This document shows, in pieces, positions 1 through 64,000 of a stretch of 64,000 nt of DNA. The stretch is from Antedon mediterranea (lineage: Eukaryota > Animalia > Echinodermata). Position numbers and translations under genes: made by a program. The notes beneath the pieces are model-generated. The model saw nothing but the letters and a program-made list of their open reading frames with translations. It was not told the origin of the DNA and did not search any database. Numbering within the stretch: the first letter of the stretch is position 1; every line of letters begins with the position of its first letter. The stretch covers positions 30,749,648 to 30,813,647 of the forward strand of contig NC_092673.1 in assembly GCF_964355755.1 (NCBI RefSeq). The letters are read 5' to 3'.

Positions 1-770
1 TTACAGGGCCTATTATAACAATGGTGGTCTTGTCTATAATGTTAATGATAAATTATTATTATTTAATGTAGCTTCTGCTTCATTTACAATGCTAACAACA
101 TGGAACAATTATATTGATTACAGTGATCTATTGATTGATTTATATTATTTATTATTTTATATACTAATTATTCATAGTACCACTGTAGTAGATGAAGAAA
201 GTGGCCATTGTGTTTCCCCCGTTTTTGTAAACAAATAAATTACAGGTCCTATTATAACAATGGTGGTCTTGTCTATGTAATGTTAATGACAAAGTTATTA
301 CTTTTATAACGCAACAGACTCAATGATGCGCTTTTGTTTTGAAAAATGTAGCCAGCTACTAAAAATCACATCGCAACAAAATGTTAGTACTCAGACGTTG
401 TTTGTTGATATTATATGTCGTTTATAATGAATGAACATGGGTTCTTTATGTCGGGATGACCGAGACACAACTGGTGCTGACTGGGGTTCAATTAGACCGA
501 TCCTTGGTTAGCGACGAAGGCGTATCCCCTTACTTCGGTTTGGTTTTTTTTTTTTTTTTTTTTTGCATGGTTGGAATTCCCTTTTTTTCGTATTAATTTA
601 TGTACAGTGCTTAGAGGTTTCACAACATTATTATTATTATATGTTTATAACGCTAAAATGCAACCATAAATATGTTTTTTCTGCGAATACCTACAATCGA
701 ATACGCTTTATTATTATTTAAAGGTTTCGATATTATTATTTCACCGTGTTTTTTATACCAATAAATTATG

Positions 771-938
771 TTTTTTTAAAGCTATAATTAAACTGAATGG
801 AAAATCCCGTATTGAAAGTGATCGTACTACCACTAGAATGATATGATGGAATAGCCTTATTAAAATATTCAAATTCTAGCACGATCACTTTCAATACGGG
901 ATTTTCCATTCAGTTTAATTATAGCTTTGAAAAAAAAC
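771..938. repeat. Foldback/MITE-like hairpin upstream of DED gene copy 1; shortened copy at ~4812-4940
   Basis: aaagctataattaaactgaatggaaaatcccgtattgaaagtgatcgt is mirrored by acgatcactttcaatacgggattttccattcagtttaattatagcttt. Confidence 0.8.
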
Positions 939-1300
939 CCATAATTTATAAAAATATAACAGTGTTATGATAATTATTCATCGCGTGAGAAGTGGGAGAA
1001 ACGCTTTGTTAGATTTAAGCATACCGTTCTGTCAACTTGTTGATTATTTACATAATCGATGGACGATTATATGATTATTATCAACGTTCAACCTATAAAT
1101 ACACTAATTTCCTTCTATGAAATCAGATGTTTATAGTTTTTCCGTGATAACTTTTAAGTGGTTTACTTTTGTGATAGGCCTATAATGTGTTTTTCTGAAA
1201 GGACCCTATACATTATAAATGAAATAGCCTAAAATTGAACTTGTACAATCAATACATATTGTTGCATACGCTGAAGTACGTTTTCTTGTGGAGAAGATCC

Positions 1301-1350
1301 GTCGCCATTTAGGGTGTCAAATAAGCTAGTGCAATCATTATTATTGACAG
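1301..1350 (+). promoter_or_regulatory. Putative first (non-coding) exon / promoter-proximal motif of DED gene copy 1
   Basis: gtcgccatttagggtgtc followed by the donor gacag|gtaatg; the same motif precedes most paralogs. Confidence 0.55.
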
Positions 1351-1911
1351 GTAATGTATAACGTAATGTATTTCAAATTTATGTATTTGATTAATGCCTA
1401 TTGTTGATACAACATGATTTCATTTACCTAGGCCCTATATGTCTCTAGTGACTTATCTAACAATCCATAGCTAGTCCTATTTATATATTCTGGGCTATTA
1501 TTGTTTAATCTCAATCTCTGTCATGATCCTTTGATAATTGTATAAACTATAAAAAAAAAAGACGAAAATGGGCTAACGATTGCTTTGGAGCTATAGATTA
1601 GTTTCAATCATTTCAACTGTACACCACTGTACTTGATTAATGCATATTATTGATAGACCATTGCATTTACCTATAGGCTTACAGTATTGTGACTTACCCA
1701 ACAATTCATAGGCCTATATATTATATTTGTATTATCTCTTTCATGATCCTTTCATAAATTGTATAAAATTGCTTTGTTCTTTTATGGTCATCTTCCCACA
1801 CGTTTCCAAAATATACAAAATTAACTATTAGGCCTAAACATGAGCACTATGTGAAACCAATGTTCTGTAATTGTATTCTTTAGCATATCGTAGAAAACAC
1901 AACACGACGAG

Positions 1912-2442
1912 ATGGCAGAGTCTAAACTTTACGAATTCCAAAACTTAAAAGCTGATCTCAGTAAATTCTATGACGGTGAAAGGTACTTTTGGTTACGATT
2001 ATGTTTATTCGACCTCTTAAGTGTGGGTGATGTTACAAATCCAGATTCTATTGGAAACGATTTATTCAATGCGCTTGAAGACAGAGGTTTAATCACGCCA
2101 ACTAATGTTAACATTCTTTTAGAGATAACGAAGCTAACAGAAATGAGGGGGGCTGAGCATATTGTGACAGGATTTATAAATGACAACAACCTTCAGAATA
2201 CAGATGAACCAAAGTTGTCCTTTTTCCGGAAGCGACTTTTCAAAGCTATGAGACAAGTTCACCCAAATGCGTTGAGGGATCTTATCGCTTACTACGGACT
2301 AAGACATCATAACTTTCAGAATATTTGGGACGTGGTTCTGAAACTGGAGATCGACGTAGTTTTAGAAGATAAACCAGATAAAATCAAAAGATTTGCAAAT
2401 TGTCTGGGAGCAACTGTAAAAAACATCCTCATACAGTCTTAA
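1912..2442 (+). CDS. Tandem-DED gene copy 1: exon A only, 176 aa, two DED-like domains
   Basis: Acceptor ctttag at 1883, then ATG. Motifs DLFNALEDRGLITPTNVNILLEI and LSFFRKRLF...NIWDVVLKLE resemble caspase-8/c-FLIP DED1 and DED2. Stops just before a degenerate donor; no micro-exon or exon B follows. Confidence 0.7.
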   Translation: MAESKLYEFQNLKADLSKFYDGERYFWLRLCLFDLLSVGDVTNPDSIGNDLFNALEDRGLITPTNVNILLEITKLTEMRGAEHIVTGFINDNNLQNTDEPKLSFFRKRLFKAMRQVHPNALRDLIAYYGLRHHNFQNIWDVVLKLEIDVVLEDKPDKIKRFANCLGATVKNILIQS

Positions 2443-3264
2443 ATGATAAAGCGTATTTGTATTTAACATTAGATAGATAAATATACTTATGGCAAAGTAT
2501 TAAATTATTGTATACTAAACCAGCGTGATATAGACAATGAACAATCTTGAAGTTGTACCAATTATTAAAGCCAATATTATTATAATGCTTTAGTATCACC
2601 AAGAAACATCTAGAGTAAATAGAAAAGAAAATGTAAGCGAACACCCATATTATTATTCTACTGCAGTAAATTAATTTTCTTTACAACAATGTATAACTTT
2701 ATGATATAGGCCTACTCCAATATACAGTGTGTATTGGCGTAAGTTATTTTAAATACATATTTGTTTCTGTACAAGTAGTACGTATAAAACTAGTATACGG
2801 TATAGTGTTTAGATAGTATGTTTATATGTCATTTTCTTACAGTAGAGATTTTACTGCTGCTTTTTCAATTTTAATCCACCCCGTATCAAGGTTTAAAATC
2901 TAAATCTCTTATTAAATCTGATCTTCTTAACCATAAAATATCTATATAATTGCAAGAGGGTTAATAACGGGTAAATAAATTTTAAAATAAATGGGTTGTG
3001 ATGGTTGAATATTGTATGAACGACATTATTGGATGATTGGAATTATAATATGTCTTTTACTTTTTGTAGTCACTATGTGTAAAATTGCTATAGGGCTTTC
3101 TTAGGTTTTTATACTCGTAGTATTTGAAAAAATCGACCATTTAGCCTATATAATTTAATTATTTGGTCATGTCAAAAATATATTCCGGAGAAATATTTCC
3201 AGTATGCAGATACTTTGGACTTTCTGATTGTTGCGGTCAGTCCATCGATTTTAATTACTTTTAC

Positions 3265-5380
3265 AATTATTATTTAATGTAGCTTCCGCTTCATTTATAA
3301 TACTAACAACATGCAGTGGTGGCGCCAGGATTTCCCCCCGGAGGGGGGGGGGCGAATTCCCCGACGAAAGCGGGGGTGGGTTTGGGAGGGGGTATACCCC
3401 CTCCCGAGCCTCAAAACATTTTGAAAAAATAGATGCTTACACACTGTTTAATAGGCTAGAGCAACTGTTTCCATTACATTTAATAACAATGTCACATAAT
3501 AATGATATATACCCTATAGCCGGGTGAATAACTCAATGTAATTTAGTACTGTATACAATGATGATTGCCGTAATCGCCGTGTCTATAACACAAATCAATA
3601 AAATGCCGTTTTTTCGGCCGTGTACATAGAACAAGACATTTCATGTTTATGTTATGCCTATGAAATAATAATAAAAGAACATCATGTTTATCGTTTTTTT
3701 TATCGTTTATACGACTGCATACCATTATATAAAAAACCTTCATACGCGAGAAAAAAGTTCACGATATTACACTCTACTCTGTACAGGGGTGGTCCACGCT
3801 AACGCATGCACACGGACCAGGGCGGAAAATTGTGTATTTTTGGAGAGTGATGACGTCAGTATTCACAACGTGATGCTGGTAGTGGGAGTGCATGTGTTTT
3901 GAAAATAACTCAGTTGTGGGTTTTCCGAGGATTTTAAATTGCGTTTTCTTTTTAAACTCTTGAATTCATAAATAGTTCTTTCACTATGTAGGCCTATTTA
4001 CACTAGCCTACTCTTCTTAAAAAGAGTCAAGTGCGTCGAATCCGCGTTTAGCGACGGTCACGGGTTTGGTGCATCCCTTTTTTCCCTTTAGAATTAAGGG
4101 AGGTGGCTAGCCACCCTATTCACCAACCAACCGTAGTTGCAAATGAATTTTCGATTTTCGCCTGGAATCTGAAAAATACACATTTTGGTCCCTGGATGTA
4201 ATATGATACAGCCCAGATATGTCGACGCGTATACCGCAGTGAGCCATGAAAGATTCGTACAAAGAGACACCGCCAGACAAATGCGTACCACATCATACCG
4301 TTTACTTCGCTGTCAGTATATCGTACGTACGTCAAAAATGGAATGCCGCAGTTACTTAAAATATATAGTAGTACACACTTAATATGGTTTTATTTTTTAC
4401 CAGAAAAGAAATGATCATATTTTTCTCCCCGACAAATATGACCAATACTCCCCGACGGGGGGGGGGGGGGGGAGAGAGCTTTCCCCCCCCCCCCCCCACC
4501 ACAGACAACATGGAACAATTATATTTATTACAGTGATCTATTGATTGATATATTTAATAATCATTATATAGGCTAATTGTTCCACTGTGCTAACTGAGGG
4601 AGAAAGCGCCATTTTGTTTTATCCCGTTTCGTGAACAAATAAATTACAGGGCCTATTATAACAACTGTGGTCTTGTCTATGTAATGTTAATGATAAATCT
4701 AGACTCAATATGCACCCTTGTTTTGAAAAAATGTAGCCTACTACTAAAAAGTACATAGCAACTAAAATTAGTACTTTAAGTTGTTTGTTATAAATTATGA
4801 GTTTTTTTTTTCAAAGCTATAATTACACTGAATGGAAAATCCCAGACCACTAAAATTTGAATATGTTAATAGGCTACGGCTATTCCATTCTCCATTCTAG
4901 TGGGACGGGATTCTCCATTCAGTGTAATTATAGCTTTAACCAAACATAATTTATAAAAATGTAATGTTATAATTAATGATCGCGTGAGAAACGCCTGATT
5001 CGATTTGAGTATAATTGTTGCATTATGGACCTATAGGTCTGAGTGTTGTCCGATACGTTTTCTTGCGGATAAGCTAACGGTACGTCGCCATTTTAGGTGT
5101 CAAATAAGCAGCGCAGTCATTATTATTCATAAGAGGGCATGTATTACCATGGAACTATAAATTAGCTTCAGTTATTTCAAATTTAGACCAATGTATTTTA
5201 TTAATGCCTATTGTTGATACACCATGATTTCATTTACCTCTAGTGACTTACCAATCCATATGCCTATACGTATCAACACAAAAGACAATATAATAGCTAT
5301 AGTCCAACGATTGTTTAACTCTGTTTTGGTCATCCTTCCACACGTTTCCAAAACATATAAAATAAACTGTTAGGTAACAA
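3265..5380 (+). repeat. Duplicate of the copy-1 upstream region (~55-1830), with deletions and the hAT insertion
   Basis: Collinear shared blocks such as acaacatggaacaattatat, cgcgtgagaa, gtcgccatttt and ccacacgtttccaaaa. Confidence 0.8.
3314..4504. mobile_element. Non-autonomous hAT-like DNA transposon
   Basis: Termini cagtggtgg...ccaccacag; 8-bp TSD acaacatg at 3306-3313 and 4505-4512; empty paralogous site at ~95-110. Confidence 0.8.
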
Positions 5381-5754
5381 AGCTACAGTAGTATTTTACG
5401 TTTAGTTTTGTTTTACATTTTGTACCGTACATACTTAATGGATGAACTTTAGTTTACTTAATGTTTATAATGCTATTTATACAATAAATTCTTCAACGAA
5501 TTCCTTCTACACTTTTTATTTCGATATCATATTTCAGTTTTGTTTATATATATATTCCAACCGTACTTATTTAAAGCTATATAATTACATTAAATGGAAA
5601 ACTTGATCCATATCCAAATGAACGAAGTGATCGTACGATACCGGCCACTACCACAAGAATGGAATAGCCCTAACTTAAATATTATTAACATATTGCAAAG
5701 TCCATTGTAGAGAAGAAGATTATCAGCCATTTTTAAGGCGTGTCACGCTGTCAT

Positions 5755-8700
5755 ATGTCCACTATGAACATTAAAATAAAAGGTATGCATTCAATGTTAT
5801 CAATTTCTTTAAAGCAGCCATTTTAAATAGGTTGATAGGCTATAATACCAAGTTTTAAAACCAATGTAAGAGAAATGTACCTCGAGTATGTCGAGTGTTG
5901 ACAAAGTGCGAAGCAGCGAGGCACGCGAGGCAAGCGAGGCATGCCAAATATTTGTGCGAGGCATCATTTTATCATTTCCAAAAGTGCGAGGCATATAGTT
6001 TACAATTTCAAAAAGGTGCGAGGCATATCTTAACGTGCTATTATGCTATATTATAGGCCTAATAATCAATCGATACAAGCGTATCTAAATAGATTCGTGT
6101 ATACACTCATCATGTTGTTTATTTTTATGTAACGATTGTTTTTTCATTCAAGTCATATCGTGTCAAATTTTACTTTTACAAAAGTGCCCAAACTACGGTT
6201 CAAAAATCTGAACGACAGTCTTCAACTTTCGATAAACAATAATTGTTATATTTTTAAAATATATGGCACTAATTGACGCTATTCCAAGAAACTGGAAAGT
6301 TATAGTGGTTGAGAAACCCTATTGTTATATACATAAAGAGGTTGATACAATAGACAAAAATGTTAATGTTACTTCAAATTATACAACTGTCAAACAATTC
6401 TATTTCACTTTTACCGAGGTAGCATATAAAGCGTGCATACCAAAAGCAAAAGATAAATGGGAAAACCAACTTCAAAATTGTTTTATCGACTGGAATCTAT
6501 GTTGGAAAAACAAAGTTAAGAGTATGTTGCACATAAAAAGAGTGGCTTTCTTTAATTTTAAGTTGCTACATAAAATTTTACCAACTAGGTGTAAGCTAAA
6601 ATTATGGAATTTGTCAAACAGTAATTATTGTGAATATTGTAATGAGGAGGTTGAAAATGAAAAGCATATGTTATTTACATGCAAAGAAGTAAAACATTGC
6701 TGGGTAAAATGTTGCGCTATGTTGAAAACATGTTTTGCATTTACTCAGGAAGTTACATGGGAGAAAATTTTACTTGGAAAATATGATGTCAAAATTAATG
6801 AAATATTTTCCATTTTAACTTTCTGTGTTTATAAAAATAAAGTCAAACACAGACTAGGACTTGTTAAAAAATGTCCATGGTTAATGTTCACTGCGGAGTT
6901 AGAAGATATAATCAATTGTGAGTTTTTAATAAATAAAGAAAAGGCAAAAAAAATGTGGTCAGATATGGACCGTAACAATTTAGCAAGGTATAAAATTAAC
7001 GTTTATAAAATTGATATTTAGGTAAAGTAAAATATAACTTTTTTTTTTTTTTTGATTGCCTGAAAGAGATAAAAAGAGTTATAAAATTAAGAATTCTGTG
7101 GTAAATTATACGTACATTGTTAAGGATTGAAAAACGTGTAAAGAGTGTATAACATAGAGGAATTTTTTTTTCTTTCCTTATACTATTATATATAAAATGC
7201 AATGGTAGGAGTGAGATATCAGTTGTACTGAAAGTTAGTTAATGTCAATTATATTGTATTGTATCATTACATTACTCATGTGCTCAATGTACTCATTGTA
7301 AACGAACATTTTATTGATGAAGAAATAAAAGTGGGTCGATCCTACATAAGACAAAAAAAAAACAATAATTGTTATAGGGACACACTCATCAAATGACTGC
7401 AATGTTTGTTGGCATTTCGAGCGTGTTCACTCACATGTCTCTCGAACATAGCAGAGTGAAAATAATATTTTGTCACACCCCTGCGCCTAGATCCGGTAGA
7501 CCCGAGAGATGGAAAATCCCTCTTTACTATTTAGCAGGTAGCGGAATGATTCAGCCCTCAGCTCAGAGGATTGTGGTGCATTCCCCTACTATAGCACGTG
7601 GTTTCAGCAGCAACGCACAGACTTCTCTCTGAGCGGCGTGCCAAAGACATTTTTGACATTCCATTCTCTAGGAACAACACGTGTACCTCTCTTGCAAATA
7701 AGGTGAACAGCGATTGCCAGGACAAGTTCAGTAACTGGCGGTGAATAAAAGGTAACTGATATGCCGATCCAATAACATGCCGCAAAGAAAAAAATTGCGA
7801 CAGAATTCTGGAGCGCGTGTGAAAAAAGACTTACGTCCGACAATTGTAATACTAGGCCTAAAATTAAACTTTAGCTAATAATTTTTAATATGCTTAGCCC
7901 TAACCTAGATAAGAGGCCTATGTAGAAAATAATTTAATCAATTTTGATATAATAATAATTGGTGTAATATTTAATAATGATACACTATTCCTGTTTTAGT
8001 AAGCTAGGTATATTACGAACGATTTTTATTTATTGTTGTCCATGTACGTACTAATAAACATGGCGCTAGTTTCCTTCGCTTGTATTTTTACTCCAAATTT
8101 GATAACTAACTTTATCATGTGAATACCACACCTTAGAAGTATACCTCATGAGTACTTTAATGAAAGAATCACATAAAAAGTAACAAATAAATCCTTAAAT
8201 TAATGATTTTACAGGCGTGTTTCTCGCACACTGTTCGCGAATTTCACTTATTCAATGTTTAATATTTTTGTTTCTATGGAGCGCCAAAAGAGCAACGATA
8301 ATAGAGGACTAAAACTCAGTGGAATGCGTCAATTTCTCATGCATTTATTGGTGAAAAACACGTTTTATTTGAATATATTTCTTAATTTGTCAATAAAAAT
8401 GTTGTAATATGTTACTGCTGATACTGTTCTGTTTTCTTCAAAGAATAATAATCGATCCTAAATCAACATCACTACCTAGTCTAGACCTAGGACATCCTAC
8501 TAAGGATATTATGATGAATTTTTCTATTTTATTCTTTGAAAGGTTAACGAAACCGTGTACATTATCAACAGTAACATTTTTCCTTACTGACAGTGACAAA
8601 ATCTATTGAAATTGTACTTGATTTTCACCAAATAATGCGTTAAATATAAATGGATTCCACAGAGTTTTTAGCCCTCTAATTAATTTTGCTCTTTTGGCGT

Positions 8701-11504
8701 TCCATAGAAACCAAAATATTGAACATTGAGTGTGCGAAATGCGAGAAAAACAACGTCTGTAAAATCACCAATTTAATGGATTTATTGTTACTTTTATGCG
8801 ATTTTTCTTCATTAAAGTAGGCCTACTAATTCTAAGCTGTGGTATTCAGGATAAAGTTGGTTAAAATACAAGGCAGGTGCAAAAGGAAACTAGACTAGCG
8901 GGCCTAGGCCTAGGCTACTTCAATTTCGGTGATTACCTGCCTTGCAATTTTAAGAAATGATAAAATGATGCCTCGCATTTTTTGATGATGGTAAAACGAT
9001 GCCTCGCATAAATTTCTGACTTGCCTCGCATGCCTTCCCTGCCTCGCGTGCCTCGCTGCCTCGCACTTTGTTACTACCCGAGTATGTCAATGGTCTCATT
9101 ACCAAATGTATCTTAATAGGAATCCATTATCGTAAGATCATAAAACGTCTAATTTTGATTAGAAATGGAACCAAATTATGTTACATAACTTAAAACCGAA
9201 GTAGGCCTAATAAAGCATTGTAAAAATTCCTGCACAGTAGGCCTACTGTATGATAGTCATTTAGGCTAAGTTTATTACTTTGCAGACGAATACACCAGAA
9301 CGGCAGATTCAAAAATATCGGTCAGTTTCCGAGACCTAAAAGCTGATCTTAGTCGATGCTTTGACGGTGATAAATACCTATGGATAAGGTTCCTACTATT
9401 TGATGTCTTAAGTATCGGTGACCTTACAGCCCCACTTTCCATTGGAAAAGATTTGCTGAATGCGCTTGAAGATAAAGGTTTAATCACATCAACTAATGTT
9501 AACCTTCTGCTAGAGATTTCGAAAACATCCGGAGCGACACAGGCCAAAGTTCTTCTGACAAAGTATATGAGAGACAACAACGTTCAGGAAATAGGTACTA
9601 GCAAAACCAAGTTGTCACGTTACAGAAAGCGACTGTTCAAGACCCTAAAACAGGTTGACCCAGATGCATTACGTAATATTACTTCTTTCTACGGGTTAAG
9701 AAAATATAACTTCTCCAATGTTTGGGATGCAGTTCTCAAACTGGAGATCGAGGAAGAATTAGCAGCTGATTCAGACAAAATAAAAAAGTTTGCTGGTTGT
9801 CTAGGCAAAAAAGCAAGAAGCACACTACTTGATAAAGGTATATTTAAAGATGTATTTTCCCCCTTGTGTGTTGAATATGCCATTTTAATGTCACATAATA
9901 GTTATTCACTTGACCAAAAATAGAATCTAAAAAAAATAAAACTGTAATTTAAAGCACAAAAAAAAAAGTAAAATTGGCTGCCAGCCAATGGATTTTTTGT
10001 TGAATTTAACCAATTATTATGGTATTTTATAAGTGAAAACATTATTTTTTTCGTTTTTTTTTTCTATGGAAGTGATTAACTTTATTAAAACTAAAAAATA
10101 ACCTATTCAAAGTCTGATTTAATTAATCTTCATTTTCATGTTTTTGGGGGACAATACATCTTTAATCTTTTCCGGAGTTTAATATAATGTTATTGAATCT
10201 TTCTTTTTTAAATGGTACCGGTAGTAATATTAATAATATCAAAGTTGGATCATTTGCAATCATTAAAGTTGAAACGTATTAACTGATTGTTTATTTTATA
10301 GGCAATAGTAAGAAGGACGAAAATGAGACTGAGTCATCAAGTCAAGAATGTGAACCAAGTGAAGGTAAATTATTCATAAAGTAAATAAGACAATGGTATG
10401 GTCGGGAGAAACCCATAAGAAGGGTAAACTAGATTTGAAGTCAGCACGCCATTTTTATCATGTAAAAAGTTCATATTATAAAATACATTTTCGTAAAGTT
10501 TCATTGAAAAATAAATTTTTGTTCAGATTTAATGATCAACCATAACATTTCATAAATCGCGCGTAACTTACAGTTAGAGGTCAATCTTATGACAAAGTTA
10601 TACAATCTTATGTTGGCTAGAATTAGAGATACGCTGCGAACAAAATTCGTGGAAAGAAAGAAGAATAAGATAGAAAAAAAAGATCCTGACAATAACAAGT
10701 GGTTATCCGCCAAGTGCGGATAACCAACAAGAATGATTGTAACAATCTATGCTAATGTAATAATGTGTTGATGAATAATGGAAATTGAGAGTGGGTTGTT
10801 AATAGTACGACAGTTTGTAAAAAAAAGCTGTTTATAGGTCAAAAAACTATTGTGATGCTTTAATGTATTTATGTTCATTAAATTCATAATCTTCGTTTGA
10901 AAGTTATGATTTCAATAATAATCAAAATAATATCAATGGATAACAAAGTTACAGTAACATGTTCCTTTTTTTTTTAAATCAATATATAGATTTATCGATG
11001 GATGATTTTAGACTCTTAATTGCGGACTTTGTAAGATGGTTTGATGCTGGTGGATTCCAAAGTCTAAACATTCTAAAAGTTCTATTCATAGAAATGTTAG
11101 GTGACATTGAAGAGTTGAAAAGAGCTAACGGTACAACCGAGCTGTTATGTATCTTAATGGGGTCTGGGATATTAAGTAAAAAAAATCTTTCGGTCCTCTA
11201 TGACACAATAAAGGTAACTGAACAATATACCTTTGAGTCAAGCATCACAAAGAAACTTCATCCTTTCAAAAATATCAGGGAACGTGAGGTAGTATCATTT
11301 TCACAACATACCGTTAGTATTTTTGATCTGGGAAAATCCCTTAGTGATCAGGATATAAAGGATCTTGATGGACGATACAACTTCCCTATCCGTAGGATGT
11401 ATATAGACGCATGGAGTTTGATTTTGCATTTTGAAGATCGGGGGTTGTTGAGCGAACACAATATCGCGTATATTAAGAATTTCTTAAACAAGAAAAAAAA
11501 ATAA
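5755..11504 (+). CDS. Tandem-DED gene copy 2, intact four-DED protein of 385 aa; exons 5755-5782, 9286-9837, 10302-10364, 10990-11504
   Basis: All introns are GT-AG and phase 1; the exons sum to 1158 nt with an open frame: MSTMNIKIK/DEYTRTADSK...LLDK/GNSKKDENETESSSQECEPSE/DLSMDDF...NKKKK*. Confidence 0.8.
5893..9079. mobile_element. Non-autonomous Mutator(MULE)-like element inside intron 1 of copy 2
   Basis: Terminal inverted repeats (TIRs) acaaagtgcgaagcagcgaggcacgcgagg and cctcgcgtgcctcgctgcctcgcactttgt; 9-bp TSD gagtatgtc at 5884-5892 and 9080-9088. Confidence 0.8.
6251..7359 (+). mobile_element. 5'-truncated L1/Tx1-type LINE (ORF2 C-terminus with zf-RVT, 6263-7021) nested in the MULE-like element
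   Basis: FNFKLLHKILPT...CEYC..EVENEKHMLFTC CCHC motif; AATAAA and poly(A) tail; TSD aaacaataattgttata at 6234-6250 and 7360-7376. Confidence 0.9.
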
Positions 11505-12612
11505 ATAAAGTTGACTAGACTTTTTCGCTGTTTTTAAAAAACTATTAGCTTAATGTAGCCTATAGGCCATGTATGACAACCAATAGTTGTGATACTATAA
11601 ATTGATGATTATAATAGTTAATAATGAGATTATTTTTTGTTTGTTAAAACTGTGAGAATTTTACACACTTTTGCTATTAAGTTCATGATAATTATATGTA
11701 AAATATATCCGTAGGCATACTCTTATTCGAGGAAAATACATTAACATATTCTTCTCATATTTTGTTTTTGTTGTGGTTTTGTTTTTCACTGATGCTGTTG
11801 ATTTTAGATACCATATTATTGGAAGAAAACCATTATTAAAGTAGTTTTGAAAAAGAAATACAGTTTCTTGAGAAAATGAAATATGTGTCATTTTTGTCTT
11901 GAGCATTGTAATTCTTTTATTTCAGACAGAAAAAGTTCGTAGTACAGTACAAACAGTATACATACACACATACATAAATAGCATTAATTAATGCTTGTAT
12001 ATGTATGGATGTATATGGACCATAGGCATACAGGACTTTACTTTATTTATGTACTACCATGGACAATTGTTATCGTTTGTCCATGATAGTTTTTGTTATA
12101 ATAATGTAGAAGCCATTGCTTCTAGTTTAATTAATATTGGGCAAAATATTTGGTTTTCTGTGGCAACCTATTGCAATATGAGGAGGTTGCATGCATGGCA
12201 TAGTTGCCATTTCTGGCATTATTATACTTTTTGGCATTATTTGGAGGCCTACGGCATCTGGCATAATGCCGCGGCATTATTTAGCCGTTTTTAGCATAAT
12301 CTGGCATAATTTTGTGTTTTTTGAACAACCAAAAAAATAATATACCACAGAACAAAAATAAAATATTTTGTTAATACATATCACCTTACACAATATCATA
12401 TCGTACAAAACAGATCTGTTCGGGTTTTCCGTACAATAGTTCTTCCATCCTTTCGTTCGGACTTAATCGACTCTTCGGATAGGAAGGCTGCTCGGAAACT
12501 ACCGTGTGTGCGATATAGGCAGCACAACAAATCCGAAGAGGCTAGCTATTGGCCAATTATGTTGCTCTATTTCAGAGACCATGCAGGTTATTGGATCCCC
12601 AGATAGAGACAA

Positions 12613-13713
12613 TTGAACGATGATGATACTAGTTTATTTTGTTCTTTTAATCCACATGAAATTGTTGACCTAACAAATGTAAATGAGCAGTTGAAACATA
12701 TAGTAGATTGGTGTGATGTTAATAAGTTGACAATTAATTCTAAAAAGACAAATTATATTATATTTCGTAATCAGCATACAATAATTGAAGTAAAGGGGGA
12801 TATATACATAAAGGAATCAAAATTAGATGAAGTTGAAGCTACAACTTACATTGGGGTAGATATAGATAATAGACTTACATGGAAAGTGCATTCTAATAAG
12901 GTTAACAAAATTATTAGTTCTAAGGCTGGTTTATTGTACAAACTTAAATATGTTGTACCCCAATCAATTTTGGTGCTTTTATATAATTGTTTTATTTTGC
13001 CTCATATTTCATTTGCATTAGAAGCTTGGGGTAACACTTATAAAACTCATTTAAAACCAGTATATTTAACACAAAAACGTATTATACGCACATTGACTTA
13101 TTCTGATAGACTAGCACCCAACATCATTATTATTCAAAGAACTTAAAATTTTAAATATTTATCAGCAGCATCAGTATTTAATTACTTTATTTGTTCATGA
13201 TAGTTTACATGGTAAATTTACAGATACAACTCCTAAATATTTTTTGTATATTAATTTTCATTATTCATCAAGGTCTCAGACTAGAGAAAAGTTGTATGTA
13301 CCAAAATATAGAACAAACATAGGACAACATTCCATCAAGTATTCTGGTGCAAAGCTCTGGAATGAAATCCCGGATGATTTAAGGTTTCTAACAAAAAGCA
13401 AATTCAAAAAAGAAATGAAAACATACTATTTGTTTGTATAGTGATATTTATTTATTTTATAAGAGAATTATATTGTATATATTTGAGAGAAAGTGTATTT
13501 AAAAAAAAAAAAATGTTTATGTATATTAATTTTATTTTAGACAAGTAGCCCTTATTTATTTATATAACTATTATACTTCAATGTTTAGGGGCTGAACTTG
13601 ATTAGTTTTAACTATTTTTTAGCCCTTCCCTTGATATAATTATTATTATTTGTATATTATTACAATGTTTATAATTTATATTTATGGGTAAATAAAGAAA
13701 GAAAGAAAGAAAA
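12613..13713 (+). mobile_element. 5'-truncated CR1/L2-group LINE, RT C-terminal part, frameshifted
   Basis: DDTSLF, WCDVNKLTINSKKT, YIGVDIDNRLTWKVH, GAKLWNEIP; tail aataaa(gaaa)n. Confidence 0.9.
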
Positions 13714-13884
13714 CATTATGAAAGGGGTTTTGTTTTTTCAGTTCATAATTATAAGCGGCCACACCCCTACCCCAACCCTTAAAATGGCAATTTCCGGTAA
13801 CTAGAAGCTCTAATTTTAAAAAGAATTTCTTCTAGAGAATTTGTTTTCCATATTTCAAATTATGTTCCATTTGCATCGTCGTAG

Positions 13885-13909
13885 CATGGAGTAACTTCTT
13901 TACTCCATG
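13885..13909. mobile_element. 25-nt hairpin insertion with 7-bp TSD (P-element-like mini-element or footprint)
   Basis: gtcgtag-[catggagtaa cttct ttactccatg]-gtcgtag. Confidence 0.65.
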
Positions 13910-14746
13910 GTCGTAGCAACCCTAAATTTCCAAATGTTCTTCACCTCTCAGTGAACATGATGGGGCGAGGTCCTAGGCACTCTTATGCATTGTTATTTAA
14001 AATTAAGTGCAATTTCCGGCCATCTAGCAGCTCTATTTTTCCAATTTGTTTTACCTCAGCCCCAACCATGGTGGGGCTGAGGTCCCTTAATATATATTTT
14101 TATTTCCTATTTTAAATTGGCACTTTCAAAACTATCATGGGCTAAGATCCTGTAGGTACTAATAAATATATTTTTATTTTATATTTGAAATTAAGTGCCA
14201 TTTCCGGCCATTAAGCAGCTCTATATTTTTCAAATTTTCTTACCTCAGCCCCAACCATGGTGGGATTGAGGTCCTGGAGACACAATTAATATATATTTTG
14301 ATTTCATATTTGAAATCAAGTGCAAAGATCCCGGCCATCGAGCAGCTCTCATATTTCAGCTTATTTCAGCTTATAAATTTCCATGGCTGTAACAGGTTTT
14401 TTTTTTATTGGGGGGGGGGGGAGGGGGTGTTGGTGTCATTTGCAATTACCATTTTCGCACCCCAGATATTTAGAATTATTAGTTATTACTCACAAAACTA
14501 AAAATATAAATTTTGTATGACATGGGGATACAATTTTAGGCCCTATTTTGTGTCAGTTGAGGTTTTACAAACGTTTATTAGACATACAACCGTTGGTGGC
14601 ACTGTTTAGGGCCACATTTTGGGGATCTGGCATTATTTTTCCCAATCTGGCATTATTTGAGACAGGATACGGCATAATTTAAATTTTATCGCTGGCAACG
14701 CTGTTTTTAAAAAACACAACTACACATTTTTCTTTTTTTTATTTAT

Positions 14747-16103
14747 TCATCGACAATAGAAATCGATCACTTTTTCTTTCGATACTGTAAATTTAATCGT
14801 TATAGGTAATTCTGCTTCAACATCAAAGTTGACCTCTTCTGGTACAAGAATGTTTTCTCCACTTTCGAGGACAATGTCAATTGGGTATCTTAAAAGAAAA
14901 AAAAAGTATAAACAATTGACGATAACTATGGAATAGATTGTATAATCTCTGAGCAGCATTGGTCTGAAATTTACATACCCATTGGAATCATCAATACCAA
15001 TAACAATTCCTACTTTTTCTTTAGATTCCGACACCTGAAAAATACAATTTAAAAAGAGAATGTACTCCGACTTTTCATTAATACAATGTACCCGCCAAAG
15101 TACAATTGTCATGTTTTACCAAGGACAAAAATGTTTACTAATCATGTTCCATTGTCGCACTAATGTGCATGAACGTAGTATATTAATATATTAAATTCAT
15201 ATTTACTTCAATTTTGCTCGAAAGCGTTGAAACCAATCGATTACTTTCTTTTATTAGGGCAGTTATCGATACGTTTTCCCCAATTAATAGTTCGTTTGCT
15301 TCCTCGGCAACTTGCCCCCACAGTACAATATCCATATTTACATCATCACACTCGAGTGTAATACTTTTTCTTTTATATTTTGTTGTTGAAACAAATTCTC
15401 CAAGCTAAAAAAAAAGGAAAACAAATGAAAAAACTTTTGGTTAGTAGCAAGGGACTTCAAAATCAGCAGATAAAATACATAAACATATTGGCACATTAAT
15501 CATGGTTGGTACGATGAAAAAAAAATTACTTCTGTAACGTCTCCATTTAAACCATAGTCAATAGATTGACTATGTTTAAACTTGGTCTTCGCTTAACCGG
15601 GAGCCTTTTGGCTTCCGCCATGGATACAAAATCGGGTGTTTTGAACTTCTGTATTGCTTCATCGTCAACAGCAAATTTAGTAACTTTCGTAAATATCTGA
15701 AAATCAAAATACAAAAACAAATTGTAAAATTGGATTTATATTTTAAAATTATAAGTAAAATGACTTAAAAAATAAATGATTTTGCGTGTAATGTTTTATA
15801 CGACTTATTTTTCACATAAGATGTTTAATCGTTTTAGAAAAGGAATGATAGTTTACTTTTGAAGTACTGGAGAGGCGGAGATTGTCTCCTCCTCTATTTA
15901 CATTTGTGGCGATAAACCGGTCTCCCACCGCTACCACCACCGGTTTCCATTTATATAGCATGGGATGATTTGTCCTTTGTCATCTTCATTTATGCTTTCA
16001 CTGAGCATCCCCATAACGTAACTGCTTTCTGAGTCTCTTTTTTTTTCGCTCGGTGAATTGCTCAACGACGATTAGCTTGGTTGTTGATTTCTTCGTTGCC
16101 ATT
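14747..16103 (-). pseudogene. Five-exon OB-fold (RPA1-like ssDNA-binding) gene, disrupted; exons ~16103-15857, 15696-15530, 15404-15207, 15034-14979, 14888-14747
   Basis: GT-AG introns; MATKKSTTKLIVVEQF..., SLNGDVTE/LGEFVSTTKYKRKSITLECDDVNMDIVLWGQVAEEANELLIGENVSIT resembles an OB fold; frameshift in exon 1 and a 29-nt insertion in exon 2. Confidence 0.65.
15553..15574. mobile_element. 22-nt hairpin insertion with 7-bp TSD in exon 2 of the OB-fold gene
   Basis: tttaaac-[catagtcaat ag attgactatg]-tttaaac; removing it restores the reading frame. Confidence 0.75.
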
Positions 16104-16689
16104 ATGAAGCTTTGAATCAATATGCGAAAACCATCGAAAAGATCTGCTTCTAAATGCTCAACCACTAAAATGTAGCGCTATTTTTTGCATAATTTAAACT
16201 AATAATTTAAATAATAACAATAAACCAAATGGATAGATTTACCGGACCTCATGTTATTTAAAATTGTCATGAAAGAAACAATTGTACCAAAAGCCTTGGA
16301 ACTTTGAATGCTAAACGAAAAGGTGGCGCTTGTAATAGGACATATTTAAATGATGGAAAAATCAATTTGCAGGAGAATTTTACAGTAGGTGGAAATATGC
16401 ACTTTTGGAGTGGCTTTGTAGTTTAAAAATATCCTTGAAAGTACCACATAACAAACATTTATACCATAATTTATAAATAATATGATAAAATTGAACGTAA
16501 TTTTCACCAATAAATGCATCATTACTGATCGCTGGGTGTAACCAATAAATGCATTAAAAGAAGACGCATTCCACTGAGTTTTTAACCATCTATTGTTGTT
16601 GCTCTTTTGGCGCTCCATAGAAACGAAAATATTGAACTTCGAGTATGCTAAATTCGCGAACGGTATGCGAGAAACATGTCTGTAAAATC

Positions 16690-17438
16690 GGGTGTGTAGA
16701 AAGCGACGACCCCTATAGCCTAGCCTAGCCTAGCTAGGCGCGGCCTAAGTGTGGTATAACAAACATCCCGAAGCCGAACATAGCCAAAGATCTTTAAACC
16801 ATACCTTATATAATACTGAACTCGCAAGCAAGCAATTGATTGAAAAAATACAGAAATATCGCCATTTGATACTGAATGCGTCAACACGAACAAACGAACA
16901 GATATGGAACGCCAAGAGTGCATCATTAAAACTGCATTCGACTCGATTAGCACACGAAATATCATAAACATGGCAAACCAGGTCAAAACGGCCCCTTTTT
17001 CAGCGGCGGGTAAGGTTTGCTCAGTGGATTGGTCATCGTTAACCCAATAATCAAATCAAATCAAATTACTTACCCGCCGCTGAAAAAGGGGCCGTTTTGA
17101 CCTGGTTTTCCATGTTTACCCACAGTAAAATGGAATAGCCCGTGCTATTCTTTAACAGGCAATACCTCAAGACAAATACAATATATATATATGTATGCCT
17201 CACTCTCAGGGACGTGCTGCAGCAAACCGCAATTGATATTTCTGTATTTTTTTAATCAATTGCTTGCTTGCGAGTATTATATAAGGTATGGTTTAAGGAT
17301 CTTTGGCTATGTTCGGCTTCGGGATGTTATACCACACATAGGCCTAGGCTAGGCTAGGCTATAAGGGTCGTCGGTTTCGTGTTATGGGTCGTCCAATTCT
17401 AGGTCGTCCAATTCGAGGTCGTCGCTTTCTACACACCC
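16690..17438. mobile_element. Foldback MITE with ~180-bp arms and an internal near-perfect hairpin (16964-17118)
   Basis: gggtgtgtagaaagcgacgacc...ggtcgtcgctttctacacaccc; no TSD seen. Confidence 0.75.
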
Positions 17439-19269
17439 CAAGCAGCAACGGTACATACCTACACTCTAGTAGGCCTAGCTTTATTGAATATATAGCCACG
17501 TCTTTCTCAAATCTCGTTAAATTTGACATTTTAGTAATAGTCTCATAATCACATTATTACACTGTGAAACATAATAGGGTCATATTCAGAATGTTTTAAT
17601 ATACTTTTCGCCCGTCAAAAATAACATCGCGACAAAATAACAGATCGCCAGCTGCAGTAGTGTGTGATTGTGAAAAATGTCACGTGATCGTACTCCCTAG
17701 CAAAATAAAAAATCCAATTGGACCCGAACGGTGGAAAGTGTTTATTTACGCAAAATTGCGCAATGTATACGTGATAAAAATACCAGAAATAGAAAGATCT
17801 GGAAAAGTTACATAAATACACATTTTACATTTTTTTTTTGGTGAAGAAATGATTTTTTTAGGATTATTCAAATATATTCCCCTTTTGCATGTAAAAGAAT
17901 AGGAAATTACAAGGTATTCCCCCAAAACGCAAAAAGGCGTGATTTTCAAGAAAATCGTACTCATTAAAAAAAATTTCAAAAAAATATGTAGTATAAGGGA
18001 TGATATTTTTAAATAATAGTTGAAATGTATGAGAAATAGTAATTTTCTGGGTGGAGCTCCACTTTAAACAACATGTGGACTACTAATGGGTCAGTCGATT
18101 TGCATCGACAACAATTTATAGGAATTTTAATGAATTCGATGATAAAGACTCCTTGACGTATACTAATGAACTTTATTCTTATTACAAAATATTCCATTAT
18201 CACAAATAACAAATTAATATGCATAGATTACTTTTATGAATAGTTTCAGACCATTTATTTAAAAAATGAACTTTTCTGCCATTTTATAATAATAATTTTC
18301 TGACTAATTTTGTCATTTAGAGCAAATAGAACTATGTACTGTATTTGTAAAACAATTTGAGAACAAATGGAACCCTTTGCAGGTAGTAGTCAAAAATACT
18401 ATAATCATAATACAGGCAGTTGGCCATTTTTACACAAATTTTTCCCCAAACAGAATTTTTGTAAATTTTGGATATGTTATTATACATGAAATTTTGCTTC
18501 CAATGATGTAACCATTTCTTGTGTACCATTTTTCTCTGGGTAGGGTCTATATTTTTGGTTCAACTACCACACTATATTTTGTATATTATATATTAAATAT
18601 TATATAATCTTGTACTTTACCAATGATCATAGACCTCACTTCAAAGAACGTCTGAAAATTCACTTCAAAAAGATTACATTTCAAGCTAATATAACTTAAG
18701 GTGGTTTACAATGACAATACATGAAACATTGAAAATCAAAGTATATTAACCCTAATTAAAGATAAATACATTTTTATTATATTACAAGTACATGTATGAC
18801 ATTTAATGTGAAATATAAGTTATTAGTTTAGACCAAAAAAAATGTATTAAATAAAAAATATTTACATGAAAAAATGGTAATTTAAAGTATAAAATTAGTC
18901 AAATTGTCAGACAATTGGTTTTTGGTTTCATTTAACCATTTATTTTGTCTATTTTTTAAATGAATACTTTTCTTTTTGTCTATGGAAATAGATAACTTAA
19001 TAAAAATTACAAAATGGCTTATTCAAAGTTCATTTTTCATGTTTTAACCATTTGAAAAGGCAGTGCTCCAATTTTGACCGGTTGATTGAACTTGATCAGT
19101 GAACAACAACGTAGCTGTGTGTCGTGCATGTGATTGCTCTCTGTGTAACAAAAATGAATGTACTGTACTAATTAAAATTGCAATGCTCATATTATAATGG
19201 AAAGTGACATTGCACTGCCAATTAAGAGTTCAATAGAATATTTGTTATATATATCATTTGACAACAATG

Positions 19270-20170
19270 GTTGAACCAATTATTAAATGACAAAAATCTA
19301 CTTAGGTGTGTATAATAGTTGTGATGCTTAAAGTATATATATTTTTTTTTTATAATTACAGATGAACAAAGAAGTTATAAAATTTAATTTAACTTAAGAA
19401 GTGTTTCTGGCAGTGACAGTAACCTGTGGATCATTTAAGTATTTTACGTTGTAAGTAAATTTGTATTTTAAGGAATTATGATAGAAGTGAAATTTAAAAA
19501 AAAGAGAAAATTAGTGACATGGTTTACTGTTTAGAAGTCTATTCGTGGGACTATTGGTTGGCAGTCATATTAGTTTCAAGTTTCATTATGATGTGCCTAC
19601 AGTATCTTTGAAAAGTTGATGAATCTGTACGTTTGATGAATATGTGTTCTGTCTGGAAAAATGATGATGTATTGCTATTTCACAATTAAATCTGACCAAT
19701 TACTGAATAAAACTTTTAATTAAATAGTATTAAACTCATGCCAAACCAATCAAATGACAAGAATCTACTTAAGTGTGTTATAATAGTTGTAATGCTTAAA
19801 GTATATATATTTTTTTATAATTACAGGTGAACAAAGAAGTTCTAAACTTTAATTTAACACAATACCAGTAGTGTTTCTGGCAGTGACGGCGACCTGTAGA
19901 AGTTATACAATTTAATTTAACCTAATACCGGTAGTGTTTCTGGCAGTGAAAGTAACCTGTGGATCATTTAAGTATTTTACGTTGTAAGTAAATTTGTATT
20001 TTAAGGAATTATGATAGAAGTGAAATAAAAAAAAAGAGAGAAAATAATAACAAATTAACATGGTTTATTGTTTAGAAGTCTATTTATAGATTTATTAGTT
20101 GGCAATCAGATTAGTTTCAAGTTTCATTACGATGGTATTGATATTTCACAATTAAATCAGACCATTTTTA
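19270..20170 (+). repeat. Local tandem duplication (~430-bp units starting near 19270 and 19745)
   Basis: Repeated aatctactta...gtgtttctggcagtga...gtaagtaaatttgtattttaagg blocks. Confidence 0.8.
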
Positions 20171-20364
20171 ATTAAATATTTTTAAACTCGTGATAATGAT
20201 GTAGGATGGGATGTAGGATGTACGACACAATGGAATAGCCTTATTAAATATTCATAGTAGGCCTATTATTATACGCTACGTTGTCTTGTATTGGTGTAGA
20301 CTAACATGATCAGTAGCCATTTTAAGGTGTGCCAAATCATCGTTATTCGCATTACAGGTATATT

Positions 20365-20790
20365 ATTTTTATTCGCGTGCAACGCGACTCTATAGCTCAC
20401 TACGAGTTGGTCGGCAAAGTAACACTAAATGTCGGTAGGCTAAACTCTTAACTAAATGTCGGTAAACACTAACTCAAATTCATATTTTTTTGTTATTTTT
20501 GACAGTGGATAATATTAATAATTGGAGGCAAATATAAATGTTTTAAAACATTTTTAAACATTTTCAGCACTTTTGGTCGGTCGGTCGGTAAACACTAACT
20601 AATATTCATATTTTTTCGTGTTTTTTTTTACAGTGGATATTAATACTTGGAGGCAAATATAAATGTTTTACAACATTTTTCAACATTTTCAACAATTTCG
20701 GTCGGTCGGTCGGTAAACACTAACTCAAATTCAATATTTTTTACAGTGTATTTTAATACTTAGAGGCAAAATGTTTTGAAATAGTTTTAA
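20365..20790 (+). mobile_element. Helentron/DINE-like interspersed repeat with ggtc microsatellite and ~125-bp units; related pieces at ~23575-23658 (-) and 24085-24310
   Basis: tttttattcgcgtgcaacgcgactctatag start, then repeated ggtcggtcggtaaacactaac...cagtggatattaatacttggaggcaaat. Confidence 0.55.
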
Positions 20791-20854
20791 CAATTTTACA
20801 AATGTAATAAAATGTGTTCTTTGCAGACCGTCAGTAACAATAACACACAGTAAG

Positions 20855-22534
20855 ATGGTTGAAGATTCAAAAACTTTCGAAAACCTTAAAACTGATCTCA
20901 GTAGATTATATGAAGGTGAAAGATACCTTTGGTTAAGATACTGCGTATTTGATTTTTTGAGTGTGGGTAAAATTACAGATCCAGATTCCAATGGATATGA
21001 TCTGTTGTGCTCACTCCAAGAAAACAGTAAACTCACAACAGAAAATGTTGACATTTTGTTAGAGATTAACCAACTAACAGAAATTAAGGAAGCTCAAGAT
21101 CTTGTAACACGATATATGGAAGACAACGAAATTCAGAAAGGGTCTGATAAAAGACGCTTGACGCCATATCGGGAAAGACTGTTCAAAGCTATTAGAGAAG
21201 TTTGTCCAGATGAATTTAAGGAGATCATTTTTTTGTACGGACTAAACCAATACGATTTCAAAAATCTTTGGAATGTAGTACTGAAATTGGAAATTGATGG
21301 GGTTCTTGCAGATGAACCAGAAAAAATAAAGAGGTTTGCAAATTGCCTCGGAAAAATGGCGCGCAACAAGCTACTCGATGACGGTATGTACCTATTCCAA
21401 TCAAAATAAATTAATGATGCCAAATCAATAGGCCGACTGTGTTTTGTAATTTGTAAACAATTTCGGGGTATTTAGTTACTAATTACTAATAATTATATTA
21501 ACTAATTTTTAGCCAACAGTGACGGTGCGTTATCGGATGACCAATACCATCCAAGTGAAGGTAAATTATTACGAACATTAGTGAGTGTGATGGTAATGAT
21601 AAACTTGAATTTATATTCATTCATTCATTTATTTGGTCAAATCAATTGTAATTTACTATAATAACAACAACTGTTATGCTATACAGTTTGCAGTATACCA
21701 CGTATATTAGTTCTGAAAGAGTTTCTCGACGTTTTGAGCAATATGCATTGATTGTCTTCATATAAGTGACAAAATTGGTGTTATTGTTATTGGTGTTATT
21801 GTTAACGATGTCAGAGCTATTGGTGTTGTTGTTATTGTTATTTAAATGATGTTTTTTGTCCTTTTGTTTTGTGTGTTTTTATTGTCTGGATTTTTACTAT
21901 TTTTGTATTTGAATGTTCTGTATATAATATGGTCGATTGATTTCTTATAATAAGTAATTTTGTCTAAAAAATGTTTTATGTCTACCATTATCAACTAATG
22001 ATTAATAATTTAGACATGCTTTCCTTCAACTATATAGATTTCTCGGACGAAGACTTTAGATGCCTAATTGCGGATTTTGCACAATGGTATGATCAACGTG
22101 GACTCCTTAACCAGCTAAAACTTCTATTCATAGATAAACTCGACAGACAAGTGTTGGAAAAGTTTAGCAGTACAATAGAACTGTTAAACAGTTTACATTC
22201 GAGAGGACTATTCAGTCAGAGAAATCCTTCGGTGCTGTATGATGCAATACAATTAACTGAACAATTTGACTTGGAGCCAACCTTAAAAGAGAAGCTTCCT
22301 GATTTCAATGATATCGGGGAACGTAAGATTGTCTCATTTTCACCACACACAATAAATATTGTACATTTCGGACAAAAGCTTGGTGATTCGGAAATAAACA
22401 TTCTTGATCGACGATACAACTTCCCTGTTGTTAAGAAGTACACAGACAGATGGAGTTTGATTTTGGATTTTGAAAACCGGGGATTGTTGAAGGAAGAAAA
22501 AATCGAAAAAATTAATAAAGTGTTGAAGAGATAA
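20855..22534 (+). CDS. Tandem-DED gene copy 3, intact four-DED protein of 357 aa; coding exons 20855-21383, 21513-21560, 22038-22534; upstream non-coding exon ends at 20357
   Basis: Phase-1 GT-AG introns, 1074-nt open frame, micro-exon ANSDGALSDDQYHPSE; homologous to copy 2. Confidence 0.85.
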
Positions 22535-25127
22535 AACAAACATACAGCTAACCTTGTAATGTATAATTTATAGTTTGATCAATATGTAAAAAATTAGCAT
22601 ATTAAATAACACAATGACATAACATAAAGACGATTGTACACAGTGGGGCAAGAATAAATAGAATATATTGATAAGCTGCCAATCCTAGCTTTATTGTGTA
22701 TATTGCCTGTGTTTGTATACTTAGCTAACGGTCACACTTCAGTATTCTATTGTGATGGGTAGCAACATAAGCAAAGCACAACCATTATGGTTTATGCAAA
22801 TTAGACCTAGATGTGCTGTATGCTTGTTCATTATTTCTTTTGTGATATGTAGCTTATTGAGTAGACACAAGAACAGCTTTTAGAGGCTTACTTAAAAGCC
22901 TAAAGTTAGAATGAGGCCTCGATTAAAAGGTTTATTTAGAAGCCTGAAGCTGAAAGAGCTCTAGTAGTACTAAGGCTTATGTATCCCACAGATAACTGTA
23001 CATAGGACAAGCATATATCTTTGGTAATCACAGACACTTGTATATATTGTATTCACCTTAAAGACCTATCATTATATAGGTGTAATAGTATAACCAATGA
23101 TTATTTATATTGTATAATTTCAGATATATATAAGTCTTTATTACTTAAAACAAATTATGTTTTTATAGGTAGTAAATCGAATCGATATATGGATAGAAAC
23201 ATAAAGATGGAATAAAAGTTCGCATTCGCAATATTTGAATGACGAATTTTTTTAGTGCAGTTACACTGAATTTTCCTGTTTTTTTACCAAAATCATTACA
23301 CTTACAGCTATGTATAAAAAGAATAACCTGTAATAAAAACATTCCATTTCATTCATTCATCTTTTCACTTAGGTCATATCATATAATTCTCAAAACCTAT
23401 CATATCAAATAAATAACATGCTTAACTACAAAAAAAGTTATAATAAGCATCGTACAGAAAATTACACACAGTAAAGAGAAAATAGTTGTACACTCGCAAA
23501 TAAAGATACAATAACGTTCATTGCTGATCATTTAAGACTGGTATTGACTCAAACTTGACTCGACTGCAGTCGAGTGCTCAAATTTGTATTAGTGTTTACC
23601 GACCGACAGACCGATGTAGTGAGCTGTAGAGTCGCGTCTGCACGCGATCGACTAAAAACCGACTTTCGATGAAACGCCGTTTAAGACAAACAAATATTAT
23701 GTGCTTGCACTACAATTTCTGAAAACACAAGGCATTGTTATACGGTAGGATACTTCCAACAATATCAATGTGCCCTTATTGTATCTACACCATAAGATTG
23801 AACAGTACATGCTGACACAGTAAACTGCATTTACCAAACTGTCTACTTATGGGGAGAGAGAGTTGGCCCTAATACAAATAGGTCGAAACTGAAGTGTGAT
23901 GTCACTTCACCATTCTTGTTACTATTCACATGGTAAAGATAAGTTATACAATTATTAACTTTCAATAGTGCCCCCGTTGAGAGAAATATGTGGATAATTC
24001 ACATTTTAAATATCATTGCAGTCGTACAAGTAATATACAATTACTACTTGTTTATGTGTCTCGTTGTCCTGCTCAACCCCTGGAATATTTTTATTTTTTC
24101 ATTATTTTGACAGTGGATATTAATACTTGGAGGCAAATATAAATTTTTTTAAACAATCTTCAAAACTTTTAAACATTTTCAGCAATTTCGGTCGGTTGGT
24201 CGGTAAAAACTAAATGTCGGTAAACACTAAATGTCGGTAAACACTAACTCAAATTCATATTTGTTCATTATTTTGACAGTGGATATTAATACTTGGAGGC
24301 AAATATAAACAACCTTATTATCAATCAGGCAATCCATAACAATAGTTGATAGTAGGGATTAGCTATAGTTTTTAATTAAATAAAGCGTAGGCGTACAATT
24401 ATTTGTTGACAATTTTGCTACCACGATTATTATTTGGATTTACCCAAAACCAAACTTAAAGAACGCCTTCATAATCATGACGATTAATCAACATACTGTT
24501 GCATGACTCATTCTAAAAAAACGCAAATACGATCCAATCAGCTCTTGTTTCACTACATTGGCTGCCGGTTAAACAACACATAGAATTCAAGATCCATGCG
24601 CTCACCTAGAAAGCCATCCATAAATAATCACCTATCATCATTTCATAACTAAAGTAGAGACAAAGAGAAATTACCATAACAAAATGAAAAAATCTTATTT
24701 TATTTTATACTGTATAGCTGTATTGGATTATTGACACAAAAATATACTTCGATTTATCGCATAACTTAGGCCTAAACACTTTTTTTCTCAATGCGCTCGA
24801 GTGCAAAATCAACAAGACAAAAATAATAAAATAACCCAACCAGGAGGTTTTTTTCTAATTGTTTACCGTAGCTATAATGGAATACCCTTATTGAAATTAT
24901 TTATTTCAACAACAAAAGGTATACTGTATTATCATTTTCATTATGTCATCATGTAGTAACATGGAAGAGTTAGTCGCCATTGTTAGGGTGTGCCAAAAGA
25001 TCGTTATTCACATTAAAGGTAGGCCTATAGATTATCGCTGTTCTTTCTCGCATTTTGTTCTAACATTTTCTTTGCAGCGCATGTTACCGGAGTGGAAAGC
25101 TTTTTTAGAAATTGATTTACACTAAAG

Positions 25128-25450
25128 CAAAGAACTTATAACACAAGAATCTCCTGTTCTTCAATTTGCATTCAAAACACAGTATCGGAAGTACAGGGTT
25201 AAAAGGTCAAACTGGGCGACGCCATTTCACAGCATGGCGCAGCGCCCCCTCCAAACTAGGAAGTCAATTACTCTACCCCTCTAGAGTATTAGCAGATCCC
25301 CTCTTTGATTTTGACTTTCTAATTTGATGCGGGCGCCCTACTCCATGGCTCACAATGGCGCCACCCATAGCTCTATTCTATCCCACAATGCCTTTCGAAA
25401 TTGTTACGCGCTTCGGACGAACAGGAGATTCTTGTGTTATAAGTTCTTTG
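25128..25450. mobile_element. MITE with ~32-bp TIR and 7-bp TSD (P-superfamily-like) in intron 1 of copy 4
   Basis: actaaag-[caaagaacttataacacaagaatctcctgttc...gaacaggagattcttgtgttataagttctttg]-actaaag. Confidence 0.85.
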
Positions 25451-25680
25451 ACTAAAGTATTAAGCAACTATGACACCATTTCAGAATTAGAGAATAAATT
25501 TTATCTCCTCGTGGTATGTATCGTTATCCTATCGAATGCTCAAGTGTTATATTTTTATAAAATTCAAAATAAAAAAAAACAAATATTCATTGAAATCAAT
25601 AAATTATATCGATGACACAAGCAATAATGTAGACCTAAATACAATTTATTATTCTTTTTTAGGAACCATAAAACAATAAA

Positions 25681-27863
25681 ATGGCAGATTCTAAACCTTA
25701 CCACGAGTTGAAATATAGGCTTAGTGAATACTACCGTGGGGAAAGATATTATTGGTTGAGGGAGCCTATTCGAACACTTGGATATTGATGAAATTTTAAA
25801 TCCAGAATTCAATGGGAATGATTTATTCATTGCACAAAAATGTAATCACACCTACTAATGTTCAAATTCTGTTAGAGATTACGACACTAACAGAAGAAGT
25901 AAAAGGTGCTGAAGATATTGTAAGATGGTATATGGTTGTCAACAGAATTCAGAATACTGTACTAGTAAAACACATTTGTCATCATATAGGAAGCGAATAT
26001 TCAAAACAATGAGACAGGTTTGCCCGGTTGCAAGATATCTAATTTCCTTCTACGGACTAACAGGTCCTTTCCAAAACGTTTGGGATGTCATAATCAAACT
26101 AGAAAAAGACTAAATTCTAGAAGATAAACCAGACAAAATAGAAAGGTTTGCAAAGTGTCTTGGAGAAGTTGTAAAAGACAGCGTACGAAGTACTAACTGT
26201 ATGTATTTTATTCAACTCTTAAATGCGATATGCCATCTTCTTTCCCATTTGATTTAAAACTACATTGATTATGGTTACTACTAAGAACTCCGGAAACTTA
26301 CTTTACAATATTGTTCTTAGTTGGTACAACACGTTAGAACAAAACATAATTGTGCTATTGGATTGCCAACAGTTTGGTTACATATTGATTGAATGAATTA
26401 TTTCAGTTATTACTGTAATATATGTTTACTATTACTTTACAGACAATATGCAAACATTCCATAACCAAGAAAGTAAAGGTAAGTTAGTAAATTGAACAAT
26501 TAATATGAGTTATAAAGAGAAACAGAATAAATAAAGATGTGATGAATGTTATGAAAATGGGGAAATGTTTGCCTATAAGTGTTGTGATACTAGAGGTACT
26601 CAAATACAACTTTACACTTATAATATAAATAATCAAAATAAAATGAGAAAGAATAATAAAAATAATGAGTATGATGATGGTGATGATGATGGAGATGATG
26701 GAGATGATAATGATGGAGATGATGAAGATGATGATGATGGAGATGATGATAATGATGATGATGGAGATGATGATAATGATGATGATGGAGATGATGATAG
26801 TGAGGATGATGGAGATGATGATAATGATAATGATGGAGATGATGATAGTGATGATGATGGAGATGATAGTGATGATGATAATGATGATGGAGATAATGAT
26901 AGTGATGATGATGGAGATGATGATAATGATGATGATGGAGATGATGATGATGGAGATGATGATAGTGATGATGATGGAAATGATGATAGTGATGATGATG
27001 GAGATGATGATAGTGATGATGATGGAGATGATGATAGTGATGATGATAGTAGTGATGATGATGGAGATGATGATAGTGATGATGATGATGGAGATGATGT
27101 TGGAGATGATGATGAGGGTGATGGTGATGATGATGGAGATTATGATAGTGATGATGATGGAGATGATGATAGTGATGATGATGGAGATGATGATAATGAT
27201 GATGATGGAGATGATGATGATGGAGATGATGATAGTGATGATGATGGAGATGATGATAGTGATGATGATGGAGATGATGATGATGATGGAGATGATGATG
27301 ATGATGGAGATGATGTTGGAGATGAGGGTGATGGTGATGATGATGAAACTTATTAATAACTCTAACATGTTTTTTCATTTGTATAGATCTTTCGGAAGCT
27401 GATTTTCGACAGTTAATCTCAGATTTTGACAAACATTTTGATTCAAAGTTCATAACCAAGCTAAAAGTTCTGTTCATAGAATTGATAGATGACCTTAACG
27501 ATTTGAACAATTCTACCCGTACCATTATTGAACTGTGCACACATTTACATGGGTCTGGAAAATTGAGTCGAACAGATCTTTCTGTTCTGTATGACACAAT
27601 AATAGAAACAAAGCAATTTGGCTTTCAGTCAGAAATTAAAAAAAAAGCTTCCTGCTTTCAAAAATATCAAGGAACGTAAGGTAGTATCATTTTCACAACA
27701 CATACATACTATTTTTATTCTGGGAAAAACGCTTAGTGATGTAGATGTAAAAAATCTAGATGGACAACACAACTTCCCTAAACTTAAAAGGTACACAGAT
27801 AGCTGGAGTTTGATTTTGGATTTCGAAAGACGAGGGTTGCTAAAAAGAGGAAACCTCGTCTAA
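25681..27863 (+). pseudogene. Tandem-DED gene copy 4, pseudogene; exon A 25681-~26199, micro-exon 26443-26478, exon B 27387-27863
   Basis: MADSKPYHELKYRLSEYYRGERYYWLR followed by several frameshifts and a stop at 26111-26113; exon B frameshifted at the poly-A near 27640. Confidence 0.85.
26671..27345. repeat. Compound (GAT)n microsatellite with a higher-order ~24-27-bp period, in an intron of copy 4
   Basis: Repeats of gatgatgatggagatgatgatagt; accounts for the poly-D/M/H/I ORFs. Confidence 0.95.
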
Positions 27864-29119
27864 GTTCTCGAAGAGACGAACATAAAATTAACTTGAGTTA
27901 TTTCTCCATTAGTAGGCCTATACTAATTGTAATAACTATAAAATATTAATAATATATTAATAAAAGATTATTATACTATATTATTTTAATTGAGAATAAG
28001 ACTATATTTATTTTTGTTATGTATAGTATGTTCTATTCCTATGGATATTTATCTGAAATAAAAGAATGAATGAATAGTTATTCAGAAAAAACGACGATTT
28101 CTGTTTACAAATAGAAACTATGCAAGTAAACGCGCATTCTTTGATATTTTTTTAATCATTACTTGCACTAAAGTGTGATTTCTTTTTTATTTATAATTTT
28201 AGTATTATTAATATTTTTTGTCCAATAGATGATAAATTATTGAATTCCAGCGGAATGTGTAAATAAGGTGTGAAAGTCCACTCAAAGTTCGTCTGATTTA
28301 TTAAAGCGGCTAAAGTCGCAAATCATCACCACTGTAATTAAATGTTCTCTGTAGTGTATGGTATTTTTAACTCTCTCAAATCTTGATACGGATCATAAAT
28401 GACAATTCGCCAAAGCCTATAAATGTTTATCTGGCACATTTATATATAAATTTACGTAAGGGCAAAATTCGGTAAATCGCGCGTTATTTCTAGAATGTTT
28501 ACTCAATGGTATATAAAGTTGGTTCGTACTTTTAGTACTGATTTTAACCACCTGATGTAACCCTGTTTACTAATTAAATTGAGTTAGATAATTAGTTATT
28601 GACAATTAAAACGAATTTAGGTTCAACGATTTGCCCAAATAGGGATGTTTTCTGATCGTGGTATACACTGTCTAATGGATGTCCATCGTGAACAAGGCCA
28701 TATAGATGGCTGCAGTCACGTGCTCGAGTTAATGTTTACCGACTGACCAACCAGCCGAAATAGTGAGCTGTAAAGTGCAACAAAAATGGCATGTAAAGTT
28801 AAGAGCTCACATGTCGTCCATCCTGGAAACAGCACATATATTGAGGGAGCTGTTGTCTCTAAGCTTCTTATTTCGTTTTGTTTCTCAAGGTGAGACCTCG
28901 ATCTCGGTACCACCGAGCCATACACAACTGACGTTGTAGAAAGATTCCTCCGTTTATTTACTATGCAGTAAACCACGTTGGTGCAGATAGATTATTACAT
29001 ACCGCAATGAATTATAACTTTTTACTATGATGAAATCTTTAAAAATATAAAGAAATGATGCACTGTTAAACTGTATACTATTAAATGTAATATATGAACA
29101 TTTTAAGGAAGAAAGTTAA

Positions 29120-29652
29120 AGATGTATTGTCCCTTGAAACACAAAAAATGAAGGTCAAAATATTCTAGATTTAAATTGGCCACATCAAAGTAATATTAAA
29201 GTTATTCACTTTAAGTCCAAAAACAACAAGTTTACGTAATGAACCGATAAATTAATTTTTTTACATTTTGCTGGAAAATCGTCGCGAGCGAAAGTAAACA
29301 AAGATTTCAAACCATGAGTATGCATTATGCATGATGCTAATTAGGATTGTTTAAAACTCGTCGGCGGTTTGAGAAGGTGTTTTCACACAGATCGCAAGGA
29401 AGTTTTATGATTATGCATACAGAGTAGCCTAACAAGCACATTGCATTATGAGATATGTTTTGATCGAAAACTTTGACTGGAAGTCAAAGTTATATTTTGA
29501 ACAAAAAAATGTCTGTATTTCAGTTAAATGATTTTCTTTTTGACTAATTTTTTGTGAAAGGTAATAACTATTATGATACTTCAAAATGACCAACTTTTTT
29601 CGAAATGTTAAAAAAAAATTGTTTTGGAATTAGTCAAAGGGACAATACATCT
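29120..29652. mobile_element. TTAA-flanked MITE (Kolobok-like termini); related ends at ~10146-10166 and ~32135-32179
   Basis: ttaa-agatgtattgtccctt...aagggacaatacatct-ttaa. Confidence 0.8.
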
Positions 29653-29932
29653 TTAATGATAAGTTTGTTATTTCGGCCTATGAAAATGTCATAATTTGTT
29701 TGATTGTCGAAATTATTTATAAAAAAATTAATATGCAATTAATGATGAATTAATCAACTTGTGTTCTCTTAATTTCATAATAAATCATACATATGATACA
29801 CTTTAAGAAAATGACTAAAAATACCCGCACACAATAATACGAGTAGGCCTATGCTTTGCATTTTCCTATCTCCTCCTACGATAATTTTTTTAAATGGCTG
29901 GAAACCGGTTGAACAGCTCGAGTACAGCATCA

Positions 29933-30242
29933 CTGAGTGAGTGAGTGGCCGAGCGGTTAAGACAGTGGAACCGTAATTACCTAGCCATAACAACGGCAGG
30001 GGTTCGAGGCTCACTCACTCCATGGTTCTGGTGGTAGAACGAGTCTTCTCGGATAAGGACTATAAACCGTAGGTCCAGTGTACACATCTAGCTCGTGTGC
30101 ACTTTAAAGAACCTAGTACACCTTTCGAGACGAGTAGGGGGTTACCCCGGTGTATTAGTACATTACAGCCACTGATCACCAACTGGGCCCTCTGGGAGAC
30201 CAGTCATTGACTGAAGAGGTTACCCAGTATAAATATATATTT
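29933..30242 (+). mobile_element. tRNA-derived SINE with a Deu/Nin-like central domain
   Basis: A box tggccgagcggttaag, B box ggttcgaggc; core tcggataaggactataaaccg...taaagaacc...gagtagggggttaccccgg; AT tail; absent from the paralogous site at ~39545. Confidence 0.8.
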
Positions 30243-30465
30243 CAATAATCAAAATGTTGAAGCCGATTTTCTTGAAAAAATATTATTTTGATAGATTTAA
30301 TAAACGTATTATACAAATGTATTGATGTGCAATGAATGGAACATTCCGAATTATTTGGTTTAACCATGAAGGAATACCTCCATGGTTTAACACAAGTAGG
30401 TAAACGTATGGGCCCTTGGAGAATAAACATAAATAGTATTGCAATGCTATACAATCTATATATAA

Positions 30466-31110
30466 ATTATGGTTAATTCTGACATAGGCGAGCACAATGA
30501 AAAAACTTCGGTACAAATCTCCGCCTTGGATACCTACCTTGTCTATCTGAGATGTACCGCGAAACGTAGATTTGATAACATTAGTGTTCAGATCAACGCT
30601 ATTGTTCCATATTTCTATCTTAGGAAGATATTATAAAGAGTTTTTTAACAAAATTTATGATTTCAACATTAGATTTTCAACTCAGTTTCAATTCTTTCCG
30701 TTCAAAGTAATTTCCGGGTTTAAGATAAGTTCACCTTGCAACAACCTGGTTTCAAATATTTTCTCTCTTTTATACACAAGGGAGCAGTTAAAATAATAGA
30801 TTTGACCCTAAAGGTGACTGGAACAGGCACTTTCCATCAATCAATACAGTGTCCCGTTGGAAGACGAAAAAAAAATCAGATAGGACTGGAGCTTAAGTAG
30901 CTATTTCAGTTTTTTTGTTTATTTTAAAACATACGGCGCGTGTGTGAAGGTACAGTAGTTAAAAAATAGAAATCATATACTGCAAATTAATAAAGATCAA
31001 ATGAAATATACGCCATAAAGAATTGGAATATATTGTGGGGAATAGTATTATAAAATTACATAGGGAGATTTGATGATAAGACATTTTTTTTAAATCGAGT
31101 CAAATCCCGC
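30466..31110 (+). repeat. Segmental duplicate of ~60293-60826
   Basis: Shared ataaattatggttaattctgacataggcgagcacaatg...aaattacatagggagat. Confidence 0.85.
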
Positions 31111-34029
31111 CACATGAGTATAAATAGGCCTAAAGCTATGTCGAAATTTCGACATATAAAAAAATAAATAAAATAAAATTTGTTTTTTTTTTTGTTTTTT
31201 GTTTTTGCTATTTATATTCATGATATAGTAGGATTAGGCTTCGTACAGTAAAGTAACTCGAGTGAAAAAAAAAAGAATTCACTATTGGTGGATGATTTTG
31301 TAATGAATTGACAGTTCAGCGCGAAACATTTACATAAGTTCTACCTCGCCTTGGGTTATTTTTTATATATTGTTAATTTGATAAATCCATCCACCCCTTA
31401 CTGATTATCATGGTGATTTTCACTTAACAACAGAGATATATAAATACAGAGCCGTATATTATATGTTAGTGAACATTGCCTACTTATCTTTTTCTGATAT
31501 CGCTAGAGGCGACGCATGCTCAGTCAATCAAGATCAAAGTTGGATGGATTTGTAGTGAAGCAAATATCGCAAAATGTCCTGTATCTCCTACACGTCACCA
31601 GGACCAGGAGTTCCAAGGGATATATACTCATTGATCATTCAATTCTAAACTTTACATTTAACATACATTGACACATACTTATTTATTTGCTTTTGGTCCC
31701 ATTTAAAAATGTGGTTTGACTTCATTAAGGCATCCAACACATACTTCTAACCAGTGTAGTTTGACAATTATCTTTGGGATTTTACTGGTTCAAGCGGAAT
31801 TAAATTTCTAATATTCATTAAAATGCGGATATAAAATTTATAGGTTGAAAAATAAAGTCGGAAAACCTTTTTTTTTTTGGTATAGGCCTACATGATTCAA
31901 TAAAATGAAGCCGCTAATTTAGCCAAGGAGTCGCAGGTCTTCAAACTAGATCTTAAATTGATTTAGCTGTCACACAAGTAGGCCTTTTAAATCACATATC
32001 AATTTGACCCCAAATATTGAGAAAACTGATTTTTCCTAAAGCATTATATTATACTATTATATAGGGTTTGACTTTGAATTTTAGACTTAAAGTGAATAAC
32101 TTTAATATTACTTTGATATGATATGATATGAATATTTTGACCTTCAGTTTTTGTGTTTTAAGGGACAATACCTCTTTAAGTTTATGTCAATATAATAATT
32201 CCATTTTAAGTTATACCATACCATTGTGTGGGTTTATTTAATTATTGTATTTTACGTACTATGGACGTGCAATTAAAACGAATAGCAACGTAATTCATTA
32301 TTTCGATAAACTATTTAAATTATTTAAAAATAGACAATTAGCATTATATTATCAATAATCATATGGTTACATTTGTATAACAAACAGTAAGATAGACATT
32401 GAACACATTAGGTATGTACGAGTTGGTTGAGGCATGTGTTAGCAAAGTTGGGTATGAGTTGCTATGGGTACGATACGATACGATAAAACTTTATTGCAAT
32501 TATCTTCATATAAAATAAGTCAAAATTAAAGTTTAACATAGGTGAAAAATCGACAGATTTGTAAAAAAAAATTATAGGCGCCTAATTGCTATGGATAAGC
32601 CTTACTACTCCGGGCTTAGCTAGTAGTAGGCCTACTTCGCGATTTTGCTTACCTAAACTAGGCCTAAATTAATGTTTAGCCTAAATTTCAACCGTAATGT
32701 GTACTGTATTTTCTTTTGATGATTTAAGCTGTAGAACACTACTACAAGTTGCAATATTAGTAAGAAACGTATATTCAGTATTAATAATATTATAGTACTG
32801 TAGGATTTCAAATAATGCACCCTCGGATTAATAATGGAACATTCACAAACTGTGCAGGCACCTCTGCCTATGTCGAATCTAATGGGGCTGGCATAAACAG
32901 TTATAAAATTAAGGGATCAGGTCAGAATTATTCCACTACAGTAATTACATGTTTTACTGTACTGTAATAAACAGTAAACCGTTTTGGTTGTTCGAATGTA
33001 GACGTTTATGAGGCAGTTAATGTCATACAAAATGTGTATGATTATCCAAAAAAAATAATAAACAATTACATTGACAATTTAAAGAGTAAACAACATTTTT
33101 GAAATGGTCCCTAAAAGTGATCGATTCTCATAATATACGTTACGGATAGTGATCTTCCCTGATAATGTGTACAATCTGTTGAATGTTAAAAACGTTATAT
33201 ACAGTAAATGTAATAACATTAACAGAGTTGTACAGGTTATGAGGGAAAAACCATGTTTCATTGATACTGCTCATCTTTTTGAAAAAATCAAACTAACTTT
33301 AAATAATATAATAATATATTTTGTATGCTAAGAAGAGAATTTTGGTAGAAAAAAGTTTATACTTTAGCATATTCTGATCAGCATTTTAAGATGGAAAATG
33401 TTTTCTTTTCCAATTTTCCCCGTCGTTCAACGCTTATCCCGAAGACATTCCAAAATATAACGATTTGCCAGATTCAGCTCCATTGTTTTGTAGTATTTGT
33501 GTACTTTCATTACGCTACCCCAGACTGTGTCTACCTGACGATTACCCCTTCATTGACAGTGCAACAAAATGGAATAACCATATTGATATAAAATGATAAT
33601 ATGTAACATGTTGTGATAATTATTCATCGCGTGAGAAGTAAAAGAAACGCCAAATGTCCCCCCCCCCTCCTCCTCCATAATGGCGTCATAACGGTCTTGT
33701 ACATGTTCGATATGATAATATAAAGCATTAAAAAAATGACCATTTCATTCGTTTGCCAGATTCAGTTACATTATTTTGTAATACTCTGATCAGTACGCTA
33801 CCGGACCCCAGAATGTGTTTACATGGCAATTACCCCCACGGCGCGGGAACGGGTGATCAGGGAGGGAAACTGACCTCCCAAAATAAATCATGGGGGTCAA
33901 ATATAGCATGACCCCCACAAATGTTAGATATTTCTTTTCAACATTAGTCTTTTCGCTCAACAATACTAACATGCCAGTCAAAAACAGCCTTTACGATGGC
34001 TAATCTAGAACATGTTAATGCAAAAAGTA

Positions 34030-34537
34030 TGTCCAGTCTTAACTGATGGTCTTAACTCCCCGATTAAAGCCGGCTTTATTCAGATAGACGGTCTTACTAA
34101 AGGCAACCCTGTTAGACCATTGCTATAAAACAATAAGACCGTAAAGTAACAAATTGAGGGCGTACTTTGCGCGTAGAATACCAAATAAGGTAATGTTCGT
34201 CACGCTTGTTAAATTCACAATCATAACAGTACGTACATTTCTACGCAAGAAAATCTATTCTAGGCCTATATAAGAATAAAATCACCGTTATTATTTGATT
34301 TAACACTTAAAACTCGTTCAATTGGTTGTCTTGACGATAAATAATACGTAAAAACAACAAAAAGAGAGGTTTAAGACTGTTTTAAAACTCCTTCGAGTAG
34401 GCTTTAATTTTAAAGACCACTTACAGGCTAGACCGCGACATAGCAATGGTCTATAAATAAAGAATACTTGCTACGTCACGAATTATAACCGGCTAAGCGC
34501 TAAGACCGTTTATAGACCGCTTATAGCAATCCGCCCC
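34030..34537. mobile_element. Degenerate MITE, possibly PIF/Harbinger-like
   Basis: Right end atagcaatccgcccc; inverted subterminal ggtctta/taagacc motifs; left end not resolved. Confidence 0.35.
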
Positions 34538-34966
34538 ATATGACTGTCCGTTAATGAGTTATGGATGTTTTAGTTAGTATCTTGGCCTCTGAAAATAATA
34601 TTGGCTACGCTTTGCTCATATTTTGTCATTCATCGAAGAAGTTGTCTTCCATATCATGAAAAGGGCGTATTTCCAGTGGAACTATTCGCAACTCCCAGTG
34701 TGCTTTACATCTCATTAATTAACCCACTTAGCTTTAATAATGTTTTTAAAAAATGTGGTCACATGTTGATTTTGGTTTCTTCAGTGCTGAATAACTAGCA
34801 CACTTCTAAGTAAACAATATTATTTTTATTATTGATATTAGTATATTTGATATTAAGGTAAAATTTAAAGAGAACATACAAATAATACAATTTAAATGTA
34901 CCACAAAACGTCTGAACCTCTATCATTTTATTTCAAAAGATTCCGGCGGGGCGGATCCAGGAGTAG

Positions 34967-37900
34967 GGGTGTCACGAAAGCTCAGACCACGAAAGCTCAG
35001 ACCCCTAAGACTAGTCTGGGCTCCAGACAGAGTTTTTTCTTAATATTAGTAAAAATATAAATATTTTTGCACATATGGCGTTTCATACGTGTATTACTTG
35101 ATTTTGGATACTCCGTCTGGGGAAACACGCAAAAGTCACGTGGTTTGACACCAAGAATTCTTGGTGCATAGATTATCCGGTTGACTAGTTTCAGCTGCAT
35201 GCGATTGGCTACTCACTCGTACACTGTTTTAATATTCATGTTTCAGAATTTCAAAGACTCAACAACTAAGAAGGTACGCATGCGCTATGTTACGTTTAGA
35301 CAATGTGTACTTGGGTGCATTAATGAAAGTTTCTGAAGGCTAGAAATAATTTTATACCGTATGCCTAGTAGTAGTCTGGTAAAAATTTGATGGGATTTTT
35401 CCCAAGAAAACTCGTCTTGCTTCTCCGCAAATCAAACATTGAATGGATCATTTAATATTACGCGGAGATAATTTGATTTAATTCCCACCCAGACCCTGTC
35501 CTGTTCTGTGTAGTGTAGCCCTGTCTGTTGTGTGTGAATCCTGTTGTGTGCCGGTGGTGGTATATAGGTCTACCTTATTGGCGTTTTATTTGGCAGGTCA
35601 TACGTGCGAGTTAAGTAGGACCTACGAAGGAGGCCTAGGCTAAGGACTAAACAATTAATAAACAAAACAACTTGGCAACACGATTTCATATTTCAACAGT
35701 CTCGATCGTACATTCAGCACTGTACGTACTCGATCTTTTTCGTTTTGAAACAAAATGATCATTGGTTGATTCGAAATCCATATTTACATACCGCCCGCCC
35801 CATATAGCCAAATACGGTATGATAACCTACGTCATTCTTATCGGATGTTTGCGGTCTGCAAATCGATTTCTATACGTGTTTCACAAGTCTGTATTTTCAG
35901 ACAAAAATCGCGGCCGAAATAAAAACAAATAAATAAAAAACAATACAGACTTGGGGCAAGTCTACCCTAAGACCTAAGATCACGAAAGCTAAGACCCAAC
36001 ACCTAAGATTACAAATATTTATCTTTCGCACCTGCCTTGTATTTTAACTCCCAACATTTATTCTGAATACCACACCTTAGAATTGGCACTTTCATGAAAA
36101 AGAATCACATAAAAAGTAACAAATACATTTTTAAATTGATGATTTTACAGACGTTTTTCTCGCACACAAAATGACTAGCCTACAGTACAGTAGGCCTACC
36201 CCATGGGCCATGTTCAATGTTTTTGTTTCTATGGAACGTCAAAAGAGCAAAAATTATATAGAGGGCTGAAAACTCTGTGGAGTCCATCTACAGTGTGGAT
36301 GGAACAATGTAAAATTAAAATTGTAATGATAATAGTATAATCATGCAAGTACGAAGAAATAAATACTGGCAAAAAAATTTTAATTTAAAAATCATGATAA
36401 GTTTTTTTGTTTCGTTTTCTTTCTGTTTTTATACTTGTACTATTATTGTTGCTCTTTTGGCGCTCCATAGAAACAAAAACATTGAGCATGGGGAGCTCGA
36501 GGAGTTACATTGTCATTACAGTATACAGTAGGCCTACAAAGAAACACATCTGTAAAATCATCAATTTAAAGGATTTATTTATTTGTTATTATGTGTTTAT
36601 CCTTCTGAAAGTACTTATAAGTCCTAATTTTAAAGTGTGGTGTTCAGGATAAAGTTAGTCAACAAATTTGGAGTCAAAATACAAGAAAGGCAGGTGCGTA
36701 AGAAAAACATCCTCTGAACCAACACAATGGAGTAAATATATACCAACAAACAACCCGTCAAGTTTGTTTGTTGTAAAGAAAAAATATACATTTACTCAAC
36801 GGGCGAAAATAATGTGAGTTTATCTATGTTTTGCGGTAGTATTAAATTATATTTATGGTAATAAATGAAACCTACTGCAGGGCTCGATTTAGTGCTAGCC
36901 CGGCGTACAATGGCTAGTAAAAACAGCTCCGGGCTACCTAAAGTATCTTCCTTTAAGCCCGGATGGCTAGTAGGTTGTGGGAACTCGAAATTGGGACGAA
37001 ATGACCTCATAAAAATAACTCCAGCATAAAAGACATATGTCTTGGCAACATCAGCAAAAAAAACCACTCGCGCGCTGCTGTGGCCATAACAAGTGATGAT
37101 GTAGGCGGAGCCTCTCATAATCAAGCAAATTTTCCGAATTATGATTGGCCATTTATGTTTTTGTCACCCAGGTTATTGTGAAGTAGGCGGAGCTTCATTA
37201 TCAGGTCAAACGTGTCACAAAAATATGACCATAAATAACGAACTGTGATTGGCCAAATGTAGTAGAATTTTGTCAATGTTAAAAATAACTTGTCTAGTCT
37301 TGTCAGGCCTGGTTGTCACAGATCAAAGCTAGGGATATTTTGTAGGGCCGGGTGGCTGGCTCTATCCCTGTAGGTAGGCCATGGAGGCCATATTTTATAA
37401 TATGCGTAGGCCTAGATAGAATCAAAAGCCATCGTTTGGCATCGTGATGGCTGCTCAGCAGCTAGGCCTAGCTAGATACTACCATTTTGGTAACAGTTGA
37501 GTAGAGTAGGCCAGGTGCTCCAATGCGATCTAGCCTAGCTAGGCTAGGTAGGCCTACTACGTCTATCCTAGCTACCCTACTATAAATGATAGGCTCTCTA
37601 GGCCTAGCCTAAGGTAGACAGAATCTAATTAGTTTTCTTGGCTAGGTTGAAGACCAACAACAAAAAGACCTCAATAAATCGATTCTGTGAATATGGTGAG
37701 CATGAAATAGACTATGCGTCGCGACGCAAAGTTAATTTTTATAATGTGAACAATAAAGAAATACAATTTTGTGTAATTTTTCATGCAATAATAGTTTAAA
37801 TGCGCGATTTGAACGATTTGCGCAATTTGAAATTGCGCAAGGATTTTCTTGCGCAATTTTAAATTGAAACATGTGTTTCAAATTGCGCAAGCAACGTATT

Positions 37901-38833
37901 AAATTGCGCAAGGTTTTTCGACAGATTGTGAAATCATGCACACCCATATTTTGTTAGTAATTTCTAAGAATGATTCAAAATTAAAGATAATATCGCATTT
38001 CCTTACCCTCCCGGGAGCCTCCCTCCCGAATTTTTTTTGATGAATAAAAAAAATCTCGAATTCCCAATGGTTCTATAAAATACCATATTCACACATAATA
38101 TGAGGAGAAGGCATAAATAAATACCAATAGTAATATAATAATTTCAATTCAAATATCAGTACTAATGACGATTAATAAGACTAATAACGATTGGATTTTT
38201 TTTAGAAACAATAATTATTACGAATTATTAGACGTTTACTATTTAACTTAAAAATTAAATTTAATGACAAAAAAGATTGACCTTTCGGTACCATTTTCAA
38301 CAACAAATGAGTACAATAATAAAAATAACAAACAGTTAGAACTATCTTGCGCAATTTACAAATTGTGCAGCGCAATTTGAAATTGCGCAAGGATTTTCTT
38401 GCGCAATTTCAAATTGCGCAAGAATTCTTTGCGCAATTTTAAATTGCGCAAATCGTTCAAATCGCGCATAACACAGTATTTATGTAAATGTTTAGCAATT
38501 CTCGAGCGTTTAGATTAGTGCGCCCTCTATTGTACAAAATGCCTGAATTCATTTATATGGCGGCCCTGCTATCACGGTGCGATAATAAGAGTGGGCTAGT
38601 AAAATAATGTATGGGCTAGTGAAATCTACAGTGAACTAGCCCAGTGGGCTAGCAACATGAAAAAGATAAATCGAGCCCTGCTACTGTGTTTAAAATTATG
38701 TATGGATAAACAAGTATTGTTTTTAAGCTGTAGTATATCTTAGTATTTGTAATCTTAGGTGTTGGGTCTTAGCTTTCGTGATCTTAGGTCTTAGGGGGTC
38801 TGAGCTTTCGTGGTCTGAGGTTTCGTGACACCC
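34967..38833. mobile_element. Composite non-autonomous MULE-like element
   Basis: TIR gggtgtcacgaaagctcagaccacgaaagctcagacccc; 10-bp TSD ccaggagtag at 34957-34966 and 38834-38843. Confidence 0.85.
36878..38680. mobile_element. Nested hAT-like element, itself containing an inverted-repeat MITE at ~37800-38469
   Basis: 14-bp TIR cagggctcgattta/taaatcgagccctg with ctactg duplicated on both flanks; inner inverted ttgcgcaattt arrays. Confidence 0.75.
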
Positions 38834-39994
38834 CCAGGAGTAGCGATTGCTTTGCGCTACCATTTTGAAAGCCAAAATTAGATACGAAAGCAAACACAGA
38901 CACGTCTCCGTACAATGCTGCGCAAAGGAAGCGTTCGTTAGACTGATTTTGGTTGAAGAAAATAATTTGCACATTTGTTTATTATATCAGTCCTATTTAT
39001 TTGCACTGGTTGCGTTCTATACTTTAATGTGGCCGACTTGATCGATTAGTTTTTGGCCGAGTTGACGTGAGGCCGAGTTGACTTGGGGCCGACTTGAATT
39101 TAGCCGAGGTGGTTTAGAGCCTTTGATTATAATAAAATACAACAGTATAATTAGTTGTTATAATATTGAACAGTTTAAATTGATTATACTCTTTTTCCTA
39201 TTGTTATTTCTGCTCTGAAAGACCTGCGAACCAAAAATATAAAATGTAATAGGAATTTGACTGAAGAAATGATTTGCACATTTGTACTGATTTTAATCAC
39301 CTAATGTAACCCTATTTACTAATTAAATGGAGTTAGATAATTAGTTATTGACAATTAAAACAAATTTGGGTTCAACGATTTGCATCAAATAGGGGTGTTT
39401 TCCGATCGTGGCATACACTGTCTAATGGATGTCCATCTTGAAAAATACCCGCACACAATAATACGAGGATGTTTCGCATTTTCCTATCTCCTCCTATGAT
39501 AATTGTTTTTAATAGCTGAAAACCGGTTGAAAAGCTCGAGTACAGAATCATAATGTTGAAGACCGATTTTCTTAAAAAAATACTATTTGGATATATTTAA
39601 TTGAAAATTAAACGAGGCTTACCTGTAAGGTGAAGTTTGATGTAAATTCTACCATATCAGCAGTGGCACTTCTGGGTTAACATGAGAGGCACGACCAGTG
39701 TCCGCTAAGATCAGACTTCAAATCCTTGTGTGCACGATCCGACGTGGTAAGAAAAACCCGATAAGGGCGGGTAGCTAATAGGGAAGGGCATGTTAACCCA
39801 GAAGTGCCACTGCTGATATGGTAGAATTTACATCAAACTTCACCTTACAGGTAAGCCTCGTTTAATTTTCAATTCTACCATATCAACAGTGACGCAACTT
39901 CCGGGTTCCCATGAGACTTTAAAGCAGAGTGAACACAAGGACAAATTATCCAACACAGAATACTTGTTGCCATGCCAACGTTATTTTTATTGCT

Positions 39995-41359
39995 CTATTG
40001 TAATACTGCAACATCATATGCATTTTTGTTACTATTATCAATTGGCTTATTGTAATACCTGTTAAACGTAGTAGCAGAGGCCCAACCTATGTGTTTTAAA
40101 ATTTCATCCACCGGGATAGACCTACTTGCTTTAGAAGCACTAGCTGCCCTTGTACTATGCGCAGTAAACACAGCTGTATCAATTCCTGCTAGGCCCAGTA
40201 GTGTTTTAAGCCATCTGCCAATGGTGCTAACCCCAACGGATTTAAATGGTCTAACATACGAGATCAACAGTTTTGACTCGCTTCTCAGTGGCTGTGTACG
40301 GTCCAAATATGATTCGAGGGTATTAAACACACACAATTCCCGTTTTGAATATTTCTTAAACCTTAGGGATGAAAAAAGTTTATTGGGCCGGTCCTGTTTA
40401 GCAAGTACAGTAATTGAAAAATCAAAGCCGTTTCCCGACTTTATCATACTCTTAGTGTCTAGTCCCGCCAGCATATTGCATCTCTGCCCTGACGTTAGAG
40501 CCATCAACATGACTAGTTTATATGATAAATCCCTGAGTGACAACTTATATAATGGCTGCATTAGAGATAAGTAATCTAAAACAATGTTAGCGTCCCAGGT
40601 AACTGCGTACCTTGGAGCCGGAGGCCGGCAATTAAAAACCCCTTTCATATACTTGGTCACTAGTACATGACGTGTAATGGGTCGGTCCTCCTTGCCCTGA
40701 TAGTCAGTGAAGCAACATGCTAACGCTGACCTAGCCGTGTTAAGCGAGGAGTAAGAAAGCCCTTCTTTAAAAAGGTTATGTAAAAACTTTAAGACATCTC
40801 CTACAACGGGGTGCAAGAAATCAATTCCTTTGAAAACAAAATTGACGCCACTTCCTGATGTGTACGTCATACTGCTTCCTTGTGCTCTGTCACCAAGAAC
40901 ATAAGATGACGTCCTCAATTTCTGCCGGTAGGCTGACGTCAGCGATGATTTCCCTGACAACTTGCAAATTAGTAGACATAACTGTGAGCTTAGTGGATGG
41001 TGATGAATAAGTGGGTGTTCTAACACTGACTTGTTGACCCTCACCCAGCGTGGTGTGTCGATGAGTAAGTCGAGAACTCTCGTAAACCATGCCTGTGTTC
41101 TCCACAGTGGCACCACCATGATGCCCGTGGCCTGTTCCAGTAAAACTTTCTGTAGGCATCTAGCTATCAGACAAAAAAGGGCGAAAACCATAAAATTGTT
41201 TAAATGTTGACCAATCACTGGTAAAAGCATCAATGATAACAGCGTTTGGATCTGGTTTCCAAGACGCATATGCCGGTACCCTATGATTAATTCGACTAGC
41301 AAATAAGTCAATATCCGGCACTCCAAAACAGTCAACAATCTTAGAAAAAATACTTGCAT
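39995..41359 (-). CDS. DIRS tyrosine recombinase; the N-terminal part of this ORF is the frameshifted tail of the MT domain
   Basis: LSYSSLNTARSAL, ALTSGQR (catalytic R), AHSTRAAS (HxxR), IGWASATTFNRYY. Confidence 0.9.
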   Translation of the reverse strand: MQVFFLRLLTVLECRILTYLLVELIIGYRHMRLGNQIQTLLSLMLLPVIGQHLNNFMVFALFCLIARCLQKVLLEQATGIMVVPLWRTQAWFTRVLDLLIDTPRWVRVNKSVLEHPLIHHHPLSSQLCLLICKLSGKSSLTSAYRQKLRTSSYVLGDRAQGSSMTYTSGSGVNFVFKGIDFLHPVVGDVLKFLHNLFKEGLSYSSLNTARSALACCFTDYQGKEDRPITRHVLVTKYMKGVFNCRPPAPRYAVTWDANIVLDYLSLMQPLYKLSLRDLSYKLVMLMALTSGQRCNMLAGLDTKSMIKSGNGFDFSITVLAKQDRPNKLFSSLRFKKYSKRELCVFNTLESYLDRTQPLRSESKLLISYVRPFKSVGVSTIGRWLKTLLGLAGIDTAVFTAHSTRAASASKASRSIPVDEILKHIGWASATTFNRYYNKPIDNSNKNAYDVAVLQ

Positions 41360-42830
41360 TCATTTGCCATTCTAACCCAGATACAAAATTTCTAGACAGA
41401 ACATCTGCCTCTACATTTTTTATGCCCGGAGTATGAGCAGCGGTAAGCCAAATATTTCGCTCTATTGCCCAGTACCAAATCTTGTAGGCAACCGAATTAC
41501 ATGACCACGATTTCGTACCTCCTATACAATTTATATATGAGACAGCGGTCGCGTTGTCCGACATAATACGAATATTTACTTTGTGCAAATGGCCACAAAG
41601 TGCCTGTAAGCCAAATAGCGCTGCAAGCATTTCTAGAATGTTTATGTTGTAAACAGCTTCCTCTAGGGACCACAGCCTCTGCGTTCTGCTCTCGTCAACT
41701 ATGGCCCCCCAGCCCTTGCGGGAAGCATCTACGAAGATCGTATAGTTAATAGGGCCATGATTAATCAGTTTTGAGGCTGTTGGGAGAAATGTTATCCACC
41801 ATTCAAGTTCAATTATACTCTCCTCCGAGAGGATCATCATCACCTCAAAATTACCTGCTGAATGCCGCAATGCCAAATCTTTGTCTCGGACAAGATGTCT
41901 GTAGTGTAACGGTCCATATTCCACGCCTGGGAATGTCGCGACAAGCTTACCTATGAGTGAAGCAAATGCCCGGATGCTACCAGATTTCTTAAATACAAAC
42001 TCTCTGCAAAGGCCAACAATGCTTGATATCTTTGCTTTGGTAACCGAAACAGACATAGACACCGAGTTTAATTGAAATCCCAGGTATTCTAACTGCTGAG
42101 TGGGTCTAAGTACAGATTTTTCCCGATGCACTGAAAACCCTAATTTTGTTAGCAGCATTGTAGCTTGCAACGTAGCCTCTTGACACCCCACCAATGTGTC
42201 GTCAGTGTAAAACGAGTCATCAATGTAACCGAGGCATGAGATACCAAAGCTACTCCTTAAAGTAGAAAAAAAAACTGGCTTCAGCAGCTTTGTAAAACGC
42301 GAGGGCTACAAGATAAGCCCATAGGTAGCGCATTAAATTGGTAAAATACACCTTTCCAACAAAATTTAAGAAACCGTCTATACTTTGCTGCAATAGGCAC
42401 CAAATAATAAGCGTCCCGGAGGTCGATGGATGACATAAAACACCCCGGCTTCATAAGCTTTATTGCCGAATCTATCGTGTCCATTTTAAAATGCCTATAA
42501 GTGACATACTCATTAAGTTCCTTAAGGTTGAAAATAACTCTATATTTACCCGGTTCTTTTTTGGGACGGATAAATATAGGCGAAACAAAATCTCCCTTAC
42601 ATAGTTTGGAAATGTCAATAACCCTTTTGGCCAAAAAAAGATGCAAGTTCTGAGTCAATAGCTCGTTGCTCAGCAACAGAAAATTGCGACTCTAATTGTC
42701 GATTATAGCCAGCCTGCACAGGCATAGCTTCAAATTCAATTTCACAATCGGTAACACATGACAGAACAAAGGGATCCGTAGTGATCTCTTTCCAACGGTC
42801 CACGCAGAACCTTAATTGACCTGCAATAAA
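41160..42830 (-). pseudogene. DIRS reverse transcriptase / RNase H / methyltransferase-like ORF, frameshifted
   Basis: IDLRDAY, LPMGLSCSPR, YIDD (~42217-42228), FVDASRKGWG, INILEM, SDNATAV, NVEADVLSR, IDLFAS; frameshifts near 42635, 42270 and 41180. Confidence 0.9.
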
Positions 42831-42880
42831 ACTACCATGATTATTAAGAATTCTATCAATCTGATTAACAAAACTGACCT

Positions 42881-43882
42881 CTACTCTCGATTTCCCTTTG
42901 GTTGAGCAGCCAGCCGGGCTCCCTGTCTGCGTTGGTAGGAGCCCTTTCCTCCTAAAAAAGACTGGTTTGACTGGTACCTCTGGAACCCTGAGCGACTTCC
43001 ACCTCGGCCGCGGAACCCAACTCGTCTGGCTCCTGCATATGGGTGGTATCCACGACCCCGACCTCTTCTAGCACCTGATAATTTCTCGCCAAGTTTGTTT
43101 GATTTGAAGAGATCATCTATCTGTTTGGTAACATCATCTCCAAAGAGCTCTGTGGTTATGGGAGTCGTAACCCCACAGAGTGCAACAAATCCTGCGTTAA
43201 GGTCTGGTTTTAACATCTCCCTTCGCTTCAGGTTAAACTCCCGGTTTGCAGTCAGCGCTATAACCAGTGCATGCGTCAATGTAGTTTTCAAATCACCTGA
43301 GGCCTTGTGACATGCTTGGAGCAGAGCATACATAGAGTTTACGAACAGTGCCTGCACTTTCTGCAACCCAACATCATTGGTCCTGGTAGAAGGTTTCAAC
43401 TGGCCCCACACAAGTAAGTTCACCTTGGGTGTGATTAGCATTTCACAGTTGAGTGGTCGAAGATATTTTCCAGTAAGCTCCGTCATCTTTGCAGGGGGTA
43501 TCCTTCCACTAATCAGGTCACTTACAATTGTAGCCAATTTATCATCCACAGCTGGCCCTGTAAGTGTGGCTGTACTAAATTCAGCTGCTAAGTCAGCAAA
43601 ATCACTGGTTTGAATAGCTGTAGCTACCTCCTCTGGCCCACTTGTGTACTCATCAATGCGTTGTGCTGTTTGTGCTGCGGGGAGCTCATCATCAGACCAC
43701 ACAGGCATATAGGACTGGCCCTCATCAGGCTCCTCTGTGAAGCCAACCATATCTTTGACTTGTTGAACCAAATCTTGCTTCATGCTGGCCACCATTGACG
43801 ACATCGAGTTAATCAACTCCTCCTTTAATTTATCACTAACACTAGAAGCTGCACCACCTGGCGAGCCATCATGTTCTGCCAT
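42881..43882 (-). CDS. DIRS ORF1 (gag-like), 333 aa
   Basis: Position within the element; RPLNCEMLITPKVN...D.GLQKVQ, ELFGDD motifs and an RG-rich C-terminus. Confidence 0.85.
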   Translation of the reverse strand: MAEHDGSPGGAASSVSDKLKEELINSMSSMVASMKQDLVQQVKDMVGFTEEPDEGQSYMPVWSDDELPAAQTAQRIDEYTSGPEEVATAIQTSDFADLAAEFSTATLTGPAVDDKLATIVSDLISGRIPPAKMTELTGKYLRPLNCEMLITPKVNLLVWGQLKPSTRTNDVGLQKVQALFVNSMYALLQACHKASGDLKTTLTHALVIALTANREFNLKRREMLKPDLNAGFVALCGVTTPITTELFGDDVTKQIDDLFKSNKLGEKLSGARRGRGRGYHPYAGARRVGFRGRGGSRSGFQRYQSNQSFLGGKGSYQRRQGARLAAQPKGNRE

Positions 43883-45162
43883 ATTAGAAGTCTATGGAGA
43901 CAGAAACAGTACTATATAGCTATAGTCACTGTACAGCCACCCAAGAAATCTCATCGCTTGACTAATATTATAACACCTGTATGCAACAGACATACCATTA
44001 AGGTCATGACCTGCTTAGTATACTCGCATACATGCACATTTGCCAGTCAAGGCCTAGCTAGCAATACCTACTATTAATTAGTAATAGCATAGAGAAATTA
44101 TAATATCTCTATGGTAATAGGCCTGCTCTAGGCCTAGTAGTATAGTAGACGGCTCAACAACCGCCTGATATAGCAATGAATTTATAAATTATAAATTATA
44201 GCCTTTTTAACGCATTGGCTAATTGAGTGAACGGAGACTATCAGCTTACTCTCCATTGTGCAGGTGTAAAACAAAACACTGCATTAGGGAAACGAGTAAC
44301 TTACTTTCCCTTTAACAAAAATATGCGGCATGCCACAGCCTGCATAACATTCCATAGATTAAAGATGGCGGCCACGCATATAGCCTCACTTGCACGCCAT
44401 CATTCCCAATTTATAATAGCCTACTCCGAATTCATCATAAGATAAGGAGATAGAAATAAAGCCATATAGGCTAAATTAAGGGCGTCCGTACGGTCATACA
44501 GTCCGCCCAGTCCTCTAGCAACTACCTAAAGCAAAATTTTAACGTTACCTTTTATGAAGCCCACAACTGCGATGATCCTCACGCCGTATGTATCTAAAGA
44601 AACAATATCCAACTAGCGCACACGTCTGACCTGTCGCGGTTCTGGAAGTACAAATGATCTTAGCGGACACTGGTCGTGCCTCTCATGGGAACCCGGAAGT
44701 TGCGTCACTGTTGATATGGTAGAATATACGTTTATACAAAATGTATTGATTTGCGATGAATGGAACATTCCAATCTCTGTTCCACAAAAATGTCTATTCC
44801 CTCAGGCTTCGTAAAGGCAAATACACTCATAACAGAAATTCGATCCTTTTTTGTTTTCAATCTGTGCTGCAGAGGTTGGATATAGTTTTTTTTTAACGGA
44901 TAATGAGATAGCGTTTTCAGCCGCCGTCTATTATGTACAAAACTTTATTATTGCAGTTAAACCACCCAAACATGACATGAGTAGCGTTGTAAAGCCAGTA
45001 GAGGATAGACCCATAGTACGAAGGATCACATGCCCTAAACGCAGAACAACTTTGATGGGTAGGAAACAACTTAAGTATGAATTGGCTCTAAGAAACAATT
45101 GAAACCATTAGGCCCACTAATTAAGTTGAGTTAGATAATTTTTACTATTGATTGACGATTAA

Positions 45163-45756
45163 AGGCCAGGTGCGGGCAAAAAATTTCTATTGATCATACA
45201 TTCCAATAATTATCGATCTATAGTTTCCCCATGTTTCATAATTTTTGGGATTTTATTTGTGTTACACAAGCTTGTTGAAAATAAGCACTTTCTTATCAGT
45301 GGGGGGATAGTTCAAATTACACAGTAAAATCTCTATTCTTTTGTACACAAATTTTGTAAATAGAGAGGCATTTTAAAAAGCTATGAAAAATAAACGGCGT
45401 GGTAAAAAAGGTTATCAGATGACTAAATATAGGTAATATAACTTGAATATTACATTTCTGATATTTTTATTCAACTTCAGCTTTTTATTTTCATGCTATA
45501 GCAAAAATTATCCACTGTATATCCACCATCTTTTTTTACCGTCTAGGGAGTCACCAGACATGTGATTACATTAGGTTAACTACCCAACTACTGAAAAAAA
45601 AGTCTTTCTGTTTTTTATGGAAGAATTTTGCCAAATTTTGTATTTGACCATATTAAGGGAAATTCATGTTTTTTCGTCTCGATTTCTGTTACAAATATTT
45701 GATTTATGTACAATTAACCAGATATTATATTTAAAATTCATGCCTGTACCTGAGCT
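45163..45756. mobile_element. TTAA-flanked MITE
   Basis: ttaa-aggccaggtgcgggca...tgcctgtacctgagct-ttaa; the flanks rejoin to match the empty sites at ~28600 and ~39350. Confidence 0.65.
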
Positions 45757-46471
45757 TTAAAGCGAATTTATGATTTGCCCCGAATGGAGGTGGTTTTACA
45801 TTATATAAACATATACAAATGAACTTTATTACTGACAGTTGCCTCTTAACGTTTGTATTAATTAATACAGTAATTACAAAAAATTATACGTCGTAGTGAT
45901 GTATCGTTAAATGTACTGTACTATTTCAATCGACTATGACGGTGACAGTTTCAACAAAGTATTACATCGCAATGTTTTAATGTGTTTAGTGGTATATTAT
46001 TTGTAAAACATGAAAACAATTACTATACTAAATGGATAAAGAATAATTGAAAAAAAAAGAGTAAAATTTTTCCTCTTTGCACCCATCCTCTTCACCATCC
46101 CTCAACACTAATGTTACATACAAAACACAAATTAAGTTTGTTTAAATTTGACTCAAACAATTGGTATCATTTTGTGACAAGTTTCTCTTTCGGAAGTAAT
46201 TCCCAGGATGCTAATTTTAGTTGAGTACATAAATCACCGTGTCTATTTATTCGTTTCTGTAAACGACATGTATTATTGTCCTGTGGTACGTACATTTGAA
46301 ATTGCTAGTTTTTTAACGCTGACATTATTATGTATTCGAGAACCATCTGTGGGCACGACCTAGATGATACGCGAGCGAAGCGAGCGTACCATCTAGTTAA
46401 TTTAATTAACGTTTTTGTCTGTTTCGATATGAACATATCGTTCTGGCAACTTGTTGATTATTTACATAATC

Positions 46472-47413
46472 ACTATAAATATGTTGATGATCTTACACTT
46501 TTGTAGAATCCCGTAAGATTTGTCAATCTTCGTTACTTCCTGGTTGTGCATCTAGTCTTCTTGCTTGGGCCGAAAAAAGCAACATGAGACTTAACCTAAA
46601 ATATGTCACATTATGGACGTTTGTTTTTCTAACAGACCCCCTCCTCCTCCTAATATCATCCTGAATGATCAGGTTATTTTCAAACGTGATTGTGTTAAAT
46701 GCTTGGCGTTTTTATTCAGTCCAACTTAAAGTGGGACAGACATGTTTATTACATAGTTAGAAGAGGTAATAGCAAACTTTTCTCTTTGAGAACGCTTAAA
46801 CGTCGTGGTGTTCCTTCTGATGATCTTGTGTCAGTGTATTTAGGTGCGGTACGACCAGTTTTAGAATATGCGGTACCCGTTTGGAATGGTGGTCTTACAA
46901 TTGATCACATTAATGCAATCGAACGGGTCCAGAAACGTGCATGTAGAATTGTTTTGGGTAGGAATTATACTGGTTATGACGATGCTTTGGTCATATTGCG
47001 CCTGGATGGTCTGAGTCACAGGCGTCGGGACCTATGTATTGCCTTTGCTAAATCCAGCTTGAATCCTCATTCTAAATTGTTCTCACTTCTTCCTTCTAGG
47101 GGTAATGTTGTGCACAAATACAACACCCGCAATGCCGACAGGATTCGCAATGTCAATTGTAATACAGTGCGTCATAGTAACAGTCCTCTGACTTATTTGA
47201 TTAACTTAATCAACGAATTTAATTTGTGAGTTAAGCCCTTCGATCCTTTTTTTTTTTAAATTGTTATCACTTGTTTTAATGTTATCATGAAATGCAATTC
47301 AGCATGGGACGCATGCGTCCCTAAATGCTGCTATATTTTATGAATTTTTTTGTAAATTTGTTGTTGTTTTCATTTTTGAATAAAGATATACCAGTCAATA
47401 AAAATAATAATAA
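46472..47413 (+). mobile_element. 5'-truncated CR1/L2-group LINE (RT C-terminus, 46699-47229)
   Basis: LGVFIQSNLKWDRHV, VRPVLEYAVPVW, IERVQKRACR; (aat)n tail; interrupts sequence that is contiguous at ~1050. Confidence 0.85.
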
Positions 47414-47638
47414 TAATCGATGGACTATAGTTTGCTATAATCAACGTTCAACCTATGAAATCAGTGATGTTAATAGTGTCCGCGATAACAAACCTTCAAG
47501 TGGTTTACTTTTGTGATATAAAGTGTTTTTTTTACCATGACCATACATAAATGGAATAGCCTATATTAAGCTTTTACAATCAATATAAATTATATTGTTG
47601 CATACGCTCACGTACGTTTTTTTTTGTGGAGAGGATAC

Positions 47639-48083
47639 GTCGCCATTTTAGGGTGTATAGCCTATAGTGCAAATCATCATTATTGACAGTATATTGCCAT
47701 GGAGCTATACATTAGTTCCAAGTATTTCAAAGTTAAACAAATTTATTATTTCATCAATTCATGGAGGTATGCCCACTGTTGATAAACCATGCTTGTATTT
47801 ACCTACCTATCTCTAGTGACACTCAATAATAGAGTATGGTCTTTTATGATTATACTTTGTCAAATTTGTATAAGCTACAAAACAAACGACAACAAATTGG
47901 GTTCGGGCCAAGAATTGCTTTTCTCTTTTTTGATCATCCAGCTTCCATACGTTTACAAAATATAGGCCTATAAAATAAACTATTAATATGAAATAAACTG
48001 ATACAATAATAAGCACAACGAAAACCAATGTTCTGTAAATTTATTCTTCAGCCTAGATTCTAAACTTAACGAATTCCAAATAC
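47639..48083 (+). pseudogene. Tandem-DED gene copy 5 remnant: promoter motif, intron 1 and the first ~30 nt of exon A
   Basis: Collinear with 1300-1945; ttcttcag|cctagattctaaacttaacgaattccaaa, after which homology ends. Confidence 0.7.
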
Positions 48084-48980
48084 TAGGAAAGACATCCGCC
48101 CTAAAGTGAGTAGGACTACTTAATCTCTACCTCACTCCAGGACGGTTTCACCTTGTTTAGGCATAACACATAATTGTAACACAACTGCTATGGTAGTATG
48201 CTACATATGAAATAATATTAAACATAAAGTCATCTATAATAAGACCATACATCATAAAACTAGACAAACAAACACTATACTAAAACCAAAATATGATAAA
48301 TAAATGCATTAGGGTAAAACATAGATTGAAACACATGGTCAAACATAAAATAAGTAACACACAAATGTAAATGGCCAACATAGAAGAACAGAATTTTAAG
48401 ATTTAGTAATAGTGGAATGAAACAAATGTAATACAAGGCCAAAACATAAAATGTAGCATATAATATAGAAACTATGTTAAATTGATTGGTGAAGGTAAAT
48501 AGGTTTATTAATGTGTGTATTGGTGTATATATTTGTAATGGATGTAATATAAGTTCAAAACAAAAAAAAAGAAACATACAAATTGTGTGTACTGAATTAA
48601 AATTTAATAAAAGAAACAATTTGCTCTAAATGTAAAATAAATCAAACCAAAATGTTGGCTACTTTTGAATACATTTCTTAATATAGAGTAAATTTAAATG
48701 GTAATAGTTGTACTTTTACAATAACTTGCAATAACCATAAAATGTACGTTTTTAAAGCATACTTATACTGCATTGATTTTATGTACATGTATAGATATAG
48801 TGCATTTAAACTACTTTATTGAATGTTATTGTTTTTATATTTTTACAAAAATGTGTGTATAACATATAAATATATTTGACCTGGGTGACCCCCTCCTCCG
48901 CCCCCCTCCACGAAAGAAAAAAAAAACTGGTACGATGGTGCCGATTTGTTAATCAAGAAAAACGAACCATAAGGATACAT

Positions 48981-50656
48981 ATGGCGGGAAGTATGAATGG
49001 TATTTTTCTGGTGCTGTCGCTATATGTTATGGTGTTGAAAAGATCACACCATCATCCTGAACATGAACAAGTCATTCATAAGTTATGCCCTTCTTCAATT
49101 TATCTGGATAACCATATATCGAAAGATTTCAAGAATGTAGTCGGTGAGTGTTATACGTACCTATTTACATCAACCAAAAAATTCTCGCATTATGATTATA
49201 ATTTTCATCGGAACCCCAGACAGCTTGCATGTGAGAACTTTAATTATCTGCTTACTGTGGTGTGGTGACATCGAATCCAATCCTGGACCAGCGAATGTAC
49301 CTGTATCAAACAATTGTTGTGGTAAATGTCAACGGCGCATCACTACCAGAAGCAGAGCCATATCGTGTGATGAGTGTAATAAGTGGACTCATATGTGTAC
49401 TGATGGTTTCATGACGCCCAAAAGATACAAGTACATTGTAAACAGCAATACTGAATTTGATTATGTATGCGTGGAATGCAGCTGGAAACATCTCCCATTT
49501 GATTCCTGTGGAAATCATAACGATGACATAGGATTAGGAACGCCACCCCCATTATTTAATTATAACGTCACTCCTGAAGACTTCAGGCGGTTTAAACAGA
49601 AAGGAATACACATTCTACACTTAAATACAAGATGATCAATGATCCCCAAACTACCGGAACTGCGCGATATTGCATATAAATGTAAAGCTGGTATTATCTC
49701 CATTAGCGAAACATGGATTGATGATTCGGTATCTGACAACGAAATTAAAATTGAAGGTTATTCAGTTCTTCGAAGAGATCGCGACCGCAAAGGCGGTGGC
49801 GTATGTACGTATATAAGGGATGACATCGCGTTTAACCGGCGTTCAGATATTGAATCCGACGAAGCTGAAGTACTTTGGATTGAACTGAACCTGCCTAAAA
49901 CCAAACCCATTATAATTGGAACATGTTACAGACCACCAAAGCAAACGAACTTTCTAACTCTGTTTGAAAATATCTTATCTAAAATTGGAATGGACAGTGA
50001 ATTAATTGTTGTTGGCGATTTTAATATATGTACTTTAACAAAGTCATCTTTATTGAATAGCTATAATCAAATTCTAAATATGTTTAGTTTAAGTAACTGA
50101 ACCAACTAGTATATGCCCTACAGTTGCTTCATATCTCGATCATATGTTATGTAATAATGAGAATAAGATAAGCTAATCGGGTACAATCGCAACAGGTCTA
50201 AGCGATCACTTAATGACATTTTGTACACGGAAAACTATTAAACTTAAGTTCAATGGACATAAAAATGTATATATCAGATCACTAAAAAACTATACAGTTG
50301 AACAATTTAGAAACATACTAATAGATATCGATTGGTCAGTAGTTACCTCTATCGGAGATGTAAATGAAGCTCTGTATAAATTTAATGCATTACTTTTCGC
50401 TGCTATTGATTCCATTGCCCCCCTTAAAAACATTAGGATGAAACAAAGAACGGAACCATGGTTAACTAGAGAAATATTACAAGACATTAAAGCCAGAGAT
50501 AAATTATTAAATATGTTTAATAAAAACAAGAATAATACCGACTTATTAATACAATTTCGCAAACTAAGAAATAAACTACAGCGTGATATAAATAAAGCTA
50601 AATCAAATCATTTGTTAAACAAGGCTGAAGAAAATAAAAATAATATTTTTCATTGA
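48981..50656 (+). mobile_element. 5' half of an L2/CR1(Crack)-type LINE ORF: 2A peptide, PHD finger and APE endonuclease; degenerate and 3'-truncated
   Basis: CGDIESNPGP; CGKC...CDECNKWTH..C...CVEC; ISETW, DRDRKGGGV, CYRPP, VGDFN, SDH; stops at 49633 and 50098. Confidence 0.9.
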
Positions 50657-51409
50657 CGCTAAAGTTTTTCGTAGATCAATTTGTTTACCAAGTGGGCGGA
50701 GCTTGCGTATTGCTTGTTTTGGAAAATAGCTTTAAAGTTAACGTTTACGTGCTCCTGCGTATATAGGCCTACGTTTTAAAAGCTTTATTTTTTATTCAGA
50801 ATTTTGAGTTCGTGTTTAGACTACTGTGTCAATTTTTAGCGTAGAAAAACGGGAAATTGACCTGAAGCTTGACGTCGTGACCTAATCACAATAACGCTGA
50901 TTAACTAGATTGTGTTTTCTTATGTGTGTTCATCCCACTTTTATTTCCATCATATACATTTTCATATTAATACAGTAATCTATACATATTTTTCTAAAAT
51001 TGTATTTTCCATCTGATTACATACAGTACATGGTTTTTGTTGAATTAATTTCCCTACCTATTATCATTATTCACCGTATTTCTCATATCAACATAATTCG
51101 ACCTTTATCCAAAGTGTCTCGAAATTTACGTTCGTTTAGAACGATTTGGCAGCATCAGTTACATTATTTTAAAATATTTGTCTGATTGCTCCCCTTTCAG
51201 TCCACAGTGCTACAGTCTGTGTTTACTAGACGATTACCCCTTCATTGACAATCCAACACAATATATTGATATAGCCTACAAACTGATAACAATTATTTGA
51301 CAGTTATTGTAATTATTCATCGAGTGAGAAGTAGGAAAATTTTGTTACAGTATTCTATTTTACAATTATTTACAGGCCTATGTTAATGAGAAACTACTGC
51401 TGTTTTTAT

Positions 51410-54098
51410 TAGTCCGGTGGCAGGAGGGGGGATATCACCACCCGAAAGGGGACAAATTGCCATTTTTAAAAAGTGACTGAAACACTATTTTTCTGTAATT
51501 TTAACCTTTGACCTGTTTTTCTCATCTAAATAACGACATGGCATAGAGATTTCTAACGGCAAATTGTTTATAATAGATATTTTTATTCAATCTAATAGAT
51601 TATACTGCTTGAAAAATACAAGTGTGATTATTGCTTTGAAATCCTGTACATAAGAGCCTATCGGGGTGAATTTAATTCAAAGAGGTGTGGAAGGGGAATA
51701 CTACTACTATACAGTACAATGTCTTTCAGAAACATTTGAGAAATGTCATTCAGGTATCCATGTATCTCCAATAACGGTTCATAGAGAATTCAGAAGTTAC
51801 CCTTGGTTCATGTTGGCAAATCCATATGGGTTGAGGATTGAGGGTGCACAGACAGGCTTTTCCCATGGCTTAATATTGGAACCCACAGTTTTAGGTACCC
51901 GATATATTTCTAACACAGTAACTTATGTAGCCAAATGCATTGAAGAACTGAACATACAGTAGAGAAGGGTCTAAATAGATGACCTGCTGTTGTTTCATTT
52001 TAGGCAAAATCCAAATCGGTTCCTTAAGGATCGAGAGTGCACAGGCAGCTTTATTCCATGTGCCTGTCTATATAAACCCACATTGTCACCCCTTATATTT
52101 CCATTATGGGGCTTAATGTCCATCCATGGAGGACCGACCTTTGGGGGGTTAATTTTGGCAAATCCATAAGTGTTCCTTAAGGATCGAGAGTGCACAGGCA
52201 GCTTTATTCCATGGGCCGCGCCTGTCTATATGAACTCACAGTGTCACCCCTTATATTTCCATTATGGGGCTTAATGTCCATCCATGGAGAACGACCGGCC
52301 CATAAAATGTTCCTTATGGATGATCGAGGGTGCACAGGGATATTTATTATATCTCTATGAACCCACATTGTCACTCCACATACAGTATTTCCAATATAGG
52401 GTCTCTTGTAGACCCACATAGAGAACCCCGAAAGGTCCATGAAGGATCGGCCCTTGGGTTCATTTGGGCAAATCCATAAATGTTATTTAAAGATTGAGGG
52501 TGAACATTTTAGTTTTATTCCATAGTTCATCTATGAACTATTTACCCCATATTAATTTCTAATACAGGGCCTTATGTAGCACACCACATAGAGATCCCAA
52601 AAGGGTCCTTAGAGGGTTCATTCGGGCAAATCCATATGGGTTATTTTAGAATCTTTTGTGTACAGGAAACTCTTTCCTGTATGGGCCAAACTATCTGTGG
52701 CTATATAAAAATTGTGGTCTGTCTGTGTAGTGAGTTGTGGATTGAGTTTGGTCACCTGGATCTGCCTATGCCCTATCCTGTATGAATTGGTATTCTCTGG
52801 TTCTGATGAATAGTAGTTTATTTTCCAAAAACGAATATTGTAGCCCTAATAAATGCAACTGTATAGTGGCAAATCATTGAAGGTCAGCGTAACATTTTAA
52901 CATCATAACATTTTAACCGTCATAATATTAATAATATTAATAATTTTATTATTTATTTTACAGTATTATATTAATACATTTAAAATAATGCGCACTAGAA
53001 AAAATATAAAAATACCATAACTTCACTGATCAAATAACGTGATTACATTTATGAACATCGATCTCATAGTTTGAATAACTTTGCATTATTTAGTATATCA
53101 CTTGTTCAAATGTTGACCTTTGACCTATGTCAACTTGTGTAATGATAAATGTGCTCTTTTGATTGTGTATGATGTCTTAACAGAATGATAAAACATAACA
53201 TTTTGTCTTAAATGTTAGTTTTTATTTGGGTTTATATGCAAATTGTGTGATTGGTCAATATTGACATTTGACCTTTAATTGAAAAGTATTTGTTTTATAA
53301 GGCGACTGAATAGATACCTATATACAAATGTATTAAAAGACCAAATTGAACTTCAATAAATTGGTTATAATACATATGTATATAATACATTGTTATAATT
53401 GGTCAATTTTGAACTTTGACCCCTTATCTCTTCCTATTCGCTTCCTATCCTGATCAAAGTCTGATTTGATTAAATACAGTATTATAATTATATTAGGCCT
53501 AATCAAAATTATAAGGAAATAACATAACTTTACTAATCAAATAATATGATTACTTGTAAAACCATCAATATCATAGTTTGGACAACTTTGCATTTATTTA
53601 TTAACTTATACGTGTATTAAAATGTTGACCTTTGACCTTATGTCAACTGATAAAATTGACCTTATGTCAACTGATTAAATGATGTATTCGCTCTTTTACA
53701 TTGCGTATGATTGATTAACAGGATGAGAAAACATCCAATTTTTGTTAATATAAGTTTTTATTTGGTTTTATAGGTACGTTCTATGATTGGTCAATATTGA
53801 CATTTGACCCTTAATTACAAAGGATTTTTTTTAATAAGGTGATTGAATAGACACTGATAATCATAAAAATGTAATAAAAGACCAAATTGTGCTTCAATAA
53901 ATCAGTTATAATACATATACATAATACATTGTTGTAATTGGTCAATTTTGAACTTTGACCCCTTATATCTCGAAAACGCTTTCTATCCTGATCGATTACC
54001 TTCCATATTCGTAATCTACGGAAAATTCTGGTCTAGAAAAGTTGGATGGCAATTTGTCCCCTTTCGGGTGGTGATTCCCCCCTCCTGCCACCGGACTA
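51410..54098. mobile_element. Non-autonomous DNA transposon with TAG...CTA termini (Academ-like); internal ~175-bp tandem repeats (51800-52660) and a ~520-bp duplication
   Basis: ~50-bp TIR tagtccggtggcaggaggggg...gaaaggggacaaattgcca; 3-bp TSD tat. Confidence 0.8.
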
Positions 54099-54945
54099 TA
54101 TATGCACTCTTTTTGTACAGGAAATGAGCTTTGACTCTTGAAAATTAAAGCGAGCCAATAACTTTGGTTTCTTTCGATTCAAGCACATTTTTCTGTCTGT
54201 CAATTACATATGGTTCAATCTATAAATACACTATTTCCTTCTATGTAATCAGCTATGTTAATAGTTTCCGTGATAACTCTCAAGTGGTTTACCTTTGTGA
54301 CCCTTTTTCTAATACGGCCATATACATAAATAGAATAGCCTATTGAACTTTTACAATCTATTGTTGCATAGGCCTGCATCACTGACGTACGTTTTATTGT
54401 GAAGAGGATACGTCGCCATTTAGGGTGTTATATAAGCCTAGTGCAATCATTATTGATAGGTAATGTATTACCATGGAGCTATAAATTAGTTCCAAGCATT
54501 TCAAATGTATGCCACTGTATTTGATTAATGCCTAAATTGATAAACTATGATTGTATTTACATAAATTTCTCTAGTGACTTACCCAACAATCCATAGATCT
54601 ATTGTTATGAAATTTAAGTATAGGCTGTTATTGTTTAATCTCAATCTATTTCATGATCCTTTGATAAATTTTATAAACTATAGCCTAAACACAAAAGACG
54701 AAAATTAGGCTTTAGTCAACGATTGCTTTGCTCTGTTTTGGTCATACTTCCACACGCTCCCAAAATATATAAAATAAACTATTAGGCCTACTCGAAATTA
54801 ACCCAGGACTGAATTAACCTGATACAATAATAATCATTATGTGAAACCAATGTTCTGTAATTTTATTCTTTAGCATATCGTAGAAAACATAATACGACGA
54901 GATGGACGAGATGGCAGATTCTAAATTTCCAAATTCCGAAACTTA

Positions 54946-55563
54946 CCGACCCACACCCATTCCCTACAATTTGTGACGCTTTGTAAAAATAATGCATATA
55001 TATTATTTAAAAACATTAAACCAGGTCATCCTTGTCTATGGTAAATTATGATAAAAGACAAGAAACAATTATGCACTACCAAGTAGCTCGGGGTGAATGT
55101 CCTCTCGTTGGCCGTCTTTAGACCTAGCCTATTAGCTAGGCAAATTTTGTAGGCCTATCTGGTAAACATCGGTAACGTGAACATCGTACGCGAGCTAATA
55201 GGCCTGCTTCACGTTGTACAGTTGCTGCATTAGTTATCTTTCTATTTTTGACAGTTTTCGTTGATACAAATTTGGGGGAACCAAGTATTTTCACTGAAAA
55301 GTTAGGAGTCTGCTATTTGTTTTGTCCTCACGATCGATCGAAAAGTTGGTGAATTACAGAAGAAAACAAAAATATCAATCCGCGCGCAATGCATGTTGGA
55401 TTTATAGCGGGCCACTAAAATGATTAGAATCGCTTTATTTTTCACATTTTTAACCATTTAAAGACAAAAAAAATTATCTAAATAGGACCATATAGTATTT
55501 ATTTTTACATTAATATAGTTTGTGACCTTAAATTAGATCTAAAAAACGCAGGGAATGGGTCTT
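54946..55563. mobile_element. MITE inserted at the TTAA of exon A in copy 6
   Basis: acccattccct...agggaatgggtct-ttaa interrupts aaacttaaaagctgatctc; left end degenerate. Confidence 0.65.
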
Positions 55564-55877
55564 TAAAAGCTGATCTCAGCAGATTCTATGAAGGTGAACG
55601 ATATATTTGGTTTACGATTATGTTTATTCGATCTCTTAAGTGTGGGTGATGTTACAAATCCAGATTCTAATTGAAACGGTTTATTCAATGCGCTTGAAAA
55701 CAAAGGTTTAATCACACCTATTAATGTTAACATTCTTTTAGAGATAACGAAGCTAACAGAAATGAGGGGGGCTGAGTATATTGTGGCAGGATATATATAG
55801 GCCTAAATGACAACAAAGTTGGTGAAAAAAAGTTGTCCTCTTTCACGAAGCGACTTTTCAAAGCCATGAGACAAGTT

Positions 55878-57878
55878 TTTTTTTTCTCTTTTGTGGCGTG
55901 AACCACCACCTTTATTCTTTCATATCATAATTAAATACATTACAAATAAATCAGTAATATCTTTATATTTTTCTGCTCAAAAAAAAAATATCAGTAATTT
56001 TTGTAAATTTTAGTTTTTCACATATTGTTTCCAATATTATCCTCCTGTTTTCATGGTTTCTTATATTTATTCACATTGTACACAGACACCCACAAATACA
56101 TTAAATATATACATATACATACCGTATTGTTTCATACCCTGTTAATTCATACCATTTATATACATCTTATAGACATTATATACAAAGATATAAAACAACG
56201 TTTAAAAAAAAAATAAATACATTAATCAAGATATATATAATTTTCATAAAAATTTATTAGGTACCGGTAACTCTTTTAACATTATATGAGCGTTAGTTTG
56301 TTCAGATCCTTAACAATAGACTTAAATACAATCCAAGAGTTTTTACACACTGGTTTGTTTAATTCAGTTAAAATCTTAATGTTATATATTGAGAAGACAG
56401 CAATTGAATATAAGTCATTTTTGTATTCACAATCAGACCCTAAAAGAAGTTCTCTAAAAGAGCTTCTGCCATTGTCAATATTTTTAAAAATGTTATCTAT
56501 ATTTTTCCATAAAGTTTCGTATGCATTCAAAAAACATGTGTTTTTCGTCTTCAATTACCCCACATAAGTCACATACATTATTCATTTTCACATTCCACTT
56601 ATGAAGCCTTTGATTAGTCGGAACAATTTTGTTCAACAGCTTGTAATTTAGTTGTGCATATTTTTTTTTTTTTTTTCATTTTTCACTTTTTTTTATCCAA
56701 ACGTCACTCCAATTTATTTTTGAGTGTTAAAGGCCATATTCCATTTGCCCATTACATGCGGATAAATAAATTTTTCTTTAATAAAGCACGAATATATAAG
56801 TTTTGTTTCCAGCATATAGGCGTCATTAGTTATGATGCTCTCATCTTTTATATTTGTAGGCACGTTCTTGTAATTTTTAATTATATTAATCCAATCTTTT
56901 GGAATAGCATCAACTAAGGAAGCATATTCCATGAGCCAGTTTATTTTATTAGGTAGTGTTTCAAGGATTTCATTAGATGTTTTCAAACGGTTAAAATTAA
57001 TTATATCAATATTTTTTAAAATTCTGAATCAAACCAATTTTTATAAAACAAAGACCTTTTTTTGTACACAATATATTTGTTTCTCCACAAACTTTGATTA
57101 ACAACTTCTTCATAAGTATTGATTTCATGGCAGCAGTTTTCGTTAAATTCAGTACAACATTGTATCACTTTTAAATAAAAAGGAGGAATGTTTTTCAAAG
57201 TAATGCAATTTACCAGGTTAATATTTGACATACTAAAGATCAATCTTTAATTTCCAAACTTATTTATATAATATGTTGGTAATAGCTTCCATCTCACATG
57301 CTTTCTACATATTAATTTTCTCGCCCATGCAACCTTGAGCGCTTTGACCTGTAATGCAAAATCCGGCATTTATTATTAATACCTCCATCTTTTAGCTTGC
57401 CAATTAATGTCTTTCTTTGAATTTTTTCCCCTTTTCCATTCCATAGGAAATCGTATGTCAGTTTATTCACCCGTAAAACAACATAATTTGGTACATCAAT
57501 AATAGAGGCGTTATAAATTAGTTTAGATAAACCAAGACTCTTTAAAATTGTAACTTTTCCAAAATATGTAAGGCTTCTACCTTTCCACGTGTTGAGTAGT
57601 CTTTCTAAACTTAACAATTTATTAGCCCAGTTTAGTTCTTGACATTCATCCTTTTTTGTAACCTACATATATTCCTAAAATTTTAATGGGTTTTTTAACC
57701 CAATTTCAGTTACATGGTTTTTCGATTTTATTTATATTTCTACCAATCCACATGGCATTTGTTTTTCTTTTGTTAAGGCTCATACCTGATACTTTTACAA
57801 AAGTTGGTAACAATATTTAAACCTATCTCAATACTATCCTCATTCCCAGTAAAGATAACTGTGTCGTCCGCTAATTGG
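55878..57878 (-). mobile_element. 5'-truncated L1/Tx1-type LINE inserted in exon A of copy 6
   Basis: Starts at QLADDTVIF; WKGRSLTYFGKVTILKSL, IPPFY, DAIPKDW; poly(T) on +; 15-bp TSD gccatgagacaagtt at 55863-55877 and 57879-57893. Confidence 0.92.
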
Positions 57879-60800
57879 GCCATGAGACAAGTTCACTCAG
57901 ATGAATTGAGAGATCTTATCGCTTACTACAAACTAACTCATTTTAACTTCCAAAATGTTTGGGACGTGGTTCTGAAACTGGAGATTGATGCAGTTGTAAG
58001 AAAATGAACCCGACAACATAAAATATTCGCAAGTGGTCTTGCGCCAATAGTAAAATAAATTCTACCTAATAATGGTATGTATTATATTCTTCTATCTTTT
58101 AATAAATTATTTTGAAATATTTTACTCGAAATACAAATGTATGATTATTACAGTAACAATCATTTTCGTCCTTCTCTTCAACAGTATACCTTAGATCTCT
58201 CTGACGATGATTAATCAGTTAATTGTGGAATTTGCAAGATGGTATGATACACATTGGACACTTTAACAAGCTACAAGTTCTTTTTATAGAAACTGTTGGC
58301 GACGTTTATGCAATGGAAACAATTAAATATTTTGAATTGAACTGGCTAGCTGAGTTAATTCGACTTGGGCTATTGAGTCTAACGAATCTTACTGTCTTGT
58401 TTATATGAAACAATCAACATAACTAAAATTGGGTTTCAGTCGGAAATCGAAGAAAGAAAGACATCAGGGAACGTGAGGTAGTATCATTTTCACAACACAC
58501 AATAAATATTTTTAACCTGGAAAAATCACTTAGTGACTCCGATGTAACAACTCTGAATGGACAATACAACTTTCCTAAACCTAAGAAGTACATCGACAGC
58601 TGGAGTTTGATTTTGGATTTTGCGGAGACAAAATTGAATCGGTTTGGAAAATAATAACGATAACGATCGACGATAACTAGATAAACACACATTTTTCATA
58701 CATAAACATACATTATGCTGTTTTTGATAACAATAATATTTTTTTTATTCCAATCAAATGACGTCATGATCAATAAAAACAATAAAAACTTTGTACTTTT
58801 ACGATTTTTTTGCGTAATTTGATTGGACGTGGGAAATATTATTTTCATGAAAGAAATCATAGATGGTAATCCTATGCGATAAAATCTTTTTTTGATTTCT
58901 TTTGTTTTATGTATGAGAAATGTGTGTTTATCGATCGTTAGTGTAAATGGGCCTTTGTACTTTGAGTTTAACCTTAGTTTAATCATTATAGTATGTAACC
59001 GTGTGAACTATTACTAATGATCATTGACGGTAATGAGAATAAGCTACATTGAAAGCCTTTGACGATTCTTTTAGTTAAGCAAAAATGAACCGCCTCTCTT
59101 AATTTATTCATTAATTCATTCAAATCCTTGGCAATGCTTTCTCTTCGATGTAACCTTCTTGAGTTTAACTTATTTTTCATTGTGTTCTAACTTTTGTTTT
59201 AAATTTAATTAAAACAAATTATTATAGACATAGTGAATTTATTAAACGTTTGTCCCAGCTTTTTATATTTCTTCATTTTATATGAGGGTAGCTTGCTCAT
59301 TTAAGTTGCGGCGATCGATAAAGTTTGCTTAAGCTGCCCCAGCCCAGCTTTTTTCATCTATTTATTATAATTGTATTGTATGTTATTGTATTTTTATTAT
59401 GTTGATCAAATGAATAAACGAAACAAAACAAGGTCATAATTCATAAATATATCAATAGGCCTAACCAGTAGTATGCAGTACTTTAGATATAAAAATGATA
59501 TGTTTGATAACTTGAATAAATCTATTCTAAACCATTGTTATATTCTTGTTCAATTGTATGTATATTTTAACTGAGGAATAGCAAACTCGCGATCATACCT
59601 TAATATTACAACCTTTATCACCGAATTCCCCACATTTCCGATATTTACAAACAAGAAACTCCCATCAAAGTTTTCAGTCTGATTGATTCAAACAACCACT
59701 ATCACATATCTTAGCCAACTTTGCAAACGGTTTTGAATCTCTAAATTAAATTCGATAAAACTATCTATTATATATGTATATGTAATACCGAGCCTTTCTC
59801 TGAACCACTACCTTCCCTTAATATACAGTCATGGAAGAACTACATGGTACAATTCAAATAGTGTCTGACAGATCATATGTATAATGGAAGGCATGTATAT
59901 AAAATATGTATTAAAACATACAAAATAGGCCTGTAATTGTGTATAAACTTATTTCAACTTAATGATGCGTGTATTTTGAATGGCTTTGCAACATGCTGTA
60001 GTTCTGAAATCATATTTGTGTAATTTAAATCCGCAAGGTAATCAACAATTAGGCCTACTATACTGAAAATTGTCTATGACATTACACTGGGAATTTTAGT
60101 GTAGGCCTACAACAACAACTTCAATTTTACTTACAGTATAATAGATGTCGGAGGCTTTATTGTTAAGATTCAGTTCCGTCAGTAATTCAACCATAACTTA
60201 TTCAGTTTGTCAACCTTGTCAACACAATGTATTTTAGGCCTACCTTCATTGTATTACAATGGTTGTTTATGGATCGAACAACCCTAAAGCGATAATCTAT
60301 ATATAAATTATGGTTAATTCTGACATAGGCGAGCACAATGCAAAAACTTCGGTACTAATCTCCGCCTTGGATACCTACCTTATGTATCTCAGATGTACCG
60401 AGAAACGTAGATTTGATAACATTAATTTTCAGTACTACGCTATTGTCCCATATTTCTATCTTAGGAAAATATAATAAATGGTTTTATAACAACATTTTTG
60501 ATTTCATCAGTATATTTTAAATTCAATTTCAATTGTACGCGGGTCGAAGTAATTTCCGGGTTCACGATAAGTTCACATGTTCACCTTGCAACTTCCTGGT
60601 TTCAACTAAGTTGGCCGTTAGTGGCTATATAGCCATTTTAGTTTTTTGTTTATTTTCGGATCGGACCGCGCGTGTGTTAAAACATAACAATTATACTGCA
60701 AATTAATAAAGATCAAATTAAATATACGCCATAAAGCATCGGAATATATTGTAGGGAATAGTATTATAAAATTACATAGGGAGATCTGATGATAGGACAT

Positions 60801-61507
60801 TTTTTTTAAAATCGAGTGAAATCCCGATAGCCGAGTTTTATTGAGTAAGCTGGCAGGAATAACTGTAGGCTATCTGTGTCCCGTTAGGACCGGGATGTCT
60901 GCCCATCTTGCAAGCCGTCTACAACGTTTTCTTGCCGAGGATGTTAGTTTCAAAAGATGTTTAAATTAAATAATGTATTCATTATTAGGATGACATTTAT
61001 TTTAATAAACGCCTCCCCAATAAAACATCACTTTGAATAATAATCGCTCCCCCCCCCCTCCCACCCCAATTAATATTATTATTAATTATTATTAATACAA
61101 TAATTATAATTATTCAACGAACTGTTGCAACAGAGAGAATACGCCATTTTGTTTGTTGAACTAGTGCATTCGTAATATTATTTACAAACAAAACGCAAAC
61201 TATTGATGTAAAACCGACGTAGATTTAGCAGACAAAATAAAAAGGGTGGCTGGTCTGCTTGAAAAGGAAAAGTAACATACTATACTTGCTAATGGTACGT
61301 AAGATTATATTTATCTTGAAAGATTATTTCAAATGCAAATACACTCATAGGCATTTTTTATTTATTTTTATTTCCTCTTAAACCACAATTTCCAAAAAAT
61401 AGCAATATTATTTATTACCAAAGACTAATTAACATTGGTGTATCTTTAGATTATAACGACATAATTTACGTAGTTTAGTATATTATGTATTTGCTGATTA
61501 TTTATAG

Positions 61508-62287
61508 GCAATGGGAAGAACGAAAATGAAGCTGCTACATCGAGTCAACAATGCGAACAAAGTGACAGTAAGTAGCTGCCTACTTTTATATTTAAAAGTA
61601 TTAATTGTATGACTTTAAAAAGTAGGGTGAATGTTTAAAACAGTTTGTCAACAGAGGCCAAAAAAAAAGAGTAAAGTAATACTACTTTTACAACAAAAAA
61701 AAGCATAGAAGACCCAAGTATGAAGAGAAGCATGTGATAATGATTACTGTTATGATGTTGTTGATGTTTATATTACGCTAAAGAAATTAGAATAGAACTA
61801 CAAACTTATAATGTTGAGAGTGTTAGTTTGCCGTAATTATTTCAAAGCCATTAGTTTTTGAGTAGAAAACTGTTTAAAGAATTATATGTAGGCCTATACT
61901 GTGTATTTCATAATGACAATATTACAACAATCACAGTGTCAACAATAACAAAGAGAACATGCTAAATGTATTGTATTAATGGTAACAAACCTTTCTTTTG
62001 TACAGATTTCTCTAATGACACAGTTGCAGCAACTAAACTATTTGGCTTTCAATCGGCCATTAAAGAGAAGCTTCCTGCTTTCAATAACATCAAGAACCGA
62101 AAGGTAGAATTATTTTCACCCCACAGATTAAATATTTTTAATCTCGGAAAAATCTTAGTGATTCAGAAATCGAAACTCTTGATTGACGGTACAACTTTCC
62201 TGTCCTTTCCTGTATACAGACAGCTGGAGTTTGATTTTGGATTTTGAACATCGAAAATTGCTGAGTAAAGACAAAATCGAGAATTGA
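61508..62287 (+). pseudogene. Tandem-DED gene copy 7 remnant: micro-exon 61508-61567 and internally deleted exon B 62006-62287; no exon A
   Basis: GNGKNENEAATSSQQCEQSD micro-exon; DFSND joined directly to TVAATKLFGFQS; frameshifts. Confidence 0.8.
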
Positions 62288-62944
62288 CTTTGTGGTGTTA
62301 TTCCACTATTAAAATAATCTATATAGTCAAACTATGTATAAAAAGTGGAATTCATTGTCCAATGAAGATAAATGATGACGTGTATAAACATATAGTTTGA
62401 ATTAATAATCTATCCTTTGGTAATGTCCAGTTAAACCATATGTTAATCTATGGTTATTTTTTGTCGTTTTGACGTTCCATCTTCTGCAAATAATAAAAAA
62501 TACAATATAAAATATTAGTGCACAGTTCTTTAGAATTAGATATCAACTCAACTTGTTTTCTGAAAGTTTGAGTTGATTAATAATTACTTTGTAGCTTTTT
62601 ATTGGTTTTTACAGATTATTCCATTTTTTATTTTGTGTTTATCAACCAAATCATAGCAAAATATGTAATTAAACTAATGATTGTCAGCGGATAAACTTGT
62701 ACGACTAGTTTTAGTAGTTTTTACAAGCTATGGATTGTTTGCCTTTGTCTATTATTAACGCACCACTTGTGTCCTAATAACATCTGACGAATCAAACCAT
62801 ATTCAATATCTATTCATTCATATGCTAATTAGATGAACAAGATTGTCGCCATTTTTAGGGTGTGCCAAACATACCTGTTTGATTGCGTTGAAAGGACCAT
62901 ACATACAACTAAAAGGTAACGCATTTCTTATTTAATCACGGAAA

Positions 62945-64000
62945 ATGGCAGCTAGAATGTTCAAAAAACTAAAATCTGATCTTGGTAGATGTTATGAAGG
63001 TCAAAATTACCTTCGACTAAGATGTATTTTATTTGATCACTTGGAAATCGGTGAAATTACGAATCCAGATTCCATTGGAAACGACTTATTTAATGCCCTC
63101 GAAGACAAAGGGTACATCAAACCAACTAATGTTGACTTTCTACTAGAGATTTCGAAACTGTCAGGAGTAAAGGGAACTGAAAATCTTGTAAGGCGGTATA
63201 TGAAGGACAACAACGTTCAGAATACGACGGATGATCCACAGTTGTCACAATATCGACAGAGACTGTTTAAGGTTCTATTAGGAGTTAACCCAAGTGCATT
63301 TAAAGCTCTTGTTGCTAACTACGGCCTGAGACAACACAACTTTGGAAGTGTCTGGGATGTAGTTCTTAAACTTGAAATCGACATGGACTTAGAAGATGAT
63401 CGAGAGAAAATAGAAACGTTCGCTGATTGTCTTGGGAAAAGAGCAAGGAAAACACTAGGCCTCTCTGTTGATGGTATGTATTTCAATACAATCTTCAATC
63501 TTCATCTCTAACTAATTGATACATAATGTAATTTCGTCCTGTTTTGTTACTACTACTACAGTACTATTAATACTACTACTACTAATATACATACTAGTAA
63601 TGCTGAATTTTTAAATAGTTTAAACGGTTGTTATTATAATATATCATAATGATGTATTGTTGTTGTTAAATGTATTACTGATTACTTTGTAGGCAATAGT
63701 GAGAATGAAGGCGCAACATCGAGTCAAGAACGCAAACCAAGTGAAGGTAAATTACTTAAATTTAAATACTAAAAGAATGATTAAGCCTAAAGAGAAAATT
63801 ATGGCAAATCAGGGAAAGAACTATTATTGTAAAGAAGAAAATGATGAATAAGATTATGATAATGATGATGCTTAATATTAACGTGATTTTCTTTAACCGT
63901 ATAGATATCTCGAAGGATGATTTTCTACAGTTAATAACAGACTTCGCACAATGGTACGATAAAAAAAATCTTCTGGACAGGCTACAAGTTCTATTCATAG
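62945..64000 (+). CDS. Tandem-DED gene copy 8, intact as far as visible; exons 62945-63473, 63693-63746, 63905->64000
   Basis: Open frame, phase-1 GT-AG introns, micro-exon GNSENEGATSSQERKPSE, exon B DISKDDFLQLITDFAQWYD... Confidence 0.85.

Follow-up and report, generated by a model that had tools for sequence, protein, structure and literature searches.

The window that we have analyzed, a stretch of 64,000 nt from Antedon mediterranea, contains a tandem array of genes whose intact members code for proteins with four death effector domains (DEDs) and only 17–38 residues outside the DED modules. Roco GTPases of the same genome have C-terminal tails formed by the same exons. We tentatively favour the idea that they are free-standing receptor tails acting as decoys, similar to COPs, POPs, or c-FLIP-S, which would damp DED assemblies.

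The order exon A, acidic micro-exon, and exon B is repeated along one strand (Table 1). Seven copies with coding remains are detected by DNA profile searches of the window, with nhmmer E-values down to 1e-163. Copies 2, 3, and 7 are intact four-DED genes (385, 357, and 359 aa), copy 1 is a two-DED truncation, and copies 4, 5, and 6 are broken by frameshifts, stops, or deletions. The preliminary description proposed about eight genes. The repeated array on one strand is indeed present, but only three of the seven coding copies encode four DEDs. DNA profiles across the window do not reveal an eighth coding copy: fragments near 5087 and near 47642 retain just the promoter-like motif, and nhmmer finds no DED exon between approximately 28.0 and 54.2 kb. 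The coexistence of divergent intact copies and pseudogenes is confirmed (three intact, one truncated, three broken). The proposed birth-and-death turnover also holds: duplicates, a truncation, and broken copies are all found in the array.

Table 1. Features of the DED gene array (positions within the window).
Feature	Positions	Strand	Remarks
Whole array	1912-64000	+	Exon A / acidic micro-exon / exon B order repeated
Copy 1, promoter/first-exon-like motif	1289-1350	+	Shared GCCATT element; nhmmer E 0.0015; putative role
Copy 1, exon A alone	1912-2442	+	Open 176-aa two-DED frame; stop 2440-2442
Orphan duplicate of copy 1 upstream flank	5054-5374	+	Promoter-like motif near 5087, no DED exon; self-BLAST
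Copy 2, first coding exon	5755-5782	+	ATG, phase-1 donor
Copy 2, exon A	9286-9837	+	DED1+DED2; phase 1-1; Pfam PF01335 E 0.023
Copy 2, acidic micro-exon	10302-10364	+	Linker; phase 1-1
Copy 2, exon B	10990-11504	+	DED3 + shortened DED4, stop; AATAAA at 11506
Copy 3, first exon	20292-20357	+	Likely untranslated; nhmmer; RefSeq protein begins within exon A
Copy 3, exon A	20827-21383	+	ATG at 20855
Copy 3, micro-exon	21513-21560	+	Skipped in annotated isoform X2 (P0012)
Copy 3, exon B	22038-22534	+	Stop; gene is P0020 (XP_071947004.1, 357 aa)
Copy 4, pseudogene	24952-27880	+	Includes first-exon motif; frameshifts in exons A and B
Copy 4, exon A; micro-exon; exon B	25663-26198; 26443-26478; from 27387	+
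Orphan duplicate of copy 1/5 upstream flank	47453-48055	+	Promoter-like motif near 47642, no DED exon; self-BLAST, nhmmer
Copy 5, pseudogene	54400-58640	+	Duplicated from the copy 1 lineage; exon B decayed, from 58195
Copy 5, exon A in three pieces	54884-54945; 55560-55877; 57878-58075	+
Copy 6, remnant	61211-62284	+	Exon A end 61211-61295, micro-exon 61508-61567
Copy 6, exon B, 3' half	62011-62284	+	Frameshifts
Copy 7, exon A	62945-63473	+	ATG; promoter-like motif at 62848
Copy 7, micro-exon	63693-63746	+
Copy 7, exon B	63905-64000	+	Cut by window end

Copy 2, spliced in silico, has three GT-AG introns of phase 1 and gives a product identical to P0001 (XP_071948275.1, 385 aa). Copies 3 and 7 have two phase-1 introns each, as expected from the intron phase first proposed, and their annotated proteins start at an ATG within exon A. 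The part of copy 7 inside the window matches P0016. A first exon was also included in the proposed architecture: the array copies do share a promoter-like first exon of their own (nhmmer), but it is coding only in copy 2. Copy 1 has lost its donor, and neither a micro-exon nor an exon B is present downstream. In our trees it is sister to the intact four-DED genes P0021 and P0022 (support 100/99). Exon A of copy 5 is interrupted by a 0.6-kb insert and by a 2-kb LINE-like insert, the latter flanked by a 15-bp target duplication; an nhmmer search found no micro-exon in this copy. A long acidic ORF (26535-27356) was considered as a possible exon and rejected: it is a GAT microsatellite within an intron of copy 4.

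RefSeq already lists the array genes, annotated as uncharacterized. The present array is one among several: four-DED-only genes are found in Anneissia japonica and on at least three other Antedon contigs, where the A+B layout recurs in divergent genes (P0041, P0044, P0037, and P0045). We have found no description of a four-DED array in the literature searched.

No caspase, NACHT, or Roc-COR exon is present in the window, and the masked non-DED parts of 127 homologues give no match in it, in agreement with the proposed absence of a catalytic domain. The three intact proteins (P0001, P0020, and P0016) stop after exon B, with no run-on into NACHT or caspase exons. We have rejected, on the same grounds, the possibility that the window holds the 3' ends of Roco genes: Roc-COR exons are missing and stops follow exon B.

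The DED identity first suggested is borne out, and the expected death-fold structural match was found for the exon A pair. We have used the alignment-based AlphaFold model of P0016 (pLDDT 91.9 for this pair) as evidence of fold, the single-sequence model of P0001 having a pLDDT of 35. The exon A pair is a tandem DED: it matches that of caspase-8 with Z 16.1–16.3 and an rmsd of 2.8–3.0 over 160–162 residues. DEDs outrank the other death-fold classes among 48,161 chains (Z for pyrin 9.9, death 8.8, and CARD 7.2). Foldseek gives no match at E <= 0.001, its best one being again the caspase-8 tandem DED (2.3e-3). The exon B pair is probably also formed by DEDs, judging from Pfam (E 1.3e-5 to 1.5e-5) and from the comparison of pair A and pair B profiles (hhalign, 75%, E 2.5e-5 over 155 columns). 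A search of PDB sequences with exon B found no DED and nothing relevant. Its helices are confident in the P0016 model, where DED4 is shortened: helices 3 and 6 are absent, so the last helix is missing. Both pairs are only about 20% alike, and the first and second DED within one pair match only weakly in a profile comparison (probability 1%). The gathering score of PF01335 (35.9 bits) is missed by P0001 (35.6), P0012 (31.1), and P0016 (26.6); several homologues pass it, with up to 68.9 bits.

The motifs of these domains are unusual. The E/D-RxDL charge triad is absent: with its site placed from the c-FLIP alignment, RxDL appears anywhere in just 3 of 213 modules. In DED1 of A-class modules, the F-L hydrophobic patch of helix 2 has F in 55% and L in 59% of cases, and B-class modules have V-L at these sites; confident site mapping covered neither DED2 nor DED4. 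Of the intact copies, only copy 2 retains the F-L pair, and there only in DED1. As RxDL is absent and the F-L pair so restricted, the vertebrate interface cannot be assumed.

The preliminary description saw these proteins as possible decoys or adaptors for caspase-8/FADD or DED-NLR signalling. Its lead reading, as we take it, would make them direct, c-FLIP-like regulators of the conserved FADD/caspase-8 death-receptor complex. The best structural matches are in fact the tandem DEDs of caspase-8, c-FLIP, and viral FLIP, and c-FLIP is the best match of the family profile among PDB sequences (E 0.0096). Nevertheless, no other tandem DED structures have been solved, and the match therefore gives no indication of the partner. 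Identity is 11–18% for these matches (15–18% to caspase-8 or FADD in structural alignments), the motifs differ, and Roco and NLR modules are much closer. We consider such a role very improbable, and the proposed partners need revision: the nearest relatives are the DED-pair tails of Roco GTPases and of a HEPN protein (59–72% identity), followed by NLR N-termini.

The phase-1 modules that make up exons A and B also form the C-terminal tails of Antedon Roco (Roc-COR) GTPases, whose records lie on a contig equal in length (36.19 Mb) to that of the window. For the six modules in copies 2, 3, and 7, the closest relatives outside the array are Roco tails (65, 59, 51, 72, 48, and 57% identity), the tail of a HEPN protein is also among the nearest ones, and NLR N-termini come next (43–52%). 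In the tree of pair A, seven Roco/UPA tails join copy 2 (99/96) and then copy 7 (97/92). A single clade of six array modules is rejected (p-AU 0.022, for groups named after earlier trees were seen). In the tree of pair B, five array modules form one clade with Roco, HEPN, and UPA-type tails (100/99), which is sister to NLR N-termini (99/95). Loss of the last helix is common to pair B of the array and of these tails. Roco-fused A modules keep an internal Met at the start position of copies 1, 3, 4, and 7, and the micro-exon linker recurs ahead of DED pairs in P0004 and, weakly, in P0013. The array genes share a recent origin with a domain that a signalling protein of this genome carries. What this kinship shows is shared exons, not partnership.

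Many of the Roco gene models are N-terminally partial. Proteins labelled as Roco without a firm Pfam Roc/COR match are P0007, P0008, and P0015 (by similarity), and P0017 and P0019 (weak COR-B). The N-terminus of P0004 matches no named family: it gives Ig-like matches near TM 0.5 and resembles the region after ZU5 in P0039. We infer the label UPA-type used for it.

The array might also be mainly a by-product and reservoir of exon shuffling, made up of receptor tails that have been detached or serve as donors and that have little function of their own. Four of the seven copies are broken or truncated, exon B has a dN/dS near 1 within error between copies 2 and 3 (0.79, 0.48–1.26), which is not clearly constrained, and symmetric phase-1 exons are present on many proteins. 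There is also a nonsense change at codon 278 of copy 2 in one contig of another sample, run X1, taken as RNA by guess only. The match of an X1 contig to copy 2 ends at 10988, adjoining the exon B acceptor, with 191 letters unaligned; this end matches none of the 15 joints listed out of 327. Copy 3 has no read coverage in X1. On the other hand, open frames and splice sites are retained across about 30% DNA divergence, and none of 2000 neutral simulations kept an open frame at the observed divergence. Exon A is under purifying selection, with dN/dS of 0.28–0.47 in all six pairs (rough values by Nei–Gojobori counting, with dS near 0.8–1.0), though part of this selection could predate detachment. 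The copies also share their own promoter-like first exon. We regard a mere by-product as improbable. For the decoy reading, on the other side, dispensable copies fit a tuning role, given the broken or truncated copies and the nonsense change in copy 2.

The decoy reading is supported by precedent. CARD- and pyrin-only decoys are described as duplicated from the genes of their targets (PMC3775265), and c-FLIP-S is reported to block procaspase-8 activation (PMC4819448). In Antedon, activation of a Roco or NLR protein would bring its DED pairs together and start a DED filament, to which an effector, for instance a caspase-8-like protease, would be recruited. The four-DED proteins would enter this assembly by homotypic DED contacts and contribute no catalytic activity to it; c-FLIP-S behaves in this way on caspase-8, and so do CARD-only proteins on caspase-1. 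Gains and losses of their genes would follow the turnover of the receptor family.

The main rival explanation is that they are bipartite adaptors, like ASC or FADD: pair A would bind A-class receptors and pair B would recruit B-class effectors, for example a caspase-8-like protease. The low similarity of both pairs would suit a two-ended adaptor equally well. The linker between them is flexible (pLDDT below 50 at 178–188, pTM 0.54 in the P0016 model) and is absent from the annotated isoform X2; micro-exon skipping would alter their reach. The recurrence of the A+B layout on other contigs agrees with this explanation, as does the presence of B-class pairs on the caspase-8-like P0064 of Anneissia, on a Rel protein, and on a RIG-I helicase. 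Nevertheless, Roco tails are nearest to both ends, instead of a receptor at one end and an effector at the other, the fourth DED is shortened, and the array turns over quickly, whereas known adaptors are mostly conserved single genes. Adaptors seem to us rather unlikely.

The wider family comprises 193 clusters at 50% identity. All 20 clusters looked up are crinoid, from two feather stars. Its modules are carried by NLRs, RIG-I, Rel, kinases, TIR proteins, and a caspase-8-like protein. A single protein may have as many as five tandem pairs (P0026), and the pair also occurs by itself. Among the homologues retrieved, no Antedon caspase carries a DED-pair module, the sole one being from Anneissia. 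It is conceivable, but doubtful, that crinoid innate immunity (NLRs, Roco GTPases, RIG-I, Rel, very large GTPases, kinases, TIR proteins, and a caspase-8-like protease) has been largely rewired to depend on a single shuffled tandem-DED exon, the binding of which would differ by subclass. The four-DED proteins would then be converters and brakes linking Roco receptors to caspase/NF-kB output through DED filaments.

If the decoy reading is true, four-domain decoys like the COPs and POPs of primates arose independently, Roco GTPases are filament-seeding immune receptors in an animal, and the array offers a small natural test set for the specificity of DED assembly without the RxDL motif. Should it prove wrong, the locus would remain a record of exons being captured between receptor tails and free-standing genes. 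In terms of numbers, about eight human DED proteins are described (PMC2246300), compared with 193 clusters in this crinoid family alone.

Several known systems may be compared with the array. Tandem-DED-only proteins described in PMC4558505 include c-FLIP-S/R, viral FLIPs (MC159 and K13), and caspase-10G. They are alike in their enzyme-free tandem DED fold (Z 12–16). Nevertheless, c-FLIP-S and viral FLIPs have exactly two DEDs, whereas copies 2, 3, and 7 hold four and only copy 1 has two. The array proteins also differ in the absence of RxDL, the shortened last DED, and the two dissimilar pairs; they are encoded by separate multi-copy genes, not by splice forms of a caspase-like gene. Roco, HEPN, and NLR modules are closest to them: they are not of caspase-8/c-FLIP descent. 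CARD16/17/18 and POP1/2, as presented in PMC3775265, resemble the array in being death-fold-only, lineage-restricted, and derived by duplication of a signalling protein's interaction domain. The array has DEDs instead of CARD or PYD, four domains, Roco/NLR relatives, and a putative inhibitory role; identity to the putative targets is 48–72%, compared with 97% for CARD16. ASC and FADD have two death-fold classes per chain, while both halves of the array proteins are of DED type, in distinct subclasses; they may still work in an adaptor-like way. DED-NACHT NLRs, DED-RLRs, and DED-TRADD-N proteins of invertebrates are reported as lineage-specific expansions in which the DED is a shuffled receptor connector (PMC2575513, PMC8662601, PMC8998645, PMC8195603). 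These sources describe single DEDs grafted on receptors, whereas the crinoid unit is a tandem pair which also appears free-standing. Finally, Roco genes with death-fold or TIR partners have been proposed as immune receptors (PMC11378527, PMC9334734), and the literature searched shows no combination of Roc-COR and a C-terminal DED pair. Compared with Roco proteins such as DAPK1 and the Trichoplax and brown-algal expansions, the genes in the window lack Roc-COR, but their exons are those of Antedon Roco tails.

The DNA profiles for the four exon types (first exon, exon A, micro-exon and exon B) detect seven copies that still hold coding sequence (Table), along with two fragments made up of flank alone. 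A single gene architecture recurs on the + strand, as seen in self-comparison and translated searches of the window. Exon A codes for DED1 and DED2 (pair A), the acidic micro-exon for a linker and exon B for DED3 and DED4 (pair B). The preliminary description proposed about eight four-DED genes in tandem: The array is real, only three of its seven copies code for four DEDs. The copy 2 protein, P0001, is Antedon mediterranea XP_071948275.1 according to its source record, and an annotated isoform of copy 3 lacks the micro-exon. The GCCATT element in the Table recurs at the first exons and in both of the orphan flanks, it presumably resembles a YY1-type start-site motif.

Array copies and other features of the window
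Feature	Position	Strand	Description
Copy 1		+	Open two-DED frame; donor, micro-exon and exon B all lost
Copy 2	5755-11504	+	Three phase-1 GT-AG introns; spliced product identical to P0001
Copy 3		+	357 aa product, as XP_071947004.1
Copies 4-6		+	Broken
Copy 7	crosses window end	+	Full protein (P0016) of 359 aa, stops after exon B
GCCATT element	1304, 5087, 5726, 20316, 24976, 47642, 54415, 62848
Putative DIRS-like retrotransposon (label from gene set)	39995-43891	-	gag-like ORF; frameshifted reverse transcriptase (Pfam RVT_1); tyrosine recombinase ORF (Pfam Phage_integrase, E 7e-6)
LINE-like fragments	6236-7021, 12607-13441, 46699-47229, 49141-50656, 55878-57877		zf-RVT, PHD and endonuclease matches; 55878-57877 splits copy 5 exon A, with 15-bp target duplication and T tract
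GAT-rich tandem repeat	26662-27345		~680 bp, copy 4 last intron; stop-free low-complexity frames

The identification of these domains as DEDs is upheld by structure for pair A, and by Pfam and profile evidence for pair B. Pfam PF01335 matches all seven exon frames tested, each under the gathering score. We have modelled P0016, the copy 7 protein, from a 42-sequence alignment (mean pLDDT 91.9), and structural alignment of the first half of the model with the caspase-8 tandem DED gives Z 16.3 (rmsd 2.9, 162 residues). In a structure comparison with 48,161 chains, DEDs rank above other death folds for this half. The second half is homologous to the first across 155 columns. In the model, DED2 and DED4 are without helix 3, and DED4 has no helix 6 either. 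The ESM Atlas groups P0001 with DED clusters (score 0.92), and RxDL is present in 3 of 213 family modules. Direct regulation of FADD or caspase-8 by these proteins is quite improbable. The model has a disordered linker between two rigid halves.

Birth-and-death evolution was also proposed, and our data fit it: Intact, truncated and broken copies are found together, and exon A is constrained, with dN/dS of 0.28–0.47 in all six pairs (all intervals below 1). The exon B value is 0.79 (0.48–1.26), from one pair only. In neutral simulations, none of 2000 runs kept the frame open at 0.45 changes per site; at 0.2, 13 of 2000 did. Also in agreement with birth-and-death evolution, one contig of X1, a sequencing run from another study, has a nonsense change in copy 2 (codon 278), one of 3 differences in 452 bases; the contig may represent a null allele or else a close paralog. 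Copies 2 and 3 have a synonymous divergence of 0.45 in exon B and 0.94 in exon A, a mismatch which hints at exon-level exchange between paralogs.

These four-DED proteins without an enzyme share exons with receptor tails. An exon A search for longer proteins gives nine matches, all from Antedon: copy 2, seven proteins with a C-terminal A pair downstream of COR/Roc-COR-like regions (Pfam COR-A is found in five of them) and P0004, whose layout is A+linker+B. The eleven exon B matches are array genes, P0013 (Roc-COR+B), three COR-like fragments with B, and HEPN with B. Two more four-DED-only genes (P0021 and P0022) are sister to copy 1. In the pair A tree (33 rows picked from the family), type A tails of Roco proteins (Roc-COR GTPases) are nested among array A exons, beside copy 2 (99/96), and the AU test is against a one-clade grouping of array A modules (p-AU 0.022). 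In the pair B tree (30 rows), array B exons and the Roco, HEPN and putative UPA-type (as in P0004) tails form one clade (100/99), whose sister is formed by NLR N-termini. Nesting near copy 2, together with an internal Met that has been kept, points to capture of the cassette by Roco genes from a copy-2-like donor, followed by loss of A or B; we infer this direction. That the array serves as a shuffling reservoir is improbable.

A full-library search places 193 clusters in the DED-pair family at E <= 0.001. We have surveyed the best 150; of the 144 new clusters, 109 (chiefly longer ones) were Pfam-scanned. In the set of proteins collected, 162 contain the full module (five isoform duplicates removed): By our labels, NACHT is found on 27 and Roc/COR regions on 21, while 37 have no label. 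Other partners among these proteins are NHL, kinase, TIR, ubiquitin, USP, MAM, ZU5, RIG-I helicase, Rel homology, very large GTPase, HEPN and caspase; 19 sequences (18 genes) contain nothing but two or three pairs. The 20 representatives whose species was looked up belong to Antedon (11) and Anneissia japonica (9). On the basis of these 20, the family is likely restricted to crinoids. The non-DED parts of 127 homologues have no match in the window. Four crinoid proteins carry the module at the N-terminus: a Rel-homology protein (P0135), a RIG-I-like helicase (P0136), a very large GTPase (P0076) and a four-DED protein of caspase-8-like type (P0064). Many-pair proteins are also found (P0026, P0025, P0027 and P0029): One is an NLR in which the pair occurs five times (10 DEDs), another is a Roc protein whose four pairs are near-identical, and the others contain little besides their 8 or 6 DEDs.

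We tentatively favor, at somewhat less than even chances, that the free four-DED proteins are decoys which damp receptor-seeded DED assemblies. Their pairs would bind like pairs and build filaments, as described for caspase-8, whose DED pairs bind their own kind (PMC4558505). A free tail would enter receptor-seeded assemblies without bringing catalysis, and its entry would damp them; c-FLIP-S is a described precedent (PMC4819448), as are CARD-only and pyrin-only proteins (PMC3775265). The strongest rival reading is a two-ended adaptor, which appears rather unlikely, ahead of the shuffling reservoir and of direct FADD/caspase-8 regulation.

Grafting of DEDs onto invertebrate NLRs, RLRs and TRADD-N proteins has been published (PMC2575513, PMC8662601, PMC8998645, PMC8195603), as have Roco expansions as proposed immune receptors (PMC11378527, PMC9334734). 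Our full-text literature search, largely of papers outside subscription journals, did not find a paper on four-DED-only proteins, on DED families in crinoids or on Roc-COR proteins with a DED-pair tail, such architectures could be held in supplementary domain tables, for example those of PMC8195603 or PMC11378527. Expansions of death-fold families within single lineages are well known, which lowers the interest of the array; the link to Roco tails and a DED-pair module which is likely crinoid-wide raise it. The array proteins belong neither to the CARD-only and pyrin-only decoys (COPs/POPs) nor to the short FLIPs, but our best guess is that they work in a similar mode. The array would be a new variant among death-fold-only regulators, with a candidate function.
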